Under the pieces are notes generated by a model that was not told where the DNA came from, did not search any database, and worked only from the letters and a program-made list of their open reading frames with translations. A DNA stretch of 64,000 nt from IMG/VR virus record IMGVR_UViG_3300028833_000101, positions 40,703 to 104,702 of that record, one strand, 5' to 3'. The DNA is from a virus. Lineage: Duplodnaviria > Caudoviricetes. Positions 1 to 64,000 of this stretch are shown here, one piece after another (within the stretch, counting starts at the first letter, position 1; each line of letters starts with the position of its first letter). The position numbers were made by a program, and so were the translations under genes.

Positions 1-278
1 CAGATAATATTAAACGTGTGCAAAAAGCTCTTAGTTTAAATTATGATTCAAACAATTATTTTGCAAAGTATCCTGGTATTTGAGAGTATAGAATTAATCA
101 AATTATTTATGATTATATTAATTTGCACAAAAATACTTATGGCGTTAATCATGATATCTTAGGGTATGTTGATAAAGATGCTGAAAAATATTATGCACAT
201 ATTGATACAGACAAGCGTACAGGCAAAAAGGTTGCTACCAGTATTGCTAATATTGAATTAACTGAGGAGGAAAAATAA
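1..278 (+). CDS. Partial (5'-truncated) hypothetical protein, probably virion-associated; 1 TGA-Trp
   Basis: Frame 3 is open from the window start to TAA at 276-278 if TGA at 81 (YPGI-W-EY) is read as Trp. Confidence 0.7.
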
Positions 279-280
279 TT

Positions 281-877
281 ATGGCAAAAATGGCAAATAA
301 ATATATTCTTCCTGAAAATTATATTTATATCTCCCACTTAGATGAGGACTTTCAATTTTGAAGATTGCCAAGCTGTCCTGAGACAATTAATGACCAAATG
401 CAATCAACATTTGGTGAAACAAGTGCTCTTGGACGTTCTGCTCCTGTATATACTTATAGTAAGTCAGGTCCAAGAACCGTGCAAATTGAATTAAAGTTAC
501 ACAGAGATATGATGGATGACGTCAATCTCGGAGTAAGTAATTCTGTATTACAGGCTGGTGAAGACTATATTGATAATCTTATTAAAGCTTTACAAGCAAT
601 ATCATTACCAAAGTATAATCTATCAAATAAAGCTGTAGAACCACCAGTTGTTGCATTAAGACTTAGTAATCAAGTATTTATAAAAGGTATTGTAAATGGC
701 CCAATTGCGCTTACATATAAGCTTCCATTATTGGCAAATGGTAAATATGCACAAGTAAGTTTAAGTATTACAGTAAGCGAAGTTGACCCATATGATGCAA
801 CAACGGTATTTAAAAATGGTTCATTCCGAGGTGTTGTACAAACACTTAAAAAGGGCATGAACATTGGTGACGATTAA
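281..877 (+). CDS. Putative tail tube initiator/baseplate protein; TGA-Trp at 359
   Basis: ATG at 281 with GAGGAGG upstream, in frame with ORF 365..877; 'LGRSAPVYTYSKSGPR' motif; baseplate cluster. Confidence 0.6.
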
Positions 878-893
878 TTAGGAGGAGACTAGT

Positions 894-1220
894 GTGGAAA
901 AATTAAAAAATAAAAGATATGCTAACTATAATTACACAAGCAGATATACTGGCGTTCCATATTATTATGACTCTAAAAAAGATCGTGATGTATACGGTAT
1001 TGGAGAGCAATTAAATAAAATTAATTCTTATATATCTCATAAAGTTAAACCAGATGATACTCTAGATGGTTTAGCATTAACTTATTATAATAATCCAACT
1101 TATTGGTGGATTATTGCATATTTTAATAGAATTACAGATCCATTTATTCAATTAAGCACAAAATTTAGTGTGATTAAAATTCCAAGTTTATCAAGCATTG
1201 AATTTAAAAACGAAAGATAA
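894..1220 (+). CDS. LysM-like baseplate wedge protein (T4 gp53/P2 gpX-like)
   Basis: HKVKPDDTLDGLALTYYNNPTYWWIIAYFN motif; GTG start with AGGAGG. Confidence 0.75.
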   Translation: MEKLKNKRYANYNYTSRYTGVPYYYDSKKDRDVYGIGEQLNKINSYISHKVKPDDTLDGLALTYYNNPTYWWIIAYFNRITDPFIQLSTKFSVIKIPSLSSIEFKNER

Positions 1221-1228
1221 GGTAAATT

Positions 1229-2512
1229 ATGGCCATAGTCCCAAAAGAAAAAAGAAGTTTATTATCTAGTCAAGCTAGAATACAAGCACCATGAATTAAA
1301 GTAACAATTGGTACATATACTTTTGGTGTTTTTTCAAAAACTCGTATTCAAGCTAAAGAGAAAACGAGTGACAATTTTTATTCTGCTTATGATGTTCAAT
1401 ATCCAAGCTATGTTCAAAGATTAAATATTATAAAAATAAATGGCCAAGTTAACCAATACACACTGTCTATTTCTTATCCAATAAAACCAACAGATGACCC
1501 AAACTTTTTTGAAAAAGTATTTAGTAGTGTATCTAAAACCCGTAAAATTATTTTTAGTTATGGTGATGCTTCTATGCCTACCTATGTCTATAAAGATGAA
1601 GAAGCAATTATTACTGGCATTACTCAACAGTTTGATCTAGAAAATTGTAGAATAAATTATACAGTTAAAGCTGTTTCTGGTTCTGTTGTAGGAAAAACAG
1701 GCACGTTTACTTTTCCAAAATCTGGTTATGTAAAACCAAGTGATGAGATTAAATCAGTATTTAGAAACAAAAAATATGGTTTACAAAGCTTATTTACAGG
1801 AATGAATGAACGAAACTTAGCAAAGTTAATTGCAGGTGACGATAAAATTGTTCAAATTAAACCAAAAACAAATATCTCACCATTAGATTATATTATGTAT
1901 CTAACCAGCTGTATGATTCCTGCTGGCTCAACAAATAATAATTTAAGTAATGATATTTATATTTTAACAATTCATGATGATACTGTCTATGATAAACTAT
2001 ATAGTGATACTGATTCATTGGGCGGACCTTACTTTAAAATAAGTAAAACTCCAACAAATGTTGAACAAGCTGACGCTTATGAAGTTGATATTGGGTTCAA
2101 TACTTCAACAATTGTTCTTGGTTTTAGTGTAGACAAGGATGAAAATTATTCTATCTACTATGACTACAACTCACAGCTTAGCCCAGAAAAATACACTAGA
2201 AGAATTAATAATAAAGGCCAATGAGAAGATGTTTATTCACCTATGTTTACATCTGGAAATGATCGCTTTCAAACAAGACCAGAAGACATTACCTGATTTA
2301 CTAAAATGACTAAATATCCAATTTCAGCAACACTAAAAATTCAAGGGTTATTGCGCCCAGCACAATTAATGCAATATTTAAGATTAAATGTTGTATTTCC
2401 AGGCGGACACAAACATATTAGTTCTGGACTGTATATTATAACGAAGCAAGTTGATGATATTAGTGAAAGTGGTTATGTTACTACACTTTCTTTAACAAGA
2501 ATTTCAAATTAA
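1229..2512 (+). CDS. Putative baseplate hub protein (427 aa in code 4)
   Basis: Joins ORFs 1574..2224 and 2306..2512 through TGAs; C-terminal SGLYIITKQVDDISESGYVTTLSL is typical of hub proteins; lies between LysM and spike genes. Confidence 0.65.
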
Positions 2513-2523
2513 GGAGAATTTAA

Positions 2524-5500
2524 ATGATTACAAAAGGTATAATTAAATCTATTGACTTTACAACAAATACCTGTGTTGTTCGTATGCCTTTATTTGAAAA
2601 TGCTGGCAATACTACAGAAATGGTTGCCGAAGCTACTTTTGCTATTCAACCAGGAATTTATAATGGATATAGAGAAGGCGATGTTGTTGAACTTGCCTTT
2701 GACAATAATGAACTTGATTCACCAGTTGTTATTGGAAAGTTATTTTTAGGAACAGCTGAAGAAAATAAAGACCAAAGAGGCACTATTAATTGCCAAGATT
2801 TAACTGTAACTAAAACAGCAACATTACCATTAGATACAAAATTATCATATGGCAGTGAAGATAAATCTATTGCACAAGTTCAAGGTGGTTATAGTTCTTT
2901 TAAAACTCTTGGAAACGTTATCGAAGCAATTCAAGAAACTAATAAACAAATTACTGCACAAGAAATTAAAAATGGTGATTTCATATTAAAAGAGCAAGAT
3001 GCAAGAATGACTGGTCTTGGTTGGCAGGTTGATGAAAACGCCTGAAGAATTCAAGCATATGATAGCACACATACTTTATACCCTATTTTAGACTTATTTA
3101 GAGTAGATAGAAGTGGTGTCACAATTGCAGGAGAATTAAAGCTAGTAGGCTACCCAAAAGAGACAGTTGTAAGATATGCTAGAGTTTTAGCAGATAATTA
3201 TGAACCAGATAGTGAAGGTCACTATAATCCTACATGAGTTAAAGAAAATAATGGTGAATTAATTGCACTTCCACCAGCCTATGGAACAAAAGAAGAAATA
3301 GATGCTAACTGAACATATTCAGAAAAACCTGCACATAATGATGATTACTATATATTTCAACTTACTTATAATGTTACTTATGTTTATAATAAAGATAACG
3401 ATCAACTAGATGAAACATATATGAGTCAAATCTGAGAGCTTGTTGATTGGCCAGAAGAAGAAACAACAGGAAATGCTCAGCCTGGAACAATAACTAGAAA
3501 CCCAAACCATCGTCCTGGTGGTACCTCTGCGGCAAGCAGAGCCTTAGCAATAGCTCGTGGAAAATCAACTTGTTTTTATTCAGATAAAGAACCATATAAA
3601 AACGATATATTACCCGATGAAGATCTATATGTATATCAGCCAGAATTAAGTATTGGTGACACATGATTTAATACTAGTTATAAAGCTGACTCTATACCAA
3701 CAAAATTAACTGATTATATTGGAAAATGAATTATGACAGCACCGGCTCCATTTGGCGGTTTTCCAACTTATGCTCAAGTAACACCAGATAATATCAGTAC
3801 ACTCTCAATTAACCCCGGAGTTACTCAAGCATACACACATGGCGAATTATATCAATGCAAAGCCATTAATAATGATGGAAAAGCCACTTGGGAGCCAATT
3901 GGCAGCGAGTTAGTTGCAAATAAAATTACTACTAATTATATTAATGCTTTAGATATTGTTGCTAAAAAAATTGAAATTTTTGATGCAAATAATAATACAC
4001 TCTTTAAAGCAGATGGTTTAGCTGATGTCCACGAAGTTAAGATTGCTAATTTTACTGTTGCAAATAATAAAATCTACAGCGATAACAAATCATCATTAGA
4101 TTCTAATGTTGATGGTGTTTATATTGGCAATGATGGCATTGCACTTGGTAAGGGAAACTTTGTCGTCACAAAAAATGGCCAAGTAACAATTAAAGGCTAT
4201 GTTAAATCTGTGCTAAAAAAATACAGAAAAATTGAGTATGATAACGAAGCTGAAGCAAGCGCACATTATGCTGATTGGAATAACTGGGAATCAGCTGCTT
4301 GAGGCAGTTCTGTCCCACCTAGAGAAGATGAAAAATATATCTGGGAATGAACACAAGAAGAGCAGGGCGATGGAACGCTTGTCGATAAGGGCAAAGTATG
4401 TGTTACTGGAACAGCTGGTGATTCCGCACACACTCTTAAAATTAGTAATCCATTCGTTGGTGCCCCTTATAGTAGTGATGGAACAACATCTGAATGAAAT
4501 ACTACAACTTTTAGATCGAAGACACTTCACAAATTAACAGCATATTATGGTAATTCTCAAATTACTGATACAATAGCTATTAGAACAACTTCACAAGGAC
4601 CAACAAATACTGGATATTCTATTGTTTATTCTGGCAATAGTGTTACAATAACGAGCGGAAAACCAAGTTATAATTCAACTGATAAACTAGTTGAATCTTC
4701 TATTGACAGTCTTAGCGCGGATAATGGTAGTATAGAATATATTTTATACTATAATGCCGCAGTAGTTGCTTATGCAACTTTTGAAGTAGTTAAAAATAAA
4801 GCTGGTGAAAATGCAGTATCTTATTGAATTGTTGCATCTCCAGATACTGTGACAGCAACTGTGAATGAAAGTGGAACAATTACAGCTAAGTCACCTACAT
4901 CTGTTTCTGTTGAATTCGATAAACAAATTGGAACTGATGCTGCGGCAAAAATAGTAGCTGCAGACAACCTTTATTATACAACAAAATATGATAATGGTAA
5001 TGAAAGTTCAAAAACTAAAATTTCTACAAATCCAATCAGTATTAACACAAGTAGTTTTGATAGTAGAGCAATTATTACTATCTATAGCAATAATACAACT
5101 AGTGCAGTAAAATGTGCATCTAATACTATTCAAGTAATTAAAGATGGTAAACCAGGTGGTAAAGGCGCTGATGGTAATAGCGTTATAGAAAATAAAACAT
5201 ATTATTCTTTAAGTAATACATCATCTTCTACTGGACCAGCTACTGGAGACTCTAATATTGTTGCAACTCCAACAGTAGACAAATGAAGCACTGCCCCTCA
5301 AGCATTTAATAAAGATGTTCATACTGGTTACCAATATTGGACAGTTGAACGCATTGTTTATTCTGATGCCCCTACAGTTGGTGTTTGGGGTACACCAGTG
5401 CTAGCTTCTATGCTAAGTGTTGATTTTATTAATTCGCTTGCAATTCAAGCTAAAAAATTACTTGTTACAGATAGTAGCTCAAATACCCTATTAGATGCTG

Positions 5501-7089
5501 GCTGAACTAATGATCATGAAGTTACAATTGGCGGCTTTAAAGTAGCTAAAACTACCTTATCTGCTGGCACACAGGGCTCAAATAGTAGTATTTATATGTC
5601 TACTGAAATGCCAGCAAGTAGTGATACTCCAACAACTTTATTTAGTATTGGCTCAGCTTTTAAAATTGACAGCTCAGGTAGTGCAAAACTTAATGGTACA
5701 CTGGATGCCTATGCAGGAAATATTGGGGAGTTTAGTATACATGGTGGCACCCTTGCCAATAGTAATGTTAAGTTAGGATGAAGCGGCATTCAAATGACCA
5801 ATGGCGGCAAACTATCTATTTCAAATAGTAATGATAGTAACACATTTACTATGGGTCTTACAAGAAAGGAGCAACCAGCGCTTTTATCTGAAGGTGATTT
5901 TTATCTAACTTCTAATAAGTATGATACTGGTTTTATGATATCCCCCACTGGAAGTGCTGGAAGTTCAACTATTGAATGCACAGTTAAAGTTACTGGTACT
6001 GCTTGGGGAGGCGGGTCATCAAATAAGGTTAAAATTACTGCTAATAAACCGTTTTTAAAAACAAAAACATTTACTATTAGCTATACTGGTTATGATTTTG
6101 GAACAGTAACACGTACTACATATCTAACGATATATGCTAATGCAACTGAAGGTGAAGTTAGTTTTGGTGGTTTATGGTACCTAACTTCTGCTACAGTAAG
6201 TGGGTATACTAGCGCAATTAATCGTGATGGTACTGCTACTTTTAACTTAACTCAATCATTTGAAACTGGCGCAACATGTTATGCATTGGGCAGCATAATT
6301 CCAAAGCCATACCCAAGACGTACTTTACATGTTTTTAAATCTGGAGAAGGTGAGATTCATATAACACCACCTGATTATGCAAGCCCAACATATGGCACAG
6401 ACTGTCATATGAGAGTTGGAAGATATGGTGAGGAGTTTGACGGATATTCTTGAGGCGATAGTAGCACTTGGGGCACCAACTCTATGTATATTACTAAACT
6501 AGATTGGTTTGGTGATACATCTTGAGTAGGTGCAACTGTTTGGTTAGCCGATAAAGGCTCCGGTTGGGGAAGTGAATGAGGAAATGTTTCAGCTGTCACA
6601 GAAGCTAATACTGTAACATATCTTGGTACATCTAGTAATAGATGAACATATATTTATGGAACAAATATAAACTGAACTAATGCTTATGGCACAAATGCTG
6701 CAACTATATCTGATCGTCGTGTAAAAACAAACATAGATTATGATATATCTAAGTATGATATACTTTTTGATAACTTAAAGCCAGTTAAATATAAATACAA
6801 AGATGGCGATTCAAATAGAACTCATCTTGGTCTTATTGCTCAAGATGTTGAACAAAGTATGCTAGAAAATGGTATATCTAGAAAAGACTTTGCAGGATTA
6901 ATTATTAGAGATGATACTGGACTAGGATTTGATAGTAAAACTGATACTATTAAAGATGAAGATAAAATAGAATATGGTATACGCTATGGTGAGTTGCATG
7001 CATTAGAAATTAGACAAATTCAAATGCTAAAACAAGAAATAGCTGAATTAAAAGCAGCATTAGCTGAATTACAAAATAAAAATGTATAA
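2524..7089 (+). CDS. Baseplate spike/central fibre protein: N-terminal gp5/gpV-like OB region, C-terminal peptidase S74 intramolecular chaperone (about 1521 aa)
   Basis: Six track ORFs share one frame and are separated by TGAs; N-terminal GDVVELAFDNNELDSPVVIG; C-terminal SDRRVKTNI...LKPVKYKY...HLGLIAQDVE plus coiled coil. Confidence 0.75.
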
Positions 7090-7095
7090 TATAAT

Positions 7096-7980
7096 ATGAG
7101 ATTAATCCATGCATTTACAATACAAAGAACCTATAAAGCTGATGGCGTTTCTGGTATTTTAGATTGACTATTAACACCTTATTATATAAAAAAAGCATAT
7201 CCAAACAGCACTTTAGTGTTATATACAAATATGCAAAGTGCACAAATACTGGGAGAGCTGTGATCACATATTAAAAGTGCCTATGATGAAGTTTATGTTG
7301 ATTTGCAGAAAAATAATAAAGAAATTTTTAGTTATCCAAAATTTGAAGCCATGTCAAAAGAGCTTTGGTCTCATGGTACCGATTTTATAATGTTAGACAA
7401 TGATTTATATATATTTCCAGGTTTTTTAGAAACAATTAAATCTAATTATTGTATCTATTATGCAGAACCGTCACATTATATTGCTTGGTATCATTCAATT
7501 ATTAATAATGAATACGCTTGCCTTCATGCCCCAGATTGATTTACATGAGATATTACCCCATATAACTGTGCAACAATTAGAATTAATGATAAAGCTTTAT
7601 TATTAGAATACTTAAAAGTTTATAATACTGTACAAGCAGAAAATTTAAGTGAATCTAAAGGACATAAAGCAATGATTAAAGAGCAATGGAGTCTTGGTGA
7701 ACTACTAAATAAACATCAAATAACACCACAAAGTTTGTTTAATAAAAAATATTCTTTTCATAAAGGTTGTATAAAACCACTAAAAAAGCCAGTAGAGTTA
7801 ATACAATTACAAGAATTATTGTTAGCAAAACTTCGTCCAAATACATTTAAAGTTTTTATTAAACTGTTTAATCATGATGACTATTTTAAGTCAGATCTTA
7901 GTGTAGATAATTGCTTTAAAAATATTGATCAAGAATATAAAGATGGATTGCTTGCCCCAATATTAGAGCAATCAAAATAA
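7096..7980 (+). CDS. GT-A-fold glycosyltransferase-like protein (DUF6734-like), TGA-recoded
   Basis: Joins ORFs 7303 and 7672; LYTN...YPKFEAM...DFIMLDNDLYIF (DxD)...YNCAT...EQ pattern. Confidence 0.5.
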
Positions 7981-7986
7981 AAATTA

Positions 7987-8011
7987 AAAGAAGACAGTGG
8001 TCTTCTTTTTT
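7987..8011 (+). terminator. Intrinsic terminator
   Basis: aaagaagac-agtg-gtcttcttttt hairpin with U-tract after the gene. Confidence 0.7.
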
Positions 8012-8036
8012 ATTTAATAAATTTATTAAATTAATT

Positions 8037-8045
8037 GCTAAATTA
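8037..8045 (+). promoter_or_regulatory. Putative phage late promoter GCTAAATTA (also at 18808, 23289, 23371, 27711, 43773, 45029, 63370)
   Basis: The same 9-mer recurs in intergenic DNA, usually just after a terminator and ahead of structural/TGA-containing operons; no -35 box. Confidence 0.7.
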
Positions 8046-8064
8046 TATGATTGCGAGGCAAAAT

Positions 8065-8448
8065 ATGAGGTCTATTAAATTTCCAAAAATGTTTAATACT
8101 AATAGCACAAATGTCTGAAAGTCTTCAGAGTATTTGGATGCTACCAAACAAAATACAATTCTTCTCTTACATACTGAAAGAGGTGAACTTTTTGGTGATC
8201 CATATTTTGGCTTATTATTAAAACATTATTTATTTGATCAAAATAATTACATTTTACGTGATGCTATTATAGATATTATTTATACACAATTAGCAATCTT
8301 TATTCCTCAAGTTAAAGTTCGTAGAGAAGATATTTCTATTGTTCAAGATAAGCAAAAGGGAAAACTATACTGTGAATTTTCTGGAATAAATCAAATCGAT
8401 TATACACATAATACTTTTAATTTAGTATTATTAAATGAAAACGAGTAA
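8065..8448 (+). CDS. Baseplate gp25/GPW-like protein
   Basis: LLHTERGELFGDPYFGLLLKHYLFD motif; ATG at 8065 in frame through one TGA. Confidence 0.85.
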
Positions 8449-8463
8449 GGAGTATTATAAGCA

Positions 8464-11400
8464 ATGATTACACAACAAGAATTAACCGCTGTAGAATTAT
8501 CTCCAACTAAAAAAGATTTTTATCAAATCTGAAATGAGTTATTAGAAACAGCTGCAAAACTTAGCGAACGCTGAGATCCAGCCAGCACAAATGAATCTGA
8601 TCCTGGTATAGTATTACTTAAAGTCTTAACTGCCGTTGCAGATAAGCTTAATTTTACTATTGATGCAAATACATTAGAAGCATTTATGCCAAGTGCTGCT
8701 CAAGAAGAGTCTATGCGTAAGCTTACAGAAATGCTTGGTTATGATATGAAATACTATCAATCAGCAACTGTTGATGTTAAAATTTCTTATAATGGCACAA
8801 ATAAAGATGCTATTCCTAATATGCTTTTAATTGATAAGTTTACTAATATTAAAGATATTGATGATAGCATTAATTATGTAACATTATCTGATGTATATTT
8901 AAGCACACATGGTTCATCTAAGGTTGTTAGCTGTATAGAAGGTGAACTAGTTGAGTGCGAAACAGATGATAATAATATTATCTCTATGATGCAATTAGAT
9001 GACAACCACCGTTATTATCTTCCAGAAACACAAATTGCAGAGAATGGTATTTTTATTATTAATGTTACTGATGGCGTTGAAAGCGACCCATGGAAAAAAG
9101 TAACAAATTTAAATGTACAAAATATTGGGTCAAAAGTATATAAATTTGGCTATGATTCAAAAGAAGGCTTGCCATATATTCAATTTCCAGAAGATATTAG
9201 CACAATTATTGAAGATGGCTTAAAAATTAAATATCTCAGAACAAAGGGTATTAATGGTAATGTATCAGTCAATACCCTCTGTAAGATGGAACAACCAGCC
9301 AGCTGGTCTGCTGCTAAATCTGCTGAAGGCTCAGCTGAGAATGATAAAGACTATTATAATGTTGATAATTATACAGTTACCAACATCTCAGCAAGTTCTA
9401 ATGGAACTGACATTGAATCTATTAATGATGCCTACAATAGTTATAAAAAAACGATCGGTACATTTGACACATTAATTACTTGCAGAGATTATATGAACAA
9501 AATCTATCAGATGACTACTGATGATGTTTCTACTACCCCACTTGTTAGTAATGTTATTGTTTCAGACATTAGAGATGACATTAATAAAGCAATGACTCTT
9601 TGCACTTTTACTGAACGCGGCATTGAGTATAAAGCAATGGCTAAGCCAATTGACACACATGATGCAATAACTATTACTGAAAGCCGCTATAGCGAATTAC
9701 AACCAACTGAAGAGCTATTAGGCAATCTTTATAAGGTTGTTGATAATACAGATCTAACAAGAATTAGGTTCTATGCTCGTTGTATTTTTAACGGTAACTT
9801 ATTCATGCTGGTTAAAGTTAATGACACTGAGCTAACTCACTTTGATTTAGTTTTATATCCATTTAGAAATACTTATGGTTTAAATAGTCGTGTTGAATAC
9901 GTTAAATCTTTTAAATACGATGATTCAAATTTATTAGAGATTAAGGATAACCTTGAAACTAATAAAACACTTTCACATAATTTTATTGATCCAAATCTTG
10001 ATGATATTGCTTGTATTAAAAACTATTTAAAACTTAAAGCAAAAATTACTACTGTTAGAAAAGTTGGGGCTTTGGAACAAGCTGAAATTTTAGGTAAGGT
10101 TTACACTGAAGTTTATAAAAATTTTAATCTTAGAAAGCTAGACTTTGGAGAAGAAATCCCTTATGAAAGTATTTTAGATGTTATTACAAATGCAGACCCA
10201 AGAATTAAAAATGTCAGCTTAGAAGAACCAGAATTAGCTACTAAGTTCTGCACTGTTGGTGGTGGTGAATATGAAACATCAACTAATAGCAATAAGTCTG
10301 ACCCAGCATCAATTGCTTTTGCAACTGCTGGTGATAAATACTTTAATAAATTAGTATTAAATAATGTTCTTGCTGGACGTGTGCCACTATTTAACTATGA
10401 TGAAAATTTTAAACCAGATTATAATGAAGTACAATATCCAGGTTGGCAAGAAGGCAGTGGTTCATCAGCAACTACAAAAACATACTCATTAATTTATCCA
10501 GCTGCTGAAGATAGCGGAAGAAGCGCTGCAGAACAAAGACCAATTTATAGTCTATCATCTGAATTTTTAATTAAAGCTGGTGCCAAAAATATTAAATTAA
10601 ATGATAATGAAGTTGTTCAATTTAGATTACCAAATCTTAAAACAGTCAAAACATATCCAGCATATGTTAATTATTACATCAGTCTAAATGATAATGCCAA
10701 GAGCATTCCAGCAATTCCTGCTACTTTCCAAACATTATTACGTTTTATGGAAGATGGCTATCCAGATGATGACCACAAAAAAACAAGTTGGGAAAGATAT
10801 ATTAATTCTGGCTTGGGCTCTGTTATGACTGAATTTGCACCAGGTGAAATTACCTCTGACAACTTTGGTGATAAAAAGAGCAAATATCATGCTATCTTTA
10901 CTTATAGTAATAATAGATATACTTATTTAAAAGAATTTACAACTGCTACTAAATATTATTATGCGAAACTTGATGCTACTACTGTGTTTACTTGGGACAG
11001 CTGGATTAGAAGTTTAATAAATACTGAAACAGCAACTAATTTAGTTACTTCTGATGCTCTCGATACAAATGAATCTGGGGTAGCTACTCCACGTACTCCT
11101 TTAAATGGTATTTCAAGAAATGGCTTATATGTTAAAATTTCTACATCAAAGTCAAATAAATTTGGTGCATTAGTTGACAATCAACATACTAAATATAAGC
11201 TTTTTGATAGACCTCTTTCTGCTGCAAGTGATGTTGATTTATTTACCACTGGATATTATGTACAAAGACTTTGATCTGTAAGAAAATATGATTCAGCTGA
11301 AACTGAATTACCACCAGAAACTACTAACCATACAACTGACGGCTTGGGCCAAAATAGCGAATATGTTGGTATTACAGCAAATGAAGAATATACTCTTAAA

Positions 11401-13857
11401 GCTGGTGAGTATTTGTTAATCAACTATACACAATCATCAAATGAAGATGGCACCGAACAAAAAACAAAAATTAATAAATTCTATGGCCCAACAACTATCA
11501 TTAAACCAAATTTTGAGCTAATTGATAGTAAAAAATATAGTAAATCCCATAATTATACGAAAAAAGATGGCTACAGCTTCTTAGAGTACGACAAATCTCC
11601 AGATGGTTTATTTACATTAGGTGCAAATGAGCAAATTGAAATTAGAGATTTTGTGCAAGTAAACTTAGATGAAATAAGCACAAATATTTATTGGGAAAGA
11701 AATGATGAAATCCCAGACTATCGTAATAGAATTATCTTTGAATTTACTGAAGAGCCAGTTTATTTTACAGATAATACATATAAAACAAAATCTGATACTC
11801 CTACAGAGTATGTTATATATACTGCCTATACATTAAAAGATGGTGAATATTTCTATTACACCGACCAAAATAAAAATGATATTGCATATTATGGCTCTGG
11901 AACCAAAATTAAGAAAACAGTATATACTCCAACTATTTATAAATTTGCTAGCGATAATGATATTAGCACCGATGAGATTGCTTCAAATGGCTTAAATGCA
12001 GCAATTCCTTGGAGAGCATTTGACTTCAGCAAATCTGGCACTCAAGATAAAAAATTAGTCATAACAGAATATCAATATATTAATTTAACAAAAGGAAATA
12101 TCTTAAATTCTATTACTGCATTAAATTCAACTTCTAATGAAGAAGAACAAATTGAACGTGCTCTTGATAATGAATTTAGAGATATTAAATCAGCCACTTA
12201 TACTATTTTAACTGATCCAGAAGATGAAGACTCTGGCAAATCATCCTCTTTACCTGTTGTAAACTTTGATACTAATACTCACTGGCAAGTAAGAACAAAA
12301 CTTGAATTCAATGCAAGCCAAACAACAGTTCAAACATTACACAGCACAGAAGATACTCAAGATAGTATTACACTTTGACACAAAAATGATACAGATCCTA
12401 TCGTATTAACACCACATAATAATGTGCCTCTTTCAATTAAATTAAATAAGCTTATTCAGAGCTCTCGTGATAAAGTTGATGTTACAACCAAAAAGTTTGC
12501 AGAAGATGGACATTTAGAAGAAGAAATTCCAGATTTACAATTAAAAGTCTTGCAAATCGCAGATATTCGTGATGATAATGGAAATGCTGTAAGCTTAAAT
12601 AACTTTGGTGACTCCTTTACTAAATTATCATTCAATGATGTAATTAATAATGGCGATGCAGCTATGACTACTTTAAATGCGGTCATACCAAGCGACTGCT
12701 ATGGTTTAGTAATGTTCTATAATGTTAAAGTAAATGCAAGTACTGATGCTGCAGCTATTAGATTCATTAAGAGCAACCCAGCTGATGCTACAATTCCTCA
12801 AGTTAAAATCTTTAATCACTGGAATCCTAATAACACAGTACCAAGCGGTGTTCCAGTCTCTGCAGACGCTGCAAAAGGCTGGTGGGGAACTGCTGATACT
12901 GGAAAAATAAATCCAGATAACTATGGAAAAATTTATACTAAAAAGACATGAGCAGTTCGTGCACAACCATTTGCTCCAGTAACTGAAGACGAATATAATA
13001 GAATGAAAAATGAAGGCAACTTATATCGTGAAACTGAAATTTCTGTTTCACCAACAGCTAAGCCTTTATATCGCTATGATTCAACAAATAAAAAATATTA
13101 CAAATATACTAAGGTTGAACAAGATACTGTTTGGTCAGAAAGCGCTATTTATGGTCATTTAACCAGTGCTACTGCTGCACCAGCCGTTGAAAGTGATGAA
13201 TTTGAAATCTTAGATAAAGTTACCTTTGAAAGTTTGCGTAATACTGATTTATATCGTAGAGTAGAAGCAGATGTATCTGCTGATATTGAAATTCGTGCAG
13301 ATGAACGTTATGACTATGATACTCACAGATTATATCAATATTCATCATATGTGAACACGGCTTGGAGTAGCAGCTTTAGTGATTATTCATTTGGTCAATT
13401 ATTAGACCATGGTGGAGATACTGTGCTTTACCAATTAAGAGAAGGTATTAATATTGTTCAATTAGATAGTTCTTGTAAAATTGAAATCTATCCAGACAAC
13501 TTAATTGCTGACACTGTTATTCTAAGCTCATTAGATATTATTAAAAAGGCTAATGCACTAACAGGCGTAAGTGCTATTAATAAAAAATTAGCTTATAAGA
13601 AAATTGATAAAGCAACTGTAGATGAACAAATTCTAAGTGATATTAATTATTTAGACATTTATCAACAATTCTATTATAATAATGTTATTTCTAATTCATC
13701 TAGTATTGATATGAATATTAAAGATGATGAAGACACCATGGAGTATCCAATTAACTGGTACGACCGCAATAACATTAATAATAAATTTGTAGTCTCAGAA
13801 ATTGATGCTGAAGAGATGATTAAAAATGTTGTTATTTCAAAAGCTTCAAGGAGTTAG
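8464..13857 (+). CDS. Large baseplate wedge protein (T4 gp6/baseplate J-like, about 1797 aa)
   Basis: N-terminal KDFYQI(W)...ER(W)DPASTNESDPGIVLL...LGY with conserved Trp as TGA; four track ORFs in the same frame; ends at TAG. Confidence 0.85.
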
Positions 13858-13863
13858 TTTACA

Positions 13864-14610
13864 ATGATAAAACTACAAGACTATACACCAGACATTTATT
13901 ATAAGGAGTCAAGGGACTTCCAATTTATTGGACGTCTCTTTGACCTTGTTTTAAACTCAGTTAAAACAGAAGCAGATTTGCTTTATAATATTCCTGTTAG
14001 TGATAATTCAAATGATAAGCTTTTAGATTTACTTGCACTTACATTAGGATTTAAAGCAAACCATCATTATAATACAAATCAACTACGTGCAATCTGCAGA
14101 GTTTTTCCTGAAATTTTAAGAAACAAAGGAAGTATTCAAGCAGTAATTGTAGCTTGTAATGCACTATTTAGGGCTGAGGGTTTAGAGCAAGCCTTAGATT
14201 ATGATTTTACTAAAAATCCTAACAATGATAAAACTGAGCTAAATTTATATATCCCACAAGAATTTGGAGATATTACATTAATTAATGATTTACTTACTTA
14301 TATATTACCGGCTGGAATGAGCTGTAATTTAGTTAAAGAGTTAAGAATTAATGAGCAATCTATGACTGAAATTGCTGTAGAACATATATTTAAAATTTAT
14401 AAACATACTGATCCTACAAGTTCAGAAGAACAAACAATTTTCTACGACAATAACTTGCTTGCTAAGATACCACGCCTTGTCAATGATCCATCTGATATTG
14501 ATGAATCAACCGGTATTGTTACTTTAAATACAGGTGAAGTTATTAGAAACTTAGTAAAAGATAATGTTGGCTTTATTGCTAATGGCATTATTTATAAACC
14601 AAAACAATAG
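13864..14610 (+). CDS. Baseplate/tail protein I-like (P2 gpI family)
   Basis: LLDLLALTLGF...ILRNKGS...YILPAG motifs; follows the J-like gene. Confidence 0.7.
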   Translation: MIKLQDYTPDIYYKESRDFQFIGRLFDLVLNSVKTEADLLYNIPVSDNSNDKLLDLLALTLGFKANHHYNTNQLRAICRVFPEILRNKGSIQAVIVACNALFRAEGLEQALDYDFTKNPNNDKTELNLYIPQEFGDITLINDLLTYILPAGMSCNLVKELRINEQSMTEIAVEHIFKIYKHTDPTSSEEQTIFYDNNLLAKIPRLVNDPSDIDESTGIVTLNTGEVIRNLVKDNVGFIANGIIYKPKQ

Positions 14611-14624
14611 GAGAATAGCTAGAT

Positions 14625-15308
14625 ATGGGAAGAAAGAAAAAAAGTACTATTGAGACACCCGTTATACCGCCTCAGCAAGATATAAAAGCTATTGGTACTC
14701 AACCAATTGGTTATCAAGGAAAAGTCTCTATTAAAATTCAACATGGTAATAAAACTATTTCTACTAGAACTTATCATAACAGCGGAATGCCATTGTTATT
14801 TAAGTTTTTATGTTCTGCCTTGTCTGGTGATTTTTTAGATGGCATTAGACCATGTAAAATTAAACTCTTCTATTATCCAGAGGCTGAAAAAGGAGTTACT
14901 CCAGAAGAATTTAATTGGGCCTATGCCTTTGAAGCTGATGCTGAAAATAAACCTAAAGGAATTACTCCATTTATTACTTATGAAACTACGCCAATTGTAA
15001 AGCGCGTTGCAGATGTAGTAACAAAAAATAGTAATAATGGATTAACATATCATTATGAAACAACTTTCCACTTCAGGGTTCCATTTGCATTAATTTCTGA
15101 TACTACCGTACATATGATTGGTATTTATCCAAATAATGCTTATTATGGTGCAGAGGAAGATGTTTCCGCCTATTATTTATTTGTTGATGAAGAAACTGGT
15201 AAATTATGGGAACCACTTGAATTAAAAGACGTTGCTGGTAATTTTAGTATTATTGTTGATTGAACAATGGCATTAATGAACAAGCCAGTCACAACTGTAG
15301 ATGCTTAA
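14625..15308 (+). CDS. Tail fibre attachment/baseplate protein
   Basis: Extends past TGA at 15261 (IIVD-W-TM) to TAA at 15306; position between gpI-like and fibre genes. Confidence 0.55.
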
Positions 15309-15330
15309 TATAATATAAAGGAGTTAATTT

Positions 15331-18300
15331 ATGGCAGACTATTTAATTAAAAACCAATATGTTCCAAGTAAATATATTAAAGTATTTCCTTGTAGCTATA
15401 GAGGTCTATATGAAAATGCACTAACAGGCCAAAAGTATGCATTCGACCCAGAATCAAGACTATTGTCTGAAGCTAACCTAAGAAATCTTCCTGGTAATGT
15501 TGGTGGCAGAGATAGTTATATTATAGACTATACCTCAGATAAAACTTTAAAATGTGTTATTGGTGGATATTATTTTGAAATTTATCAGATTGAATTAAGT
15601 GATTTAGTTCAGGGCGATAATCCAAGATTTCTTTATATTAAGACTGTTAATGTTCCACTTAAAGAAAATGATGATGGTGCCATCAATATTGATAGTGATA
15701 GAAAAACTACTAGATTAGCAAGCTTTTCTTCAGATAGTGCAGACTTAGATGATAATGATGGTGGTCAAAGTGACTATTACTTTACTGGATTAGTCTGTCG
15801 TTTAGCATCACAAGCTCCTGAATATACTGCAATGCTTCAACCAGTGATTATTAAAGATGGTGAACCAGTTTTAAATAAAGATGCCCGTTTACCAATTTTA
15901 TACTCTGGTAACGGAACACCATCAGTAAGAATAAATAATACTGTCAGTGCTGATGGTCAATATAGCTTAGCTCAAGGCATTAGCACAAAAGCATCAGGAG
16001 TTGGCGCCCATGCTGAAGGCCAATTAGCTAATGCTAAAGCAGATTATTCTCACGCAGAAGGTTATGATACTACAGCAAATGGTAAATGGTCTCATACAGA
16101 AGGCCTTAATGCTACAACAACTGCTAATGGTGAATATGCTCATGCAGAAGGTGAAAAAACAGAGGCACAAAAGAAAGCCTCCCACGCTGAAGGTTATATT
16201 ACAAAAGCAAGAGGTGATTATGCGCACACTGAAGGTTTTAGAACAGAAGCTACTGCTGAAGCTGCTCATGCTGAAGGCCTAGGATTAGATGATGCTACTA
16301 AAACAATTGCATCTGGCAGAGGCGCACATGCTGAAGGTGAAAGTACTCGTGCAAATGCTGTTGCTTCTCATACTGAGGGTAAGAATACTCAGGTTGATGC
16401 AAATTATGCTCATACTGAAGGTATAGATACATTAGCTACTGGTGAAGGTGCTCATGCTGAAGGTCACTATACTGAAGCAAGAGGTGCATATTCTCATGCT
16501 GAAGGTGAAGGCACAAACCAAAATCCAAGAAAAAGAGTTATTGCATCTGGACATGGTGCACATGCTGAAGGTAAATGAACTGAGGCCAGTGGTGCAAATT
16601 CACATGCTGAAGGTAATGGCACAACTGCTAGTAATGATGCTGCACACTCTGAAGGTTTAAATACAACTGCCTCTGGCAAATATTCACATGCTGAAGGTAA
16701 AGAAACAGTTGCTTCTGGTGATTATTCACATGCAGGTGGTATTGGCACAAAAGCAAGTAGAGAAGGTCAAACTACTGTTGGTAAATATAATAAAGAAGAC
16801 GATGGTGAATTTATTGTTGGTATTGGTACTGGCAATGCTGCAAATTCTAGAAAAAATGCAGTTGTTGTGAATGGGGCCACTACTAAAATTTGTAATACAT
16901 TAGAAGTTAAGAATGATAGTGGAACTACTACATTTACTACAAGCCCAGATCAAACAAATATTACTACAGCAACCAACAATATTTCTGGTGCTACAAATAC
17001 AATTGATGGAACTGCAAGCACATCAATTAATGTTAATAAAGTTGAGAAAGTAAAAGTAGAAGCAACTACAACTACTCTTAAAAATACTGCTTTAAATACT
17101 TCTGCTACAACTACTTCTATTAAGTGTGGAGACACTGAAAAAATAGGCATTACTACGGATACAACAACAATTAGTGGCACAACAGTTGCAGTTAAGAATT
17201 CTGAAGACCATAAAATTGAAATAAATAATACTGCAACTAATATTTATGGAAAGGTAAATATTTTGGGCAATGCTGTTACAACTGGAAGTATTACCAGCAG
17301 AGATGGTAATATTATTATCGGAGACGGCACAGGCAAAAATTGTGCAATCACTTATGCTGATAAATTTGAGTCAAAACAAGTATTAGCTCTCAGAACATCT
17401 GCTCTAGACCCAGATGGAAATCCAGCAAATGGTGCAACAACCACTGCTAACTGAGGCTGTGGACTTATCCTTGGTGGAGATGGTACAACTGTAATTAAAG
17501 GGGGAGAAGCTGGTACTACTAATGATTATTTTACAAATACTATTACTAATTGAAATAATGAAAAAATTTATCTTGTTGCTGATGGTGGTATCGAGCTCAA
17601 ATCTAATACTCAAGAAGGCGCAAGTAAGGCTAAAACTTGATATTTTAATAATGATGGAACATTAGTTTGCCCAGGCCCAATTAATGGTAGAATTGCTTAT
17701 ACTGTTACTAATGGTGATGCCTCTGATGTTGTTAATATTACTATGGGTAATAATGATGTCTTTAGAATTAGAGGCTATGGCAAAGATGACGTATCATATT
17801 TAGAAATTGCGACAGCAGACAATGGTAATGAAGCTATTCACTTCCGTCAATATCAATATAAAGAAAATGAAAGTCCTTGGGCAGTTGTTGCACATGAATT
17901 TACTGCATTAGATACTGATGGTAAAACTAAGGCAAATGACTTAGTAGTTAATGAAAGCTTTAATTTTGCTAATAATAAAGTATACTTTAATAAAACAAAT
18001 ACTAGTGCTAGTGGCACATTTAATGTTAATAATAAAATGTGTATTCATGATACTGGCTATATCTATACTCAAGATTCTATTAAAGCTGATGAAAACATTG
18101 AAGCTTTAAAAACTATTAAAGCAAAAACATTTAATGCTACTTCTGATGCAAGATTAAAAGAAAATATTAAAAAGTTCGAACCATCTAAATCAATCTTAGA
18201 CCTTCCAGTTTATAAATATGATTTTATTGATGGACCAAAAAATCAAATAGGATGTTTAGCTCAAGACCTTGAAGAAATCTGTCCTGAAATTGTTGATAAA

Positions 18301-18405
18301 GATAAAGATGGTTATCTAACAATTCAAGAAAGTAAGCTTGTTTATCTATTACTTGAAGAAGTTAAAGCTCTTAAAGCTGAAATTAAAGAATTAAAAAATA
18401 AATAA
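15331..18405 (+). CDS. Tail fibre with YadA-head-like (SHAEG) beta-roll repeats and C-terminal S74 chaperone (about 1024 aa)
   Basis: About 17 A-x-G-x-x-S/A-H-A/T-E-G repeats continuing in frame across TGA at 16576; SDARLKENI...IGCLAQDL at the C-terminus. Confidence 0.85.
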
Positions 18406-18422
18406 ATCGTATAATATAATAT

Positions 18423-18767
18423 ATGAATTTTGATAAATTATTAGAAGATTTTTTACGCTTACCACAAACTTTAGAAGAAGCTATTGAATATGTAAAAAAT
18501 AATCCAGTAATGAATGCCACAATTGAAGACCTTGCTTTTAAACAAACTGTTATCAATGTGTTAATTCTTGCTGGGCTTGTTTCTGAAAATGATTTTAATG
18601 CTTCTGTTGAGCATTTTAAAAATCAACTTTATGAAGACTTTGGAAAAGAACTATTACGTGAATCAGTTGAAGTCGAAGCAAAAGAAAAGCAACTTGAAGA
18701 AGAATCTGATATAGATACTGATTGGGATGATGAGCTTCCTCCTGGTAAAAAATACTACGATGCTTAA
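18423..18767 (+). CDS. Hypothetical acidic protein
   Basis: ORF with its own GTATAATATAAT promoter and downstream terminator. Confidence 0.7.
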   Translation: MNFDKLLEDFLRLPQTLEEAIEYVKNNPVMNATIEDLAFKQTVINVLILAGLVSENDFNASVEHFKNQLYEDFGKELLRESVEVEAKEKQLEEESDIDTDWDDELPPGKKYYDA

Positions 18768-18849
18768 AGAACCTTATAGGTTCTTTTTTTATTGCTTTAT
18801 TATATTTGCTAAATTATTTGATGATCTGATTTAAAGGAGAATAAATCAA

Positions 18850-21702
18850 ATGACCGAATTTAAATATTGTGTATATTGTGAAGAAGAGCCAGCCATCTGT
18901 TTTGAAAGTGAGGCCGAAGCTATGAAATTTGCTCGTGAGGATACAAGTATGTATAATAGTGTTAGAGTTGAAAAATCTGAAATAGACGAAGATGGTGATG
19001 TCTTAAATACTGAAGTTCTTTGAACTGCTAGTGGTAATAATGTTCCAGAAAAAGAAATAGTTCCTGAGAATGAATTTGAGACAGAATTTCCAGAATCTGA
19101 TATTGCTAATATTGACACTTCAGATGATGTAGATTATGATGAACTTGCAAGACAGTATGCAGAAGACCCAGCTGATTGAATTGATGATAATAAATTAATT
19201 AAAGAAGCTGTTGATGTTCTAGAAGAAAATGAAGATGAAGTTGAATGCAAAGTTTGTTTTGAGCTTGGTCCTAAAGCTGAAATGAAAAAATTAGATATTG
19301 GTTATGTTTGTCCAAAATGTGCACAAGAATTACAATCACATCAAGGCACAAATTTAGATTTACTTGATAATGACCCATTTAGTCTAGATTATGAAGACCC
19401 AAGAGACTTTGATGAACCTGAAGAGGAAGAAGTCAAAGAAGAACCTGTCAATGGCACTGAGATGAGAAAACATGAAAAAGCAATCGAAGAAGAGCTAAAA
19501 GTTATTATAGATTTTAGTGAATATAAACCTTGGTCTGGTGCTGTTGATACTTATGAATTAATAAAAGATGCTGATAAATTAGATGAACTTGAAGCTTATC
19601 TTGAAGAATGTTACCCAGAGGGAGTTACCGCCGGAACAATTAATGATATTCTTTGGTTTGACAGTGAAGAAATTTTAAAATATCTTGGACTTGGCGACGT
19701 TGAAGAAGATGAAGAAGAAGTTGATGAATCATTAAATGAAGAAGAAACTTTTAAGCAAGGTTTTGATTCTTATAATGCTTATGGAGAAAAAGTCGAAGAA
19801 AATTTAGAAGAAAAAGTTGACTTACCAGCATTTGATAGTGATGTAAAAGTTGGTGATAAAATTAGAATTATTCATTTAGAAGGTGAAGATAATTCTTATG
19901 ATGGAAAAGAAGGTGAAGTCACTAATATCGATTCTATTGGACAACTTCATGGAACTTGAGGCGGATTAGCTGTTATCCCAGGTGTTGATCAATTTGAAGC
20001 TGTTATTGAAGAGCATGTTAATGATAGACCAGCTGATATTGAAAGCGACCAAGTTTTACAAGGTGCTGATAATGCAGTAGTTGATTGCGATGTTGCAAAA
20101 GTAATTGCACATAGTGAAGATGAAAAACCATTAGACTGCAAAATGGAAAAGCCTGCTTTAGAAGAACCATTAGCTGGTGAAGAAGTTAAACCTGACCTAG
20201 TTGAAGCTAAAAAAGATGATGAGTTACCTGTTGACCCAGAAGCTGCTAAACTTGAAGTTCATACAATGTTAAATGATTTGGTGGCAGATGAAATCGAAGC
20301 TATCAATGGTTATGAAGAAGCTAAGAAAGAAATTCTTGATACTCCAATTGCTCATAAAGATAATATTTTAGATACTATCGACCACGTTGAAGATGAAGAA
20401 AAAGAACATGTTGATGAATTAATTAGCGCAACAACTGAAATTCCATTTGATAAAGAAGAAGCTCCAGCTCCAGTAGTTGAAGAACCTGTAGTTAAAGAAG
20501 AACCACTTGATCAAGAATTTCCAGAAGTTGATGAAAACTTAGAAGAAGAAGTATCGGAAGATAAATTTGCTGAGGTAGAAGCCTATTTAAAAAATGCAGA
20601 TAGAGGCTCTATCGATTTTGAATGGGAGACCGATGAAGATATCTGTAATGGCTCAATTCTTTGAAATGAAAAGAAAGAAAGATTTGAAGCTGGCTTAAGC
20701 ATTTATCATGCCAGTGAAGATAATAATGCAGAATACCCAGAAATGCACACTGATGAAGAAGATGCATCTGCTAAAACTATTAAAGAGCTATATAAATTAT
20801 TAGTCGATGATTATGGTGAAGAATTTAAAAACGCTTTTGAAGATGCAATAAATCATAAAGAGTTAACTGAAGAAAAAGCCAAACCAGAAGGCAACAAAGT
20901 TCTTAGCTATAATAAAGCATTGGCTATCGCAAATTCTGAAGGAAAACCTGTTATTTATGGTTATACAAACACTTCTTATAATGGAAAATACTTTGAAGTA
21001 GACCCAATTGTTTGTAATAGTGTAAGTGATGAAACTAAAAAATTTAAACAACAATATAAGAGCGCTGGAACAGTCTATGTAGCATACCCAGGCAAAAGCT
21101 TTATTGAAAGCTTAAGAGAAGCTGCCAATGTAGACTATGTTGAATATATGCATTCTTATTGCAATGCTCTTGAACCACATATGGACGAGCTTAAAAAAAT
21201 TGAAGATGTCGAAGAACTTAAAAAAGCAATCTTAGATATTGTCAATAAAGACCCAGATGTTAATACTACTGAAAAGAAAAATAAATTTGTCTGGCTAATT
21301 AAGAATAAAAAATGGGGTTCTACTAAGAGTATTATGAAATACCTAGAAAAAGCAATGAATAAAGCTAAAGGTATTGAAGTTAAAGTTGATGACAATGGTG
21401 AGCTTATTAAAGAAGATATTGAAGAAGCTGACCCAAAAGAAACACAATTTGTTTTCACACCAGAAGAACAAGCAGAATATAATTGTGACGAAGATGGTAA
21501 CTGTGAAGATGGCTATGACCAATTATGCCATTGTGGTTGGTGTGGTGAAGTATTCCCTACAAGTGAAATGCGCCATGAAGTTGACTTTGGCTGAATTTGT
21601 TCTAGATGTGAAGACGAATTAAAATCACATGGTGGTCCACTTACATTTATTGAAGAAGCAGTCGAAAAGAAAGACCCTAAAGATGCTACTAAAGAAGCTT
21701 AA
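18850..21702 (+). CDS. Large acidic multidomain protein (two CxxC..CxxC Zn fingers, DUF4314-like and ferritin-like segments); probable head-internal protein (about 950 aa)
   Basis: AAGGAG + ATG at 18850; three track ORFs joined through TGA; IDSIGQLHGT(W)GGLAVIPGVD; DEIEAINGY...EEKEH; GCTAAATTA upstream. Confidence 0.7.
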
Positions 21703-21713
21703 GGAGCTGTAAA

Positions 21714-22310
21714 ATGATTAAGACAGACTTTATTAATTTATATGAAGAATTAAATCAACTTAATGAAACATACTGCTTAGAACTTGATGGATATAAAGTT
21801 GGTGATTTAGTTGAATATAAACGTATTAATCCTGAGCACAAAATCGGAGAAGATGATTATAAATTAGCCCATGGTATGATATTAGATGTCTGGCCAGAAG
21901 ATGAAAATCATAATCATACTATTGGCATATTTCAATTAGATAGTTGGGGTGCATATGACACTCCATCAAAAAATATTACTAAAAAAATAAGTATAACAGA
22001 TTTAACATCTGAAGAAAAAAATATTTATAATAAAGCTAAAAAATTTGCAGATGATAGAATTAAAGAATTGGGCGGAAACAGCACTGCAGTAAAAGATGAA
22101 AATAAATCTGATACTAAACAAAAAGCTGCTCAGTTATCTAAAAAGATTATAAAAGCTTTTAAAGATGCTGGACTTGCAACCGATGAGCTAATTGTTAAAA
22201 ATGGTGTTGGCAAAACTAAAGCTTCTGCAAAGCTAAAAAAATTAAAACAAAGTTTATTTGGTGAAAGCCTTGAAGAAGACTTTGAAGAAGAAATAGATTT
22301 AGACGAATAA
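21714..22310 (+). CDS. Hypothetical protein, possibly head-internal
   Basis: RBS AAGGAG; LNE/LEE motifs near both ends. Confidence 0.65.
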   Translation: MIKTDFINLYEELNQLNETYCLELDGYKVGDLVEYKRINPEHKIGEDDYKLAHGMILDVWPEDENHNHTIGIFQLDSWGAYDTPSKNITKKISITDLTSEEKNIYNKAKKFADDRIKELGGNSTAVKDENKSDTKQKAAQLSKKIIKAFKDAGLATDELIVKNGVGKTKASAKLKKLKQSLFGESLEEDFEEEIDLDE

Positions 22311-22463
22311 ATATTGTATATTATAACGAGCGAACATAAAGCATTAAGGAGATAAGCCCCAGCTTAATACCTAATGCGAACTCATTTTAATAGAAGTGCT
22401 CAAGAGCCTGATAGAACTGGTGGAGAGTGCTGAGCAACTAAATAGAATTAGGAGATATTAATA

Positions 22464-22940
22464 ATGAAGTATTACTCAGAAGTACTCGATAAAGTTTTCG
22501 AGACAGAAAAAGAATTAAAAGCTGCTGAAAAAGCAGATGCCGATGAAAAGGCAAAAAAAGAAGAAGCTAAAGCTTTAGTTAAGAAAGAATCAACAGAAGT
22601 TGAAGACTCCTTCAAAGCAAGAAATGCTGCAAGACATGCTTATAACGAAAAACTCGTTGAGGCAAGAAAAATCTACAATGAAGCTTTAAGAAAAGCTAAA
22701 GATGAATTTGAGGCTAGCTTAAAAGAATCAACAGAAGCTTTAGAAAAAGCTGAAGCTGATTATGACACTAGACTTAAAGCTTTCCAAAAAGCCCATCCAG
22801 AAGGTTATCACATTACGCTTAAAGATGGTGATAATGTTGTAACTTATACAAACAATCCAGGCGATTATCAAGTTAGAAATATAGAGAAAGAATTTGACGA
22901 TATGTTAAATATGTTCTCTAACTTACTTAGACGCTGGTAA
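22464..22940 (+). CDS. Coiled-coil hypothetical protein
   Basis: AGGAG RBS; Lys/Glu/Ala-rich helical sequence. Confidence 0.75.
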   Translation: MKYYSEVLDKVFETEKELKAAEKADADEKAKKEEAKALVKKESTEVEDSFKARNAARHAYNEKLVEARKIYNEALRKAKDEFEASLKESTEALEKAEADYDTRLKAFQKAHPEGYHITLKDGDNVVTYTNNPGDYQVRNIEKEFDDMLNMFSNLLRRW

Positions 22941-22976
22941 TTAGCTTCTAAATTCTGGGGCTTAACTAAATAAAAT

Positions 22977-23152
22977 TATTATTCGCCCGAGCAGTACGAC
23001 TTATTGCCAAAGTATCCGTGTTCGTAATGTTAACTAAAATAGCGCGAGAAACAGCAATAAGCAAAAAGGGTAGAAACTATACTTATTTCTAAAGACTTAT
23101 TTATTCTAAACAAAGAGAATAATTGGCTGCGCTATTAGTTAGTTCGAATAAA
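22977..23152 (+). ncRNA. Candidate multi-stem pseudoknotted RNA
   Basis: Six complementary pairings seen by eye (see findings); no ORF; strand inferred from context. Confidence 0.5.
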
Positions 23153-23175
23153 TATAAAAATATTGTATAATATTA

Positions 23176-23288
23176 TGTGAGCGTAATAGCTCATGAAGTT
23201 CATAGTAGCGCTAAGGTAAAACTTAGCATCCTCCCTTCAACAGCAGCTTATCACAATTCCTCCTGGTATGTTGCTGTTTTTCTTTTTT
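23176..23288 (+). ncRNA. Candidate sRNA with two CCUCC (anti-SD) motifs
   Basis: GTATAAT promoter at 23165, two hairpins, terminator stem aacagcagc/gttgctgtt plus U-tract. Confidence 0.6.
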
Positions 23289-23300
23289 GCTAAATTAAAT

Positions 23301-23355
23301 GGTCGGTCAAATAGCGCCATCACCTTCGCCACAGCTAAGTTGACCGGCTTTTTTA
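23301..23355 (+). ncRNA. Candidate late sRNA hairpin with AUCACCUU loop
   Basis: GCTAAATTA at 23289, stem gtcggtcaa/ttgaccggc, U-tract. Confidence 0.5.
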
Positions 23356-23396
23356 TTACTTAATTAAATTGCTAAATTATACGATAGGCAAAAATT

Positions 23397-23783
23397 ATGT
23401 TAAGGTGAAAAGATATTCAAGTATATGCAGATGAGGCAATTACGCGCTTTACAAATATGTATAGAAACATTAGCCTTATTGGGGCCGGGCTTGCTCCGAA
23501 TAGCCCAGATAAGTATTTAATTTATCTTGATGATAAAAAATTAGCTGGAACCTTTAAAGTAATTATTACTGAAGAATTTTTAAATGGCCAAACACAGACA
23601 ATTGATTTAGCTGCAAAGATTCCAAGTAGTTTTCCAGAAGAGAAAAAAGTTGTATTAAGAATTGCTTATGCTATTTTAGTTGCTTGACAACGACACTTTA
23701 TTGAAGCCTATAAACAAGTTGCACCAAATAAGTATGATGTAACTTTTGCTAATGCTAAAAATTGATATGATGGTTTAAAATAA
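23397..23783 (+). CDS. LRxAY-family protein 1
   Basis: Code-4 ORF with 3 TGA; KVVLRIAYAIL. Confidence 0.7.
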
Positions 23784-23784
23784 T

Positions 23785-24126
23785 ATGGCAAGATATAGTT
23801 TACAAGATGCACGTAGATATATAGTTCAAGCTTTTATGAGACTTAATAAAGCTCGTGGCTTAAATTTAGCTTTACTTGACTTAGAATATGCAGACTTAAT
23901 GGGTTGGGATTTTATTAAAGCTCATATGTATGATAAGACAACACAAACTAAATTTGATAGTATGCTTAATGAATTTATATTTACCAGAGAAGATACTATG
24001 ACAAATTTAGATACACAAGCTAAAATACTTGGAAAAAATCTAAATGAAAGAGAAAGAATTATTTTAAGAGTTGCTTACACTATTTGAAGAGATTGGAAGG
24101 AAACTAGAAATGTTGACGTGGACTAG
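23785..24126 (+). CDS. LRxAY-family protein 2
   Basis: AFMRLNKARGLNL...IILRVAYTI(W). Confidence 0.75.
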
Positions 24127-24439
24127 CCAAGACTTAGATGATTTCTGTGAACAAGCCATTAAGCTTTTAAATAAGAAAAAACAATTACAATTAGAATTAA
24201 GAAATTGTTGGCTTTATTCAAATAGCTCTGGCAGTAATTTTCATATTATCTATCATAATAACTTTTTAGATAAAGATTTTCATTTATGTAGAAATGGTAA
24301 AATTTTGCAAGAATTATCACCAGACACCGATAGAGCAGCTGGCTTAAAAGAAGTAGATGATATTAAGTTAAAAATAGTTTTACGTATTGCATATTTTATT
24401 TATAAAGACTGTCAAAGAGAAATGAAAGAGGATAAATAA
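24110..24439 (+). CDS. LRxAY-family protein 3
   Basis: AIKLLNKKKQLQL...IVLRIAYFIY. Confidence 0.75.
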   Translation: MLTWTSQDLDDFCEQAIKLLNKKKQLQLELRNCWLYSNSSGSNFHIIYHNNFLDKDFHLCRNGKILQELSPDTDRAAGLKEVDDIKLKIVLRIAYFIYKDCQREMKEDK

Positions 24440-24966
24440 TGGCTAGAGAAGCATCATTTATGTTTAAAGACCTTGAAGAGCTTGCTCAAATTAAAGCTGG
24501 TGTTTTAAGCTACCTTCAAAGAGATATTGACAAACTATTGAAGACAAAAGACTTAGATGCTGAATTTGTAAATATTGCGACACCTGGAAAATCATGAGGA
24601 AGAACTTGATTACTCTTTAAAGTTTATTATACTAAATTCAAAGATGCAGATGACATGTTAGGAAACTATGAACATGTTTTCTTTGCTTACCCTATTCAAC
24701 AAAACTTATTTACAAGAGATCCCGATTTAATGGACATCTTAGATAGACAAGCTAACATTGCAGGCAGACAAGATAAGTTAAGCGATATTGATTTAGTTAA
24801 AGTTAGAATTCTTTATCATCTATTTTATATTATTAAATGTATTCAAGAAGACAATTTACCTGCAACTATTAAACTTCCTACTAAAAAATATATTGTTGTT
24901 GAATATGCAGATGCTGGAAATTTATTCTATGAGCTAAAAGACCATTTACCTGGAGGCTTTAATTAA
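24439..24966 (+). CDS. LRxAY-family protein 4 (divergent)
   Basis: TAATG coupling; 2 TGA; IDKLLKTKDL...VKVRILYHLFY. Confidence 0.65.
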
Positions 24967-24967
24967 A

Positions 24968-25312
24968 ATGACAATAACTGAAATTAAAGACCTGTGACCA
25001 GAATGACGAATTGAATTTGTCTGTGACTATGCTTGTGAAAAACTAAGAAATATTAAAGGTATTAATTTTGTATATCTTAGAAATGAAGGCTGACAAGAGT
25101 GAGTAGATGGGACTGAGTTCTATATACCAATTATTTTTGAGTATAAAACAAATGGTACATTCTTAAAACTTGAAATTCATCAAGATTTATTTGTAGAAGA
25201 ATTTTTAGACTTTGATAAAAAAACTGGTGCTAATAGATTACCAGACATTAGAGATAAAGTAATAGTAAGACTTGCTTGACACTTAAAAGAACGTTTTGAA
25301 GGAAGAAGCTAA
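24968..25312 (+). CDS. LRxAY-family protein 5 (missed by the ORF track; 5 TGA)
   Basis: ACEKLRNIKGINF...VIVRLA(W)HL. Confidence 0.7.
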
Positions 25313-25313
25313 T

Positions 25314-26063
25314 ATGGGATTGCAACTTGGAATAAATGAATCTTCTAATATTATTCTACAAGCTATTAAAGCAACAGGTGAAAACTTTAATAGAGATTTT
25401 CATCATGTCTATTCTACCCCTGGACATCAAGGCTTTTATACTGAAATAGATGATTTTACTTTAGAGATGAAGCTTCATACAATTTCTAAAGACTATAACA
25501 AAGATGATCATGTTTTTAATTTAAATATTCCATATGAGTATTTTAATGATGATCAACTCCCTGGTGATACTCAGCTTGGAATAAAACTTACAGATCATAC
25601 TGAAGTAAAAGCTGAAATAAGATGTATGGGTCTAATCGCAAAAACATATGAAGCTTGGATTAAAGACCATGAAGTTTTTACTATAAATGATTTAAGAAAA
25701 ATTATTAATGATGCTTTAGATAGACTAAGAAAAATTAAAAAGTTAGATTTAATGGTTCGTGGAGATAAAGGTGAATTAGCTGAAAAGTATATTCAAATCT
25801 ACTTGACAGAAAATCATATTCCAGCAACTGAAGGAAGTGCTCTTGATAGATTTTTTCCAGTTGAATTACATATCTATGACTACTATACTGATGTAGGAAA
25901 TCATATAGTTGATGGCTCAATTGGTGAAGCTAATCTTCGTGGAAAAGATAGAAAAGAAATTTGTCTACTAAGAGTTGCATATACTATTTATTCAGAGTGT
26001 ATGGGCTGGCTTCATAATAAGTGACCAAAAGTTTATAATAATTATTTAAATGGTAAATTCTAA
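25314..26063 (+). CDS. LRxAY-family protein 6 (probably two tandem domains)
   Basis: ALDRLRKIKKLDL...CLLRVAYTIY; the N-terminal half looks like a degenerate copy. Confidence 0.7.
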
Positions 26064-26374
26064 TGACTAAAAATGAAAAAGAACAAGTTGTATTAGAGGC
26101 AATTCAACTACTTATAAAAAATAAAGGCCTTAAAATAAAAGTAAATAAGATGTGAGTTGACACTGGCTATTTTAATGTTGAGCTAGAATATACTATTCAT
26201 AATATAACTAAGCTGCAAGACTTTGGTTTTGTTGCTCAATGATTTGATCCAAATTATTTTGAAATATCTTGAGTTAGAGGTTTACAGGTTCCAGCAAATG
26301 CAACTGATTATCAAAAAGTATTATTAAAACTTGCATATTATTTTTATAAATGATATAAGGAGAAGTGTCAATAA
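26063..26374 (+). CDS. LRxAY-family protein 7 (missed by the ORF track; 4 TGA)
   Basis: AIQLLIKNKGLKI...VLLKLAYYFY; TAATG coupling at both ends. Confidence 0.72.
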
Positions 26375-26712
26375 TGGATCAAGTAGAAATTGATGGAATG
26401 CTCCAAGGAGCAAAAGAGTATGATGCCGAAAAATATTTAGCAGAAGCAGCTAAATTACTTTCACGTAATAAAAAATTAAATGTTGAAATAGATGACTGTG
26501 AGTGATACGTTAGTGATATAACTAATCGACTTGTATTAAAAATTTGATATTCAGTTAATAGTCATGATGTATTGCTAAAGGTTGTTGAGTCTCTGTTTAA
26601 AGACTACCAAAGACCTGCTGATGCTGAAATTGGGATTAAACCAGGAATGGAAATGAAACACAAAATTATCCTAAGACTTGCCTATGTATTGTATAAACAC
26701 AGAGAAGACTAA
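26374..26712 (+). CDS. LRxAY-family protein 8 (missed by the ORF track; 2 TGA)
   Basis: AAKLLSRNKKLNV...IILRLAYVLY. Confidence 0.72.
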
Positions 26713-26756
26713 AAATCTTCTTTTTTTATCTTCAATAGTTGTATAATATAATAGGT

Positions 26757-27287
26757 ATGACTACAACAGAACTAATTGAAAAAGCAGTAGAAAACTTAAA
26801 TAGAGTTAAGCAATTAAACCTAAGCATAACAAGCATATTATCGCAACTTGGTAATGATAATAATTTTTCTGTATCAATATTAGATAATGAAAGCGACTGC
26901 ACATTTGATACTATTATTGATGAAAATATATCTACTCAACAACTATTGCCAGATGACCATACAAAGCTATCCCCAGATAATATTATAATGTTAAGAATAG
27001 CTAAGCATATATTTGAAGCATATAAAAAGTTTAAAAACAATGTTGTCAATGCTAGCCTAACACTAAATAATAATCCAACTATTAGTTCAGTAAAAATTGG
27101 TCAAGCTACTTATGACATAGGTGTTAATGGTAGAAGCTTAACTGCAACGTTTGATGAAGTAGATGAGTTAAAAAATAAGCTTGATAATTTACAAATTGAA
27201 AAAGATCACTTAGAACAAGAATTACAGAGCACAAAAGCAATAGTTGATTTACTGTTTCAACGATGTCAAGATAAAGGGATTTTATAA
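26757..27287 (+). CDS. LRxAY-family protein 9 with C-terminal coiled coil
   Basis: AVENLNRVKQLNL...IMLRIAKHIF. Confidence 0.72.
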   Translation: MTTTELIEKAVENLNRVKQLNLSITSILSQLGNDNNFSVSILDNESDCTFDTIIDENISTQQLLPDDHTKLSPDNIIMLRIAKHIFEAYKKFKNNVVNASLTLNNNPTISSVKIGQATYDIGVNGRSLTATFDEVDELKNKLDNLQIEKDHLEQELQSTKAIVDLLFQRCQDKGIL

Positions 27288-27291
27288 ATAA

Positions 27292-27492
27292 ATGATTGAA
27301 CCTTATATTATTTTAACTCTTTGGCTCATTAATCTTGCTGTCAGCAGTTTACTTATATTGTATTTTCAAAAAAATAAACGAAGACCAACTGACTTTTCTG
27401 GCTGGACATTTGGAATTATTATTTGGAATATATTTATTACAATACTGTGTATAGCATTGATGTCATGTTATTTTACTGGGGTGCTTGGTTAG
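27292..27492 (+). CDS. Small membrane protein with two TM helices
   Basis: Two hydrophobic stretches separated by a basic loop. Confidence 0.6.
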   Translation: MIEPYIILTLWLINLAVSSLLILYFQKNKRRPTDFSGWTFGIIIWNIFITILCIALMSCYFTGVLG

Positions 27493-27765
27493 AAATTTGT
27501 AAAAACTATTTACAAGTTTTTATGATATAATATAATTATAAGGTAAAGTTATATTTAGAAAAGCAACTAAAGATGAGTTCAAAAATAAACAAAGTTGACA
27601 CTTATAAAGCTGCATTGACCTTAAAATCTTATAAAGTAATTATCATTCTCCAATTAGAAAAATGGCTTAATGCCATTTTTTATTTACTAGCCAATTAAGC
27701 GATTTTTTTTGCTAAATTAATTGATAATAATTAATTGATAATATTTTATTATAGGAGGAGAGCTG

Positions 27766-28638
27766 ATGGCAACCAAAGAACAAAAGAAACATGGTTTTAC
27801 GGTTATGTATGAAAAAGATGGCTACTATTGGGGCAGCTATGACCCATGGCCATCTAAGGATGATACTAAGCTTATTAAAGTTGCTGTTTGACGTGGTTAT
27901 CAAGAGCCAGATCCAACTGGAGAAACTGAATATATTGGTATTGTAGGACCACAGGGGCCAAAGGGCGACAAAGGTGACAAAGGTGATACTGGTCCTCGAG
28001 GTCCAAAAGGGGATAAGGGCGATAAAGGTGACCAAGGTGAAATTGGCCCACAAGGTGAACAAGGCGAACCCGGAGAAAATGGCCAAGATGGTGCACAAGG
28101 TCCTAAAGGTGATACCGGTGCTAATGGTATTACTCCTCATATTGGTGATAATGGAAACTGATTTATTGGAGAAACTGATACAGGTGTTCATGCACAAGGC
28201 CCTAAGGGCGAAGATGGAGCGGGTGGTGAAGGCGGAAGCTCACTATCAAGAGAAGAAGTTATTACCATTGTAAACGAAGCGATTGAAAGTGGTGAAATTG
28301 ATCTTAAGAAAGAAGAATACATTGTAGAAGACGTAGATGAATTAGACCTCTTAAGATTGTTTAGAACTGAATATGCAATTAATATTATACCAGTAGACCC
28401 TGAACTTAATACCGATCGTATTGTGATCGAGCCTAACACTGCTTGAACTGAAGAAACAACAAAAGTGGTTATTAAACCAGCTGATGGTGTTATTGGCAGC
28501 ATCAATAGTATTATCTCTGTAGAAAATGCAGATTATGTAGTAATTGATGACCCAGAAGCCCCAGAAGGAGCTTTAGTTATAGTTTTAAATAATCCAACTG
28601 CTGATGTTAATATTTCAGTAGAAGAAAGCTTTAAATAA
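27766..28638 (+). CDS. Collagen-like (Gly-X-Y) fibre protein (missed by the ORF track)
   Basis: AGGAGGAG RBS; about 20 GXY triplets, then GITPHIGDNGN(W)FIGETDTG with Trp as TGA. Confidence 0.85.
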
Positions 28639-28653
28639 TGGAGGAACTGAATA

Positions 28654-29781
28654 ATGGCAACTGCAAATATTAAAAAATTTGTTACTATTGATAACTTAAA
28701 AACAGTTATTGAAGAATTTAAAAAACATAATAGAACTATTATTGATGTAACAGAACTTCCATTATCTAATATTGACAGCACTAAAATTTATCGTTTAATT
28801 ACAGATGTTCCAGGAAAAACTGAAATTAGTCATGAATATAAATTATTTATAGCTAATATTGTAGATAACCAAAAATCACCTGGTATAGCTGGAATTTTAG
28901 ATACTCTTAATCAAAATGGATTTATTGAAAATATAGATTATTTTACATATCCATTAGCAGACGTGCCTGATTATGGTAGTGATTATACTTTATTATATAT
29001 AGATTATATAAAATTTCAAACCATTAGACAGAAGAGCCAATCATCTACCTTTAAAGCAAATTTTTATGATTTTCATGTTGTTGAAAATGCAGATGAATTT
29101 GAAGCTTTATATAACACTCTTATAAATAAGCCTTTTGATGAAACACAAGAATATAAAGATTGGCTTAGTGAACAAGGTTTAAATAAATATTGTTATTGCT
29201 ATGTTTATATTAAGAATACAGATGGCTTAGAAAATAAAGACTTTATAGATGCAAGTAATTTTGAAGATTTATCGTGGAATAATAATCAAATACCAAATTT
29301 TTGGGAAATTGATTATTATGCTACTCCAGATGCTGATAATTATACAAATGATGGTGTTTGGTATATTGACGCAGTTGATCCTATAGTTTCTACTACCAAT
29401 ATTACAGATTTATTTTCGAGTTTGGTTTCTTCTGATCTATCTAATCTAAAGGATAACCCAGAACTTTATAAGGTAGTAGATTTAGTCACAGAAAATATTA
29501 CTGAACCGGTGCACACAGAAGCTTTATATACACATAATATTACTGGCTGAGAAAAAATTGAAATCGGTGGAACAAGTAGTATAGTTTATGCTACAAATGC
29601 TGATGTTGACCTTGGCTTTGGAATTCTAACTTTTGCAGATAATATTTCAATTGAAGATACATCTTTAGTAGCAGATGATACAACTACTATTGATGAAGAA
29701 AACCATCTTTTAGATTTAGATGGTGATGAATATAATAATGGAACTAATCCAGAGGATAACTCCGGAGAAGATAAAGAATAA
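28654..29781 (+). CDS. Putative virion fibre/accessory protein
   Basis: GGAGG RBS; extends through TGA at 29548 to TAA at 29779. Confidence 0.6.
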
Positions 29782-29807
29782 TGTTAATTTAATTAAAGGA
29801 GAGAAAA

Positions 29808-30728
29808 ATGAGTAATTACATTGACAAAATTAAAAAAGACGGAGTTATCTATAATATCCGTAGTATTGGAGCATATCTTGTTGAGCAAGAACCCGTTGCA
29901 GCTCCAAGTGGAATTAGTGGAAATTTAAACTATGAGCCTGATGAAGAAAAAGGTTATCAAGTATTAGACACCATTTATTCTGCTGGACAAATTAATACTA
30001 TTACTTATGGTAAGGTTGTTTGCCACTTACTAACGCTCGATACAACTTATAATACAGCTTATTATATTAGTGCTTTTGAACCAACTACAGTCATTGTTCC
30101 AGAAGAAAGCGGTGGTGAAGAAGTAGGTGGTGGTGAAGTAGAAAGTGGTGGAGGACTTAAAAAGGCTGCTCTTAAATCCAGCGGCACACTTAACCCAGGT
30201 GATGAAGTAGATGGCGCTGAAGCTATATTAATTGCTTTAATTGGCGGTAAATTTATTACACATCAAATTATTACAGCTGCTTCAGTGCCAAATGATATTT
30301 TTGTTGATACTTCTAATGAATGGAAACCAGATGAGCTTTTATTAGAAGATAAATATTATAATTACCAAGATTGATTTAGTGCTAATATGGGTGCATATTT
30401 AGAACGCAAACAAACTGCTTGGGAAGAAGAAAATGGCATTTCCGGCGGCGAACAAGAAGAAAGCGGTGGAAAAAGACGCCCTGATAGACTTCCTGAAATT
30501 GATGAAAATTTTGAACCAACAATTAAAGACTTGATCTGAGCAAGAACCTTAAGCAGCAATGATGAAAATGGCGGGAATGAATTTATGATAAAAACTGCTG
30601 ATATCTTACTTAATAGTTTTGTCCACAACACACAAGCTCGTATATTTTTAACTGGCCTTATGCCAATGTACACTGGAGAAGAACTTGATCCTATCAAGCC
30701 TAATCCAGGAGAAATGCTAGAAGAATAA
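29808..30728 (+). CDS. Hypothetical late protein
   Basis: AAGGAG RBS; extends through TGAs to TAA at 30726. Confidence 0.6.
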
Positions 30729-30756
30729 AGCATAAAATAATTGGAGGTAGCTAAAT

Positions 30757-31269
30757 ATGGCTGAAGAAAAGAAAGTCTTAACGACTGAAAATTTAGCTGC
30801 AATTAAAGAGCTTAATGATGCTTGATATCAAGAAAAACTTGAAAGCGGCGTAAATATAAAAACTATTAATGGTATCTCTATTTTAGGAAATGGGGATATA
30901 GTTATTAAAGCAAGTGACGGTGGCGATGCTAGTGTTGAACTTTTAGCTACTGCTTGAAGAAAAAATAATTGATATGATTGCAATACTCTTGTAACATATA
31001 ATAAAAAAATTTATCGCTGTGTAAACTCTAACTCAGATTCAAGCTTTAATACTCGTAACTGAGAACAAACAACTATTGCAGATGGTATTTTAGATATAAT
31101 GTATAATCAAAATTATGTTAACTGAAGTGATGCCTATAATGCTGCAAATAGCTGCTTAAATGATAATTTTGCTTCTAAATTTGATACAAGATTAAATAGT
31201 CAATTTAATGATAAATTTGATGCAAGATTTGATGCTAAAATGGATGAATTGCTAAATACGGAGATGTAA
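30757..31269 (+). CDS. Fibre-associated protein with CBM5/12-like carbohydrate-binding motif (missed by the ORF track)
   Basis: QEKLESGVNIKTINGISILGNGDI fibre motif; A(W)RKNN(W)YDCNTLVTYNKKIYRC...N(W)E with the Trps as TGA. Confidence 0.7.
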
Positions 31270-31273
31270 TATT

Positions 31274-33805
31274 ATGGCCAGTAGTAAATATAATATAGCT
31301 ACATTATTTCATGATATTGCAGATAGTATTAGAGATAAGCTTGAGTACCCAAAAGAAGCTTATACTATAAAACCAAAAGAGTTTGCAGATGAAATTTTAA
31401 ATTTACCTCAAACTATTACTGGTGGTGCGACATATGCTGACCCTGCATTATTAGTAGAGGGAACTATTACAGACATAACTAATGATGCTGCATATATTAA
31501 ACCTTATACTTTTGCTTATTGTTCAAATCTTACTAGTGCTGAATTTCCAAAATGTTCAAAAATTGGCTCTAATACTTTTTTACAGGCTGTTAATTTAAAT
31601 TCTATCAGTTTTCCAGTTGTTGAACAAATTGAGCCTTGGGCATTTAGTAGCTGTGCTGGTTTAGTTACAGTTAGTTTTCCAGAATGTATTAGAATTAATA
31701 CAGGAGCATTTTGTAATTGCTCCTCTTTGCAATCTGTTACTTTGAGTAAATGCTCTTATATTGGTGATCGTGCTTTTTATAGTAATAATGAGTTAATAAG
31801 CTTAAATTTAGAACAGGTTGAATATATTGGGCCTTCAGCTTTTCAATATTGTACTAAACTTTCTAATATTTCACTGCCAAATGTCACTTCTATTGGAATG
31901 TATGCTTTTAATGGAACCGCTACTGATAGTCTATTTAGAAACTTATCACTATCAAAATGTAGAAGAATTGAAAGTTATGCATTTGCAAATGGCTTTGATA
32001 CTATTTCATTACCAGAGTGTACTTATATTGGTTCACAAAATTATGGAGGCGGGTCAAACTATACCTATAGTTTAAGCTACTTAGAACTTCCAAAAGCTCG
32101 TATGTTAGATAGAGTTTTTTGTAACTACTGGAATTTACAGGCGGTTAGTTTACCAGAAGTAACTATATTAGCGGCAACGTTTTCAAACTGTCGTTATTTA
32201 AGCAATGTATATGCACCAAAAGTTACTTCAATTTACTCTGATACTTTTAACAGCTGCTATTCATTGTCATCCGCTGTGTTTTCTAAAGTTACGTATCTAG
32301 GCAGTGAAGCTTTTGCTAATTGTTCAAATCTTAGTACAATATCTTTTGGTAAATTAACTACCATTTGTTCATTTGCTTTTTATGGTTGCTCCAAATTAAC
32401 AGATATAAATTGTGGCTATGGGACAAATGTATTACCAGTAACTACAATTTCAGATGGAGCATTTAATCGTTGCTCTATGTTGCCAAGCATAACATTTTTA
32501 TATTGCAGTAATTTTAGTTCTGTAAATATTTTTAGTGACTGCTCTAATTTAACAACGTTAATCTTTTTACCAAGTAGTGCTACTTTTTCTAGTAAATTTA
32601 ATCTGCCAGCAATACAAAGTATTTATGTTAGGTCAAGTTATATTAGTGTATGAAAAAATACTAAAAATTTATCTCATTACTCTAACATTATTCAATCTTT
32701 GCCAGCAGATATTGAATCATTATATACATTTGAGAAAGAATTTTATAGTTCAAATATATCTGAAATACCATTATCAAAAATAAATACTAAATATATATTA
32801 AGTAGTGCTTTTTGGCGTTGCCAAAATTTAAGCACTGCTTTATTGCCAGAGGCAGTAATTATAGATGGCTCTGCATTTTATTCATGTAAAAATTTAGTTG
32901 AAGTCTCATTACCAAATGCTATTAAATTAGGCAATTATTGCTTTTACTCTGATAATAAAATTTCAAATATCTATTTACCAAACTTAATATCAGCTGGTGC
33001 TTATTGTTTTACCTCTTGTACTGCATTTTCAAAGATGAGCTGTATTGACTTACCAAATGTTATTGAACTTGGTGCACAATGTTTCGCATGACTTAACATA
33101 TCTAAAATTTTTGTTCCTAAATTACAAACTGCCGGTCCGGGATGTTTTTCTGTTAATAGATGACTACAAACTATAGATTTACCAAATTGTACAACACTTG
33201 GTGAAAGTTGTTTCTGAGCATGTGAACAATTAAGTAGTATAAATATTCCATTAATAACAAGTATTCCAAAAGGAGCTTTTTATGCTTGTTATAGTTTATC
33301 TGCTATTCCTAATAACTCTACACTTACTGCTATTGGTTCAGACGCTTTTGCAAACTGTCATAATTTACAAGGTGATATATTTTTGCCAAAAGCTAGTATT
33401 ATTGGTTCAAACGCTTTTTATGGACTTATGAATTCAAATATAAATAAAATAATTTTAGGAAATGTAAGTATAGGAACAAATGCCTTTACATCAATTTATA
33501 ATCTCTCTGCTGTGCATCTTGCTGGTGGTACTATTAGTTGTTATGCATTTAGAAGCTGTAGAACAATACCAAGTATTTATTTTTATAGTTCTAAGTTAAT
33601 TTCTATGGAATTAGCAAATCGATCCCCAGTAGTCCTATTTGGTGGTACTGATATTGGAACGATATATGTAAGACAATCATTGTTTAATAATTATTTAAAA
33701 GATTCAAATTGAAAATATTATTCAAGTCATTTTAGTAGTCTTACAGATGAAGAAATGAATATATTATATCAAGAAAATTATGGATTACCCTATAATCAAG
33801 ATTAA
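31274..33805 (+). CDS. BspA/TpLRR (LRR_5) leucine-rich repeat protein 1 (about 843 aa)
   Basis: Repeats of IGxxAFxxCxxLxxxxLP; IYVR...YLKDSN(W)KYY cap; three ORFs joined through TGA. Confidence 0.85.
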
Positions 33806-33820
33806 TTTGGAGGCAACTAA

Positions 33821-36703
33821 ATGGCAAATTCTGTAAATACTACTTTAAAAAACATAGCAGATGCAATTAGATATAAATTAGAAACTGATGAACTAATTTC
33901 ACCAATAGATTTTCCAAGTAAAATTTCTGAAATTCCTGTTGCAGTAGGTGGTTTTGATGACCCAACACCTATTATTACTGGAACTGTTAGGCTTGTTAGT
34001 AATAGTGCTTCATTTATTCGTGCTTATGCTTTTTATGATTGTTCACAGTTAGCAGCTGTAAGTTTTCCAAATTGCACAAGTATTAATAATGGGGTATTTG
34101 CTAATTGTAGTGCTTTAAAAACAGTTAATTTTGCTACCTGTACTTCTATTGGAAGTAGCGCATTTTATCAATGTTCAAATTTATCAACATTTTCTTTTCC
34201 GAACTGTGAATATATTGGTAATAGTGCTTTTTATAATTGTTCAAAGCTATCTAATATAGATTTACCAAATTGTAGCTTTATTGGAAATAACGCTTTTACT
34301 AATTGCTATAATATTTCAAGTATTAATTTACCTAATGTTAAAGTTTTAGGGGGAGCAGCATTTTGTGCTTGTAGAAATATTACTGGGCCGGTAAGTTTAC
34401 CTGTTATTAGTAGCTTATATGATAGTGTATTTTATGACTGTAGAAATATTACCTCAGTCTATCTACCAGAACTAACATCTTTATATGGCAGTGTATTTGA
34501 AAACTGTTCACAATTATCTAGTTTTTATTTACCAAAGATAAAGACTATTTATGGCAACGCTTTTTATAATACTGCCTTGACAGGAAGTATTGAGTTATCT
34601 ACGCTTGAAGGGATTGGTAGTTCGGTTTTTGGCAAAACATCTATAACTAATTTTAGTGCTCAAAATTGCTCTCGAATAGAAAATGGTAATTCGCCATTCC
34701 CATCCAGTATTTTAAGTATTTATATGCCAAACTTAACTAAGATTTATGGATGTGGATTTCAAAATTGCTCCAATTTACAAACCTTAGACATTCCATACTC
34801 GAAAATTGATTATATTAATGCATATGCTTTTGCAAATACTCCATTTTCAACCCTTACATTAACTGGCATTTCCAGTATTTTATATGGAACATTTATAGAT
34901 TGTTCAAATTTAGTTAGTATCTATGTGCCATATGCAGTTAATATTGATGCATGATCTGGCTATTCTCAAGCAGGCATTTTTGCAAATTGTTATAATTTAA
35001 CAACCATAAATAATCCACAAAATATTGTTAACTTTAGAGACATTAAATGGGATACTTTTAAAAACTGCAGCGCATTAACACATATTACACTGACTGAGGC
35101 AAGTAAGATCTATACTGGAGCATTCGCTGGGTGTAAAAATTTACATACACTAATTTTATTAGGTGATTCCCTTTTTAATAGCTATCCAGCAAATGCTTTT
35201 ACAGATACTCCAATCTTAACTTCCAGTTATTTAGGTACTTATGGAAGCATCTATGTACCAGCAGTATATTTAAGTTCTTATAAAGCTAACTGACCGGAAG
35301 TTTCAGAGAGAATCGTAGCGCTAGATTCGTCAGATTATATTGCACCATTTGAATTTGCAGAATCAAATATTTCAGAAATTCCACTCTCTAAATTAAATGC
35401 TTATTATATAGGAAAAAATGCATTTGTCTCATGTAATAACTTAGAGTCAGTAACATTATCTAATTGTTTAGCTATGGCTGTAGATGCTTTTGAGTACTGT
35501 TCACAATTAGTATCTGTAAATTTACCAAATTGCTTAACTATCAATAAAAATTATACTGACATGAATTGCTTTTCTGGTTGTGAGAATCTTAAAATAATAA
35601 ATCTTCCTAAAGTAAAAAGACTTGATAATACAAATTTTCCAAGTAGTCTTGAAAGTATTAATTTAGCAAATTGCTCAGATATTACTGGCTATGATACTTT
35701 TTCTGGTTGTAATATTAGTATGATAGATCTTCCAGAATGCGTGAACGTAGGCCCTGCTACTTTTTCTGGTTGTAGCTTATTAACTTCAGCAAATTTACCA
35801 AAAGTTAAGTACATTTCTAACAATTGCTTTATAAGCTGCACTAATTTAACAGAAGTCACTATTGGACCTGCTACAAGTGTTATTGGTTATTGTGCATTTC
35901 AAGGATGCACAAATCTAAGTAGCTTTAATTTTTCTCAAATACAAGTCATAGAAGGAAGTGCTTTTGCGGATTGTTCAAATTTAAGTGGCACCTTACATTT
36001 AGAAAATGTTTCATCATTTGGACTATATGCTTTTAGAAATTGTCAAAATATCTCAAGTGTTATCTTATCTTTTGATAAAATAACTACTTTTGGTCAAGGT
36101 GTATTTAATGGTTGCTCCAATATAATGTCAAGTTTTATAGGTGGAAACTATATATGTGACTCTCTCGGAAATCCAGTTTGGTATCAAGGACCATACTCTA
36201 CAGATATAACAACTTTAGCTTTTCCAAATACTTATAGACTTGGAATATTTGGTAATCAACTTGGTAATTGTTGGAGTATTCAAACTATTGTTTTTCCATC
36301 TACAATAACAAGTATTCCTGCCGAATTTTATTGCAGTAGAACTATTCAACTAGATAACCATCAATACCCATTAAATACTGTTTATATTTTAGGAAATCCG
36401 TTCATTGGTAATGATGCCTTTATGTATAAAACACACTTAAGTTCTGTTTATATCCTTGGCAGTGAAATGGCTTCATTTGGCGGTAGAGGTTGAGGCGACT
36501 ATACTTTAATTAATGGTTGAAGTGGCTGGGGTTCACGATCTGCATCTGGTAAAATTTATGTAAGAGCATCATTAGCTGATGCTTATAGAAATCAAGTTGC
36601 AAGCTTATCAAGTTTAAAAAATGCGACAATTGAAGGATTATCTGATGAGGAAATAGATAATTTATTAATAGAATTAAATCAAACTTATCCTAATGTTATA
36701 TAA
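33821..36703 (+). CDS. BspA/TpLRR (LRR_5) leucine-rich repeat protein 2 (about 960 aa)
   Basis: Same repeats; N-terminal IADAIRYKL shared with protein 1; joined through TGA. Confidence 0.85.
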
Positions 36704-36753
36704 TAATTTTTATTGTATAATATAAATATAAAAGAAGAAAAGGAATTTTTAAT

Positions 36754-37731
36754 ATGACTTTAGATATTTTAGTCCCACAATATAAAGAAACTGATGAAGT
36801 TATTAAGCCATTATTAGATAGTATTGCACTACAACAAGGTATTGACTTAAACGATGTTGGAGTTATTATTGTAAATGATGGTTCAGATGTATTTTTAACA
36901 GATGAATTCTTAAATAGCTACCCATTTAAAATTCAATACATTAAATCAAAACATGATGGAGTAAGTGCAACAAGACAAAAAGCATTTGATGCTTCAAAAG
37001 CTGATTACGTTATGTTTTGTGATGCTGATGATATGTTCTGCAATATGTGTGGAATGTGGATTATCTTTAGAGAAATGGGAATTGGATTTGATAGCTTGGT
37101 ATCTGTATTCCATGAACAAACTAAACTACCGGGCACTAATGAATTAACATTTATTAATAGAGAGCAAGACAGCACATTTGTCCACGGTAAAGTTCATAGA
37201 AGAAAATACTTAATTGAACAACAAATCAAATGGAACCCAAGTCTGACAATTCATGAAGATAGCTACTTCAACATTCTTTGTCAAAGATGTTCTCCAAATG
37301 TAAAATACTGTCCAACCCCATTCTATTTATGGAAATGGCGTGATGATAGTATTTGTAGAAGTGACTTCAAGTATATCTTAAAAACTTATAATAATATGCT
37401 TGATAGCAGCACAGCTCTCGTAAAAGAATTCTTACGTAGAAATAGATATCAAGAAGCTCAATTCTATGCAGCTTCAATGGTATATGATGCTTACTTCACA
37501 ATGAATAAAGATGAGTGGATTAACCAAGAGAATAAAGAATATAGAGATAATACTGAAAAACGTTTTGCTCAATATTATAAAACATTCAAATATATGGTTG
37601 ATACTATTCCCCAAGAAAGTAAGACTGTTATTCTAGCCGGGTTAAGAAATCGCTTCTATATGGAAGGTTTACAATTTGAAACAATAACCTTTGATGCTTG
37701 GATTAAACATATTGAAGAGTTAGCTGACTAA
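36754..37731 (+). CDS. Glycosyltransferase family 2
   Basis: LDILVPQY...IIVNDGS...GVSATR...YVMFCDADD...HED motifs. Confidence 0.9.
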   Translation: MTLDILVPQYKETDEVIKPLLDSIALQQGIDLNDVGVIIVNDGSDVFLTDEFLNSYPFKIQYIKSKHDGVSATRQKAFDASKADYVMFCDADDMFCNMCGMWIIFREMGIGFDSLVSVFHEQTKLPGTNELTFINREQDSTFVHGKVHRRKYLIEQQIKWNPSLTIHEDSYFNILCQRCSPNVKYCPTPFYLWKWRDDSICRSDFKYILKTYNNMLDSSTALVKEFLRRNRYQEAQFYAASMVYDAYFTMNKDEWINQENKEYRDNTEKRFAQYYKTFKYMVDTIPQESKTVILAGLRNRFYMEGLQFETITFDAWIKHIEELAD

Positions 37732-37777
37732 TTAATAAAAATTATAAAAAGACAACTTAAAAAGTTGTTTTTTTTTA

Positions 37778-37806
37778 TTTACAAACTTCTTATTTAGTTG
37801 TATAAT
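37778..37806 (+). promoter_or_regulatory. SigmaA-type early promoter TTTAC(A/T)-N17-TATAAT (one of about 28 in the window)
   Basis: Others near 27509, 38331, 39501, 40078, 41195, 42012, 45644, 47859, 50487, 51347, 52152, 52426, 52848, 53614, 54221, 55305, 56010, 56691, 57279, 58077, 60812, 61316, 61856, 62396, 62753, 63608, 63915. Confidence 0.9.
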
Positions 37807-37825
37807 ATAAATAAAGGATTAAAAT

Positions 37826-38299
37826 ATGAACATTTATATTGCTGCAAGCTTTGCATATGAAGATAAAGCTAAAACCAGTCAAAAGAAAGACTTAATTGAA
37901 AAAACTGTCAAGAGAATTAAGAAGTTTTTAAAAGGCAATTATTACTTACCACATCAATTAAAAATTCCAAATGCTTGGGATATGAGTTTAGAAGAATGGT
38001 CAAAAGCTGTTTATGAGCATGACATGGAAGTACTAGAAAAAGCAGAAGTTGTAATTTTTCTAAGCTTTGGTAAAGAGAACAATGCCGGGTCGGCTTGGGA
38101 AATGGGGTATGTTCATGGGTTTAATCTACATGAACAAGTTCACTTTCAAAAAACAGTTATAGTAATAAAGATGACTGATGAGCCAGAAAGTCTTATGATT
38201 AGTAATTCAGTAGATAGAATTATTATGAGTAATGAAATTGAAACTTATGACTGGAAGACATTTCCAAAATATAAAACAGTTTTAAACAAACTAAGTTAA
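37826..38299 (+). CDS. Nucleoside 2-deoxyribosyltransferase/nucleotide N-hydrolase family
   Basis: IYIAASF...D...AEVVIF...GSAWEMGY motifs. Confidence 0.8.
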   Translation: MNIYIAASFAYEDKAKTSQKKDLIEKTVKRIKKFLKGNYYLPHQLKIPNAWDMSLEEWSKAVYEHDMEVLEKAEVVIFLSFGKENNAGSAWEMGYVHGFNLHEQVHFQKTVIVIKMTDEPESLMISNSVDRIIMSNEIETYDWKTFPKYKTVLNKLS

Positions 38300-38378
38300 G
38301 ATAATTAAATAAAGAAACTTGTAAAAACTATTTACAAGTTTCTTTTTTTGTGGTATAATATAAATGTGAGGTAAAAGT

Positions 38379-38816
38379 ATGGAAACTATTGTTAGAGAAA
38401 AAACAACTTATGGATTTGTTTTATTTGATAAATATATTTTATGTGATATTAAAACATATCCAGCAAATGATGTCAATTTTAGACGCTTAGATGAAATTGA
38501 TAAGAAAAAAGCTAAAATCAGACAATACAATAGTTTAAAAGTTTTAAGAAAAGAAGTACCTGGACATTTACAACAATGGCGTTATTGGTTACCTAAACAT
38601 AAAGAAAGTGAATGGCTTAAAGATAAAGTTGAACCTTGGTGGGACGAAATTTATACTTTAGAATCATTACTAAAAGAAGCTGGCTTTGGTGAAGCCGGTT
38701 TTGGTGGAATTGGTGCTTTAAGCAGCTGGCATGATACTGGCGCTTGGGAGTATTGTATTAAGCACAAGTATTTTAAAATTATTAAGATTAAAGAAAGATT
38801 AATTTTTGAAGAATAA
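38379..38816 (+). CDS. Early hypothetical protein (paralogue of 39121)
   Basis: DKYILC...IRQYNSLKVL; own promoter; all Trp codons are TGG. Confidence 0.75.
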   Translation: METIVREKTTYGFVLFDKYILCDIKTYPANDVNFRRLDEIDKKKAKIRQYNSLKVLRKEVPGHLQQWRYWLPKHKESEWLKDKVEPWWDEIYTLESLLKEAGFGEAGFGGIGALSSWHDTGAWEYCIKHKYFKIIKIKERLIFEE

Positions 38817-38853
38817 GTATTTACAGACAAAAATATTTAGAAAGTAGATTAAT

Positions 38854-39117
38854 ATGAAAATTGAAATAGAAGTTAAATTTAATATTGATGATAAGGTGTT
38901 AGTTAAAAAGCCGCATAGTGGAAGCTATCAAAAACCAGAACCATTTATTGCAGTAATTGGTGGCTATACAATTACTAAAAATAAAAGATCAACTACAGTT
39001 AGATATACCCTGGAGCCACTTATTAATGATGGTTATTATCATTTTAATGCTGGTATCTCTGACTGGAACCGTAAAAAGAAATATAGTGTCAATGAATTAG
39101 AAAAAATTGAGGAATAA
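38854..39117 (+). CDS. Early hypothetical protein (KFNIxDxV, SH3-like)
   Basis: ORF track; IEVKFNIDDKV N-terminus. Confidence 0.65.
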   Translation: MKIEIEVKFNIDDKVLVKKPHSGSYQKPEPFIAVIGGYTITKNKRSTTVRYTLEPLINDGYYHFNAGISDWNRKKKYSVNELEKIEE

Positions 39118-39120
39118 ATT

Positions 39121-39492
39121 ATGAAACATTTGCATAGAGAAGTTATTGGCTATACTGTTATCATTTTAGATAAATATATTTTATGTGGAACTGCTAATAA
39201 TTTACAATGGAAAGATTTAGAAAATTTAGGAAGAGTTAATATTAGGCACTATAAAAGTTTAAAAATTTTACTAAATAATTTATGGTATCATATGACTGAT
39301 TATGGTAGCAACAATTTTAAGTCTATACTAGATGCTGAGTTATCTAAAGCAGGATATTTAAGATACACAGGCTATTATGAAGTTACAGATTATCGTAAAA
39401 AAGAAGCACTTAATTATCTTATTGATGCCGGCTTACTTAAAGTTGTAGAATTACAAGAAAGTATTGACATTGAAAAAGAAGTTAAATTTTAA
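39121..39492 (+). CDS. Early hypothetical protein (paralogue of 38379)
   Basis: DKYILC...IRHYKSLKIL. Confidence 0.7.
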   Translation: MKHLHREVIGYTVIILDKYILCGTANNLQWKDLENLGRVNIRHYKSLKILLNNLWYHMTDYGSNNFKSILDAELSKAGYLRYTGYYEVTDYRKKEALNYLIDAGLLKVVELQESIDIEKEVKF

Positions 39493-39550
39493 TAAAGCTA
39501 TTTACAAATAAAGTAGTTTATGTTATAATAATAATGCGAGGTAAATTAAA

Positions 39551-40069
39551 ATGGAAATTAAACAAATTGATTGGTCAAGAATTAAACCTAGAATTGGCAG
39601 ATGGGTAAGAACAGAAGCCCATGCTGGTCAAGTTAAATACGATTTAGAATCAGACTTAGCTGACCCTTATACTATTACACAATTTACAGTTGACTTTGAA
39701 GATGAAACTGTTTCTACTGGCTGGAGAGAAGAACTTAGTGGACATCAAGAAGAAGTACCATTAACTCCAGAAGAAAACTACGAAGCCAGACAAATGATTT
39801 CTGATTGCAGAATTATTACTGTTAGCTTTACTATTAGACCAGGGTATGAAGACCTCGCTAAAAGACAATCTGAATATATGCTTGATGGCTATGATCTTAT
39901 TAAAGTTACTATGCAGGGCAATACTATTACATTTGAAGGCAATCATCTAAACTTAAGTGATGCTGTAGCTGATGGTCATATTTCAGAATGGGCTAATGAA
40001 GACCCTGAAGTAGAGATTGATGTTGCCTGTGGTATTGATAGAGCTAACGCAGGAAACTGGGATTATTAA
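39551..40069 (+). CDS. Early hypothetical protein
   Basis: Promoter plus GAGGT RBS. Confidence 0.75.
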   Translation: MEIKQIDWSRIKPRIGRWVRTEAHAGQVKYDLESDLADPYTITQFTVDFEDETVSTGWREELSGHQEEVPLTPEENYEARQMISDCRIITVSFTIRPGYEDLAKRQSEYMLDGYDLIKVTMQGNTITFEGNHLNLSDAVADGHISEWANEDPEVEIDVACGIDRANAGNWDY

Positions 40070-40134
40070 AAAAACTATTTACAAATAAAAATATTTGTGA
40101 TATAATATATTTAGAAAGTTGAAGTAAATAAAAT

Positions 40135-40353
40135 ATGAAAAAAATTATTATTGTTTTGGCGAATGACTGCCTTCAAAGAGTCTACTCTGATGAAAAGGTC
40201 GAAATAGAAGTCATTGATCTTGGAGATGTAGATGAAGAGCACCCAACAAGAGTTCAAAAGAAGCAGCTTAAACAACTAGAAAAATTAGAAGAAGACGCTA
40301 GTTTAACTACCAAGTGTTGGTTCTATGATAACAAACCACTTTCTTATAAATAA
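40135..40353 (+). CDS. Early hypothetical protein
   Basis: Promoter; resembles the small ORF at 54605. Confidence 0.65.
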   Translation: MKKIIIVLANDCLQRVYSDEKVEIEVIDLGDVDEEHPTRVQKKQLKQLEKLEEDASLTTKCWFYDNKPLSYK

Positions 40354-40368
40354 CGCGAGGAAATAATT

Positions 40369-41034
40369 ATGGAAAAAGAATATCAAAAAATTGGAAATGT
40401 ATTTAAGTTCGACGAAAAGTTTAGAACTATTGTTGGGCTTAATGAACCATATGAAACATTAAAGAATATTATCTGGCAAGGTACTGAAAAGATTGACGGA
40501 ACTAATATTCGTGTTCATTGGGATGGTCATGACATTGAGTTCGCTGGCCACACTGATAAAGCACAAATCCCACCAAAGCTTCAAGCTTATTTAGAGTCCG
40601 TGTTCAAAGTCCCAGAAATGGAATATATTTTTGAACAAGTCTTTGGTGAACCTGAAGCGTATATCTTTGGTGAAGGTTTTGGTGCTGGAATTCAAAAGTC
40701 TGGCGGAGACTATGTAGAAAACGGAACCGATGTTTCTTTCATTGTCTTTGATGTTCAAATCGATGGTTGGGACCTTGATAGAAAGAACACTACTGATGTT
40801 GCTACTAAACTTGGTTTACCTTCTGTCCCTGTCTGCTTTGAAGGAACTCTTGATGAAGCTAAAGCTTATGTTGCTGAACATCACATGTCTACACTTAATG
40901 GTGGCAAGCATGAAATGGAAGGCTTGGTCTTAGTGCCTCGTGATATTCAACTCTATGACAAGAAACACCATCTTATTAAGTGCAAGTGCAAATACAGAGA
41001 CATGGTTAGAGCTGGTCTTGTAGAGGAAAAATAG
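40369..41034 (+). CDS. RNA ligase (Rnl2-like adenylyltransferase domain)
   Basis: TEKIDGTN (motif I), IFGE, FIVFD, EGLV and C-terminal KxK motifs. Confidence 0.85.
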   Translation: MEKEYQKIGNVFKFDEKFRTIVGLNEPYETLKNIIWQGTEKIDGTNIRVHWDGHDIEFAGHTDKAQIPPKLQAYLESVFKVPEMEYIFEQVFGEPEAYIFGEGFGAGIQKSGGDYVENGTDVSFIVFDVQIDGWDLDRKNTTDVATKLGLPSVPVCFEGTLDEAKAYVAEHHMSTLNGGKHEMEGLVLVPRDIQLYDKKHHLIKCKCKYRDMVRAGLVEEK

Positions 41035-41036
41035 CT

Positions 41037-41165
41037 ATGATAGTTGGAATTATTGCAACTATACTTTTGTTTCTCTTAATTTCTGGTTGTATTATTATTG
41101 GCTTTGCCGATGCTTGTGGAGAAGCAGCTGGTGAAGAAAGTATTTATTCTGGTGGCAAAGAATAA
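41037..41165 (+). CDS. Small membrane peptide
   Basis: GAGG RBS; hydrophobic 42-aa ORF. Confidence 0.5.
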   Translation: MIVGIIATILLFLLISGCIIIGFADACGEAAGEESIYSGGKE

Positions 41166-41245
41166 AAAACTTTAAGAAATTTGTAAAAAAGTATTTACAA
41201 GTTTCTTTTTTTATGTTATAATAATTATAGAAAGTTGGTAAGCTT

Positions 41246-42001
41246 ATGAATAAAGAAACATTTGAAACTATTAAAACAAATCTTGAAGCACGAGTAAATG
41301 AATGTAAAGCACATTTAGACCATATCATCACAACTGATGATTTAAAAACTATTACAGTAGGTGAAGCACAAGAATTAAAAGCTTGGGCAAGTAAAGAAAG
41401 TGCTATTATGACTGAAATAGTTATGGTCGATTTTTATCATATCATTGGTATGGGTGAATTAACAGTTTTACAAACTAATACTTTTATAAAACTTATTAAA
41501 GAATACATGAGTTATCGCTCAGACCTTAAAACTATTGGTGCTCATTTCTCATTAGACAACTTACCAAATCTTCCAAGTATCAGTGAGTTTACATTAAAGC
41601 AACTTGGTAATATTACGCTCACTTCTAAAGTCCGTGGTAGAAATAAAGCTGCCTCTACTTTTATTGAAACAAATACAGTAGGTGACTATGCTAAAGCTTG
41701 CCAAGACCTTGCTAGTAGTATTACTGCTGATGGAGAATGTGGACCATTCAAAATTGAAGACAATACTATTACTTTACCAACTACTTCATTAAATGATTTT
41801 ATTAAAGCTATTAATCCAAATCTTAGCCGAGGCAAAATTACTTCAGCTGCTTCTTATCAAAATAATACTGGAAAAGATTATGCTGATATTTTTTGGCAAT
41901 ATACAAATGAAGAACATAATGAAATTAAAGCTGTTGTCTCACGAAAGAATGGATACTTTACTGGAATTAAAAATAAATTAAAAAATATTTTTGTAAAATA
42001 A
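41246..42001 (+). CDS. Early hypothetical protein
   Basis: ORF with promoter. Confidence 0.75.
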   Translation: MNKETFETIKTNLEARVNECKAHLDHIITTDDLKTITVGEAQELKAWASKESAIMTEIVMVDFYHIIGMGELTVLQTNTFIKLIKEYMSYRSDLKTIGAHFSLDNLPNLPSISEFTLKQLGNITLTSKVRGRNKAASTFIETNTVGDYAKACQDLASSITADGECGPFKIEDNTITLPTTSLNDFIKAINPNLSRGKITSAASYQNNTGKDYADIFWQYTNEEHNEIKAVVSRKNGYFTGIKNKLKNIFVK

Positions 42002-42060
42002 TTAATAATTGTTTACAAATATAATTTTATATGAGATAATATTAATGTGAGGTAAAAAAT

Positions 42061-42321
42061 ATGACTGTAAAAGAATACTTAGAAGTTCATAGTAGTAAAG
42101 ATATTGAATCAATCGGTATTTATTCAGCTACTAAAATTAAGGATGCTTGTGATAGAGATACTGATGTTATTGATACTGATGTTCAACCTGTTGATTTAGT
42201 TAAATATTTAGAAAGAGAAGTTGACCATGTTAGCTTAGGTATCTTTGATGAAACAAGAAAAGCTATTGATGGAACAGACTACAATGCCAAGTTCATTAGA
42301 GCTTGTATTTATGTGAGGTAA
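42061..42321 (+). CDS. Early hypothetical protein
   Basis: Promoter plus GAGGT RBS. Confidence 0.7.
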   Translation: MTVKEYLEVHSSKDIESIGIYSATKIKDACDRDTDVIDTDVQPVDLVKYLEREVDHVSLGIFDETRKAIDGTDYNAKFIRACIYVR

Positions 42322-42326
42322 TAATT

Positions 42327-42815
42327 ATGTTTCCAGATTTATTAGATGCTCTTAGTGAATATAGTAGTTATTATACTAGTGATGTTGATCCAGAAGTTGA
42401 AGATGCTTTTAAAAGTATTCTTAAAAAAGTTTGGCATGAACACGCCACGAAATATATAGATAATACTGGAGATATTACTGGAGAAGCTCGTTCAATCTTA
42501 GAAAAAGCTTTACAATTACTTCACAAAAATAAAAACATTCATCTCAGATTCGATTTGAACTCTGAGAAGTGTAAAATGTATCAAATACAAGACCCAAGAA
42601 AGTTAAGCCCACAAACAATTTTACAATTAGAAGTAAAAGAAGGCTTAGATAAACAGTATATCAAAGCTACTATTAGTAATGAAGCTTTCACCGCTAATTG
42701 GTTACCAACTGATGACTATGCTGGTATTTCAAAAAGAATTAAAGATTTAGATACCATAACTTATCGTGGTATTAGACTTGCTTATATTATTTATCAAGCA
42801 ATTAAAGATAATTAG
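42327..42815 (+). CDS. LRxAY-family protein 10
   Basis: ALQLLHKNKNIHL...RGIRLAYIIY. Confidence 0.72.
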   Translation: MFPDLLDALSEYSSYYTSDVDPEVEDAFKSILKKVWHEHATKYIDNTGDITGEARSILEKALQLLHKNKNIHLRFDLNSEKCKMYQIQDPRKLSPQTILQLEVKEGLDKQYIKATISNEAFTANWLPTDDYAGISKRIKDLDTITYRGIRLAYIIYQAIKDN

Positions 42816-42825
42816 GAGTATGAAT

Positions 42826-43158
42826 ATGTATAAAGTAAAATGTATCGCTGATGGAATGATTGTCTGGAAGGGCACTACTGTCATAGGAATTAAAGGTTTG
42901 ACTTTGCCTGAGATGTTTAATGAATGTGATTGTGTAAAACTTCCAGGAAACGCTTTCGATTATTCACTTTCACCCTCTAATAAATATACAGAAGAACAAC
43001 TTGCTTTTATTAATAAAGCAGAAGCTGAGTGGGCTGAAGATGGTGGTGAAGAAATCGATCATGAGCCTGAGTATGGAATTAAGTATGGCGAAGATGATGA
43101 CGTCCCACTAATGGATTTATTTGGCCAAAGCATTCCAGACGATGACTTGCCGTTTTAG
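42826..43158 (+). CDS. Hypothetical protein with SSB-like acidic DDDLPF tail
   Basis: AGGAG RBS; ends IPDDDLPF. Confidence 0.65.
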   Translation: MYKVKCIADGMIVWKGTTVIGIKGLTLPEMFNECDCVKLPGNAFDYSLSPSNKYTEEQLAFINKAEAEWAEDGGEEIDHEPEYGIKYGEDDDVPLMDLFGQSIPDDDLPF

Positions 43159-43175
43159 CTTCAAAAGGTGAGAGA

Positions 43176-43403
43176 ATGAAAATAACAACTAATGAACAAC
43201 CTTTAATCATAGACTTAGAAAAAAATGAAACATTAACTATATCAAGTACAATAGTAATGATAAAGCATGTTTTTGATTTATCTTTGTACAAAACCGTCAG
43301 ACTAAAAGTTTACAATAATATATTTATAGTTGAAGCTGAGAACAAAAATAATGGCAGTAAATTAATCAGGGCTTTTTCTGATACTTGGGGGTTTTCTATT
43401 TAA
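43176..43403 (+). CDS. Hypothetical protein
   Basis: AAGGTGAG RBS. Confidence 0.55.
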   Translation: MKITTNEQPLIIDLEKNETLTISSTIVMIKHVFDLSLYKTVRLKVYNNIFIVEAENKNNGSKLIRAFSDTWGFSI

Positions 43404-43603
43404 TGAAAAATAAAGAAATAGTAAAAGCATTAAAGGGAAGTTGGAAAGACAAACCAGTAGAAGTTCTCGTTAAAATTGAGGGCGGACTATACTATCCAAT
43501 TAAAGAAATAGTCAAAAACAAGGATGGTACTTTTACTATTATAGGCAGAAACTTAACTGAGCATTCCGTCATAGGGCCTGCCAAATGGTATAAGAATAAA
43601 TAG
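43403..43603 (+). CDS. Hypothetical protein
   Basis: TAATG coupling to the upstream gene. Confidence 0.6.
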   Translation: MKNKEIVKALKGSWKDKPVEVLVKIEGGLYYPIKEIVKNKDGTFTIIGRNLTEHSVIGPAKWYKNK

Positions 43604-43787
43604 AGCTTCTGCCAAAATACACTCATAGTAGGACAAAAAGTTTAAGACTTCTGTCAAAAGCAGAAGTTTTTTATTTCTTTGTTTGTAAATCTTTGTCACT
43701 TTTGTCACTCAAATGTCACTCAAATAAAAGACTTGACAAAAAGTTGAAATTCAATTTTTTGGCAAATAATTTGCTAAATTATACAGA

Positions 43788-44216
43788 ATGAACAAAGATT
43801 ACAACCAAGAAAGATTTGACTTATTAGAAACTTTGAAGACAGATGTTGCCAGAATGATCAGACTTAAAGACCTGCCGGCAACCTGCCATTCTTTAACTGC
43901 AATTAGTGGAAGAGATGGTAGAACGGAGCTAGTATTGGAACTATTCGTCGACATATTAAATACAGAGAAAATCGCCCGAGTTTACTTATACATTACAGAG
44001 GACATTTTTGACCCAGATGGCTTTGAGTTTATAAATAGTGACATAGGTCTTGGAAATAAAAAAGTAGACACAAAAACCTTCATTAAACTTAGAGCCCTCA
44101 GAACAGTATACAATGTAATAAAAAACGTAAGCACTGGATATGCAAATGCAGTCGACCCAAATAAAATAATATATGTCAGAACACAAAAAACAGGTGTCTG
44201 TGATTATAGGAATTAA
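43788..44216 (+). CDS. LRxAY-family protein 11 (divergent)
   Basis: VARMIRLKDL...FIKLRALRTVY; directly after GCTAAATTA. Confidence 0.65.
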   Translation: MNKDYNQERFDLLETLKTDVARMIRLKDLPATCHSLTAISGRDGRTELVLELFVDILNTEKIARVYLYITEDIFDPDGFEFINSDIGLGNKKVDTKTFIKLRALRTVYNVIKNVSTGYANAVDPNKIIYVRTQKTGVCDYRN

Positions 44217-44220
44217 TAGT

Positions 44221-44601
44221 ATGAGTTACCCATATAGACCACAAAAAGAATGAGACATAATAAATATAGTCAAGAAAGCAATCAGGACCTTAAATAAGAA
44301 AAAAGGGACTACTTTAAAGATGGCCAATATTAGCTTTGGTCAAGGTGTGGACAGCAAGTATGGTTCAGGACAATTAGATACCACAATAAGTTTAGTAGTG
44401 CAGGAAACAATAAGTAAAAGAATAATGAAGCTATTCTGATATGAAAGCTTCTTTAATCCTGACTTGCCTGATGATAAAGACGAAGTTTCAGGAGTAAATA
44501 AAGTAAGTAATCCAGGAGACAAAGTATTGCTTAGAGTTGCTTACTGCATTTGGTTTGGCAGACACTGGATGTCAGCGCCACAAAAGAAAAATAAAAAATA
44601 A
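44221..44601 (+). CDS. LRxAY-family protein 12 (missed by the ORF track; 2 TGA)
   Basis: AIRTLNKKKGTTL...KVLLRVAYCIW. Confidence 0.72.
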
Positions 44602-44611
44602 TGGTGATAAT

Positions 44612-44977
44612 ATGGAAATAAATAGTAAATATTCTACACTTATTACTTCAGCTTGTGAAAGGGTACAAAGAGTTAAAGGAATTAATGTTTTTCTTTCTAG
44701 TATAGAATTTTATGGTGTTCATAAATACTCGCATGACAATGTATATAAGATAAATCTTATAACCGATAATGGACTCCTTACTATCTATCAAGAAGAAGAA
44801 AACTTTAAGTATTGGGCTGATGTCCCATGGTCTGGCTTGGAAGAGTTTAGACCAGCAGACTTTGATAGCTGATCAGAATATAAGAAGTTAATGCTTGCTT
44901 GGTGCTGGGCAATTTATAAATACTGTAAAGACTGGGGAGACTACCAAAATACAACGCCACCACCAATTGAAGAATAA
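44612..44977 (+). CDS. LRxAY-family protein 13 (divergent; 1 TGA)
   Basis: ACERVQRVKGINV...KLMLAWCWAIY. Confidence 0.65.
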
Positions 44978-45197
44978 ATTAAAAGGTATCTTAGAGATAT
45001 CTTTTTTATAACTCTTAAAAAATAATCTGCTAAATTATACTGAGAAAAAGCTAAGGCAATTGCTATTGGCTTCTTTTTTAATAATTTAATAAAAAACATT
45101 TGCTATAATTAATTGAAGGTTGTTAAAAAGGCCGAAATAGGTTTTTGGTCAAATATCCTTCTTTTTTTATACTCTTTTGCGCCGTATAATATAATGT

Positions 45198-45623
45198 ATG
45201 AATTTTAATATTATAGACCAAGCAATAAAATTAGTAAGAGATAAATTCAAGATAGATTTTACAGTCAGCCAGTATACAATACAGACGGACCCAGAAGACA
45301 TAACAATTGGCGGAGTTGCCCATCACATCTATAGAGAGCCAGAGCTTAGGATGAGTATCACTGTAGTAAAAGGTCGTAATTCTTGGACCAGCTATACAGA
45401 CTTAGATTATGTGATATTCGGAAGCGACCTACGAGATGGAAGCTTGATAGATGAAATCATCGGTGGAAATATCAAAGGTTATGAATTAGACATGAGACAA
45501 GCTCTGAGACTCGCCTTCATCATATATAATGGAATCCAGTATGGCGTAAGCGGAGAGATGAAAAAAGATTATATAGACAAAGGCTGGCATCCAAGAGTAG
45601 TAAGTTCAAGAATGAGGTATTAA
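45198..45623 (+). CDS. LRxAY-family protein 14
   Basis: AIKLVRDKFKIDF...QALRLAFIIY. Confidence 0.7.
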   Translation: MNFNIIDQAIKLVRDKFKIDFTVSQYTIQTDPEDITIGGVAHHIYREPELRMSITVVKGRNSWTSYTDLDYVIFGSDLRDGSLIDEIIGGNIKGYELDMRQALRLAFIIYNGIQYGVSGEMKKDYIDKGWHPRVVSSRMRY

Positions 45624-45679
45624 AAAATATCTCATTTTTTTATTTACTTTTAAAGGCAACTATGGTATAATATAAATGT

Positions 45680-46834
45680 ATGAGTAAGATTATCGGAACT
45701 TGTTTAGGAGAATATGTAAAAGAGGGAGATGTTTTATATGACCCTCAAACAGATACATATAAGATAAAGGCCGGAGATAGACTAGTGGAAATTGATGGCC
45801 ACGTTTTGCAATCTGAAAGTCTAAGAACTTTACAGGAAGCCTTAAGCAATGTAGACGACGAAAACATTAAGATAGATATGTTAGGTAGTTGGGCTAAAGA
45901 CCTCGACGCAAAATATAGAAGAACTTACTTAGGCGACTGGGGACCGGACAGAACAGATGAAGCTAAGACAGCAGTAGAGGCAGCGGCTGAGGCAGAAGCA
46001 GAGGCGAGAGCGAAAGCAAGGTTCGCAGAGGCGAGAGCGAGGATGTCAGAAGCGAAAGCAATGAGTAGCAAAACAGCGGCTGCGGCAGGTCCTGCAGGAG
46101 CGCCTTTTGACAGTCAGAGCTTCGACCCCTTGCGTGCGCGCGTTGAAGCCGAAACAGACTCTGGAGCCTGGAAGATAGATGGCCTCGGAGCCCGCATCAG
46201 ACCAGTGGACACCGGAGACTGGAACGTCCGCTTCACCGATAAAGCCGCTGAGAAGCTTAGGGAGAACAGCGTCTACGGTAGTGGCGTCGGAACGGCAAGC
46301 CACACCTCCGCGCCCTGGGACGATCCTCTAAAGGACCAGATAGACAAAGCTAGTAATACTGTAGCTTGCTGCGACTTACCTGAACTAAAGCCTGACTATA
46401 ATCCTAATGATAAGGTGAAAGTATATTACCATGATAGATTTCCTTCTATACCTATTCGTTCTATAATAGATGACGCGATTGAATTACTAAATAATAAGAA
46501 AAATTTACATATATCTAAAATTTCTTTACACAATGAAAAATTCAGCGACAAAGACTATAGACTTGCGATATCCTCTAGAATTCCCGAAAGACCAGGATAT
46601 ATAAAGACTTTAGAAGTAGCAATTAATCATACGGCGTTCGACAGAGCCTACAAGACAGAGCTGGACGGATATGCCAAACTTAAAGCCAGACTTGATACAA
46701 ATACTTATATTAAACTTAGAATTGCTTTCTTACTATACCAGGCCTTGAAGCTGCGAGATGAAGACGCCAGAAAGATAAGCTTGGACATCTTTAGAATTAT
46801 AGGCAGCGATACAAGACCAGGATTTCACTTTTAA
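45680..46834 (+). CDS. LRxAY-family protein 15 with long N-terminal extension
   Basis: AIELLNNKKNLHI...YIKLRIAFLLY; Ala/Glu/Arg-rich middle region. Confidence 0.72.
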   Translation: MSKIIGTCLGEYVKEGDVLYDPQTDTYKIKAGDRLVEIDGHVLQSESLRTLQEALSNVDDENIKIDMLGSWAKDLDAKYRRTYLGDWGPDRTDEAKTAVEAAAEAEAEARAKARFAEARARMSEAKAMSSKTAAAAGPAGAPFDSQSFDPLRARVEAETDSGAWKIDGLGARIRPVDTGDWNVRFTDKAAEKLRENSVYGSGVGTASHTSAPWDDPLKDQIDKASNTVACCDLPELKPDYNPNDKVKVYYHDRFPSIPIRSIIDDAIELLNNKKNLHISKISLHNEKFSDKDYRLAISSRIPERPGYIKTLEVAINHTAFDRAYKTELDGYAKLKARLDTNTYIKLRIAFLLYQALKLRDEDARKISLDIFRIIGSDTRPGFHF

Positions 46835-47260
46835 AACTTAGTTAAAGGCTGCTTAGACAAACGAAACACAATAAGCCAGGATAAATTTATATCTTGGCTT
46901 TTTTCGTGCCCCAAAACGCCCCGTTTTGCTTTTTGCCCGAAATTGGTACATTTTCGTTTTTTAGCTTTTCCGAATTTGCCCCGTTTTCGTTACTGGCCAG
47001 ATCCGCGATCCAGGGCGTCCGAAATTAGTACGTTTTCAAAAAACGAAATCACCCCAGTTTCATATTTGAGCCATTATTCATATAAAGCCGAAATCACCTC
47101 GTTTTCAAAAATGGCCAATTTGGAGCAATTTCATTTCAGGGTAGATAAAATACCTCGGAATATAAAAAAACGTCACAGAATGCGATTGTGACACATCTGT
47201 GACTATTCTAAGCTTTCGCCATATTATGCAGATGAAACCAAGACAATTTCAATAGCTATA

Positions 47261-47548
47261 AAATAAAAGCGACGACTCAGAGCCTGGAAAAGAGAGAGGT
47301 GATGGCTCGTTGTGTGTCGTCGCCGGGACCGAAGCCCCTGAAAGGAGGTAATTGTCATATAAGGAGATTTGACTCATTAAACTGCCCGAAACCTTACTGA
47401 CTTAGTTTTATCATGCGGTTTAAGTACGTATCGTTAGTTAGTCTTTTTGACACTCTATTGATTACCTATCGTCTATTGATTATCTATCGTTATACGTATC
47501 GTTCTGAGGCGGTCCTTTACATTATCGGCAGTTTTTCGGTCGCCTCAT
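47261..47548 (-). ncRNA. Candidate ~290-nt structured RNA with three anti-SD motifs
   Basis: Minus-strand TTGTATAATATAG promoter (47550-47562), 5' stem ugaggcg/cgccuca, cUUCGg tetraloop, terminator gcgacgac/gucgucgc plus U-tract. Confidence 0.65.
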
Positions 47549-48301
47549 ACTATATTATACAATTCAAATCTAAATTTTAACAACTTTTTTTAAATTTTTG
47601 TAATTTCAACTTCGTGCGTGTGCATACGTGGCGGCGCGCCAGTATTCTTAATCCTTAGAAGAATACCGTGCGTGGCCATGTGCGTGCGTATATACTAAAG
47701 CTTTCAAATCAGGGCGATTTCAAATGCTATGAAACTCAGGCAATTTCAAGTGCAGGTTAATAACAACTTATATATGATCTATCTATCTAACGATAGATCA
47801 TATATAAGCTATTTTGAAGCAGCTGTAGGTTAGCCCTGTAAAAAAGTTAAAAAAACTATTTACAACTGTTTACTTTTGTGCTATAATATTGTTATAATGG
47901 GGGGTGTTTTTTTAAAAAAAATAAAAAACCCTGAAATCGGGATATTTTAGACTGTATAATATAATAGGGAATAAAATGAAATTGGAACAATTTCATTTAT
48001 GTGTGCGCAAGCACACACGTGTAATACTAAAAAAATTCAACCTAAATAAAATTCCAAATCAGGGTGTTTTTAATAATTTAATAAATTAATAATTTAATGA
48101 TTTAATGTTTTAATAAATTATTAACACATAAATTATATGTACATGAATTATCTATATTAATTCTTAGCTAATATTTTATAGCTATAGTAGCATAGCTTAT
48201 AATATATAGCTTATATATAAGCTTTTGGCGCCCGCACACATATGTACACGTGTACAGTAAGTACAGAATTAGAGCAAGTTCAAATCAAGGAGATTTCAGA
48301 T

Positions 48302-48607
48302 ATGGCAAATCCAGAACAAAAGAAGTGACCAGTCATCACTTGCCCACATTGTGGTTATCAGTATGCTCCAGCAGAGATATTCATGCCAGGAGATCTGATT
48401 GGCAACCCAGAACAAGTTGTTAGAGATGCACTTGGCAAAATCATCTACCAAGAATATGATGAAGATAGTGAACCAGCACAAGTTGGGCACTACATCTGTG
48501 ACGAGTGTGGAAAACCATTCATCGTGGAGCCAGTGATCACATATAAAGTCAAGAAAGAAGATGAGGCAAAAGATTTCAGTGATCTTTCCGCCAGCTTACT
48601 AGACTAA
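48302..48607 (+). CDS. Zinc-ribbon protein (CPHC...CDEC); 1 TGA
   Basis: AAGGAG RBS; the first CxxC is included only in the code-4 reading. Confidence 0.75.
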
Positions 48608-48633
48608 TTTCAAATCAGGGAGATTTCGTTTAG

Positions 48634-50349
48634 ATGATCTACGTCAGAGAGATCGTTCCAAGAAAATTTTCCGGGCTAAGTTCATTCTTAGTCTCTTTTC
48701 AGTATGACCCAAAGATAGTAGAAGCGATCAAAACAGTTCCGGCCTACTACTATCACAAGAAAGATTTGTGCTGAGAGATTCCAAGTGACTATCTTGCCAC
48801 TCTTTTAGATACACTTACTTTCTTAGATAATATACAGTTGATAATGCTTCCTGAAACTGAGGTGATTCTAAACCAGGATGATTTCAGTTTGACCCAGGCG
48901 GAAATAGACCAACTTCATTTCAAACCATTTCCACATCAAGTAGATGCGATCAACTATGGCTTAAATCCGAAACACACTAAGTGGCTCTTACTAGACAGCA
49001 TGGGCCTTGGCAAAACGTTAGAGATCATCGGATATGCAGAAACTCTAAAATCCAGAGGTCTTATCGATCACTGTCTCATTATTTGCGGAGTAGATTCACT
49101 AAGACAGAACTGGAAATCCGAAATCGAGAAGTTTTCAAACTATGGTGTTAGAGTCTTAGGCGAATACATCACTAAGAATGGAACCATCAGATACAGAACG
49201 ATCCCAGAGAGAGCTGCGGAGTTAAAAGAACCAATCTCAGAATTCTTCGTAGTAATTAACGCAGCCACACTAAGACATGATGAAGTGATCGATGCATTTA
49301 AAAAATCTAAGAACAAGTTTGGTTTGATTGCAGTAGATGAAGTGCATCGCTTTGCATCATCAACATCGCAACAAGGCGACAACCTACTAAAACTAAAATC
49401 TGATTACAAGGTTGCAGCTACAGGTACACTTTTACTAAATTCACCGATCAGCTGTTATGTACCTCTAGTGTGGACTGAGAACGATCATAGCATCTTAACA
49501 AACTTCAAAGCTCAGTACTGTAAATTCGGCGGTTTTGGTGATAAACAGATCGTTGGATATAAGAATTTAGAGACACTGAGAGAAGAAATAAATTCTTGTA
49601 TGATCCGAAGAACGTTGGATCAAGTGCGTGATGACATGCCACTAAAGAACATTACTTACCAGATAGTAGAAATGTCTGATCAACATCGTAAGTTTTATGA
49701 TGCTATAGTGGACGGTGTAAAATCAGAAGCTGATAAGATCAAGCTCAATACATCGAACTTACTTGCGTTAACCACTAGACTTCGCCAGGCTACAGCATGT
49801 CCTAGTGTGCTTACCACTCAGAACATCGTAAGCTCTAAGGTCGAAAGAGCTGCGGAAATAGCTACAGATCTACTAGAGTCAGGCGAGAAAGTCGTAGTGT
49901 TCAGTATGTTCAAGGAATCTGTACAGGCTTTAGCTACGATGCTAGCACAGTACAAGCCGCTAATCTGTACAGGCGATTACACTGAACAGCAGATCAAATC
50001 TAGTGTGGAAGCTTTCCAAAACGATCCAAATTCGAAATTACTGATCGGTACGCATCAGAAGATGGGTACTGGATTTACACTAAATTCAGCATCGTACTTG
50101 ATCTGCATCGACACACCATGGACTGATGCTTCACTAAGCCAGTCTACAGATCGTATCTGGCGAATCACTAACAAGTATCCAGCATATGTTACCGTGCTTA
50201 CTTGCGCTGATACTATTGATGAACGTGTTAGAGAGATCGTCGAAACTAAGAAGGATCTATCTGACTACATGATCGACGGTGTAGAGAATGAGCTCGCAGT
50301 TAGTGAACAGCTTTCGAATGAGATGCGCAGAATCATTCAGAACCTTTAG
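48634..50349 (+). CDS. SNF2-family helicase with N-terminal HARP-like domain; 1 TGA
   Basis: DSMGLGKT, DEVH, ATGT, RLRQ, QSTDRIWRI motifs; FQYDPKIVEAIKTVP...C(W)EIP at the N-terminus. Confidence 0.9.
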
Positions 50350-50541
50350 TGAATCTATGCGCGCGATGGAGAACGCGTATGCATATGTACGTGTGCGCGT
50401 TTCTATTTTAATAAATTAATAAATTATTAAATCATTAAATTAATAAATTATTAAATTAATAAATTATTAAATCATTAAAAATCTTATTTACTTTATGTCC
50501 AAAATATGTTATAATATTGTTAGAATATAGAGAGGCTTAAT

Positions 50542-50760
50542 ATGACAGCAAAAGAAGAATTAAAAGAATATTTAAATTCAGCTGACCCACAAGATTTGGT
50601 TGACTGTTTGAAAGAACATTTAGAAAAAGATGCTACTGATAAAAAGCATTTCGAAATGATTTCGATACTATATTGGAATGAAAAAAATACTTTTAATACT
50701 TTAAGTGCTGGATGTAAAGCCTCAATACTAATTTACCTAGCAATGAGAAACAGAGGATAG
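50542..50760 (+). CDS. Early hypothetical protein
   Basis: Promoter plus GAGG RBS. Confidence 0.7.
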   Translation: MTAKEELKEYLNSADPQDLVDCLKEHLEKDATDKKHFEMISILYWNEKNTFNTLSAGCKASILIYLAMRNRG

Positions 50761-50764
50761 TAAT

Positions 50765-51343
50765 ATGGGAAAAGATACATTAAAAGTTATTGGTGCTTCA
50801 AATCACTGTGATGAAGAACGTTCCAAGTTAGACTATTACGGAACTGACCCGCGTTCAACTAAAGCATTATTAAGCGTAGAGAAATTCGACCACGAAATTT
50901 GGGAACCATGTGCTGGACACCACTTAATGGTCAATACACTTATCGAAGCTGGATATCATGTGCTGGCTACTGATATCGCTGAGTACGAAGGCGTTCAACA
51001 TGCTAAGATGAACTTCCTAGATATAGAAGGTTCCTGGGATGGAGATATCATTACAAACCCACCATATGGACTATCAACTGACTTCGCTGTTAAAGCACTT
51101 GAATTGGTAAAGCCTGGACACAAAGTTGCGATGTTTCTGAGAACTTTGTTCTTAGAAGGCACCAAGAGATATGAGAAACTCTTCAGTGTCAACCCACCAA
51201 AAACTGTTTATGTCTTCACGAACCGCCAAGTCTCAGACAAAAATGATGATTTCAACAAAGGCTCTGCAGTATCATACAGCTGGTTCGTCTGGGAAAAAGG
51301 ATATCAAGGTCCAACTGAAATTAAGTGGATTTCAAGCAAATAA
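50765..51343 (+). CDS. Phage DNA amino-methyltransferase (probably m6A)
   Basis: DYYGTDP, WEPCAG (motif I), IITNPPY (motif IV), SWFVW. Confidence 0.85.
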   Translation: MGKDTLKVIGASNHCDEERSKLDYYGTDPRSTKALLSVEKFDHEIWEPCAGHHLMVNTLIEAGYHVLATDIAEYEGVQHAKMNFLDIEGSWDGDIITNPPYGLSTDFAVKALELVKPGHKVAMFLRTLFLEGTKRYEKLFSVNPPKTVYVFTNRQVSDKNDDFNKGSAVSYSWFVWEKGYQGPTEIKWISSK

Positions 51344-51381
51344 GGGTTTACAAAACCCTTTTTTTGTGCTATAATATAATT

Positions 51382-51558
51382 ATGAAACAGAAGATTAAGA
51401 TTATTGACAAAACTACTGGCAAGGTTCTTGAGAAAGAAGTGGAAATTCGAAATCAAGATCATTTCGAAGTGCAACTTAGAACTCGTGCACATATTTTTCG
51501 TAATCGCAAAGCGTATAATAGAAAGAAGAAGCACAAACATGCAAACGAAGAAGATTAG
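51382..51558 (+). CDS. Small basic protein with ArfA/BrfA-like C-terminal motif
   Basis: RAHIFRNRKAYNRKKKHK; leaderless ATG after TATAAT. Confidence 0.55.
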   Translation: MKQKIKIIDKTTGKVLEKEVEIRNQDHFEVQLRTRAHIFRNRKAYNRKKKHKHANEED

Positions 51559-51733
51559 TATTGAACTTACAGAAGATGAAGCTAAAGTAGTGTCGGATTA
51601 CCTATTCAGAAAAGCTTGCAAGCTAGAAGATGCAAATTTGACTGACTCTTACTGTTATCCAAGACTATATTCTGCTTATCATAAGATTAACAGAGCAATG
51701 GGAGATGACAAGGATGGAAATGGAACAAATTGA
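51539..51733 (+). CDS. Early hypothetical protein ending at TGA
   Basis: ATG at 51539; overlaps both neighbours. Confidence 0.6.
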   Translation: MQTKKISIELTEDEAKVVSDYLFRKACKLEDANLTDSYCYPRLYSAYHKINRAMGDDKDGNGTN

Positions 51734-52145
51734 TTTATCAGATCCAAAAAAGTTTTTTAGCGAACTAGTAAAGAAAGCATTAGAAGGAAAACAATCTAAT
51801 TTCGAATTTATCCGAGATCTTGAAATGCTTAAAGTAGCAAGGCTCTACAAAATCGGAACAAGAAAAGTATTTAGAGTGTTTAAGAGTTTGCATAAAGCTT
51901 TAATAAAAGTGTACGCTAAAGATGTTCTGACAGATGAACAAAAACTAGAAATGATCATGTCAATAAAGCAATTTGAAATCTGCTGCGAATATTATAAAAA
52001 AGAATGTGCAATCGCGAAAGACATGATTTCAGAATATAAAACTTATGTGTTTAGCGGACATATCTTAGCACAGTTATTCTTCAACGGTGTGCGACCAGAC
52101 AATGAATGTGTAGACTATAGAAAATTACCTTGGAAATTATTTTAA
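51705..52145 (+). CDS. Early hypothetical protein
   Basis: ORF track; start uncertain (51705, 51714 or 51720). Confidence 0.65.
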   Translation: MTRMEMEQIDLSDPKKFFSELVKKALEGKQSNFEFIRDLEMLKVARLYKIGTRKVFRVFKSLHKALIKVYAKDVLTDEQKLEMIMSIKQFEICCEYYKKECAIAKDMISEYKTYVFSGHILAQLFFNGVRPDNECVDYRKLPWKLF

Positions 52146-52200
52146 AAAGCATTTACAAACATGCACTAACGCGTTATAATATTATTAGGAGAAAAGAATA

Positions 52201-52398
52201 ATGAAAGTTCAAAGTTCGACAATTTCAGAAATTAATTACGACGGAAACCTTCTTACTATCTCGTTCACGAATGGTAGAGAATATGTCTATGAAGGTGTGC
52301 CAGCCAGTATCTATGAGGCTTTCACTCAAGCGGACAGCAAAGGAAAGTATTTCCACGAGAACATTAATTATCGATACAATTATTCGAGAATTAAATAA
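52201..52398 (+). CDS. KTSC domain protein
   Basis: VQSSTISEINYD...L.I.F.NG..Y.YEGVP..IY..F..ADSKGKYF...I. Confidence 0.9.
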   Translation: MKVQSSTISEINYDGNLLTISFTNGREYVYEGVPASIYEAFTQADSKGKYFHENINYRYNYSRIK

Positions 52399-52489
52399 AA
52401 AAACTATTTACAAATAATTAAAAACGTGTTATAATAATAATGTAAAGAGTGAATGGCGACACTCTTAAATAAAACGGAGGTAAACAAAA

Positions 52490-52801
52490 ATGGCTAAAAC
52501 TTACATGACTGGTTGGGGAATGCGTGGAGAACGCACCGCAAGAGGTGGACGCGATGGTGTCCAATGTGCTGCACAATCTTATGATGGCAGCGTGATCGTT
52601 AGCAACAGATATGTTGAAGATGAGAATGGAAAAGAACACTTAGAGATTCGTGTTGGAACAAACGACGGTTCGAGTTGTTATTCTGACTGGAGCTCAAACG
52701 ATTTCAATGGAACATTTGAAGAGTTCAAAGCATTACTCAAACTCAATAAAGAAATTAAAGAAGGCAAAGTTTCTGTGGTAAGACACAGAATCAAGCGATA
52801 G
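52490..52801 (+). CDS. Early hypothetical protein
   Basis: Promoter plus GGAGGT RBS. Confidence 0.75.
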   Translation: MAKTYMTGWGMRGERTARGGRDGVQCAAQSYDGSVIVSNRYVEDENGKEHLEIRVGTNDGSSCYSDWSSNDFNGTFEEFKALLKLNKEIKEGKVSVVRHRIKR

Positions 52802-52898
52802 ATTCCTCTCTTTCTGAAAAGTTGGTCTGTAAAAGATCGACTTTTTATTTACTTTTTTTCTAAAGCGTGTTATAATATTATTAGAGAGGTAAAGAGAT

Positions 52899-53315
52899 AT
52901 GAAAAATAAAAACTTAGCAAAACAAGAATATCTTGAAATGATTAAACAGTCCTGGACTTGGGCTAAACTTACAGAAGAGGAAAGAAAAAAGTTTTCGGAG
53001 TTATTAGAACATCCTTGTTCTGCAGTAGTTATTAAAGGAAACTACGATCAACGTTGGGAAGCTTGTGAAGCTTTATACCATACTTATTTAGAAGGACTTG
53101 GATATGACCCACTTCATTGGCGTGAAGGTATGGAAGAGCCTAGCGAAACAACTTATTATGAAATTGACTATAAATGCCACGGTGTAGAACAAAAACCGTT
53201 GACACTTACTGATGTCATGCAGGCTAGACGTTTGCATTCAGCTTTGAAAACTGACAGTAGAAATACAGATGTGAAGTTAATGAGAATTAAGATTATCTCG
53301 AGTGAGGTAAAGTAA
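52899..53315 (+). CDS. Early hypothetical protein
   Basis: Promoter plus GAGGT RBS. Confidence 0.75.
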   Translation: MKNKNLAKQEYLEMIKQSWTWAKLTEEERKKFSELLEHPCSAVVIKGNYDQRWEACEALYHTYLEGLGYDPLHWREGMEEPSETTYYEIDYKCHGVEQKPLTLTDVMQARRLHSALKTDSRNTDVKLMRIKIISSEVK

Positions 53316-53316
53316 G

Positions 53317-53604
53317 ATGAGCTATTATAAAGTTAAAACTACATCCGTTGATTACTGTGTTGAAGAAGAAGATATTTGTGACACTTTTGAAGAGCAACAC
53401 CCTGAAGTAGAAGTAGACAGTGATGAATATTGTGAAGCTATCGATGCTGAAGTTACTAGACTTAAAAATAGTTTGCCACAGACGCTGGAACTTGAAATAG
53501 AGTGCGATCCAGAAGACCTTGACGATATGGTTTGCGATGCTATCAGTGAGGAAACTGGTTGGCTTGTCAATAGCTTCACCTATGACATTCTTGAACAAAA
53601 ATAA
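53317..53604 (+). CDS. Early acidic hypothetical protein
   Basis: GAGGT RBS; DAISEETGWLV motif. Confidence 0.75.
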   Translation: MSYYKVKTTSVDYCVEEEDICDTFEEQHPEVEVDSDEYCEAIDAEVTRLKNSLPQTLELEIECDPEDLDDMVCDAISEETGWLVNSFTYDILEQK

Positions 53605-53668
53605 ATTAAAGGGTTTACAAAACCCTTTTTTCGTGATATAATAATAGTATAAGAGAGGTAATTAAAAT

Positions 53669-54184
53669 ATGGAATTAAATGGAAAAACATTAGAAGAAGT
53701 ATTAAACACTGAATTAGTTGGTAAAGACGTTGGTTATTCACATTGGAACTTTACTGGTGCATTGTTAAAGGTTCTTCGTATCTTAGCGAAAGAGGCTGGT
53801 CTAAATGAAAATAATTTCAGTTATAAAACCCAAGGCACAAACTCAGTGTATCTTACTTATAAAAATATAAGTTTTGGTGATGCTACATTTCAAAAGCAAA
53901 AAGGCAAATATAAATACGGAAGTTATGAATGGACTTTTAAGAAAGTTTTCGTTAATCTTTGGAATGAAGACGGTTATTCAAGTTATAAGGGTTTAACTTT
54001 CTTAGACATGATTGCTAAGATCAATGAAGAGTTAGATGTTAAGAAAACTAGAGAACAAGCCAAACTTGAACAAGCGAAGAAAGTATTTCAAAAGATTAAA
54101 GAAGAGATTGGTGCCAAAGACGATTATGAGGTTACAAACTTCATTGAATATATGAATAAAAACAGATATTCACTTCGTCAATAA
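53669..54184 (+). CDS. Early hypothetical protein
   Basis: Promoter plus RBS. Confidence 0.75.
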   Translation: MELNGKTLEEVLNTELVGKDVGYSHWNFTGALLKVLRILAKEAGLNENNFSYKTQGTNSVYLTYKNISFGDATFQKQKGKYKYGSYEWTFKKVFVNLWNEDGYSSYKGLTFLDMIAKINEELDVKKTREQAKLEQAKKVFQKIKEEIGAKDDYEVTNFIEYMNKNRYSLRQ

Positions 54185-54275
54185 TTCTTGCAAAAATTAA
54201 GTAAATTGTGTAAAAAACAGTTTACTTTTTTATTAAAACGTGATATAATTATAATAGAGAGAGGTTAAGAGAACT

Positions 54276-54605
54276 ATGAAAAAATACTTAATTCATTTTA
54301 TGAGTGTTGACACCCCAAGCGTTGAGGACGATGGTATTAGTGCTGGCACAGGGTTTGGAATTCACCCACAAGCATTTGACTCAAAAGAAGATGCACAAAA
54401 ATACTTGGAAGAAACTTTAATTCCAGAAGACCAAGCCAACTTAGAAGATTGCTACGGAATTACTGATGATCCTGAACTTGCTGACAATTATGAGTTTTCA
54501 GTTGAAGACGGTAGTTATGATAGAAAGCAATTAGTTGTTTATGACGCGTTCGACGGAAATGAACTTAATACAACTATCTATGAAGTCGTGGAGGTTGAAT
54601 TCTAA
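54276..54605 (+). CDS. Early acidic hypothetical protein
   Basis: Promoter plus RBS. Confidence 0.75.
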   Translation: MKKYLIHFMSVDTPSVEDDGISAGTGFGIHPQAFDSKEDAQKYLEETLIPEDQANLEDCYGITDDPELADNYEFSVEDGSYDRKQLVVYDAFDGNELNTTIYEVVEVEF

Positions 54606-54778
54606 TGAGAACAGTTTATGTTGTCATCAAAGACGGAATTATTCAAGATGCTTATGCAGATCATCTTACTGATTTAGTGGTATTAGATTACGATACTCAA
54701 GATGAAGAAATGATTAAGCAACTTGATAAAGAACTTGCTAAGATTAAAGAAAGCAATGATTGTATTGAAATTCTTTAA
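54605..54778 (+). CDS. Small early protein (57 aa)
   Basis: GGAGGT RBS, TAATG coupling; VYVVIKDGIIQDAYAD...VLDYD. Confidence 0.6.
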   Translation: MRTVYVVIKDGIIQDAYADHLTDLVVLDYDTQDEEMIKQLDKELAKIKESNDCIEIL

Positions 54779-54791
54779 GAGGTAAGAAAAA

Positions 54792-55034
54792 ATGGAACAA
54801 AGCATTTTAGATCAAGAAGAATTAAACAAAAGAGCCGATGAAGTATTTGACTTAAGTATCGGCGATTATGTCTACGATGTGTTTGTAGAAGATAATGGCA
54901 CTGTCAGAATCCCAATGCGAGAACTTAGTGATTTAGACGGCGACTATGTTGACTTCGATTATAAACCTGATATGACAGAAAGACCAGAAGCATTAGATTA
55001 TCTAATGGGAAAGAGAGACGATTTCAATGACTAA
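54792..55034 (+). CDS. Early hypothetical protein
   Basis: GAGGT RBS. Confidence 0.7.
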   Translation: MEQSILDQEELNKRADEVFDLSIGDYVYDVFVEDNGTVRIPMRELSDLDGDYVDFDYKPDMTERPEALDYLMGKRDDFND

Positions 55035-55290
55035 GATTTATATTGTAGTAGATGCTTGTAGCGGTGAAGATTATAGCACTGATGATCCAACCATTCTTTG
55101 TGTGGATACTAATGAAGAACGTGCAAAAGATTTCTTTGAGGAAGAAATTGAAAACTGGGAAGACGGAATGACTAACTTCGATTCCAATACCACAGAGCAT
55201 TATGGTGAAACCAAGTTAGTTTATGAATGCACTGACTATGAAGGTGACTCACATAGAGTAATGAAATTAGTTGAAAAAGAAATTCAATAA
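55027..55290 (+). CDS. Early acidic hypothetical protein
   Basis: ORF track. Confidence 0.7.
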   Translation: MTKIYIVVDACSGEDYSTDDPTILCVDTNEERAKDFFEEEIENWEDGMTNFDSNTTEHYGETKLVYECTDYEGDSHRVMKLVEKEIQ

Positions 55291-55361
55291 AAATTAAAAA
55301 AGGGTTTACAAAAAGCCCTTTTTATGTTATAATATATGTAGAGTAAAGAGAGGTAAAAAGA

Positions 55362-55994
55362 ATGGGACAATATTATTATCCAACAATCCTTAGGGAAAAG
55401 AATAAAAGATTTTATAGTGAGGAATTTTTTTCTCATGATTATCACAACGGCTTGAAACTAACAGAACATAGTTATTGTGGAAATAACTTTGTTGAAACTG
55501 TTATGGCACAACTATTTAATAAACCTGGTCGACTTGCATGGCTTGGCGACTATCATGAGAAAGGTGACTTTGCTAAGTTAAACTCAGATTTGCCAGACAT
55601 TTTAGAAAAAAGATTTTATGAACACTACAAGTGTTTTGTTACACCGGGTTGTGAAGAAGACTGTAAAGGTAAGCATTTAAGATACTATAATAAGCCAGAA
55701 GAAATAACAGAAAGAAAAGGTAGATTTATTATTAACCATGACAAACACTGTTATATTGATATGGTAGAATATGAAAAGAATAACTTATCTTGTTCTGAAG
55801 ATGACGATTGGAAATTCCATCCAATTCCACTATTAACCGCAGTTGGCAACGGTCGTGGTGGAGGAGACTTCTCTGGTATCGGTGAAGAAGATATTGGTTG
55901 CTGGGCTGGAGATTTACTTGAAGTGCAATGTGCTAGACCAAATGGCTATCGAGATGTAACAGCAGACATTAACTTCCAAGAGAGTTATTGCTAA
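55362..55994 (+). CDS. Phage hypothetical protein (MGQYY...LKLTEHSY...HPIPLLT...GxWAGD)
   Basis: Promoter plus RBS; motif set I recognise from uncharacterised phage proteins. Confidence 0.75.
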   Translation: MGQYYYPTILREKNKRFYSEEFFSHDYHNGLKLTEHSYCGNNFVETVMAQLFNKPGRLAWLGDYHEKGDFAKLNSDLPDILEKRFYEHYKCFVTPGCEEDCKGKHLRYYNKPEEITERKGRFIINHDKHCYIDMVEYEKNNLSCSEDDDWKFHPIPLLTAVGNGRGGGDFSGIGEEDIGCWAGDLLEVQCARPNGYRDVTADINFQESYC

Positions 55995-56064
55995 AAAACA
56001 AAAAAGGTGTTTACAAACATCTTTTTTTGTGTTATAATATTAGTAGAGAGTTGAGGTAATTACT

Positions 56065-56514
56065 ATGAACAAAAAGAATATTGTTACAAAAGAAAACATT
56101 GCTAAAGTTGCTGATTGGTTAAAGACAGCTTGTGATGACTTTGCAAATAATGATGCAAGTGGTTGCTATAATTTCCCACTATCTGATGATTTAGTATTAG
56201 CAGTTGGTTGGTCTGACGGCTATGATATGGCCGATACTGATATTATTAAATCTAAAGAAGGCCAAAGACAACATGGTTCTTGGGTTTGCGGTTGGGCAGT
56301 AAATGCAGCAGTTAAAGTTAGAAATGACTTCGATTGTGCTGACTTCGATATGTTAAACTATCCTTGCTATAATGATGGCGAATGTTGGGACAGTGGAATT
56401 TCTATGAAACCAAATCAAACTCGTAGAGAGTATCGTAGAGACGCTCGTTGGTTCTTAGAAACATTTGTGTCTATGACAAATGCTCACAAGAGAGGTGAAA
56501 TTAGTTATGAGTAA
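56065..56514 (+). CDS. Early hypothetical protein
   Basis: Promoter plus RBS. Confidence 0.75.
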   Translation: MNKKNIVTKENIAKVADWLKTACDDFANNDASGCYNFPLSDDLVLAVGWSDGYDMADTDIIKSKEGQRQHGSWVCGWAVNAAVKVRNDFDCADFDMLNYPCYNDGECWDSGISMKPNQTRREYRRDARWFLETFVSMTNAHKRGEISYE

Positions 56515-56677
56515 AGAAGAGACATATACAATTATTGTTCATTTTTCTGGACATGAAGATCAAGTTCGACATGGTGTTGATAAATTAAATGCTAGTATAA
56601 TTCCCGCTGAATTCGAAATAGCATTCCCAAAAGAATTCAAGAGTGGAAAGATGAGTATTGAAGTAATTAAAGAATAA
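56507..56677 (+). CDS. Small early protein
   Basis: GAGGTG RBS. Confidence 0.55.
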   Translation: MSKEETYTIIVHFSGHEDQVRHGVDKLNASIIPAEFEIAFPKEFKSGKMSIEVIKE

Positions 56678-56737
56678 ATTAAATAACCCGTTTACAGAAG
56701 CGGGTTTTTGTGTTATAATAATAATGAGGAAAATAAT

Positions 56738-57274
56738 ATGATTAAATTAAAACAAGTTAGTCCTGAAAATGTTTGGTATGAATTCGAAGACGAAGTTGAC
56801 TTTGATCAATACAAAGATAAAATGGTTATCACTGGGAATAGAGACTTCAAGTCTATCGGTGATGATACTTTAATCAGTGTTGTTAAAGGCGATTACTATG
56901 ATGAAGATCAAACTTTAGTCGAGAATCCTGATGGTAGTTGCTACGAAGATACTATCGGATATGACTACGAAACAGCAGAAGAATTAGCAAAGCTTTCTGG
57001 TAAGAAAAACTGGGTGGAAGGCGACTTCCGCGGATACTCACAAGGCGATTGGCAAACTATCTGGTTCGTTAAAGATGAAGTTACTCAAGATGAAATTAAA
57101 TACATGGAAAACTTCTACATGGGCAAGATGAGTGAATTTCATGATGAAGATATGTGTTGCTACTATGTGCCCGATGATGTAGTATGGAAAGGCAAGAAAG
57201 AAATTTGTGACTACCTTGGGCTCAACCCCGATGACACAGAGATTTATGATGAAAATGAAAATTTAGTTGAATAA
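56738..57274 (+). CDS. Early hypothetical protein (RGYSQGDW motif)
   Basis: Promoter plus GAGG RBS. Confidence 0.75.
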   Translation: MIKLKQVSPENVWYEFEDEVDFDQYKDKMVITGNRDFKSIGDDTLISVVKGDYYDEDQTLVENPDGSCYEDTIGYDYETAEELAKLSGKKNWVEGDFRGYSQGDWQTIWFVKDEVTQDEIKYMENFYMGKMSEFHDEDMCCYYVPDDVVWKGKKEICDYLGLNPDDTEIYDENENLVE

Positions 57275-57330
57275 ACTATTTACATTTTCTATTTTTCGTG
57301 TTATAATATATTTGAAGAGAGGTAAGAAGT

Positions 57331-57735
57331 ATGGGCTTTAATAAAATTAGAACCATTAGAGTTAGCGAAAGAGTATTTGATATTGTCTGTGAGGCTTTAG
57401 ATAATGAGGCAACAGAAAATTATGTTAAAATTTCCGGATACTTAGAATGCTTTAACAATTGCAGAGAACAAGGTTATGTCCTTCATGTTGATTCAGTTGA
57501 TTGGGACAATCCTAATAAAACTAAAAAAGATTTATGTGTTTGGGCTTTTGAAGCAAGAAGTTCAGATGAGATCGTCGTAAGTTGGCAAACTGAATATCCA
57601 CACAACGGAATGTTCAGCGAAGAAACTTATAAAGAACGCAGAAAATATTTCCATTATGATGAACTTCAAAAAGCAGCAGACTTTATTATCGATTTAGTTA
57701 AAGAACATTTTGCCAATGAATTCAGAGGTGAATAA
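57331..57735 (+). CDS. Early hypothetical protein (NCREQGY motif)
   Basis: Promoter plus RBS. Confidence 0.75.
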   Translation: MGFNKIRTIRVSERVFDIVCEALDNEATENYVKISGYLECFNNCREQGYVLHVDSVDWDNPNKTKKDLCVWAFEARSSDEIVVSWQTEYPHNGMFSEETYKERRKYFHYDELQKAADFIIDLVKEHFANEFRGE

Positions 57736-57736
57736 T

Positions 57737-58072
57737 ATGAAAGACGAATTTGACGAATTATTAGAAGAATTAAATTTAGAAAACTTTGGTGAAGACTTCG
57801 ATGTTAAGCCAGCTATATATCAAGTGTGGATGTTAGGCTACAATGAAGATGAAGCTATTACTGATTATGAAGTAATGGTTAATGAATCTAAAGACGCCGA
57901 ATATGCAGTGGAATATGCTAAGAAATTCGTAGAAGAAAAACGTTATGAGTCTTCAGCGCCATTCCCAGAAGATGTTGCTTACATCGAAATATTAGTCGAG
58001 ACTGTTGTGGATTTTGAAGATCACACAGAAAATGTCGGAACTTTATTTACAACAACTGTAAAAGTGAAATAA
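57737..58072 (+). CDS. Early acidic hypothetical protein
   Basis: GAGGTG RBS. Confidence 0.7.
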   Translation: MKDEFDELLEELNLENFGEDFDVKPAIYQVWMLGYNEDEAITDYEVMVNESKDAEYAVEYAKKFVEEKRYESSAPFPEDVAYIEILVETVVDFEDHTENVGTLFTTTVKVK

Positions 58073-58130
58073 ACTATTTACAAATTAATTTTTACATGTT
58101 ATAATATAAATGACAATGGAGGACTGATTT

Positions 58131-58415
58131 ATGGTAAAGTCAAAACATTTAGGAAAGAAATTTGGTCGCTGGACTGTTACAAGAATTAGCAGAGAACGTG
58201 ATGGACACTATCGTTTCTATTTAACTAGAAAGACAAGCGATGGCGCAATTAAGACTGTTGGTTTAACAAATGTTACAATGGCAAGATTAGCTCGTGGTGA
58301 AACTAGCATCACAACTTTGTTAAAGAACAAACAATTCCAAAGAAACAAATTCCCAAGCAGATCTTATAGAAACTCTGTTTGGTATACTTACAACACAAAC
58401 GGTAGCTTAGAATAA
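58131..58415 (+). CDS. Basic early protein (GKKFGRWTV motif; possibly DNA-binding)
   Basis: GGAGG RBS; N-terminus resembles the G..FGR.TV motif of HNH/AP2-associated domains. Confidence 0.65.
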   Translation: MVKSKHLGKKFGRWTVTRISRERDGHYRFYLTRKTSDGAIKTVGLTNVTMARLARGETSITTLLKNKQFQRNKFPSRSYRNSVWYTYNTNGSLE

Positions 58416-58443
58416 CTATCGGTATCGAAAGGAGGAAGTTGCT

Positions 58444-59343
58444 GTGGCAAGTCAAACATTTAACAACTTCAAGAATTACGCAAATCAATTAGAGAAAGAA
58501 CTTGGTATTAAATATGATGCTAAGCCTTATAAAGATACTATCAGGGTTATGCTTGATGGTTTTTGCAAAGCAATGGATGAAGGCGATGAACATCTTAAGA
58601 ACTTATATATCAGTGGTTTAATCTTACGTCATTGGGATAAAGTAAAGAAACTTGCAGATAGTTGCCCTGGCATCGATCTTAAAGGCGAAGAGTTCGTCGA
58701 CTGGGTTTACGAAGCAATTATGCTTGCTTGTGAATATCGTAAATGGCAAAAAGACGAAAGTGTCAATGCTCAACAATGTATCAATCAATGTATTGAAACT
58801 ATCAGGGTTAGACACTACTATGAATATAACTTAGACAAACACAAAGCGAACTACAATACTGTCTCTTTAGAAACCCCTGTTGGCGATGGAGACGATAATG
58901 GTGTTCAAAAAACTTTGATGGATACTATGCATGATGAGAATGCGGAAGAAGCTGCTAGAGTAGCAGAAAGTAATAACGCTGCTCGACACATCGTTCAGAT
59001 GTTTATCAACAAAAACAGAATTGTCGAAGCAATTATCATGGACATCATTGCTTTTGGTGATACTGAAAAAATTACTAAACACATTAAACGTGGCATTGAC
59101 GAAAATGGTGAGGCTTACAAGTATATAACTTACACACGTGAGTTCTGGAAGTTCAAAGCAGTCCAACTTCTTTCAAACTTGCCAGAAGACTACCAACAAT
59201 ACTTCCTTGAAAACTATTTAGTTAATACAGCAGCATTAGATGCAGCTTTAAACGTGCTTAGAAAGGCCAATAACAACAAATTATACCGTGAGTTAGATAA
59301 AAGCCTATCTGCAGCAAAAGTAATCCTACAAGCGTCTATGTGA
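58444..59343 (+). CDS. Putative phage-encoded sigma70-family factor
   Basis: LILRHWDKVKKLA...EEFVDWVYEAIMLA (region 2-like); TVSLETPVGDGDD (region 3-like); AAAGGAGG + GTG. Confidence 0.6.
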   Translation: MASQTFNNFKNYANQLEKELGIKYDAKPYKDTIRVMLDGFCKAMDEGDEHLKNLYISGLILRHWDKVKKLADSCPGIDLKGEEFVDWVYEAIMLACEYRKWQKDESVNAQQCINQCIETIRVRHYYEYNLDKHKANYNTVSLETPVGDGDDNGVQKTLMDTMHDENAEEAARVAESNNAARHIVQMFINKNRIVEAIIMDIIAFGDTEKITKHIKRGIDENGEAYKYITYTREFWKFKAVQLLSNLPEDYQQYFLENYLVNTAALDAALNVLRKANNNKLYRELDKSLSAAKVILQASM

Positions 59344-59422
59344 GCTGAAAATAATAATTAAAATAAAACAACCTTCCAAATTGGGAGGTTTTCATGTTGT
59401 ATAATAAAGTGAGGATTTGATT

Positions 59423-60151
59423 ATGTGGTTAGATATAATGAGCCAGTATAATACACTTCAAGTAAATATCAAATTGGCAAATTTACTTGGGTTAGAAGTT
59501 GCTACTTATTGGGCGGCATTGATGGATGTGTATGCGAGAGTAGTGAATAAATATAAAGATGAGTTAGAAGCGAATTCAGGATATTTTGAACTCGACAGAG
59601 ACTATATTACTAAGAGAACGACATTACAGTTAGACAAACAGTTAGAGATCGATGCAGGACTCGGTAAACTTGGTGTGCTACAACATCGTAGCGAAAACGA
59701 ACTGAATTGGATCACACTAGATGTAGAAAAGCTTTGTGCGATCTTAGTAGATGACAGTATCGATGCAATCAGAGATGTTCAACGCGTTTCTAAACTTAGA
59801 CGAGAAGATACCGCTCGTGCCAAGAAAGCATCGGTTAGAATTAACTTAGTCGCAGCACTAAAAGAAACTGATCCAGATGTGCTTACTGCTTACAATAACT
59901 GGATCGATGCACTGTTAGAAGCTAAGAAGCCGATTACTAGACAAGCTTTGGATATATACCAGAATAACTTAAACAATTATACTGATAATAAACAAGCGAA
60001 AATTAAAATTCTTGAGATTGCGACAACAAATGCTTACACTGAATTTGCATGGTCTATGAAGATTTACGAAAAAGATTATCGTGGCAATGGAACATTTATT
60101 GGTGTAAAGCAAAATAGAACTAGCGGAATTGATCCGAATTCAGGTTTTTAG
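59423..60151 (+). CDS. Putative replication initiator/replisome organiser (winged helix N-terminus)
   Basis: VNIKLANLLGLEVATY...GYFELDRDYITKRTTL...Q...L...GVL pattern. Confidence 0.6.
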   Translation: MWLDIMSQYNTLQVNIKLANLLGLEVATYWAALMDVYARVVNKYKDELEANSGYFELDRDYITKRTTLQLDKQLEIDAGLGKLGVLQHRSENELNWITLDVEKLCAILVDDSIDAIRDVQRVSKLRREDTARAKKASVRINLVAALKETDPDVLTAYNNWIDALLEAKKPITRQALDIYQNNLNNYTDNKQAKIKILEIATTNAYTEFAWSMKIYEKDYRGNGTFIGVKQNRTSGIDPNSGF

Positions 60152-60163
60152 GAGAAATTTAGT

Positions 60164-60457
60164 ATGAATGAATTTATAGCAAGACGATCATTAGAAGAAG
60201 ATGCACTTCTAGAATATATTTCGAAAGCAAGAGTGCTAGATGATCTGTATCATCGAACAGGTGAGTTAGAAGAAACTATTGAAGCGATGGATAAAAACAT
60301 CGACGATGTTGAGGAAACTGGTTTAGATGAAATTGTAGAAGCGATGTGCAAAGCTCGCAATGCACTAAATTTAGAAAGACTTGACCTCGAAATTCAAATT
60401 CACAAGTTAGAACTTTGGTTGGCAGAATTTGAAAGGATAAGACAAATAACCCGATAA
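60164..60457 (+). CDS. Coiled-coil hypothetical protein
   Basis: AGGAG RBS. Confidence 0.7.
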   Translation: MNEFIARRSLEEDALLEYISKARVLDDLYHRTGELEETIEAMDKNIDDVEETGLDEIVEAMCKARNALNLERLDLEIQIHKLELWLAEFERIRQITR

Positions 60458-60499
60458 ATTCGGGTTTTTATTTACGAATTTAGTGTGGTTAGCGGAGCA

Positions 60500-60790
60500 G
60501 TCTAGCGTGATGATCAGGTAACTGATCTGTAACATGTGACTGTAACTTGTACGATGATCTGTAACTGATCTGTAAAATTTGTACGGTCTAGTGAAATCCG
60601 CACCGGCATCCTGACACACTAAACAGATGAATCAGGATACTGATCAGGCTTTCTAGTGCGATGTACAGTAACAGATACAGTAACCAGTGCGATGTATAGT
60701 GACAGACAGTAACGATACAGTACTGTGTAACTGGATTTAGATTCACTAGAACTTGAAAACAGGTTGATTTCGTGCATGTGTATGTGCGTT
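60500..60790. repeat. Short degenerate tandem repeats (tgatctgtaac / gatacagtaac)
   Basis: tgatctgtaa x3, then the complementary-sense acagtaac x4. Confidence 0.65.
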
Positions 60791-60866
60791 TCTTTTTAAT
60801 TAAAAAAAGTATTTACAAATCTTTAGTATTGTGATATAATATATATAGAGAGTGAGGAAAGTTATT

Positions 60867-61070
60867 ATGAAACCTATGACAGTTAAAAGATTAAAAGAAC
60901 TTTGTGAAGAACAAATTAAAAAAGGTAATGGAGATAAGATTGTTGTCCTAAGTAATGACGATGAAGGTAATGGTTATCACGAATGTTATTACGAGTTTAC
61001 CGAAGACGTTGCTGGTAATGATTTATGGGGAAGTATTGAAAACCCACAAAGTAAAATAATTCTTGGTTAG
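60867..61070 (+). CDS. Early hypothetical protein (SNDDEGNGY motif)
   Basis: Promoter plus RBS. Confidence 0.7.
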   Translation: MKPMTVKRLKELCEEQIKKGNGDKIVVLSNDDEGNGYHECYYEFTEDVAGNDLWGSIENPQSKIILG

Positions 61071-61082
61071 GAGGAACTAATA

Positions 61083-61286
61083 ATGACAAGAGAAGAAAAA
61101 TATAAGTTAATCGAATTACTCGAAAAACTTAGAGACGAAAGAATCTTAGAAGTTGCGAAAGACTACGACTTAACCGAAAGAGAAGTCCGTGAAAAGTTAT
61201 GTAGAGAACCTGAAGAAGTCTATGAGATGGATGATGGTGATAACTTACTTAACGGTATTGACATTGTGTTAGGTGTCTTAGAATAA
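61083..61286 (+). CDS. Early hypothetical protein
   Basis: AGGAGG RBS. Confidence 0.7.
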   Translation: MTREEKYKLIELLEKLRDERILEVAKDYDLTEREVREKLCREPEEVYEMDDGDNLLNGIDIVLGVLE

Positions 61287-61372
61287 AAAAGTTTAAAGTA
61301 GACGTAAAAAAACGTTTACTTTTTCTTTTAAACGTGATATAATATTTATAGAATAAAGAGAGGTAAAAAACA

Positions 61373-61825
61373 ATGCAAGGACCAAAAGAAAAATATAATG
61401 CTGAAAAAGTATTAGAAAGATTAGAAGCAATGATTGAAAGAGGTTGCTCAAGAGAGATTAGACAAGTCTATGATGAACTATCAATCTTCGACTGGTGGCC
61501 AGAAAGATTAACTATCACTCACATGAAACAAATGAGATCCTTCTTGAGAGAAGCAATCAAGTTAGGTTATACTGGTTATGTTTGCTTTAAAGTCGGTGCT
61601 TCTGGTTGCGCTAATGGAATGTGGGCACACAAAGAAGAAGGTAAGGTAGAAGGTAAAGACGTCTACTCACCAGATGGCGATGCTATCTACAGAAGTTTTA
61701 CACCTGATTATACTTATTGGTCATTCAATAAGAACGGTAAGTGGCTTCCAGATGGTGATACTCGTGGAACATATGACTCACTCAAAACTGCAAAGATGCT
61801 TGAAGAAGCACTTGCAAATGCCTAA
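61373..61825 (+). CDS. Early hypothetical protein
   Basis: Promoter plus RBS. Confidence 0.75.
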   Translation: MQGPKEKYNAEKVLERLEAMIERGCSREIRQVYDELSIFDWWPERLTITHMKQMRSFLREAIKLGYTGYVCFKVGASGCANGMWAHKEEGKVEGKDVYSPDGDAIYRSFTPDYTYWSFNKNGKWLPDGDTRGTYDSLKTAKMLEEALANA

Positions 61826-61903
61826 ATAAAAAAACTAAAAAGAGGTAAAAAACTATTTACTTCTTTTTTATTTTGTGGTATAATATATGTAGAGGATGAG
61901 GAT

Positions 61904-62056
61904 ATGAGATACAACGTTAAAATTAAATTAAATAAAGATACTATCTACGAAGTTGAAGTTGAAGCTGATAATGAAAAAGATGCAATGTGCTTCGCTTATG
62001 ATCAAATGGAAATGGATACTTACGCAGAACCAACTATGATTACGGAGGCTAAATAA
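61904..62056 (+). CDS. Small early protein (VEVEADNEKDA motif)
   Basis: Promoter plus GAGG RBS; 50 aa. Confidence 0.55.
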   Translation: MRYNVKIKLNKDTIYEVEVEADNEKDAMCFAYDQMEMDTYAEPTMITEAK

Positions 62057-62057
62057 A

Positions 62058-62378
62058 ATGAAAGCAAAAAACTATAATCAAGTATTGAGAGCTCGTGGTT
62101 ATAAAGCGAGAGAGCTTAGCGAGTATGAAGGAATTTGTATTTACGAGAAAGTTCATAAGTTTAACAAGATAGTTTGCTATGTTAAAAAAGACTCACATGG
62201 CAAAGGTCAAGAAATGACTTTCAATATCTATGGAACTATGACTACACCAAAAGATATGGTTGAGTTCAAAGAGCAAGAGTTTGATAGAAGTTATCTTGCT
62301 AAAGAAGCAAATGCAATTCACGATGCTTTTGAAAAACTAAAAGAATTAAAAGCCCCTAAACATTTATATTGTTTCTAA
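62058..62378 (+). CDS. Early hypothetical protein
   Basis: GGAGG RBS. Confidence 0.7.
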   Translation: MKAKNYNQVLRARGYKARELSEYEGICIYEKVHKFNKIVCYVKKDSHGKGQEMTFNIYGTMTTPKDMVEFKEQEFDRSYLAKEANAIHDAFEKLKELKAPKHLYCF

Positions 62379-62447
62379 AAAATTACATTAGCCCATTTAC
62401 AAAGTGGGCTTTTTGTGTTATAATATATATGTAAAGAGGATAAGAAT

Positions 62448-62744
62448 ATGAACTATAAAATTAAACAAATTAAAGACTTAGAAAATTGTGACTATGCTTT
62501 CGAGCACTACGATTGGTGCAAAGATAAGATCAACTTGAACGACTATGAAGTTGTATATGAAGGCACAGTATCAGAAGAAAATGCTTCTAAAGGCGATAAC
62601 TATGCTCTTGAAATGTTGTTCACAAAGTTCAATATTGCTCATCCAGAAGACTATAGAGGACACAGCTTATCAGTTTCTGATATTGTAGAACTTGATGGCA
62701 AGAACTACTACTGCGATGCATTTGGCTGGGTCGAATTAAAATAA
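62448..62744 (+). CDS. YodL-like domain protein
   Basis: DYEVVYEG...LEMLFTKFNIAHPEDYRGHSLSVSDIV...YYCDAFGW. Confidence 0.85.
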   Translation: MNYKIKQIKDLENCDYAFEHYDWCKDKINLNDYEVVYEGTVSEENASKGDNYALEMLFTKFNIAHPEDYRGHSLSVSDIVELDGKNYYCDAFGWVELK

Positions 62745-62814
62745 AAAAAGTATTTACAAATTAAATAAATAGTGTTATAATATAAATGTAAAGAATAAGA
62801 GGTAAATATATTAT

Positions 62815-63093
62815 ATGTCTAAAATTGTTAATCTTACAAAAGTTCAAGGTTGTTATTCAAAAGAATTAAGAGAAGCAACTTATGGAATTAAGTTATGCTT
62901 AAGAGAACCATCTGTTTCACTTCAAGATATGAAGAATTATGTTGAAGCAGTTATTGACCCAGCAAGTATTGATGCTGAGGCTAAAAAGAGATTTAGAAAA
63001 AACCTAAGCGAATGTAAAACAAAACAAGAAGTTGACCAACTATGTTATGATGCAGTTGTTCACGGAATGTATTATCGTAGAAAAGAAAGTTAA
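62815..63093 (+). CDS. Early hypothetical protein
   Basis: Promoter plus RBS. Confidence 0.7.
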   Translation: MSKIVNLTKVQGCYSKELREATYGIKLCLREPSVSLQDMKNYVEAVIDPASIDAEAKKRFRKNLSECKTKQEVDQLCYDAVVHGMYYRRKES

Positions 63094-63150
63094 TGAAAAC
63101 GGCTTAATTTCGCCGTTTTTTTATTGTATAATATAATGGAGGGTTATATT

Positions 63151-63366
63151 ATGAAACTCGACGAAGGAAAATTAACCTTAACAGAAACTGAACTCGCTGA
63201 AGTTAAAAGAGCAAATATGATGGCAAGTCCAAGTATTGCTGGTCTTTATTTACGCAGTTTTCTTAAAAATAAAAATTTAGTTGAAAATTTAGAAACACAA
63301 CCTGATGTAAACTTTTATACTGAATGTATTCAAGCATACAGAAAAAAGAACTATGAAGTTATTTAG
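63151..63366 (+). CDS. Hypothetical protein
   Basis: GTATAATATAAT promoter plus GGAGG RBS. Confidence 0.65.
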   Translation: MKLDEGKLTLTETELAEVKRANMMASPSIAGLYLRSFLKNKNLVENLETQPDVNFYTECIQAYRKKNYEVI

Positions 63367-63404
63367 TTGGCTAAATTAATTGCATAAAGGCAGGTGAGAA
63401 TAGA

Positions 63405-63593
63405 TTGGCTTGTAAAGTTAAACTTAGAGAAGACGAAACGACCGATGCTTTATTGGCTAGATTCAAAAGTCTAGTAAAGAAGTCTAACATCTTAGCTGAC
63501 GTTAGAAAGCATGAGTTCTTCTTAAAGAAAAGTTTGAAAAGAAAACGTAAGTCTGAAGAGGCTCGTAAGTTAGCAAGAAGAAAGGGCAGATAA
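63405..63593 (+). CDS. rpsU: Phage-encoded 30S ribosomal protein bS21
   Basis: KVKLREDETTDALLARFK..VKKSNILADVRKHEFFLK.S.KRKRK.EEARK; 62 aa; TTG start. Confidence 0.88.
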   Translation: MACKVKLREDETTDALLARFKSLVKKSNILADVRKHEFFLKKSLKRKRKSEEARKLARRKGR

Positions 63594-63949
63594 ATTTCTG
63601 CTTTTTTATTTACAAATTTTTAGTATATGTTATAATGTGATCATGATGAATTTAGTGCAAGATGAAATTTAGTGCGAAAGCTACAGATCAGAAGCTGCTC
63701 TTCTGCAGCTGCATCGATCTGTATTCTAGTGTGAATCACTACAGATCGTGGATACAGATTCATCTGCGATGTACGATCATGTCTAGTGAATCAGGCTACG
63801 ATGTTGATGAAAACAGTACGATTCCGTGCGCTAGATAGTGAACAAAAACATGATCTGCAAAGTTTTGTTCGCAATTTCATGTAGTAAACTGTTACAAAAA
63901 TTTGCAACAAAACGTTTACATCGAAACACTAATGTGATATAATATAAGT

Positions 63950-64000
63950 ATGGAAGTAAAGATAACTAAACTTAACAACTTACAAATATGGCCAACTGGT
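63950..64000 (+). CDS. Partial early gene (3'-truncated)
   Basis: ATG directly after a sigmaA promoter; open to the window end. Confidence 0.4.
   Translation, partial: MEVKITKLNNLQIWPTG

Follow-up and report, generated by a model that had tools for sequence, protein, structure and literature searches.

Late-gene TGA recoding, accessory cassettes and structured small RNAs in a Jade-like rumen jumbo phage

Several elements that could bear on translation lie together in the 64-kb stretch of phage DNA analysed here (the window): TGA codons inside late genes, a bS21 gene, three RNAs with anti-SD motifs, an RNA ligase, a KTSC protein, a small basic peptide and leaderless-type starts. A sequence-only reading had put them forward as a candidate integrated translational-takeover system, and the question raised by the locus is whether they form one system or are separate parts. 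The window covers the rightmost 64 kb of a contig from a Jade-like jumbo myophage of ruminant gut origin. The assembled contig of 104.7 kb is about 46% complete relative to a full genome of ~220 kb, and genome sizes in the family are 201-233 kb. Nine relatives were compared, five recoded and four with the standard code; totals for recoded genomes (n = 6) count the window phage itself. The features are collected in Table 1.

Table 1. Coordinates of the features discussed, numbered from the first position of the window
Feature	Position	Strand	Characteristics
Late block (structural, tail, accessory), TGA = Trp	1..36703	+	30 genes; 80 in-frame TGA, 72 TGG
sRNA A1	~23176..23288	+	Early-type promoter TGTATAAT at 23164; three hairpins
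sRNA A2	~23298..23352	+	Late-type motif at 23289; one terminator hairpin
Early block, many short units, nearly TGA-free	36754..63593	+	53 genes; 6 TGA, 113 TGG
RNA-ligase-family nucleotidyltransferase, 221 aa	40369..41034	+	PF09414 2.3e-15; KxDG
Gene pair preceded by a late-type promoter, within the early block	43773..44601	+	GCTAAATTA at 43773; second gene with two in-frame TGA
Example of a leaderless-type start, TATAATATAAT-N-ATG	45185..45200	+	-10 near ATG, no SD
sRNA B, structured RNA in an origin-like gap	47262..~47547	-	5' stem, invariant GACAAUUACCUCCUUUCA, UUCG hairpin, terminator loop with CACCUCUCU
SNF2-type helicase, exception to a code-neutral early rule	48634..50349	+	Pfam SNF2-rel_dom, Helicase_C; in-frame TGA at 48772
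58-aa basic-tailed protein, leaderless-type start	51382..51558	+	Sub-threshold DUF7230
Stand-alone KTSC-domain protein, 65 aa	52201..52398	+	PF13619 2.2e-18
Ribosomal protein bS21 gene, TTG start	63405..63593	+	PF01165, TIGR00030; GCTAAATTA at 63370-63378

TGA recoding and the code-switch kit

TGA is read as Trp by this rumen jumbo phage, which resembles the published 'Jade' clade. By our own gene calls, 22/30 genes in positions 1-36703 contain TGA and every gene is terminated by TAA or TAG. TGA makes up about half of the Trp codons in late genes, and 16 TGA sites of the window phage were aligned to W of standard-code relatives, compared with 0-3 in the standard-code controls. As in other stop-codon-recoded (code 4) phages with a late-gene bias, the in-frame TGA was found at conserved Trp positions and was concentrated in late genes. 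The staged UGA recoding that had been proposed holds as a late bias (80 TGA/72 TGG versus 6/113), but the early half is not fully code-neutral: at codon 47 the SNF2 helicase has TGA where the HKK..WE[IL]P stretch of four standard-code relatives has its conserved W. Another early-half TGA occurs in the Zn-ribbon gene at 48326, and orf 44221 has TGA at 44251 and 44437, one of which was aligned to W in G001.

The code switch of the family is made by an already published kit, the suppressor tRNA-UCA, TrpRS and RF1, which matches that described for TGA-recoded 'Jade'-type gut phages and their code-change operon (Borges et al., 10.1101/2021.08.26.457843). Among the recoded relatives, tRNA(UCA) was found in G008 and G009, TrpRS in G005 and G008, and RF in G005 and G004, with a PAT motif in G004. 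All three parts occurred together in none of the complete recoded relatives examined (G008, G009, G005 and G004), and none of the three was found in the standard-code relatives. Neither suppressor tRNA, TrpRS nor RF was found in the 104.7-kb, 46%-complete contig, and the switch hardware of the window phage itself is therefore unseen; its kit most likely sits in the unassembled half. The likeness to the Jade-type phages (Borges et al., 10.1101/2021.08.26.457843) extends to a genome of ~200-230 kb, an animal gut origin, SD-using Firmicutes-like signals, TGA = Trp used mainly in structural and late genes and to a variable degree in replication genes, and TrpRS, RF1 and tRNA-UCA carried by relatives of the window phage. 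The difference is that the kit is not in this contig. Ribosomal proteins and sRNAs are not mentioned by Borges et al. (10.1101/2021.08.26.457843).

A host that natively uses code 4 (TGA = Trp) would make a staged switch unnecessary, the early lack of TGA then being a compositional or expression-level effect. Such a host agrees with the lack of a suppressor tRNA both in this contig and in the heavily recoded G005, and with the occurrence of TGA in a few genes outside the late set, the helicase among them. It is nevertheless extremely improbable, given the contrasting Trp codons of the 53 early genes and the late genes, the standard code of close relatives, and the tRNA-UCA, TrpRS and RF1 of recoded relatives, which would be superfluous in it.

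Promoter classes, SD classes and accessory genes

The promoter programme is two-class, with host-type early promoters and a phage-specific late GCTAAATTA motif. The early units have sigma-70-like host-type TTTACA-N17-TGTATAATATA promoters, and the late-type motif, usually located 5' of structural genes, has 18 copies on the + strand and a single copy on the - strand. The SD sequences also differ, GAGGT preceding 18/48 early versus 2/61 late genes (p = 6e-6) and AAGGAG 1/48 early versus 22/61 late genes. A clear GAGGT-rich early zone was found in just some relatives, which counts against the explanation favoured here. Leaderless genes had also been claimed, and the corresponding pattern, TATAATATAAT followed after 0-5 nt by ATG, was borne out at six starts (7096, 18423, 26757, 45198, 45680 and 51382). 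In these candidate leaderless genes the -10 element ends 5-10 nt 5' of the ATG and no SD is present.

The bS21 gene is present as claimed, matching PF01165 (53.7 bits against a cut-off of 27, 1.7e-14, residues 4-60 of 62) and TIGR00030 (48.3 bits against a cut-off of 28.95, 6.3e-13), and its late expression is predicted from the late-type motif upstream. It is a late-promoter cassette tracking the recoded family members, being found in 5/6 recoded genomes (the window phage included) versus 0/4 standard-code genomes. The loci are non-syntenic among recoded genomes, and in the nearest relative, G001, the syntenic slot is occupied by two other genes. Phage-borne bS21 has been tied to the late programme and proposed to favour phage messages at initiation (Chen et al. 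2022, PMC9723584), and the late link is shared by the window phage. The hosts in that study are Bacteroidetes, with ribosomes that hide the anti-SD, and the phages carry bS21 among structural genes (PMC9723584), whereas the window phage has strong SDs and a single bS21 cassette that lies in the early region, follows a late-type motif and is patchy in the family.

The RNA ligase and the KTSC protein are both real. The ligase reaches 57.6 bits against the PF09414 cut-off of 27, with motif I (KxDG) at K41 in EKIDGTN and the downstream motifs EGLVLV and KCKCK; no equivalog-level match was found, TIGR02306 and TIGR02307 scoring far under their cut-offs. Its homologues, at 44% identity, are in the standard-code relatives G010 and G006, and it is absent from the recoded G008, G005, G009 and G004. 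The KTSC protein reaches 66.2 bits against 25 over profile positions 1-58 of 58, and has homologues in G001, G008, G005 and G009 as well as in the standard-code G007. Neither gene is tied to recoding. The 58-aa protein, with a C-tail rich in Lys/Arg/His, occurs only in G000, G001 and G008 among the compared genomes. Its open reading frame exists, but the ArfA/BrfA likeness read into it was rejected, as Pfam gave the sub-threshold DUF7230 alone, NCBIfam nothing at E <= 1 and the PDB no rescue factor at E <= 10. The product is probably an unrelated small basic protein.

That bS21, the three RNAs, the basic peptide, the ligase, the KTSC protein and the leaderless genes reprogramme initiation and termination as one co-adapted system, in step with the TGA switch, is very unlikely. 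Every part save the ArfA likeness is present in one genome, bS21 is confined to recoded members, and the sRNA motifs bear on the SD/anti-SD interface, as does bS21. To this extent the integrated reading stood, but most of the parts assort independently: across the nine relatives, the ligase, the KTSC protein, the basic peptide and the sRNAs were spread without regard to recoding. The ligase is present in standard-code relatives, bS21 is missing at the syntenic position in the nearest relative, the basic peptide is unlike ArfA and BrfA, and only its name links the KTSC domain to translation. bS21 does track recoding, although on a family tree that requires just 1-2 code changes and permits a single joint loss of recoding and bS21. 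The one-system reading is thereby largely refuted by distribution, and the listed parts are accessory cassettes, each separate from the others, within an early region that is hypervariable and has only about 5 family-wide genes among its 53. The bundle as framed also adds little, because earlier publications already describe recoding of late genes, bS21 in phages and the tRNA/TrpRS/RF1 kit. The new element is the sRNAs, foremost among them the 47.3-kb RNA, which is abundant, structured and on the minus strand.

Small RNAs with anti-SD-like motifs

The three RNAs described as anti-SD RNAs proved to be real non-coding units with anti-SD-like motifs in unpaired segments. sRNA A1 (fold z-score -4.2) has an unpaired AUCCUCCCUUC and UUCCUCC within its terminator loop, is without match in Rfam, and is near-identical in G001, where the stem changes are wobble-compatible. 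sRNA A2 (fold z-score -3.3), identical in G001, has an 18-nt terminator loop holding GCCAUCACCU. In the predicted folds both the CCUCC and the CACCU motif remain single-stranded, and both RNAs are ~99% identical in G001 despite diverged flanks.

sRNA B has its own early-type promoter and terminator, both read from the sequence, and four homologues, among them those of G001, L004 and L200. Compensatory changes on both sides were found in 7/19 pairs, in the terminator stems, the UUCG hairpin and the 5' stem, and the G-U pairs are compatible with the minus strand only. The invariant 18-mer holds a single-stranded ACCUCCUUUCA, the loop core CACCUCUCU is kept, and 10 contiguous nt copy the 16S 3' tail (ACCUCCUUUC); the L200 allele has two extra CCUCC motifs. 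At the same syntenic place and in the same orientation, G008 has an TTGTATAAT promoter and UUACCUCCUUUCA in a hairpin loop, in an RNA that shares the 13-mer yet is otherwise unalignable to sRNA B. In two metatranscriptome runs the RNA contig depth of sRNA B was 280 and 147 versus 1-15 in flanking bins (10-100x), measured on assembled contigs of one sample that give depth without ends, strand or timing. DNA depth around it was flat (45-53), and both alleles were present in RNA with a summed depth of 1162 at 47357. Apart from the looser analogue in G008, sRNAs A1, A2 and B were found in the nearest lineage only; the other recoded relatives are without them, also by model search, and the sRNAs are therefore not required for recoding.

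With a promoter and terminator of its own, conserved structure and an exposed C-rich seed, sRNA B has the features of a trans-acting SD-masking sRNA, and we infer that it may act by pairing with ribosome-binding sites. Duplexes with its loop at -12 kcal/mol or better were predicted for 17/48 early versus 7/61 late leaders, in silico and with short C-rich seeds of a kind that match many partners. ACCUCCUUUCA would mask strong canonical SDs because it copies 10 contiguous bases of the 16S 3' tail, and the terminator loop CACCUCUCUCUU would pair with the complementary AGAGAGGU(A/G) leader common to many early genes. Together the two motifs could shift translation between the SD classes, AGAGAGGUAA-led or AAGGAGG-led messages being the candidate targets.

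SD-masking C-rich sRNAs are known from Firmicutes (RsaE, RoxS and RNAIII), and phage antisense RNAs that mask ribosome-binding sites are P1/P7 c4 and P22 sar. Like these, the RNAs of the window phage have a promoter and a terminator of their own, carry C-rich seeds that lie exposed in a loop or linker and are predicted to pair with ribosome-binding sites, but they have no sequence or Rfam relationship to them, and one motif of sRNA B fits the leader of the whole early class rather than one target. In T4, RegB (and RegA) silence early messages by SD class, the protein nuclease cutting GGAG in early SDs (PMC1702504, PMC3014915). The early and late genes of the window phage likewise have different SD variants, and class-specific silencing is therefore possible; unlike in T4, with its protein nuclease and GGAG, the classes are GAGGU (early) and AAGGAG (late), and an RNA is the effector proposed here. 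sRNA B would then be an RNA counterpart of the RegB/RegA early-message shut-off, which, given its early-type promoter, would need accumulation or processing.

The 47.3-kb RNA could instead serve replication or defence evasion, as a primer or transcript of the origin, as an RNA decoy or by regulating the adjacent helicase operon, its anti-SD-like motifs being incidental, e.g. inverted relics of early leaders. It lies in a conserved, non-coding, dyad-rich, origin-like region of 1.4 kb just 5' of the Zn-ribbon and SNF2 genes, and the + strand of its loop resembles an early ribosome-binding site (AGAGAGGTG), as an inverted duplication predicts. We find this role unlikely for an RNA with its own promoter and terminator, in which the 18-mer with ACCUCCUUUCA is invariant and the loop core is kept while the stems around them covary; the 13-mer shared with the G008 RNA and the two added CCUCC motifs of the fourth allele (L200) argue in the same direction. 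Pairing with ribosome-binding sites is thus preferred, as part of an overall picture that we consider probable: a Jade-like TGA = Trp phage with a two-class programme, a switch made by a known kit, separate cassettes, and sRNAs that pair with ribosome-binding sites. A bolder extension, distinctly unlikely in our judgement, is that the 47.3-kb RNA and the two 23.2-kb RNAs are a substitute for the 16S 3' tail that the phage itself makes, soaking up strong canonical SDs and the shared AGAGAGGU early leader and redirecting ribosomes between message classes during infection, maybe jointly with the late bS21, a protein positioned at the same SD/anti-SD helix. If true, it would be an RNA-based translational-takeover layer in a code-switching phage.

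Within the sampled family, bS21 is confined to TGA-recoded members, a hypothesis that is cheaply testable on hundreds of genomes. Few predicted anti-SD sRNAs of phages have both covariation and transcripts in natural samples, and sRNA B is one of them. If it sorts messages by SD class, it would represent a new RNA-based viral way of timing or capturing translation.

Recoding and its hardware in the phage family

Frames in the late block (1-36.7 kb of the window) stay long only with TGA as sense, and by our own gene calls every gene stops at TAA or TAG. TGA is used 80 times against 72 TGG codons in 30 late genes, whereas the 53 genes of the early block (36.7-64 kb) hold 6 TGA and 113 TGG codons. 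This late-gene bias bears out one part of the staged UGA recoding claimed by the sequence-only reading, but code neutrality is incomplete in the early half. Codon 47 of the SNF2 helicase is TGA at a position that in four standard-code relatives is the W of HKK..WE[IL]P, and in-frame TGA also occurs in the Zn-ribbon gene and in orf 44221, which sits behind a late-type promoter. Borges et al. (10.1101/2021.08.26.457843) described recoded late genes and variable replication genes, and this phage's family resembles their Jade clade in size, habitat and the TrpRS/RF1/tRNA kit.

The 104,702-bp IMG/VR virus record (G000), of which the window covers bases 40703-104702, was rated 46% complete by CheckV, has all genes on the + strand and a GC content of about 32%, and is that of a myovirus by PHROG matches to tail sheath, portal, large terminase and major head protein upstream of the window. 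The head protein led to 66 related loci, seven of them near-complete genomes (201-233 kb), and phage DNA was present in gut runs from sheep, goat and cattle. bS21 offered no clue to the host, since its matches in a scan of bacterial genomes were limited to distant ones in Hydrocarboniphaga. Nine whole genomes (G001 and G004-G011) were compared locally; standard-code homologues were aligned to each genome, and stops well inside good alignments were counted. TGA stood mainly opposite W in G000 (16 sites), G001 (23), G008 (42), G005 (51), G009 (10) and G004 (11), and 0-3 TGA sites were found in G010, G006, G007 and G011. With G000 included, the family thus consists of six recoded and four standard-code genomes. 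G004, with 52% GC, is nonetheless a member of this family, and its TGA recoding is light. The tail-sheath proteins of G000 and G001 are 41% identical and neighbouring structural proteins 81-88%, which points to mosaic replacement.

A tRNA with anticodon UCA was found in G008 and G009, a class Ib synthetase in G005 and G008, and a class I release factor in G005 and in G004, the latter with an RF1-type PAT motif; no tRNA-UCA, synthetase or release factor of such kind was found in the four standard-code relatives. No suppressor tRNA was found beside the TrpRS/RF genes of G005, and ARAGORN found no tRNA in the G000 contig or in G001. Arrays of about 30 tRNA genes occur in G004 and G008, and tmRNA in three recoded relatives. 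In G008, 7.6 kb separate bS21 from the suppressor tRNA and TrpRS. In G000 no complete gene follows bS21 before the contig end, and the code-switch kit probably sits just past that end. G000 and G001 are independent assemblies, each rated 46% complete, that start and stop at homologous positions (window 64000), suggesting either that both assemblies broke at a common obstacle, such as a tRNA array or repeat, or that the genome really ends there.

Three RNAs with anti-SD-like motifs

The three anti-SD-like RNAs proposed from the sequence held up, A1 and A2 by folds with unpaired motifs, and sRNA B by covariation and abundant RNA. A1 and A2 folded far better than shuffles, with CCUCC and CACCU unpaired in the predicted fold. 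G001 has nearly identical copies of both between diverged flanks; where the first hairpin differs, G-U pairs on the + strand preserve the stem. The + strand of the full 104.7-kb contig has only 10 CCTCC, of which two, 29 nt apart, lie at the 23.2-kb RNAs. An element of about 170 nt is precisely missing from G001, whose sequence resumes at the A1 promoter; nhmmer found no second copy, and the element may be an RNA module that is mobile or optional.

Coordinates of features in the window, in the whole record (G000) and in relatives
Feature	Sequence	Coordinates	Strand
sRNA A1	window	~23176-23288	+
sRNA A2	window	~23298-23352	+
sRNA B	window	47262 to ~47547	minus
Element missing from G001	window	22981-23150	
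Possible fourth small late transcript	window	45029-45090	
Candidate sigma-factor gene	window	58444-59361	
Possible further non-coding RNA	window	63594-63940	
Early SD variant, (A)GAGAGGU(A/G)A	window	36754-63593	
Late SD variants, AAGGAG or GGAGG	window; G000	1-36703; 1-40702	
Tail-sheath protein	G000	33156-34787	
tmRNA	G004	115653-116037	
tmRNA	G005	209640-210045	
tmRNA	G009	228755-229128	

sRNA B lies within a conserved origin-like gap and has homologues in G001 and in two further loci, L004 and L200. Its whole MFE fold was not better than shuffles (z = -1.7), and the case for structure therefore rests on covariation. RNAalifold of three copies gave 19 pairs, 7 of them with changes on both sides. 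Inspection by eye showed GAGCC/GGCUC replaced by CCGCC/GGCGG in the inner terminator stem and GAGGCG/CGCCUC by GAGGCA/UGCCUC in the 5' stem; the UUCG hairpin covaries too, and the G-U pairs are compatible with the minus strand only. Against these covarying stems, GACAAUUACCUCCUUUCA does not vary and the core of the terminator loop, CACCUCUCU, is retained. The L200 copy has an extra CACCUCC and GCCUCCUU upstream, and G008 has a TTGTATAAT promoter, the hairpin-loop UUACCUCCUUUCA and AAUCCUCCUUAAU at equal distance and orientation from its Zn-ribbon gene. An open frame spanning sRNA B on the + strand was dismissed because the homologues differ by indels of 2, 4, 18 and 20 nt.

Single-sequence nhmmer with the RNAs reached G000 and G001 only, and together with the covariance model it placed sRNA B in no other of the nine relatives. 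Scanning IMG/VR and JGI metagenomes for exact 17-, 18- and 20-mers returned mainly chance matches or complements of ordinary RBSs, the only true homologues being L004 (the L194 contig) and L200. A 3'-domain covariance model recovered the four known copies and one match in G006 (E = 0.05), which was inspected and rejected. No Rfam family reached gathering level in the window, and scanning both RNA regions by E-value brought up nothing relevant; a mir-5595 match there reflected a perfect hairpin only.

In two metatranscriptome runs of one sheep rumen sample, contigs over 47336-48002 had mean RNA depths of 280 and 147, every other 667-nt bin between 44 and 64 kb had 0-15, and a DNA run over the same region was flat at 45-53. 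RNA depth summed to 1162 at position 47357, including 283 of the G001-type allele. These data do show that the 47.3-kb RNA is abundant; as depth of assembled contigs they carry no ends, strand or timing. One RNA contig stops at 47538, joined to Illumina adapter. A 3' end at ...ACCUCCUUUCA, read from the lack of contig cover over 47262-47335, was dropped, since several alleles break assembly there and a contig hole proves nothing. Downstream of bS21, some 300 nt that lack a credible ORF follow an early-type promoter; this stretch is GC-richer, has repeated ACAGATC motifs, is 95% identical in G001 (flanks about 84%) and may be a further non-coding RNA.

Promoters, SD classes and a proposed role for the RNAs

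Two promoter classes were found. Class 1, TTTACA-N17-TGTATAATATA, occurs over 20 times, for the most part in 36.7-64 kb, and stands at sRNA A1 and sRNA B. Class 2, GCTAAATTA after T-rich DNA, was counted 18 times on the + and once on the - strand, chiefly before structural genes, and its motif stands at bS21 and sRNA A2. Directly after another such late-type motif come a short hairpin and a T-run, without ORF, which may represent a fourth small late transcript. All nine relatives share a core gene for a 299-aa protein that matches the RpoD C-terminus weakly in NCBIfam (E = 0.006) and nothing in Pfam; it is a candidate for a phage sigma factor that serves the GCTAAATTA promoters. The claimed leaderless genes stand as a sequence pattern, read from promoter/start spacing: at six genes a predicted -10 element ends 5-10 nt before ATG, without SD.

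SD types differ between early and late genes. GAGGT precedes 18/48 early and 2/61 late genes (p = 6e-6), GAGAGG 8/48 and 0/61, and AAGGAG 1/48 and 22/61. Among relatives a GAGGT-rich zone is clear only in some (G001, G009, G011 and G007). Duplexes of the B loop at -12 kcal/mol or better were predicted for 17/48 early against 7/61 late leaders, and the invariant motif of sRNA B is the complement of the canonical strong SD. From this bias and this motif we propose that the sRNAs would mask RBSs in an SD-class-specific way. T4 RegB offers a functional precedent for such specificity (PMC1702504, PMC3014915).

One system or separate cassettes

The sequence-only reading had recoding, bS21, the RNAs, an ArfA/BrfA-like peptide, an early RNA ligase, a KTSC protein and leaderless genes act together. 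bS21, the RNA-ligase domain protein and KTSC are present as solid family members, and most remaining early proteins were assigned no family by searches. The 58-aa peptide has no likeness to ArfA/BrfA beyond its basic tail, with a sub-threshold Pfam match to DUF7230, nothing in NCBIfam and no rescue factor in a PDB search even at E = 10.

For most of the parts, occurrence across the nine recoded and non-recoded relatives did not follow the code. The ligase (G000, G001, standard-code G010 and G006) and KTSC (G000, G001, G008, G005, G009, standard-code G007) occur in both classes, the basic peptide is confined to G000, G001 and G008, and the sRNAs to the nearest lineage. About 5/53 early genes are family-wide. 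bS21 was found in G000, G008, G005, G004 and weakly in G009, in 0/4 standard-code genomes and not in G001, where two unrelated early genes fill its slot. This link to recoding has a one-sided Fisher p of ~0.02 by our own arithmetic on related genomes. A four-protein tree grouped the standard-code genomes in one part and can be explained by one or two changes of code; the link is therefore not independent evidence.

A literature search found no described phage RNA copying the 16S tail. The bundle consists of separate cassettes, carried by a recoded phage of a known kind, and the RNAs are its new part.

Follow-up and report, generated by a model that had tools for sequence, protein, structure and literature searches.

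Sequence evidence for a conserved, structured small RNA gene with exposed anti-Shine-Dalgarno-like motifs in a large uncultured phage that reads TGA as tryptophan

The stretch of DNA analyzed here (the window) is 64,000 nucleotides long and corresponds to bases 40703-104702 of a 104,702-bp IMG/VR virus record with a CheckV completeness of 46%. Its G+C content is about 31%, and the large ORFs lie almost all on the + strand. Otherwise split reading frames are joined by in-frame TGA, as in the 950-aa ORF at 18850-21702, which holds five TGAs; TGA is thus a tryptophan codon in some of the phage's genes. Such recoding has been described for gut phages (bioRxiv 10.1101/2021.08.26.457843), and the source of the window is a large uncultured gut or rumen phage in which TGA encodes tryptophan. 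The translation signals of the phage are strongly based on Shine-Dalgarno (SD) sites, with GGAGG and AGGAG enriched approximately 35-40-fold ahead of start codons. Together with early promoters of the form TTTACA-N17-TATAAT, these signals suggest a Bacillota-like host.

The locus occupies the 456 nt that separate a 158-aa gene (22464-22940) from the gene that opens a paralogous family (start 23397, genetic code 4). A sequence-only reading had placed two tandem small RNA genes with anti-SD loops, units 1 and 2, in this gap. The elements it named were all found in the sequence at the positions stated. The features of the locus are as follows.

22464-22940, + strand: 158-aa coiled-coil gene, TGA-free; an ORF that provides the syntenic anchor of unit 1
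23165-23171, + strand: -10 element GTATAAT of unit 1, within TTGTATAATATTA; no conserved -35 element
23175-23287, + strand: unit 1, putative small RNA of about 110 nt; covariance-model matches, single copy, covarying pairs
23177-23194, + strand: hairpin 1 of unit 1, 5'-terminal stem-loop with a UGAGC/GCUCA core
23198-23207, + strand: single-stranded GUUCAUAGUA, conserved
23210-23227, + strand: hairpin 2 of unit 1, GCUAAG/CUUAGC
23228-23238, + strand: single-stranded CU-rich motif 1, AUCCUCCCUUC, an anti-SD-like linker
23239-23288, + strand: intrinsic terminator with two-tier stem (hairpin 23239-23278), CU-rich loop and U run
23257-23264, + strand: CU-rich motif 2, UUCCUCCU, in the terminator loop
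23289-23297, + strand: late-type promoter motif GCTAAATTA of unit 2
23301-23354, + strand: unit 2 hairpin with a 10-bp and a 4-bp stem and an 18-nt loop, followed by a U run
23301-23310 and 23340-23349, + strand: the two sides of the long stem of unit 2
23316-23325, + strand: loop 10-mer GCCAUCACCU of unit 2
23371-23379, + strand: second GCTAAATTA late promoter, which serves the paralog-family gene starting at 23397

The 158-aa protein had no match in a PHROG search, and 414 homologs of it were found. Its gene is served by a TTGTATATTATAA promoter of its own, with a leader of about 150 nt (22311-22463), which is 93% identical in relative L002 and largely kept in L011 (protein identity 49%). 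In six relatives, UAAGCCCCAG in this leader is exactly complementary to CUGGGGCUUA (22955-22964) just past the stop codon. This pair may serve as a clamp between the 5' and 3' UTRs or as a processing site; as neither of its sides varies, it gives no covariation evidence. An insert of about 175 nt (22977-23152) between the stop codon of the 158-aa gene and the unit 1 promoter holds a long-range stem, AACTAAAATAGCGC / GCGCTATTAGTT, and the z score of its overall fold is only -0.7. L002 has no such insert, L003 a different one and L014 a part of it. On the far side of the gap, the paralogous small genes at 23397-27287 share an LRIAY-like C-terminal motif, and most of them need TGA to be read as Trp for read-through.

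Unit 1 is predicted to fold with a free energy of -33.5 kcal/mol (z = -4.8), a value as good as which was reached by none of 200 shuffled sequences. The hexamer TCCTCC occurs only three times on the + strand of the 64-kb window, twice inside unit 1 at a distance of 29 nt. Judged by its sequence signals, unit 1 would be an independent transcription unit with its own promoter (eight of nine sequences) and its own intrinsic terminator (hairpin and U run in all copies). At least two C-rich, SD-complementary motifs occupy unpaired sites, the linker UCCUCC being exact in seven of the nine sequences and the terminator-loop motif present in all nine. A search for tRNAs at the locus was negative. Rfam, searched over the whole window at gathering thresholds (LhrC, RsaE and all other families), gave no match, and a relaxed search of 22900-23460 gave best sub-threshold scores of 13-18 bits to unrelated eukaryotic families.

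The first two relatives in IMG/VR were located via the 158-aa protein at 81-82% identity, and unit 1 is almost unchanged in both. A covariance model built on three sequences (the window and these two relatives) detected unit 1 directly behind 158-aa homologs with 72%, 53%, 49% and 45% protein identity, among the matches listed. A three-motif pattern scan of IMG/VR yielded two more sequence types on five further contigs, which contain the motifs by construction and include the 221-kb record mentioned below. The family is thereby sampled from at least nine distinct sequences; these nine score 30-141 bits with the covariance model. Each of five phage records, including one of 221 kb rated 95% complete, has exactly one copy. 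In all relatives reached through the protein, unit 1 is located directly 3' of the 158-aa homolog, with 45 to about 230 nt of unrelated DNA from the stop codon to the unit 1 promoter. Relative L016 (protein identity 33%) has only a plain terminator at this site and represents the edge of the family. The phage records of INPHARED gave no match to a 561-nt query in blastn at 'distant' sensitivity. The strict three-motif pattern matched ten times in 185,579 prokaryote genomes; none of these matches was confirmed by the model, and no prophage or host copy was obtained. Based on this result and the missing Rfam match, unit 1 is a new RNA family. A conserved 18-mer of hairpin 2 was rejected as a probe for IMG/VR, as four of its six matches were coincidences in coding sequence.

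The common plan of unit 1 begins with GTATAATA, followed by 6-7 nt, the 5' hairpin, an unpaired (G)UUCAUAGU and the second hairpin, and continues with an unpaired AUCCUCCCUU(U)C, the two-tier terminator hairpin with UUCCUCCU in its loop, and the U run. The unpaired stretches, the terminator and the U run are common to all nine distinct sequences. GTATAATA is invariant and at a fixed distance 5' of hairpin 1 in eight of nine homologs, embedded in flanking DNA that cannot be aligned. L014 departs from the plan in that hairpin 2 and a promoter at the usual distance are missing and the linker reads UCCUCUA; L003 departs in its linker, UCCUUCC. The linker is UCCUCCC in the other homologs (7/9), and its probability of being unpaired is 0.67-0.98 in all nine. 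UUCCUCCU is invariant (9/9, including six homologs found by synteny without use of the motif), with a probability of being unpaired of 0.98-1.00. The (C/A)AUAGU core of GUUCAUAGUA is likewise found in 9/9, with mean values of 0.58-0.95. The exposed CCUCC motifs are thus conserved, and the idea of an anti-SD RNA withstands the refuting condition that the sequence-only reading had set for these motifs.

The stems differ among the relatives, with the pairing kept. Hairpin 1 occurs as GUGAGC/GCUCAU, UGAGGUU/AACCUCA, GGAAC/GUUCC and AGGAAU/AUUCCU, and hairpin 2 as six helices, GCUAAG/CUUAGC, GCGGA/UCCGC, UUGAGG/CCUCAA, GGAUGC/GCAUCC, GCUGC/GCAGC and ACACAC/GUGUGU. Changes on both sides were counted in 20 of 27 pairs, on a model-fitted alignment that leans towards the model; 93.5% of the cells are paired, and the terminator stem covaries too. 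With slid partners 31-62% of the cells are paired, and none of 500 shuffles reached the observed values. Because the pair counts lean on the model-fitted alignment, the folds of the individual homologs represent independent support for the structure: the same three hairpins were obtained in eight of nine, the exception being L014, which is without hairpin 2 and whose 5' hairpin was not recovered. RNAalifold on a sequence-only MAFFT alignment recovered the terminator stem alone, the hairpin sequences having diverged too far for alignment. The proposal that unit 1 is an independent small RNA gene is upheld by the conserved fold, the covariation and the promoter and terminator signals of its own, and by these sequence criteria unit 1 appears to be a real gene for a conserved, structured non-coding RNA.

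The absence of a credible ORF from unit 1, also claimed before, holds: a 38-aa frame on the + strand is broken by indels in relatives, and the frame on the minus strand varies. A type I toxin-antitoxin system, in which the minus strand would encode a hydrophobic peptide (MNFMSYYAHIILYNIFIFIRTN) and unit 1 would be its antisense RNA, is extremely improbable. The minus strand of the window does carry GGGAGGA followed by ATG and a 22-codon hydrophobic frame, but this SD site is at least 26 nt away from the ATG, and no minus-strand promoter or terminator is conserved. The changes in hairpin 1 compensate RNA pairing, not coding. Among the relatives the mini-ORF opposite unit 1 is 2 to 37 codons long and only its first residues are shared; it was rejected as a toxin-like gene, as neither its length nor its sequence is conserved.

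The strict synteny with the 158-aa gene in every relative is also what would be expected if unit 1 were mainly the 3' end of the 158-aa mRNA, a stabilizing 3'-UTR module or an element folding back on the ribosome-binding site (RBS) of its own message, with no independent role in trans. A precedent is icaR of Staphylococcus aureus, the 3' end of which folds back on its own RBS. In L002, about 45 nt with no convincing terminator extend from the stop codon to the unit 1 promoter, so that transcripts reading through from the gene would stop at the terminator of unit 1. The loop of unit 1 can form 6-8 bp with the UUAGGAGA RBS of the 158-aa gene. However, the leader and RBS of this neighboring gene pair with unit 1 no better than background (0.06-0.43 of random genome windows pair at least as well), and the loop flanks and the RBS showed no covariation with each other. 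The perfectly conserved GTATAATA at a fixed distance in 8/9 homologs argues for a start of its own, and the unrelated DNA of variable length is tolerated ahead of it. This explanation is unlikely as the main role of unit 1; roles in the 3'-UTR and in trans are mutually compatible.

Three classes of upstream motifs were found in the genome. The first, TTTACA-N17-(G)TTATAATA, stands ahead of TGA-free genes and is read as the class of early promoters. The second is a -10-only motif, tTGTATAATAtaa (TGTATAATA type), without a -35 element and also ahead of TGA-free genes; unit 1 belongs to it, as does the 158-aa gene with the slightly altered form noted above. The third, late class, tttGCTAAATTA(w)(w)(y)GA, stands ahead of TGA-containing structural genes; its consensus was drawn from about 15 intergenic sites preceding TGA-containing genes. 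TGCTAAATTA occurs at eight sites in the window, seven of them on the + strand, compared with 0.87 expected. The unit 2 promoter at 23289 fits the late consensus tttGCTAAATTA(w)(w)(y)G(A). The statement that the two units are under different promoters is therefore correct at the level of promoter classes, late for unit 2 and -10-only TGTATAATA for unit 1, and the suggested expression at successive stages would fit the sequence. TATAAT elements at 7083, 18407 and 45664 end only 5-8 nt before an ATG (7097, 18423 and 45680), so that their mRNAs would have little or no leader. At 47.7-48.9 kb of the window, several start codons are closely preceded by TTCAAATCAGGGNGATTTC, which may be a further class of promoter or translation signal.

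Early and late genes also differ in SD type. GAGGU(AA) is found in 16 of 46 early and none of 63 late genes, often within AGAGAGGUAA in the early ones, and AGGAG or GGAGG in 35 of the 63 late genes.

If transcription started at the GG past its promoter, unit 2 would give an RNA of about 55 nt that consists of little besides the hairpin. The fold has a z score of -2.9, and three of 200 shuffled sequences were as good. Between the window and L002, 67 of 68 positions of unit 2 are identical, compared with 80% of third codon positions in the neighboring gene; unit 2 is therefore either constrained or recently exchanged in this sub-lineage. Unit 2 and its loop AUCACCU are kept in the nearest relative only and are elsewhere altered, paired, replaced or lost. 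L014 has a homologous-looking hairpin (AUCACCCUUC and GCUAA retained, stems changed) in which UCACC is paired with GGUGG, and its first promoter copy is degenerate (CCAAATTA). In L003 the hairpin is decayed and its 3' half lost, with both promoter copies kept. L015 has a different hairpin at this site, which carries AGGUGG. L011, L012, L019 and L021 are without unit 2 and have an early-type promoter directly behind unit 1. The GCTAAATTA promoter of the downstream gene is also present in L002, L003, L014 and L015. Downstream of the unit 1 homolog in L011, L012, L019 and L021, a canonical TTTACA-N17-TATAAT promoter is followed by an unrelated gene; the late paralog block of the window is therefore a lineage-specific insertion.

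According to these data, unit 2 is probably not regulatory: its hairpin would back up termination of unit 1 and of the upstream operon, its GCTAAATTA would be a second copy of the late promoter of the downstream genes, and its AUCACCU would be incidental. The decayed hairpin with intact promoters in L003, the reverse situation with paired UCACC in L014, the different hairpin in L015 and the absence of unit 2 from four relatives all point in this direction. So do tandem late promoters, and another late promoter with a plain hairpin, that occur elsewhere without anti-SD loops (45029; genome coordinates 19214 and 19301, which are upstream of the window). At 45029-45085 a late-consensus GCTAAATTA is followed at once by a hairpin and U run (z = -2.5) with no anti-SD loop motif, and a hybrid-looking TTTGCTATAATT lies past this hairpin. 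Against a mere terminator stands the identity of 67/68 positions with L002, which includes the loop, compared with about 80% at neutral sites. The loop 10-mer also matches the RNA at 47.3 kb exactly in both genomes (the window and the close relative G001), and the chance of one further exact copy of a GC-rich 10-mer in the window is a few percent, as estimated from base composition. Predicted pairing of unit 2 with early-type SD regions is weakly preferred (median -7.8 vs -5.5 kcal/mol, p = 0.005). Unit 2 is selected only in the closest relatives and is at most a lineage-specific small late RNA; its role as an anti-SD RNA is doubtful. The grouping of units 1 and 2 as one family is not sustained, as they share no homology.

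The sharing of the 10-mer with an RNA at 47.3 kb was confirmed in part. GCCATCACCT has, besides the copy on the + strand in unit 2, one other exact copy in the window at 47297-47306 on the minus strand, and is common to the two RNAs only on a minus-strand reading of the one at 47.3 kb. G001 carries both copies as well. The 47.3-kb RNA resembles units 1 and 2 in its exposed anti-SD-like stretches; its ACAAUU(A)CCUCCU recurs in the loop region of unit 1, and its exact GCCAUCACCU in the loop of unit 2. It differs in lying on the other strand (47261-47562, minus) and in its much larger size. A local similarity search between the 47.3-kb RNA and unit 2 gave nothing beyond the 10-mer, and 17 of 300 shuffles reached the score of unit 2. 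A second motif in the 47.3-kb RNA fits the early-leader consensus AGAGAGGU (p = 1.7e-4), in contrast to unit 1 with its preference for AGGAGG. The predicted pairing of its motif GAGCCAUCACCUCUCUCUUUUCC has a median of -8.5 kcal/mol with early and -7.0 kcal/mol with late SD regions (p = 1.7e-4), and predicted duplexes of -12 kcal/mol or better are formed with 30% of early and 2% of late genes. The RNA also contains UAUGACAAUUACCUCCU, which resembles the loop region of unit 1.

The loop of unit 1 is predicted to form duplexes of at least -12 kcal/mol strength with the SD regions of 10 of 63 late genes (16%) but only one of 46 early genes (2%); the medians of the early and late genes do not differ, and the contrast is confined to this strong tail. 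The best predicted partners are sites of the AGGAGG(A) type. The suggestion that unit 1 shuts off early phage translation is not supported: UCCUCC is a poor partner for GAGGU(AA), on which the early genes mostly rely. Since the strong duplexes are biased to late genes and GAGGU(AA) is early, unit 1 is unsuited to silencing early phage messages. The generic CCUCC of unit 1 would fit a large number of RBSs. On the coding strand of the five phage records, perfect extended complements (AAGGGAGGA, CAGGAGGAA) hardly occur; there are two such sites, and they lie ahead of unrelated genes. A CopraRNA-like target comparison, which the sequence-only reading had proposed, ranked no ortholog group high everywhere in the five records (reciprocal best hits); the top comparative target in G000 and G001 (window position 58444) is not kept in G004 or G005. 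The combination of GUUCAUAGUA and AUCCUCCCUUC was considered as antisense to a single ideal SD-spacer-AUG site and treated as chance: one early gene (start 56065) has UACUAUGAAC at its start codon, and L003 has AAU in place of CAU with no matching SD partner.

The two exposed copies of CCUCC are similar to the anti-SD sequence itself, and unit 1 could instead mimic the 3' tail of 16S rRNA as a decoy for a tail-recognizing protein or nuclease, such as an initiation factor, an rRNA-processing enzyme or an rRNA-cleaving toxin, without pairing to mRNA. We know of no documented decoy RNAs of this kind. In the same genome, the minus-strand RNA at 47.3 kb has ACCUCCUUUC-like and AUCACCUCU-like stretches. 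The canonical bacterial 16S 3' end is ACCUCCUUU. What is shared with this tail, which may not be that of the host, is only CCUCC with flanking U/C; unit 2 has AUCACCU. The similarity of unit 1 extends over only 5-6 nt, its flanks (UCCUCCCUU, UUCCUCCUG) are unlike the canonical tail, and the locus shows no link to a candidate binding protein. In contrast, small RNAs that base-pair through such motifs are well documented (PMC4132741), and the decoy function is improbable.

Taken as a whole, the locus is rather likely to comprise a trans-acting regulatory RNA of about 110 nt that acts on ribosome-binding sites (unit 1) and a late-promoter-to-terminator unit (unit 2). Transcription of unit 1 would start a few bases past the -10-only TGTATAATA promoter and end at its own intrinsic terminator. 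As this type of promoter otherwise precedes TGA-free genes, expression before the late code switch, or independent of it, is suggested. The transcript would fold into a protective 5' hairpin, a second hairpin and the terminator hairpin, with GUUCAUAGUA, AUCCUCCCUU(U)C and the terminator-loop UUCCUCCU left as three conserved single-stranded stretches. The two CU-rich stretches are complementary to strong SD sites of the AAGGGAGGA and AGGAGGAA type. Unit 1 most likely pairs with the RBSs of selected mRNAs and would thus block binding of the 30S subunit. As the phage genes yielded no conserved target, the mRNAs of the host are the likelier targets, followed by a subset of late phage messages.

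A wider scheme, in which the phage has a promoter-staged set of anti-SD RNAs tuned to SD 'dialects' that silences classes of messages along with the code switch, is speculative and improbable. Unit 1 would then address AGGAGG(A) in host and late messages, and the 47.3-kb RNA and, more weakly, unit 2 would address the (AGAGA)GAGGU(AA) leaders of early messages. Bacteriophage T4 RegB removes early messages by cutting at GGAG, and such a set, if true, would be its RNA-based counterpart.

Unit 1 is found in a TGA-recoded jumbo phage whose early and late genes have different types of RBS and different genetic codes. If it acts on host RBSs, it would represent a simple RNA route by which phages with Bacillota-like signals shut off translation of the host; with phage messages as its targets, it would bring a further level of control to the timing of the code switch. 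With the covariance model and the nine sequences, members of the family can be annotated in metagenomes and sought in metatranscriptomes.

Few small RNAs of lytic phages are understood, and to our knowledge none has been described for large TGA-reassigning gut or rumen phages. The phage small RNAs described are mostly those of E. coli phages and prophages, dependent on Hfq and equipped with gene-specific seeds. Unit 1 differs from them in its generic anti-SD seeds and its origin from an uncultured phage with Bacillota-like signals, and would be similar in being phage-borne and base-pairing, with presumed action on mRNA during infection. Phage-encoded small RNAs are an emerging topic (PMC12197685; 10.1101/2024.10.31.621285).

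Small RNAs with anti-SD seeds, the kind to which unit 1 would belong, are already well known in Bacillota. LhrC of Listeria monocytogenes has three CU-rich motifs, placed in a loop, in the single-stranded part and in the loop of the terminator, and each of them binds the lapB SD region (PMC4132741). LhrC and unit 1 are similar in their length of about 100 nt and in having a promoter and terminator of their own (PMC4132741), and both carry redundant CU-rich motifs (UCCC-type in LhrC) in the stretch between hairpins and in the terminator loop, those of LhrC pairing with target SD sites. Unlike LhrC, which is chromosomal and multicopy, unit 1 is phage-borne and single-copy; the two have no sequence homology, and unit 1 has two CU-rich sites of the form UCCUCC compared with three of the form CUCCC then UUUU. 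RsaE/RoxS, the hairpins of RNAIII, and SprD are Bacillota small RNAs with C-rich seeds that block RBSs (PMC4132741; RoxS, PMC5419742). They resemble unit 1 in their exposed C-rich motifs complementary to GGAGG-type SD sites, the 5' hairpin and the intrinsic terminator. Unit 1 does not match their Rfam models, and they are host-encoded regulators of metabolism or virulence, whereas unit 1 comes from a lytic-type jumbo phage with TGA as tryptophan. By analogy, the two redundant seeds of unit 1 would parallel those of LhrC, RsaE/RoxS, RNAIII and SprD.

Follow-up and report, generated by a model that had tools for sequence, protein, structure and literature searches.

Phage genomes are compact, and fifteen paralogues of one small gene are rarely kept in one. 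What purpose could such a family serve in an uncultivated tailed phage that reads TGA as tryptophan? In the window (the whole 64,000-nucleotide stretch analysed here), one domain family is encoded by nine adjacent genes (23397-27287) and six further genes (42327-46834). In this phage it amounts to 15 genes and 16 domains, each of approximately 105 residues, and accounts for about 7% of the assembled DNA.

One Domain Family in Fifteen Genes

A preliminary description of this DNA proposed about 15 paralogues of a single domain, recognised by short motif strings in two flanking helices. All of the quoted strings are found where it placed them in the code-4 translations, and the family itself is borne out. 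In an all-against-all BLASTP comparison, several members find one another (E 3e-7 to 8e-3). An iterated hidden Markov model (HMM) converges on 14 open reading frames (ORFs), all on the + strand, the next-best ORFs trailing far behind. The mutual similarity is significant: HMMs built from the same translations with one member left out recover 14 of 14 members (E 2.4e-18 to 7.4e-4). The ORF at 45198-45623 was the top non-member in 13 of these 14 tests and is picked up at E 3.4e-5 by an independent profile built without it, and on the strength of these profiles it is probably the fifteenth family gene. Two other ORFs (18423-18767 and 53669-54184) were considered as members and rejected, with E-values of 0.13 or worse. 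The profile search finds no further copies elsewhere in the 104.7-kb record.

Pairwise identities among the paralogues are low (15-28%) and no alignment column is invariant, which is what one might expect if short ORFs of separate origin in an AT-rich genome merely happened to share low-complexity, helix-like strings. We give such an artefact almost no credence, and the data in hand already refute it: leave-one-out E-values go down to 2e-18; 155 independent metagenomic clusters contain the family, nearly all of them orthologues of particular paralogues in the window; dN/dS is far under 1; AlphaFold predicts the same fold with high confidence in three domains; and Shine-Dalgarno-like sequences precede the internal genes. 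The 15 genes are a genuine, expressed-looking, lineage-specific family of small soluble alpha/beta domains.

Organization of the Two Gene Groups

The genes are tightly packed, with stops overlapping starts. We revised the starts of six of them (24110, 25314, 26757, 42327, 44221 and 44612), and the resulting lengths match those of the orthologues. Both groups had been described as tandem arrays. This holds for the nine genes of array 1 (23397-27287), but the second group is broken by three unrelated small ORFs between 42327-42815 and the gene that begins at 43788.

Array 1 is opened by paralogue 1 (23397-23783; 128 amino acids; three in-frame TGA codons; leave-one-out E 1.3e-7), which has a GCTAAATTATA motif 15 nt upstream, at 23371, and a 94% identical orthologue in the relative L007. 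Paralogue 2 (23785-24126; 113 amino acids; E 7e-14) has a single TGA, which sits in an aromatic column of the alignment opposite Y, F or W; its orthologues are 98-100% identical, with dN/dS of 0.02. Paralogue 3 (24110-24439; 109 amino acids; no TGA; E 2.4e-18) has more than 80 orthologue clusters. Paralogue 4 (24439-24966; 175 amino acids; two TGA; E 2.2e-8; dN/dS 0.14) extends approximately 35 amino acids beyond the domain at its C-terminal end. Paralogue 5 (24968-25312; 114 amino acids; five TGA; E 1.3e-12) is followed by paralogue 6 (25314-26063; 249 amino acids; one TGA), in which the domain occurs twice in tandem, the N-terminal copy being degenerate. The earlier claim that one gene has two domains is upheld here: N-terminal halves of its orthologues match the HMM with E-values down to 8e-8, hhalign gives a probability of 92.9%, and the AlphaFold model (pLDDT 89.6) consists of two tandem alpha-beta3-alpha units. 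After paralogue 7 (26063-26374; 103 amino acids; four TGA; E 6.6e-7) comes paralogue 8 (26365-26712; 115 amino acids; two TGA; E 1.7e-14), which starts with GTG preceded by AAGGAG. The array ends with paralogue 9 (26757-27287; 176 amino acids; no TGA; E 1.5e-11), with a separate TATAAT element 9 nt ahead of it (motif at 26741) and, behind the domain, a coiled-coil-like C-terminal tail with weak leucine-zipper matches at residues 136-167.

In the second group, paralogue 10 (42327-42815; 162 amino acids; no TGA; E 5.9e-10) closes a unit that starts at a sigma-70-like site at 41194. Paralogue 11 (43788-44216; 142 amino acids; no TGA; E 8.4e-5) begins 4 nt downstream of a GCTAAATTATA motif at 43773. 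It is followed by paralogue 12 (44221-44601; 126 amino acids; two TGA; pI 9.8; E 1.7e-11) and paralogue 13 (44612-44977; 121 amino acids; one TGA; E 7.4e-4), the latter among the most divergent members and found at E 2e-12 with a wider profile. Paralogue 14, the probable fifteenth gene introduced above (141 amino acids; no TGA), has a TATAAT 7 nt ahead of its ATG and is the best match of five metagenomic clusters. Paralogue 15 (45680-46834; 384 amino acids; no TGA; E 1.2e-13) has a long N-terminal region, partly Ala/Glu-rich and of low complexity, ahead of a domain at residues ~243-363; an alignment of 25 homologues shows a conserved C-terminal tail after it. The N-terminal regions of this protein and of long fused homologues contain no Pfam domain above threshold.

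A Conserved Putative Core with Variable Strands and Loops

Three domains, that of paralogue 3 (pLDDT 91.6) and the two of paralogue 6, were modelled confidently and consistently with one another by AlphaFold. The domain is predicted to be a two-layer sandwich, in which the N-terminal helix and the long C-terminal helix both pack against the same face of a sheet of three antiparallel strands. In the model of paralogue 3 the elements are H6-23, E28-38, E41-50, E55-62 and H85-108 together with two short inserted helices, and a 20-residue insert separates strand 3 from the final helix. Family-wide, the helices have a per-site entropy of 2.4-2.7 bits and the strands one of 3.0-3.5. Model and entropy together confirm the proposed pattern of conserved helices around a divergent beta middle. 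Strands, loops and net charge vary between paralogues; within one orthologue group, variation is highest in strand 3 and the insert. The members have pI values from 4.8 to 9.8, mostly neutral or acidic, and contain no hydrophobic segments.

Invariant or near-invariant residues are limited to M1, A16, L20, D74, L91, R92, A94 and Y95, and since only these eight are so conserved, there is no conserved catalytic-type motif. The predicted structure places A16 and A94 where the helices cross. A16, L20, L91, A94 and Y95, with R92 and D74, would then make up a packed core, in which a D74-R92 bridge probably holds the insert in place. The preliminary description had proposed a conserved docking scaffold with a variable surface. 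The model does not support the docking part as worded: because the conserved helix residues read as core and not as an exposed surface, what is conserved would be the scaffold itself. An Asn-Lys-x-Lys turn after helix 1 is also conserved.

Does the domain belong to a known family? None had been recognised from the sequence, and our searches agree. Among 90 members, no Pfam family is matched by more than two and no PHROG by more than one; no NCBIfam or PADLOC family is matched by more than one of the 15. The sole PHROG match, in one member, is phrog_32543, of unknown function (E 3e-4 to 9e-4). A sequence-profile search of the PDB gives a best E of 0.39, and Foldseek finds nothing at E 1e-3 or better in the PDB or BFVD. 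VIA-align against 48,161 chains returns best Z scores of 5.7 and 5.5, under the tool's usual background, in which unmatched models typically reach a best Z of 7-8. The ESM Atlas yields solely unnamed viral clusters (0.77-0.80). Megablast of the region against GenBank phages gives no match, and paralogue 2 used as a query finds no relative among GTDB genomes. One candidate homologue, P0146 (708 amino acids, with Ig-like repeats), is probably a false match. This is a previously undescribed domain, with no match among the catalogued families or solved structures searched. Because its predicted structure is confident and no relative turned up in those libraries and structures, it makes a clean target for structure determination and partner screens.

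The order of secondary-structure elements in the model, alpha1-beta1-beta2-beta3-alpha2, is that of the double-stranded RNA-binding domain (dsRBD; Pfam dsrm, PF00035). Could the paralogues bind nucleic acids or ribosomes, as RNA regulators or ribosome factors of a phage that rereads TGA? The basic residues conserved after helix 1 and the conserved R92 would suit such a role; weak Foldseek rows include dsRBDs (E 0.11-0.31, TM 0.26-0.30); and in VIA-align, where the 50 rows listed contain no dsRBD, ribosome hibernation factors span the model from end to end (Z 4.5-5.3 over 81-85 residues, rmsd 4.0-4.7). However, all of these structural scores fall inside the tool's stated noise range, the PDB profile search gives no dsRBD, and 0 of 90 members match dsrm or RNA-binding Pfam families at E <=0.1. 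The prevalence of neutral or acidic members also argues against it. The family domain is longer than a dsRBD (~105 residues against ~70), having strands of 8-11 residues, the 20-residue insert and a last helix of 24 residues. Its consensus has neither GPxH nor KKxAK-type motifs and shows none of the RNA-contact features of dsRBDs (a histidine in the beta1-beta2 loop and a stretch rich in lysine where helix 2 begins). As far as the model goes, the likeness to the dsRBD is one of topology only. The hibernation factors HPF/YfiA/RaiA share with the model a two-layer alpha/beta sandwich whose antiparallel sheet carries both helices on the same side. HPF/YfiA are beta-alpha-beta3-alpha proteins, whose first strand is missing from the family model, and there is no Pfam match. 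We consider a nucleic-acid- or ribosome-binding role quite improbable.

Selection and Copy Turnover in Related Phages

The comparison of copy number that the preliminary description had called for shows at least 11-13 copies per related phage in the parts that were read, individual copies having been gained or lost; the search of IMG/VR turned up just two relatives. Paralogue 5 is missing from the relatives G001 and L005, and paralogue 7 from L007. Such differences occur between phages whose neighbouring copies are 93-100% identical. Because single copies come and go among close relatives, they appear to be individually dispensable, in the manner of accessory genes. At the same time, dN/dS relative to G001 is 0.02-0.37 in 13 of 14 orthologue pairs, the mark of purifying selection that retains each paralogue, and these pairs give no sign of positive selection across whole genes. 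As the family takes up so much of the DNA and its distinct orthologue groups persist across the clade, each copy must earn its place. Purifying selection, rather than rapid diversification, fits only loosely the anti-defence or adaptor role guessed at earlier, and conserved, slowly diversifying orthologues would be unusual for arms-race genes.

Between G000 and G001 the family genes are 72-98% identical, against only 53-56%, over partial alignments, for the tail-fibre genes next to them. The family is conserved where the fibre genes diverge, and so does not co-vary with them; on these grounds the idea of a fibre-specific chaperone was rejected.

Promoter-like Motifs and Genomic Setting

The two groups lie at the junction of late and early genes, adjoining an RNA ligase and a nucleoside deoxyribosyltransferase. 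Array 1 comes directly after tail-fibre genes, in the window and in 3 of 3 relatives read. Upstream of it are two copies of the promoter-like motif (T)GCTAAATTATA (23289-23381, + strand), which also stands ahead of structural genes (for example at 18850 and at genome positions 6163 and 33189). Twelve of the 15 copies sit behind a promoter-like motif common to virion genes. The other three are free of TGA and are found among early genes, behind sigma-70-like or leaderless-type sites. TGA codons occur in nine of the family genes, and structural genes contain them too. The three promoter classes distinguished earlier are consistent with these motif positions, from which we infer promoter activity and the timing of expression. 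That 12 copies share the virion-gene motif again fits an anti-defence or adaptor role only loosely; this late motif and the nine copies needing TGA are no worse a fit to proteins of the virion or its assembly than to inhibitors directed at the host.

Possible Functions

Tentatively, we favour the view that the family consists of non-enzymatic binding modules that serve host takeover or counter-defence; an anti-defence or host-adaptor repertoire, as first suggested, is plausible. One stable scaffold would bear many different surfaces, with a separate partner for each paralogue. We infer that each partner is most probably a protein or other macromolecule of the host, which the phage would neutralise or redirect. 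Three copies would be made early and 12 alongside the virion genes, once TGA can be read; being made together with virion genes, the 12 would do their work late or be carried by the particle. Known clusters for counter-defence or host takeover include anti-CRISPR loci and, in SPO1-like and Twort-like phages, the early takeover modules. Like them, this family comprises small soluble proteins of varying surface and charge with no enzymatic motif, in a variable region beside other genes of counter-defence type (the RNA ligase). In contrast, those clusters hold unrelated, typically early proteins, whereas here 16 copies of one fold are found, 12 of 15 genes have the late-type motif, and neither PADLOC nor any other database links the family to such systems. 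The Asn-Lys-x-Lys turn could also be a functional site that all members have in common, and this would favour a single ligand over many.

The main rival, which we judge rather unlikely, is that the late paralogues are virion-associated or assembly proteins: minor structural parts, adaptors, decoration proteins of the complex tail and fibre apparatus, or head cargo delivered with the DNA, perhaps with paralogues binding one another. The place of array 1 behind tail-fibre genes, its start at a motif shared with structural genes, the nine TGA-containing copies, the tight packing, the well-conserved orthologues, and the presence of one member with a coiled-coil-like tail and of one tandem duplicate all point in this direction. 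The three TGA-free copies among early genes do not, and the loss of single copies in close relatives would be unusual for structural parts; moreover, the family does not follow the fast-evolving fibre genes and no structural PHROG is matched. The T4 internal-protein (IP) locus and the head or inner-body families of phiKZ-like phages are plastic arrays of small accessory proteins. Our family resembles them in its small, divergent, dispensable tandem paralogues, putatively co-expressed with virion genes, and in a copy content that varies between related phages. It differs in that three copies appear to be early genes, and it is not known to be homologous to them. T4-type internal proteins have in common an N-terminal sequence for capsid targeting, with a protease site at its end; the family alignment has no such targeting or cleavage motif, the N-termini being unconserved and the first helix starting at residue 6.

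If the paralogues are specific binders of host factors, they would represent a new natural binding scaffold and help to open up the host interactions of recoded phages without a cultured member. If they are virion parts, they would be an unusual modular element of particle architecture. It is tempting to go further and picture a new scaffold, multiplied by the TGA-recoded clade into 16 specific proteins that inhibit host factors or act as their adaptors, mostly timed with the virion and perhaps delivered by it. We regard this fuller picture as doubtful; virion delivery, if true, would make counter-defence ready at the moment of injection.

A Family of Divergent Paralogues

The domain family with 'A..L.K.K.L' N-terminal and 'LRxAY' C-terminal helix motifs (approximately 105 residues) is real. 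Several members are linked when all plus-strand ORFs are compared with each other by BLASTP, and an HMM from a four-member seed converged in two rounds on 14 ORFs, the next ORFs having E > 0.01. In 14 leave-one-out tests, a profile from 13 members was searched for the 14th; all 14 were recovered (E-values 2.4e-18 to 7.4e-4), which bears out the mutual similarity claimed in the preliminary description. The top non-member in 13 of these tests was 45198-45623, and the profile of a wider family alignment (A2), from which this ORF is absent, matches it at E 3.4e-5. The earlier estimate of about 15 paralogues thus stands (nine genes in array 1, 23397-27287, and six at 42327-46834), and every motif string quoted there is present in the translations. 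Two other candidates, 18423-18767 and 53669-54184, were rejected by profile search, and the same search found no additional copies in the first 40 kb of the record. With gene starts corrected to fit orthologue lengths, the 15 genes together make up 6.8% of the record (7,119 bp).

One gene had been thought to contain two domains, and this is the case for 25314-26063. The family profile hits the N-terminal halves of its product and of the orthologous proteins with E-values as low as 8e-8, the hhalign probability is 92.9%, and the AlphaFold model of the protein consists of two tandem units (pLDDT 89.6, pTM 0.77). There are therefore 16 domains in 15 genes. In the subfamily of 45680-46834 the N-terminal regions vary greatly in length (proteins of 128-506 amino acids). 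Within that gene, 45900-46300 is an Ala/Glu/Arg-rich stretch of low complexity (local GC up to about 0.40) that produces spurious long reading frames on the other strand.

The preliminary description recognized no family, and we likewise obtained no credible match. No Pfam or PHROGs family recurs among 90 members, and no NCBIfam or PADLOC family among 15. Searched with a profile, PDB sequences yield no E-value better than 0.39, Foldseek finds no match at E 1e-3 or better in PDB and BFVD, and the best VIA-align scores against 48,161 chains (Z 5.7 and 5.5) are below the tool's own quoted background. The domain family is apparently undescribed.

Fold and Conservation

The model of 24110-24439 (pLDDT 91.6, pTM 0.84) consists of a helix (residues 6-23), three strands (28-38, 41-50, 55-62), two short helices (63-77), and a final helix (85-108). 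Across alignments of 60 and 90 sequences, A16, L20, D74, L91, R92, A94, and Y95 are invariant or nearly so. The conserved residues are spaced i/i+3/i+4 and hence lie on the packed faces of both helices; we infer that D74 and R92 form a predicted bridge holding the insert in place. Across the family, the helices show the lowest entropy and the strands the highest, in agreement with the earlier picture of conserved terminal helices around a divergent beta middle; within one orthologue group, variation is greatest in strand 3 and the insert. The suggestion of a conserved docking scaffold fares less well as worded, since in the model these residues look like the fold core rather than an exposed face for docking. 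Members have pI values between 4.8 and 9.8, and neither a hydrophobic segment nor a catalytic signature is present in the family.

Genome Setting and Genetic Code

In G000, a single virus record of 104,702 bp whose completeness CheckV puts at 46%, the window takes up bases 40703-104702; some relatives are as long as about 167.7 kb. The genes of G000 include those for a terminase, a portal and a major head protein, tail fibres carrying S74 chaperone domains, a pair of LRR proteins of BspA type, an SNF2 helicase, an RNA ligase, a nucleoside deoxyribosyltransferase, and a GT2 glycosyltransferase, and no close relative was found among GenBank phages. All long ORFs are on the plus strand and many contain in-frame TGA (18 in the 1521 codons of 2524-7089). 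Because TGA falls in family alignment columns otherwise occupied by Tyr, Phe, or Trp (e.g., the 'AYxI[Y/W]' position) and all 15 family genes stop at TAA or TAG, the correct reading of TGA is Trp (table 4). ARAGORN found no tRNA, hence no suppressor, in the whole record. A TGA suppressor may sit in the missing part of G000, or the host itself may read TGA as Trp.

Between the two arrays in the window lie a collagen-like gene (27766-28638) and two adjoining paralogous BspA-type LRR genes (31274-33805 and 33821-36703; 30% identity over 821 amino acids, E 1e-72); in the related phages L001 and L007 this block is not between the arrays. Early genes there include a nucleoside 2-deoxyribosyltransferase (37826-38299; PF05014, E 2e-9) and an RNA ligase (40369-41034; PF09414, E 2e-15; 99% identical in the relative G001). 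A second small paralogue pair is formed by 38364-38816 and 39121-39492 (31% identity over 67 amino acids, E 3e-6). The gene just before array 1, both here and in the three relatives read, is 22464-22940 (82% identity in G001). Its 158-amino-acid product, whose N-terminal half is charged and coiled-coil-like, may be functionally connected with the array.

Promoter-like Motifs

Expression signals were read from motifs alone. The sequence TTTACA-N16-18-TATAAT occurs 21 times (0.3 expected), always on the plus strand, most sites having the TG of an extended -10 element. All but one of these sites lie at 37778-41222 and 47859-63943, where the genes lack TGA; the site at 41194 heads a unit whose last gene is 42327-42815. 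These sites resemble a class of early promoters used by host sigma-70. The motif (T)GCTAAATTATA has 12 genome sites at one mismatch or fewer, eight of them intergenic and before structural genes, and precedes 23397 and 43788. The conserved motif of this class, TATTTGCTAAATTATA, stands before structural genes and two family units (genome 6057, 13140, 22611, 33116, 35498; window 8037, 18808, 23289, 23371, 43773, 45029) and probably serves the phage as its own middle or late promoter. Finally, GTATAATATAA is present at 25 positions, against an expected 6.3, immediately before gene starts (e.g., 7084, 18409, 26741, 45184, 45665), including those of 26757, 45198, and 45680; its frequent position 5-9 nucleotides before ATG suggests that some of the genes have leaderless transcripts. 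The motif positions agree with the claim that family copies sit behind all three classes, taken as promoter-like. Twelve copies belong to units that begin with the late-type motif; TGA codons occur in nine.

Distribution among Relatives

Among 1.84 billion representative proteins searched, 155 clusters match with an E-value of 1e-3 or lower, 17 of them with 1e-10 or lower. All but three have one particular window paralogue as best match (27-100% identity), so the paralogues are old, each with its own orthologues. The 290 clusters listed by a word-indexed search carry only the name "hypothetical protein." G001 (IMG/VR, 99.8 kb) has 13 family matches; in the 20 kb read of each of two 167.7-kb ENA sequences there are 11 family ORFs (contig L005; two are pieces of one gene) and 12 (scaffold L007). 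Copy order is kept among relatives while single copies are gained or lost: 24968 is absent from G001 and L005, and 26063 from L007, where the adjoining copies are 93-100% identical. Nei-Gojobori dN/dS against G001 is 0.02-0.37 in 13 family pairs, resembling that of flanking genes, and 0.60 in the poorly aligned 23397 pair. Family genes are 72-98% identical to G001, the adjoining fibre genes only 53-56% over partial alignments.

Possible Functions

What we observe is a stable scaffold in many diverged copies, each conserved yet individually dispensable, with varying surfaces and charge. Our leading reading, a tentative one, is a putative repertoire of small binding modules for different partners, most probably host factors. 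The main rival, a virion-associated or assembly role, would fit the array's location behind the fibre genes, its late-type motif, and its TGA codons; however, early copies exist, copies come and go, the family does not co-vary with the fibres, and no targeting motif is shared, and we consider this role rather unlikely.

Nucleic-acid or ribosome binding seems more improbable still. The argument for it is topology in the predicted model: weak structural matches include dsRBDs and ribosome hibernation factors, and the order of secondary-structure elements is alike in dsRBDs and the family domain. Beyond topology, no dsRBD sequence or profile match and no RNA-contact motif was found, and structural superposition on dsRBDs and hibernation factors gave weak scores. 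A family expansion of this kind is unusual for a phage.

Follow-up and report, generated by a model that had tools for sequence, protein, structure and literature searches.

Phages that change genetic code partway through infection have been described before. A model of such a mid-infection switch was published for gut and rumen phages by Borges et al. (bioRxiv 10.1101/2021.08.26.457843), and in their Jade clade a code-change module, consisting of TrpRS, RF1, and tRNA(UCA), lies upstream of the lysis genes; promoters are not mentioned in that preprint. Block-wise dual coding is also known from crAss-like phages with TAG or TGA reassigned (Mgcod preprint 10.1101/2022.06.29.495998), in which standard and recoded blocks share one genome and the late genes are recoded. 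[quoted passage not shown]

The DNA considered here (the window) is a 64-kb stretch forming the right-hand part of a 104.7-kb contig, which itself represents about 46% of a genome of some 220-230 kb. The phage is large and contractile-tailed, and its clade includes both standard-code members and members recoded from TGA to Trp. It resembles the Jade clade, a likeness drawn by description from the size of the genome, the type of host, and the presence of a TrpRS-RF1 module in its relatives. It shares with the phages of Borges et al. a low GC content (0.29-0.37), structural modules that read TGA as Trp and are dispersed across a genome of about 200 kb, early genes that can be read in the standard code, few TGA stops, and near relatives that use the standard code. 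Also, TrpRS and RF1 genes, themselves in standard code, immediately precede a recoded operon in relatives, and a Firmicutes-type host is predicted. It differs in that the partition of codes maps onto three promoter classes defined by sequence and in that the late motif appears to predate recoding. Like the dually coded crAss-like phages, it combines standard and recoded blocks in one genome, with late genes recoded, but it is a contractile-tailed jumbo phage of a different order, not one of the Crassvirales, its sigma70 and Shine-Dalgarno signals are host-type rather than Bacteroidota-type, and its recoded and standard units are interleaved at the scale of operons. With SPO1 it has in common a large set of host-type early promoters close to consensus, later motifs of separate kinds, the lack of any detected phage RNA polymerase, and a probable early phage sigma factor (a likeness by role, not by sequence). 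Unlike SPO1, its later motifs are GCTAAATTA and TTGTATAAT, and its promoter classes differ in genetic code as well.

The principle was already known in 2021-22 (the work of Borges et al. reportedly appeared later in Nature Microbiology, in 2022), and the window phage adds none. Its additions are modest: the mapping onto three promoter classes, graded use of TGA, and a major capsid gene free of TGA. It is, however, a very clean natural example, with classes legible from promoter motifs alone and one paralogue family present in both classes, and it offers handles on the timing of the switch in its three motifs, its probable early sigma factor, the conserved UGA stop that is followed by a second stop, and the bS21 gene behind a late promoter. 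It also carries a warning for annotation, since a single genetic code applied to the contig will mis-call one half or the other.

The labels early, middle (or intermediate), and late are assigned here from the type of promoter motif and the functions of the genes. Exact matches to TTTACA-N16-18-TATAAT occur 21 times in the window, against an expectation of 0.32, all on the + strand and all but one (20 of 21) within 37778-63943. Allowing one mismatch gives about 30 promoters between genes in that region, most with an extended -10 element (TGnTATAAT) and a strong GAGG-type ribosome-binding site. Seven sigma70-type promoters on the + strand (exact at 37778, 38331, 39501, 40078, and 41194; one mismatch at 39464 and 42012) serve the first early block (37778..43603, + strand), whose 13 genes have 32 TGG codons, no in-frame TGA, and stops that are either TAA (9) or TAG (4). 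The main early block (50487..63366, + strand), with about 20 promoters of the same type, comprises some 33 genes with 58 TGG codons and no sense TGA, ending in TAA (25), TAG (6), or TGA (2). A YodL-like gene is found among the early genes.

When 44 early genes are curated (17.6 kb, from window positions 37826-63366; stops 34 TAA and 10 TAG), they contain 95 TGG codons and one in-frame TGA, itself a probable stop. The initial annotation had described about 40 genes behind early promoters as rich in Trp and using only TGG, and this description holds. It had credited the gene at 38379 with about eight Trp codons; all are indeed TGG, but there are seven (38379-38816). Only the reading frame has been purged, because TGA is abundant off frame in the early genes (98 and 398 instances in the two other frames); indeed, off-frame TGA is frequent in early and late sets alike. 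By comparison, 64 late genes (75.9 kb, drawn from the whole contig) contain 137 in-frame TGA and 154 TGG codons, so that 47% of their Trp codons are TGA, and the contingency test by promoter class that had been proposed gives Fisher p = 1.4e-20. In G004, a complete relative, the ratio of TGA to TGG in the first gene after each motif is 3/49 for sigma70-type promoters, 10/59 for TTGTATAAT, and 86/27 for GCTAAATTA (early versus late, p = 2e-25).

The rule works in one direction only: the early class is free of sense TGA, but the late class does not always bear it. The statement that genes behind the late motif need TGA=Trp is true of the set, with its 137 TGA codons, but not of the 24 of 64 late genes that have none. 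The gene at 7096 (7096-7980), which was named separately, does have four in-frame TGA codons.

The late block (1..36703, + strand) reaches back beyond the window by 40.7 kb, as far as the start of the contig, encodes virion, tail-fibre, and BspA-LRR proteins, and includes tail fibre, portal, terminase, capsid, and sheath genes identified by PHROGs. Here TGA is read as Trp. Of 16 TGA sites that could be aligned with standard-code relatives, 10 have tryptophan there as the majority residue, and residues aligned opposite TGA are W in 183 of 259 cases, compared with 437 of 588 opposite TGG. Reading in code 4 lifts the coverage of the late block by open reading frames of at least 150 amino acids from 0.71 to 0.91. 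It likewise raises the coding density of relatives from 0.55-0.82 to 0.86-0.97, where code 15 brings only a small gain.

The promoter motif of the late class, GCTAAATTA, is found at 8037..8045 (+ strand) in T-rich intergenic DNA, with further intergenic copies at 18808, 23289, 23371, 27711, 43773, 45029, and 63370, and seven additional sites upstream of the window. Matches number 10 where 2.05 are expected. In its usual context, the motif follows T-rich DNA, is followed by wwtGA, and lies 15-60 nt ahead of gene starts. It is kept at the same positions across the whole clade, in recoded and standard-code relatives. Since standard-code sisters retain the same late promoter, an order of events can be argued from the comparison of genomes: the promoter classes would be older and recoding would have come later.

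A third motif, TTGTATAAT, marks an intermediate promoter class. One copy, at 36713, precedes a family-2 glycosyltransferase gene (36713..37731, + strand; Pfam PF00535), which has six TGG codons and no TGA despite its position after the late block. The zinc-ribbon and SNF2-type helicase operon (48242..50349, + strand; Pfam SNF2-rel_dom and Helicase_C) belongs to the same intermediate, replication-type class. As the initial annotation maintained, it requires TGA=Trp, at 48326 and 48772. The TGA at 48772 aligns with W in the helicase of G004, which has a TGA of its own where the window helicase has W. The promoter-like site nearest the operon is a weak sigma70-like one at 48175, not GCTAAATTA. 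Exceptions to the promoter rule, then, are this operon, with only the weak site, and the 24 late genes without TGA.

The partition can also be seen in the LRxAY genes, a single paralogue family whose codon use differs by promoter class. The split by promoter that had been noticed among these paralogues is confirmed. Early copies, at 42327 and 45680, are free of TGA, while nine copies behind late motifs have from one to five TGA codons each; seven of the nine are in a late cluster (23397-26712), and the others are at 44221 and 44612. Within the early region, a late-motif operon (43773..44977, + strand) contains three genes of the family (43788-44216, 44221-44601, and 44612-44977, all + strand) and three TGA codons, at 44251, 44437, and 44870; the 35 residues beyond the last are Trp-rich and protein-like. 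A little further on, at 45166..46834 (+ strand), two family members behind early promoters (45198-45623 and 45680-46834) have no TGA.

At most two of 46 early ORFs (33 + 13, called under the standard code) stop at TGA, both with a TAA or TAG within eight codons. Both had been put forward as stops, and the two do not stand equally well. For the small gene at 51539..51733 (+ strand), the TGA at 51731-51733 is a plausible stop; the next in-frame TAG is eight codons beyond, and the stop region overlaps the start of the next gene. For the gene at 58444..59343 (+ strand), comparison with homologues makes the TGA at 59341-59343 a well-supported candidate for a genuine stop. The protein of 299 amino acids has the length of most homologues (120 listed of 203 found), and the TGA falls exactly at the C-terminus of the family. 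A back-up TAA follows after five codons (59359-59361), three in a relative, and the residues past the TGA differ from phage to phage (AENNN here, VAD in L162, AKNKC in P0014). The G004 homologue ends near the same position with TAA or TAG.

This same gene probably encodes a divergent phage sigma factor. The criterion applied for the sigma70 family was folds of sigma domains 2 and 4 joined by an acidic linker. In the AlphaFold2 model (pLDDT 76), residues 1-130 superimpose on sigma domain 2 with an rmsd of 3.1 A over 107 residues, and the best 50 rows of VIA-align are all sigma factors, at Z of 7-8.7, a range in which matches between helical folds (Z <13) can be generic. Foldseek reached an E of 0.04 at best and phmmer an E of 1.8, and neither Pfam nor NCBIfam gave a sigma match.

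The means of decoding UGA would have to come from elsewhere in the genome. The 104.7-kb contig, about 46% of the whole, contains no tRNA (by ARAGORN and Rfam), TrpRS, or release factor, and for that reason the mechanism in the window phage rests on relatives (57-76% capsid identity). A search for tRNA-Trp(UCA), TrpRS, and RF1 beyond the window, which the initial annotation had recommended, came up empty on the contig and succeeded in complete recoded relatives. G004, recoded and DTR-bounded, has TrpRS and a tRNA(UCA) at 11081-11155 with TTGTATAAT just upstream, where no -35 box stands at normal spacing and TTGACG is 21 nt away. G001, recoded and judged complete, has adjacent trpS (324 bits) and prfA (467 bits), free of TGA and with no in-frame stop; their operon begins at TTGTATAAT, and GCTAAATTA comes directly after it. 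No tRNA(UCA) was found in G001, even with introns allowed. A Trp-like tRNA(UCA) is present in G003. Neither TrpRS nor RF1 was found in the standard-code relative G002. Support for the proposed suppressor system in the window phage is thereby indirect, through its relatives.

The best explanation of the whole, and one we consider quite likely, is that the code switches mid-infection and follows promoter class. According to this model, host RNA polymerase with its housekeeping sigma factor would fire the roughly 30 consensus promoters (TTTACA-N17-TGnTATAAT) on infection. Early genes, having no sense UGA, would then be fully translated in the unmodified host, where RF2 stops at UGA. Among them, 58444-59343 would probably supply the phage sigma factor. 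In the relatives, TTGTATAAT promoters would drive the decoding kit (Trp-like tRNA with anticodon UCA, TrpRS, and RF1); the kit of the window phage would sit in the missing half of the genome. Genes behind GCTAAATTA would yield full-length protein only after UGA is decoded as Trp. The code would follow promoter class, then, because the time of expression decides whether UGA is tolerated. In low-GC lineages, TGG may have drifted to TGA in genes whose translation follows the arrival of the decoder, but not in those for the most abundant virion proteins.

The initial annotation went further and saw a translational gate on later genes. Such a gate would exist in effect, because translation of a late mRNA that contains in-frame UGA can be completed only once the decoder is there; selection of TGA as a timer is a further claim. 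In the strong form of this idea (and of the lysis timer of Borges et al.), TGA is actively placed in late, lysis, or regulator genes as a lock against premature or host-forced expression, beyond what the timing of transcription provides. The G001 operon, with TrpRS-RF1 directly followed by a late-motif operon bearing TGA, does recall the Jade module upstream of lysis genes. Also, TGA use differs among late genes (heterogeneity p about 4e-4), and some small ones have TGA only (TGA/TGG of 5/0 in 24968-25312, 5/0 in 30757-31269, and 4/0 in 26063-26374). The heterogeneity, however, largely reflects avoidance of TGA by capsid and protease genes (the major capsid gene is TGA-free, with 0 TGA and 49 TGG over the recoded relatives). 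TGA is distributed along late genes as TGG is, with no 5' bias (Mann-Whitney p = 0.12), and at orthologous Trp sites of recoded relatives, 73 shared TGA compare with 125 mixed TGA/TGG. Late genes are already gated by a promoter class of their own, which exists in standard-code relatives too, and no lysis gene was identified here. We regard a selected lock as rather unlikely. With TGA spread evenly along genes, freely exchanged for TGG among relatives, and missing from the major capsid gene, the pattern suggests tolerated drift, together with avoidance of a costly codon, more than a selected timer.

One might instead extend the mid-infection switch itself and suppose, speculatively, that the transcription cascade and the code switch are wired in series and can be read from sequence. 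Host sigma would drive early genes, among them that for a phage sigma-like factor; the TTGTATAAT kit and replication genes would follow, and transcription together with translation of the GCTAAATTA genes would become possible only after that. The fraction of Trp codons written as TGA (about 0%, about 15%, and 50-75% in the three classes) would then record the time of translation relative to the build-up of the decoder, and the capsid gene would be TGA-free because suppression is rate-limiting. The extension is possible, but we would not lean on it.

All this presumes a host that reads UGA as stop, as the initial annotation had supposed. If the host itself used code 4, with no RF2, early genes might be poor in TGA through codon optimisation for fast translation or through recent acquisition. 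This would suit the low GC content (29-37%), the lack of a suppressor in the contig and of tRNA(UCA) in the complete recoded G001, and the one relative's bin, labelled only Bacilli, with only a partial RF2. But 44 genes at 33% GC with one TGA against 95 TGG do not come close to code-4 usage, nor do the early regions of two other relatives. A TGA at the conserved C-terminus of an early gene argues that the host takes UGA as stop. Recoded relatives carry tRNA(UCA), TrpRS, and RF1, absent from a standard-code one, and such a kit would be pointless in a code-4 host. Finally, sister phages whose capsids are 72-80% identical keep to the standard code, and RF2 is full in four of the five tested genome bins that hold related phage contigs. 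A code-4 host is very improbable, and the likeliest host is a member of Bacillota with the standard code. Bins with related contigs are mostly Bacillota, a host link made by binning only.

The sharp boundary at 36703-37778 might suggest an assembly chimera of code-4 and standard-code phage fragments, but this is almost certainly wrong, as blocks and motifs are interleaved in just this way in DTR-bounded G004, with which both blocks are syntenic, the two blocks share one paralogue family, TGA-bearing operons with late motifs occur within the early region (43773 and 63370), and the late block in turn contains sigma70-type or TTGTATAAT motifs (27509 and 36713). The late motif at 63370 (63370..63593, + strand) stands at the end of the early region and precedes the gene for ribosomal protein bS21 (63405-63593; Pfam PF01165, scoring 53.7 bits where the cut-off is 27).

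The use of TGA within genes follows the class of promoter in front of them. With gene starts curated (several apparent early TGAs belong to a ribosome-binding site 5' of the true ATG, e.g., at 38364 and 58110), the 44 early genes, those behind sigma70-type TTTACA-N17-TATAAT promoters, contain a single in-frame TGA and 95 TGG codons, as against 137 TGA and 154 TGG in the 64 late genes, the class with the late motif GCTAAATTA. The dependence on promoter class proposed in the initial annotation is thus borne out by a contingency test (Fisher p = 1.4e-20). The absence of TGA from early genes is an effect of reading frame and not of composition, since their two other frames hold 98 and 398 TGAs. 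The tryptophans of gene 38379 are indeed encoded by TGG, seven times rather than about eight; the genes thought to need TGA as tryptophan do contain it, with four in the gene at 7096 and sites at 48326 and 48772 in the zinc-ribbon and helicase genes; and the LRxAY paralogues divide by promoter class in their use of TGA. These paralogues, about 15 small proteins with a C-terminal LRxAY-like helix encoded in a late and an early cluster (23397-27287 and 42327-46834), have no known family. The rule is one-way: a late promoter does not imply TGA, and 24 of the 64 late genes have none. TGA use varies more among late genes than one common rate would explain (p about 4e-4). The major capsid gene is free of TGA in the contig and in all recoded relatives examined (0 TGA, 49 TGG), unlike the genes for terminase and portal, which in the comparison of recoded relatives are about half TGA.

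The early promoters, with a spacer of 16 to 18 nt, occur 21 times in the window where 0.32 would be expected, all on the + strand and 20 of them within 37778-63943. Allowing one mismatch gives about 30 intergenic sites; in most of these, a TG stands one base ahead of the -10 box, and a ribosome-binding site of GAGG type follows. The late motif GCTAAATTA has 10 matches (2.05 expected), and the 15 intergenic copies in the contig are preceded by a T-rich stretch and followed by wwtGA. A third, intermediate motif, TTGTATAAT, lies ahead of many genes in G004, a complete recoded relative; its surroundings are T-rich and lack a -35 box. Genes of the window that have it in front are the glycosyltransferase gene 36754-37731, which ends the late block and has no TGA, and those at 59417 and 63150. 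The share of TGA in G004 is graded by motif: first genes after sigma70-type motifs have 3 TGA and 49 TGG, those after TTGTATAAT have 10 and 59, and those after GCTAAATTA have 86 and 27. The helicase operon (two TGA, five TGG) fits the middle tier. G004 also carries, at about 50-70 kb, a single giant ORF with about 100 in-frame TGA and 39 TGG.

The gene at 51382-51558 starts 6 nt past the -10 box of promoter 51347, and as no ribosome-binding site precedes it, a leaderless mRNA is probable; its protein is conserved in G004. At 63609-63915, some 270 nt lie behind a near-perfect early promoter (16-nt spacer); they contain repeated CTACAGATC and GATCTGTA words and no credible ORF, and may encode a small RNA.

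Alignments show that TGA is tryptophan. Tryptophan makes up 183 of the 259 residues that standard-code relatives place opposite phage TGAs and is the majority residue at 10 of 16 such sites; opposite phage TGG, the corresponding figure is 437 of 588. The TGA of the helicase aligns with a tryptophan in G004; conversely, the G004 helicase has a TGA opposite a tryptophan of the phage.

The window is the final 64 kb of a single 104,702-bp viral record, rated 46% complete by CheckV, with almost all genes on the + strand. The upstream 40 kb together with 1-36703 of the window encode terminase, portal, head protease, major capsid protein, head-tail adaptor, tail sheath, baseplate hub, long tail fibres with endosialidase-chaperone ends, and two BspA-type leucine-rich-repeat proteins. 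The small late genes at 22464-27287 match no family, so no lysis cassette can be named. By megablast, 8 kb had no match among 50,697 GenBank phage records. A scan of IMG/VR for the capsid protein found 66 related loci, seven of them on records of 201-233 kb, and the five of these that were checked are rated 91-100% complete. The phage is therefore a jumbo phage with a contractile tail, more than half of whose genome is absent from the contig. Capsid identity within the clade is 57-93%. Part of the clade (GC 0.29-0.35) regains coding density only under code 4, and other members (GC 0.33-0.50) are fully open under code 11.

The initial annotation called for a search for tRNA(UCA), TrpRS and RF1, and these, the probable means of the switch, are missing from the 46%-complete contig but present in recoded relatives. 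No tRNA was found by ARAGORN in the window or the whole contig, by Rfam at the gathering threshold in the whole contig, or by Rfam at E up to 1 in the non-coding stretch 46700-48400; nor did the contig yield a release factor or TrpRS. G004, a 223-kb genome with terminal repeats, carries a TrpRS gene and a tRNA of 75 nt with UCA as anticodon and G73 as discriminator base; position 34 alone sets the anticodon arm of this tRNA apart from that of the phages' tRNA-Trp(CCA). The TTGTATAAT motif stands 5 nt upstream of the 5' end of the tRNA; the TTGACG...TATAAT found there is not taken as a normal sigma70 promoter, because the spacing is 21 nt, and the site is classed with TTGTATAAT. In G001 (232 kb, recoded), trpS (324 bits) adjoins prfA, encoding RF1 (467-472 bits). 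Both are TGA-free, their operon begins with TTGTATAAT, and directly 3' lie GCTAAATTA and a gene containing TGA. G001 yielded no tRNA(UCA), even in a search that permitted introns; this agrees with detection of such a tRNA in only 35% of code-4 phage genomes (Borges et al., bioRxiv 10.1101/2021.08.26.457843). RF1 and TrpRS are both absent from G002, a relative with the standard code. In a third recoded relative, G003, the tRNA(UCA) is Trp-like, is 96 nt long and bears an extra arm (L089:1498-1593).

Such tRNAs of 93-97 nt (in G003 and at L126-L129, L133-L135, L137, L138 and L140) occur on many IMG/VR contigs of 100-230 kb, usually adjoining tRNA-Trp(CCA); the loop of the extra arm, which is about 22 nt long, contains UCCAAA and resembles a Trp anticodon loop. 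A pattern search for Trp-like tRNA(UCA), intended to find the missing half of the genome, returned 24 IMG/VR contigs, of which two come from the sample that gave the closest capsid relatives. The five that were tested lack this capsid gene and are 70-100% complete at 104-136 kb; they therefore belong to another clade. G001 has two further tRNA-like elements. One, of 82 nt and non-canonical, lies beside tRNA-Lys (G001:99212-99293), has a 6-nt anticodon loop (ATTAGA), and is called Stop or Leu by ARAGORN only at a relaxed threshold. The other, of 61 nt, lacks an anticodon arm (L102:886-1079, i.e., G001:206885-207078; Rfam tRNA, 40 bits), and about 60 nt downstream of it the c-di-GMP-I-GGC riboswitch model matches at 45 bits, short of its gathering score of 59.

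Five observations suggest that the host uses the standard code and belongs to the Bacillota. The early promoters (with their extended -10) and ribosome-binding sites are of the Gram-positive type, and the contig has a YodL-like early gene. Five of six genome bins holding related capsid genes are labelled Bacillota, and four of five bins tested have a full prfB gene, these links being by binning only. Sister phages use the standard code, and one early gene (58444-59343) ends in TGA. In the early regions of relatives, TGA-ended ORFs are rare (2-5 of 49), and five of seven have a back-up TAA or TAG within 8 codons.

By logic, a gate exists in effect, as late mRNAs give no full-length protein before UGA is decoded. 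Tolerance of TGA fits the data better than design, because TGA in late genes shows no 5' bias and is positioned along genes as TGG is, because orthologous Trp sites in recoded relatives flip between TGA and TGG (73 shared, 125 mixed), because the most abundant virion protein avoids TGA, and because GCTAAATTA occurs at the same places in standard-code relatives, one with 50% GC. The transcription classes are therefore the older, and in lineages of low GC recoding then extended across the late class, the same evolutionary route proposed by Borges et al. (bioRxiv 10.1101/2021.08.26.457843). An assembly chimera is ruled out, since the classes are interleaved, a paralogue family is common to both, and a relative with terminal repeats at its ends shows the same architecture.

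The code switch put forward in the initial annotation is supported, and it is the published model of Borges et al. (bioRxiv 10.1101/2021.08.26.457843). They describe early genes in standard code, large genomes with dispersed recoded structural and lysis modules, a module of TrpRS, RF1 and tRNA in the TGA-recoded Jade phages of Firmicutes, close relatives with the standard code, and a scarcity of TGA stops, but their text makes no mention of promoters. What is added here is thus small (the mapping onto three motifs, the graded share of TGA, and the late motif kept in standard-code sisters) and is not a new kind of system.

The TGA of the early gene 58444-59343 falls exactly at the end of its family: most of the 120 homologues listed, out of 203, are 299 aa long, and that of G004 ends near the same position with TAA or TAG. 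The few codons beyond the TGA are not conserved (AENNN and TAA in the contig, and in homologues VAD and TAA in L162 and AKNKC in P0014). Over the region 58444-59361, the TGA stop is conserved and TAA comes five codons later, and after the code switch the protein would gain a six-residue tail. Its AlphaFold2 model (mean pLDDT 76) has sigma factors as all of its best 50 VIA-align matches (Z 7-8.7), residues 1-130 superimposing on sigma domain 2 at 3.1 A over 107 residues; the best Foldseek matches are likewise sigma chains (E 0.04 or worse). The product is probably a divergent sigma factor. As the only sigma-like candidate, it is free of internal TGA, and so is its G004 homologue over the part that aligns. 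In the contig and four relatives, nothing exceeded the cut-off for Pfam Sigma70_r2 or Sigma70_r4_2, NCBIfam sigma70-ECF, or an RNA polymerase beta domain, so sequence search names no factor that reads GCTAAATTA. Since no sigma profile scored, the protein is with moderate confidence a lead to the factor that would redirect the host polymerase.

Two other elements lie in or beside the early genes. Behind GCTAAATTA at the end of the early region, 63370-63593 encodes a 62-aa homologue of ribosomal protein bS21 with a TTG start (Pfam PF01165, 53.7 bits), with which the phage may modify ribosomes in late infection. The 1.4 kb at 46835-48240 has no convincing ORF and could be a replication origin or a source of small RNAs. 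It contains GC-rich palindromes of the GTGTGCGC...GCGCACAC type, repeated cagggcgatttcaa-like words, a hairpin with a 17-bp stem (47767-47808), and a perfect sigma70 promoter (47859) firing into a G-run/T-run hairpin. A similar arrangement stands ahead of the helicase operon in G004 (138.6-139.6 kb).

Follow-up and report, generated by a model that had tools for sequence, protein, structure and literature searches.

Results

Genomic setting of the locus

The DNA analyzed here is the 3' 64 kb (the window) of a 104.7-kb IMG/VR phage record (IMGVR_UViG_3300028833_000101) with a CheckV completeness of ~46%, and nearly all genes of the window lie on its plus strand. TGA is a sense codon for tryptophan in this phage. 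The helicase frame that begins at 48634 reads through one TGA, at a position that is tryptophan in 14 of 14 helicase homologs (encoded as TGG in 2 of them), and another gene, for a zinc-ribbon protein (48302-48607), has a TGA in frame as well. Crude gene calls over the record divide it into a structural or late block with many in-frame TGAs, extending from the record start to ~36.7 kb of the window, and an early-type block (window 36.7-64 kb) in which in-frame TGAs are almost absent. The early block carries ~30 near-identical TTTAC[AT]-N16-18-TATAAT promoters, each 19-35 nt from a start codon and thus so close that the purine-rich ribosome-binding sites (RBSs) of the early genes would sit near the 5' ends of their mRNAs. 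The late block has 18 occurrences of the motif GCTAAATTA. No tRNA genes and no release-factor gene were found in the record fragment. A neighbouring paralog family was considered as a set of dsRNA-binding proteins and rejected, its AlphaFold model having a pLDDT of 68 and no PDB match at E<=0.001.

Within the early block, a gene-free region of ~1.4 kb adjoins the helicase gene. It holds ~15 dyad sites of the AAATC-N5-GATTT type, a perfect 17-bp inverted repeat and AT-rich 8-bp phased repeats, and looks like an origin or regulatory hub. Inside it, on the minus strand, are the following features.

47592-47611, no strand: dyad of the GAAAT..ATTTC type directly upstream of the -35 element, with a copy there in every homolog
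47554-47591, minus strand: promoter, with an A-tract (47591-47585), -35 TTGTTA (47583-47578), an 18-nt spacer and -10 TATAAT (47559-47554)
47505-47547, minus strand: P1 hairpin, UGAGGCG (47547-47541) with CGCCUCA (47511-47505), whose loop carries AAAACUGCC
47527-47534, minus strand: 5' strand of a long-range pairing, AAACUGCC in the P1 loop, which pairs with 47386-47379
47425-47498, minus strand: P2, a variable AU-rich hairpin with the base UACGUAU/AUACGUA, which holds a tandem repeat in this phage only
47379-47386, minus strand: 3' strand of the long-range pairing, GGCAGUUU, complementary to the P1 loop
47355-47373, minus strand: P3, a weak hairpin (GUCA/UGAC) with the loop AAUCUCCUUAU, a variable C-rich module
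47340-47351, minus strand: M1, the single-stranded linker motif UUACCUCCUUUC
47325-47338, minus strand: P4 hairpin GGGGC-UUCG-GUCCC, a hairpin that is always there but differs in sequence in almost every homolog
47268-47324, minus strand: P5 and P6, namely the terminator stem GGCGACGAC/GUCGUCGCU and, inside it, the hairpin GAGCC/GGCUC, with covariation
47285-47303, minus strand: the 19-nt P6 loop with M2, reading AUCACCUCUCUCUU (47303-47290), a loop that is kept while both enclosing stems change
47260-47268, minus strand: terminator U-tract UUUUAUUUU, found in every complete homolog

A minus-strand RNA gene with its own promoter and terminator

Comparative evidence as good as establishes that the minus strand from 47549 to 47260 is a self-contained structured RNA gene of ~290 nt, in which a folded body lies between a promoter and an intrinsic terminator. 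Its promoter gives 10 of 12 consensus matches in a consensus scan and has the same layout in all seven homologs, placing the probable start site at ~47549-47546. At the other end, a 9-bp stem that covaries is followed by the U-tract. The initial annotation of this DNA, made from the letters alone, had described the RNA as the only clear minus-strand transcription unit of the window. Within the early region, the minus strand indeed offers no other good sigma-A-type promoter; the word "only" has to be qualified by a weak second minus-strand promoter with a hairpin downstream of the RNA gene, at 47252-47165.

Reading frames are conserved on neither strand of this interval. From homolog to homolog the ORFs change in length and in frame, and the indels that separate the homologs are not multiples of three. 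The initial annotation had pointed out that the plus-strand AGGAGG motifs, which are the complements of the pyrimidine motifs discussed below, might instead serve conserved small ORFs. The plus-strand ORFs behind these motifs start 3-5 nt from the Shine-Dalgarno (SD) sequence and range from 2 to >50 codons among homologs, so no conserved ORF stands behind them.

The RNA also appears to be new. A search of the whole window against Rfam at the gathering score gave no match, nor did a search of 46850-48320 at E<=5 yield one for the RNA; the covariance models of RsaE/RoxS, RNAIII and OLE, like the other Rfam models, did not match it, and a distant blastn search against a phage GenBank collection found no match. 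We therefore class it as a new RNA family that is uncatalogued in Rfam, within the already known theme of anti-SD small RNAs.

Homologs and covariation

Relatives were sought by way of the neighbouring helicase, by DNA patterns and with a covariance model of the 3' domain of the RNA. These searches recovered homologs in six phage contigs besides the window, with helicases 71-99% identical to that of the window.

L002, 3649-3939, minus strand: homolog
L122, 193-468, minus strand: homolog
L097, 1-239, minus strand: homolog truncated at the contig end
L004, 3564-3807, minus strand: homolog, with the same RNA sequence in L154 (identical covariance-model match)
L162, 2637-2900, minus strand: homolog
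L164, 303-527, minus strand: distant homolog, 39.7 bits and E = 1.4e-7 with the covariance model

A metagenome scan with the P1 pattern produced 84 matches, of which 3 were true. Those IMG/VR pattern-scan matches that we inspected beyond two known relatives were discarded as opposite-strand RBSs or coding sequence. The 3'-domain covariance model found no match in five more distant relatives (L155, L156, L159, L163 and L165; helicase 64-73% identical), all of which retain the large gene-free gap and its dyad sites; in L156 and L159 a minus-strand promoter is followed by unrelated hairpins.

Covariation across the seven homologs shows that the minus-strand structured RNA proposed in the initial annotation is genuine. 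In a 3'-domain alignment fitted to the covariance model, and in that respect favouring structure, standard pairs fill 96.4% of pair cells, and double-sided changes occur in 12 of 18 pairs. None of 500 shuffles reached any of the five measures, and sliding the 3' partners by 1-3 columns dropped pairing to 30-45%. The same covariation is visible in the raw sequences, where, depending on the homolog, the terminator stem has A-U, U-A or C-G as its fourth pair, and where the inner stem takes the forms GAGCC/GGCUC, CCGCC/GGCGG and GGACA/UGUCC. Taken by itself, the sequence of the window would be far less telling. The folding energy of the RNA alone is unremarkable (z = -1.85), and the exact 10-mer ACCTCCTTTC, its match to the 16S rRNA tail, occurs once in the window, with 2 matches versus 2.6 expected when one mismatch is allowed. 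Since neither the fold energy nor a single 10-mer match goes beyond chance in 64 kb, the case rests on the relatives; across the six further homologs, promoter, fold (with compensatory changes) and two pyrimidine motifs are all retained, which rules chance out.

The conserved fold and its variable parts

At the 5' end, P1 is conserved as a GAGG:CCUC duplex. A compensatory G-C to A-U change is present in both L002 and L097, and the helix reads GUGAGG/CCUCAC in L004 and L162. The loop of P1 takes part in a long-range pairing with a downstream segment located just upstream of the pyrimidine motifs. This AAACUGCC:GGCAGUUU pairing is found in four homologs, with a 6-bp version, ACUGCC:GGCAGU, in L004, and it is altered in step elsewhere, to AAGCUGU:ACAGCUU in L162 and ACUACC:GGUAGU in L164. 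Because the pairing is kept through such double changes and is the best duplex between its two regions in each homolog, we consider the contact to be a conserved long-range interaction of the pseudoknot type.

Other parts of the molecule are free to vary. The 18-nt tandem repeat in P2 (47454-47489) is a duplication private to this phage, present as a single copy in L002 and L097, and L004 has a different hairpin in the place of P2. The loop of P3 reads AAUCUCCUU in the window and is C-rich in most homologs, with AUAACCUGA in L004; by lineage, the module is CACCUCCGCCUCCUU in L097, CACCCCCGCUCCCC in L122 and CUUACCUCCAAC in L162. At P4, the UUCG tetraloop is shared by the window and L004 only, and the other homologs carry a different hairpin there. 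Every element that the initial annotation listed (promoter, 5' stem with its loop pairing, repeat, UUCG hairpin, terminator and motifs) is thus present on the minus strand, and the comparison sorts them into two groups: the promoter, the fold and two motifs are conserved, and the first CU-rich loop, like the tandem repeat and the UUCG loop, is lineage-specific.

Two invariant single-stranded motifs resemble the 16S rRNA tail

The C/U-rich, SD-complementary motifs of the RNA fall in its unpaired regions. Each homolog RNA contains 6-10 anti-SD-like words and 0-1 SD-like words, in agreement with the multiple exposed anti-SD-like motifs of the initial annotation, and two of these motifs are invariant and similar to the 16S 3' tail. 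M1, in a linker that reads UUACCUCCUUUCA (47351-47339), has the same sequence in 7 of 7 homologs, even in the distant L164. M2 (CACCUCUCU) is invariant in 6 of 6 complete copies and lies in the hairpin nested in the terminator, whose loop carries AUCACCUCUCUC (47303-47292) and reads AUCACCUCUCUCUUUUCCA. The sequences of both motifs stay fixed while the neighbouring stems drift. The probability of being unpaired is ~1.0 for M2 and 0.58-0.93 for M1, compared with 0.45-0.54 for the entire RNA.

We take the Bacillota 16S rRNA to end in GAUCACCUCCUUUCU, a consensus that may not be that of the host of this phage. Measured against this presumed end, which is not necessarily the host's, ACCUCCUUUC of M1 is identical over 10 nt, the M1 region of L162 copies ACCUCCUUUCU, and AUCACCUC of M2 is identical over 8 nt and is then continued by a pyrimidine run.

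This likeness could mean that the RNA binds a protein whose usual partner is the 16S tail. M1 and M2 would then stand in for the last ~12 nt of 16S rRNA and P1 for the SD:anti-SD helix, and binding would alter how ribosomes are equipped or protected during infection. Ribosomal protein bS21, of host or phage, would be the leading candidate partner, with Era, a 3'-end maturation enzyme or a tail-cleaving nuclease as others. Several observations suit this explanation. The 12 nt of M1 are invariant including its flanks, AUCACCUC and ACCUCCUUUC jointly span the presumed 16S terminal sequence, and P1 is a conserved GAGG:CCUC duplex. bS21 is located at the SD:anti-SD helix, and the phage encodes a bS21 of its own (window 63405-63593; PF01165, 51.7 bits), with a late-type promoter motif ahead of the gene. 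One proposal for phage bS21 genes is that they bias initiation toward phage messages (PMC9723584), and a Bacillota bS21 binds OLE RNA at an SD:anti-SD mimic, the mutation of which abolishes binding (PMC12054373).

Other data point away from a protein partner. The closest RNA-bearing relative, G001, is collinear in this part of the window, yet two unrelated ORFs occupy its bS21 slot; G001 is itself ~46% complete and the absence of bS21 applies to that locus only. The RNA is therefore not dependent on a phage bS21 gene, and a co-occurrence of the two, which we had considered, is not supported; host bS21 is a possible partner. Furthermore, AUCA is not invariant, being ACCA in L122 and CUCA in L004, and the variable extra C-rich motifs resemble pairing seeds more than a single defined protein site. 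On balance, we regard a protein decoy or partner as somewhat unlikely.

Motif complementarity to the early ribosome-binding sites

The early and late genes of the phage differ in the flavour of their RBSs. GAGAGG precedes 8 of 55 early versus 0 of 60 late genes and GAGGT 18 of 55 versus 2 of 60, whereas AAGGAG is found at 2 of 55 early and 21 of 60 late genes. The predicted duplex of the M2 loop with these sites follows the same division, with a mean of -9.2 kcal/mol for early and -6.9 kcal/mol for late RBSs. The P3 loop has the opposite preference and pairs better with late RBSs than with early ones.

To examine the pairing at the level of leaders, we used the 22 short-leader early UTRs behind TTTAC[AT] promoters. 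A 7-nt perfect match to M1 occurs in 10 of them, by way of UUACCUC:GAGGUAA, and a 7-nt perfect match to M2 in 8, by way of CCUCUCU:AGAGAGG. Perfect matches of at least 7 nt to the canonical 16S tail number 0 of 22. Matches to M1 and M2 reach 9-10 nt, with probes that are longer than the 16S tail used for comparison. When the flanks were shuffled around a fixed CCUC core, p was ~0.07 for M1 and ~0.07 for M2. The early RBSs, which the initial annotation had listed along with host RBSs for target prediction, thus do match the motifs, at a rate that the flank-shuffle controls leave short of significance, and we consider the complementarity to be suggestive only. A comparison among relatives leans the same way: the GAGAGG flavour is found at 11 of 74 genes in RNA-bearing relatives versus 1 of 68 in relatives without the RNA, in a contrast that covers one clade and uses crude gene calls.

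The search for longer complements had a negative outcome. Extended targets (14 nt, <=2 mismatches) of M1, M2 and the P3 loop are lacking in the 104.7-kb record except for the gene's own complement. No known target thus accounts for the M1 flanks (UUA and UUUC) being invariant. This invariance suits protein recognition or a true mimicry of the 16S tail at least as well as it suits RNA pairing.

The targets could also be messages of the host. The RNA would in that case block host mRNAs with strong SD sequences or trigger their decay, and so free ribosomes for the phage. M1 is the exact complement of the consensus strong Bacillota RBS (type GAAAGGAGGUAA), each RNA molecule offers multiple seeds, and the host-type promoter with its A-tract suggests early and strong expression. 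Yet the phage's own RBSs are equal or better partners, which means that phage messages would be struck too, and the numbers of host mRNAs and ribosomes speak against global occlusion. We think a host shut-off of this kind unlikely.

Dyad sites and the possibility of an origin

One of the dyads of the gene-free region abuts the -35 element of the RNA gene in every homolog, suggesting that a phage DNA-binding protein may time the RNA; this copy probably binds a protein and thereby sets the timing or strength of the promoter. We had also considered cAAATC-N5-GATTTc as a target of the RNA. This candidate was dropped: its arms are conserved, its inner bases vary and it occurs inside the helicase gene, all of which mark it as a DNA dyad. 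The copies within the helicase coding sequence likewise indicate that the dyad acts at the DNA level.

Could the RNA itself serve replication initiation, through transcriptional activation, as a primer or in copy control? An origin would fit the dyads, the helicase gene next door and the AT-rich phased repeat at 48068-48139, and also the synteny of this large gap in all relatives. But the RNA has a strong intrinsic terminator that releases the transcript, and transcription heads away from the AT-rich element. Selection has also acted on the structure of the RNA and on its single-stranded loops, which mere transcription would not need, and the more distant relatives retain the dyad region without the RNA. 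Given that the RNA is terminated and released, is transcribed off the AT-rich element and is selected as a folded form, a purely origin-related role is very improbable.

Discussion

The initial annotation had put forward two functions, an occlusion of SD sequences and a decoy for bS21, and both are hypotheses. Our preferred reading is that the exposed motifs of this structured small RNA pair with SD regions, which would most probably belong to early mRNAs of the phage itself. Small RNAs of Bacillota, RsaE/RoxS and RNAIII among them, usually act by covering SD sites with single-stranded C-rich motifs. In the present case, host sigma-A RNA polymerase would transcribe the RNA from its TTGTTA-18-TATAAT promoter, with the upstream A-tract and the adjacent dyad, and the intrinsic terminator would free it to act in trans. 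P1 with its loop pairing, together with P4-P6, would keep M1 in its linker and M2 in its 19-nt loop single-stranded, and one to three additional, variable C-rich motifs would also be exposed. M1 and M2 would then be the seeds that pair with purine-rich SD regions in competition with the 16S tail. The likeliest targets would be the ~30 early phage mRNAs with leaders of ~12-28 nt and an RBS of the type AGAGAGGUAA or GUGAGGUAA near their presumed 5' end. As a stable RNA accumulated, early-gene translation would go down or the stability of early mRNAs would be altered, and the TGA-containing late genes would take over.

The data above show the gene, its fold, the conservation and exposure of the motifs and their complementarity, and from there we infer the expression of the RNA, its pairing in vivo, the identity of its targets and the sign of its effect. 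Because the shuffle controls stop at p~0.07, the contrast among relatives comes from one clade and the search for extended targets found none, we rank pairing with phage early mRNAs first and hold it tentatively, as a quite possible function. Numbers weigh against it as well, in that the RNA would have to be very abundant to titrate ~30 mRNAs against tens of thousands of ribosomes.

A related scheme would have the RNA act, within a wider phage remodelling of translation initiation midway through infection, as a decoy of the 16S tail that switches the phage from early messages (AGAGAGGUAA, no TGA) to late ones (AAGGAG, TGA read as tryptophan), either by sequestering bS21 or another tail factor or by contesting one class of RBS. 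We consider such a switch to be quite improbable. If it were true, the choice of RBS would be coupled to a change of genetic code.

The pairing of early mRNAs that we favour has parallels in known systems. Like RsaE/RoxS and RNAIII, the phage RNA runs from promoter to terminator, has several unpaired C/U-rich motifs and is predicted to pair with G-rich SD sequences. It also resembles RNAIII of S. aureus, with its hairpins H7, H13 and the terminator hairpin H14, in bearing a motif in the loop of its terminator hairpin. In contrast to these RNAs, it is encoded by a phage, shares no sequence or structure homology with them (Rfam, E<=5) and has a long-range loop pairing. Moreover, where RsaE/RoxS and RNAIII use short CCCC or UCCC seeds, the phage RNA copies the extended 16S tail at length (12 and 9 invariant nt), with predicted targets.

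OLE RNA offers a second comparison. Like OLE with its P6 mimic, the phage RNA is non-coding and bears a copy of the Bacillota-type 16S anti-SD sequence; its P1 is likewise a GAGG:CCUC duplex, and the phage has a bS21 gene. OLE, however, is bacterial, measures ~600 nt and has protein partners of its own, and its mimic is a duplex, whereas the two conserved mimics of the phage RNA are single-stranded and G001 is without bS21 at the locus. A third parallel is one of logic. Bacteriophage T4 RegA is a repressor, and T4 RegB is a nuclease that cuts at GGAG. The silencing of early phage messages at their SD regions during infection that we propose is analogous to the work of these two, except that RegA and RegB are proteins and the agent here would be an RNA.

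In this family, a conserved phage RNA has as its only invariant parts two exposed copies of the tail by which the ribosome docks mRNA. Code-switching phages must also control which messages ribosomes take up, and the two distinct RBS flavours of early and late genes, together with the bS21 gene in this isolate, make the RNA a testable candidate for RNA control of initiation. Pairing with early RBSs would make it the RNA equivalent of T4 RegA/RegB, and binding of bS21 would carry the OLE-bS21 finding over to viruses. In both cases, the RNA defines a new family, whose clear structure model lends itself to Rfam-type curation.

Dyad-rich region around the minus-strand RNA gene

The minus-strand structured RNA lies in a region (46900-48900) that is syntenic in all relatives and contains the following repeats:

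46900-48900, both strands, approximately 15 dyads of the cAAATC-N5-GATTTc or GAAAT..ATTTC type
47767-47808, AT-rich inverted repeat, perfect over 17 bp, with arms separated by 8 nt
48068-48139, AT-rich phased 8-bp repeats

Two of the dyads overlap ribosome binding sites (RBSs), which belong to the zinc-ribbon gene and the helicase gene; another site is internal to the latter at 48868. This stretch resembles an origin or regulatory hub. Palindromes related to the 47767-47808 inverted repeat also occur at 48155-48226. Weak Rfam microRNA matches at 47767-47808 were dismissed, as they merely reflect the inverted-repeat hairpin.

Immediately past the RNA's terminator we identified one further unit:

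47252-47165, minus strand, weak promoter TTGAAA-18-CATAAT followed by a hairpin (GUCACAGA...UCUGUGAC) and U7

This unit, which has a counterpart in the homologous locus L002 and none in L004, could encode a second transcript of approximately 50 nt or could act as a back-up terminator.

Distant relatives without a match to the RNA

In the distant relatives L156 and L159, a promoter occupies the place equivalent to that of the RNA's:

L156:3040-3560 and L159:3000-3510, minus strand, TTGTATAAT-type promoter

In both loci it leads into hairpins unrelated to the RNA, and CCUCC is found in the loops or upstream flanks of the minus-strand terminators. These units may be analogous, non-homologous RNAs.

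A divergent paralog family

23397-27287 and 42327-46834, approximately 12-15 divergent members of one paralog family

Alignment of these members showed two helices in common, one N-terminal and the other C-terminal (LRxAYxIY). An AlphaFold model of one paralog (45198-45623; pLDDT 68) has an alpha-beta5-alpha layout and found no PDB structure match at E ≤ 0.001, leaving a dsRBD-like fold for the family unsupported.

TGA use, a second candidate RNA and bS21

TGA encodes Trp in this phage and its use is partitioned by gene block (whole record; window 1-36700 versus 36700-64000). Structural and late genes carry upstream GCTAAATTA motifs, in-frame TGAs and AAGGAG-type RBSs; among the approximately 55 genes preceded by TTTACA-N17-TATAAT promoters, in-frame TGAs are nearly absent, leaders are very short and the RBSs are AGAGAGGT or GTGAGGT.

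Two further features lie near the window's end:

63405-63593, plus strand, phage-encoded ribosomal protein bS21 (PF01165, 51.7 bits)
63644-63890, plus strand, second candidate structured RNA

The candidate RNA follows an early promoter (TTTACA..TATAAT at 63609) and lacks a convincing RBS. Its fold z-score is -4.4, with 0 of 200 shuffles folding equally well, and UAGUGYGAA/CUACAGAUC modules recur within it. The counterpart in the close relative G001 is approximately 95% identical, more conserved than the flanking genes, and has one additional module.

The bS21 gene starts with TTG and has an upstream late-type motif, GGCTAAATTA. Because its slot in the collinear G001 is filled by a pair of unrelated ORFs (98 and 123 aa; L167:12676-13359), bS21 looks like an accessory gene in this phage.
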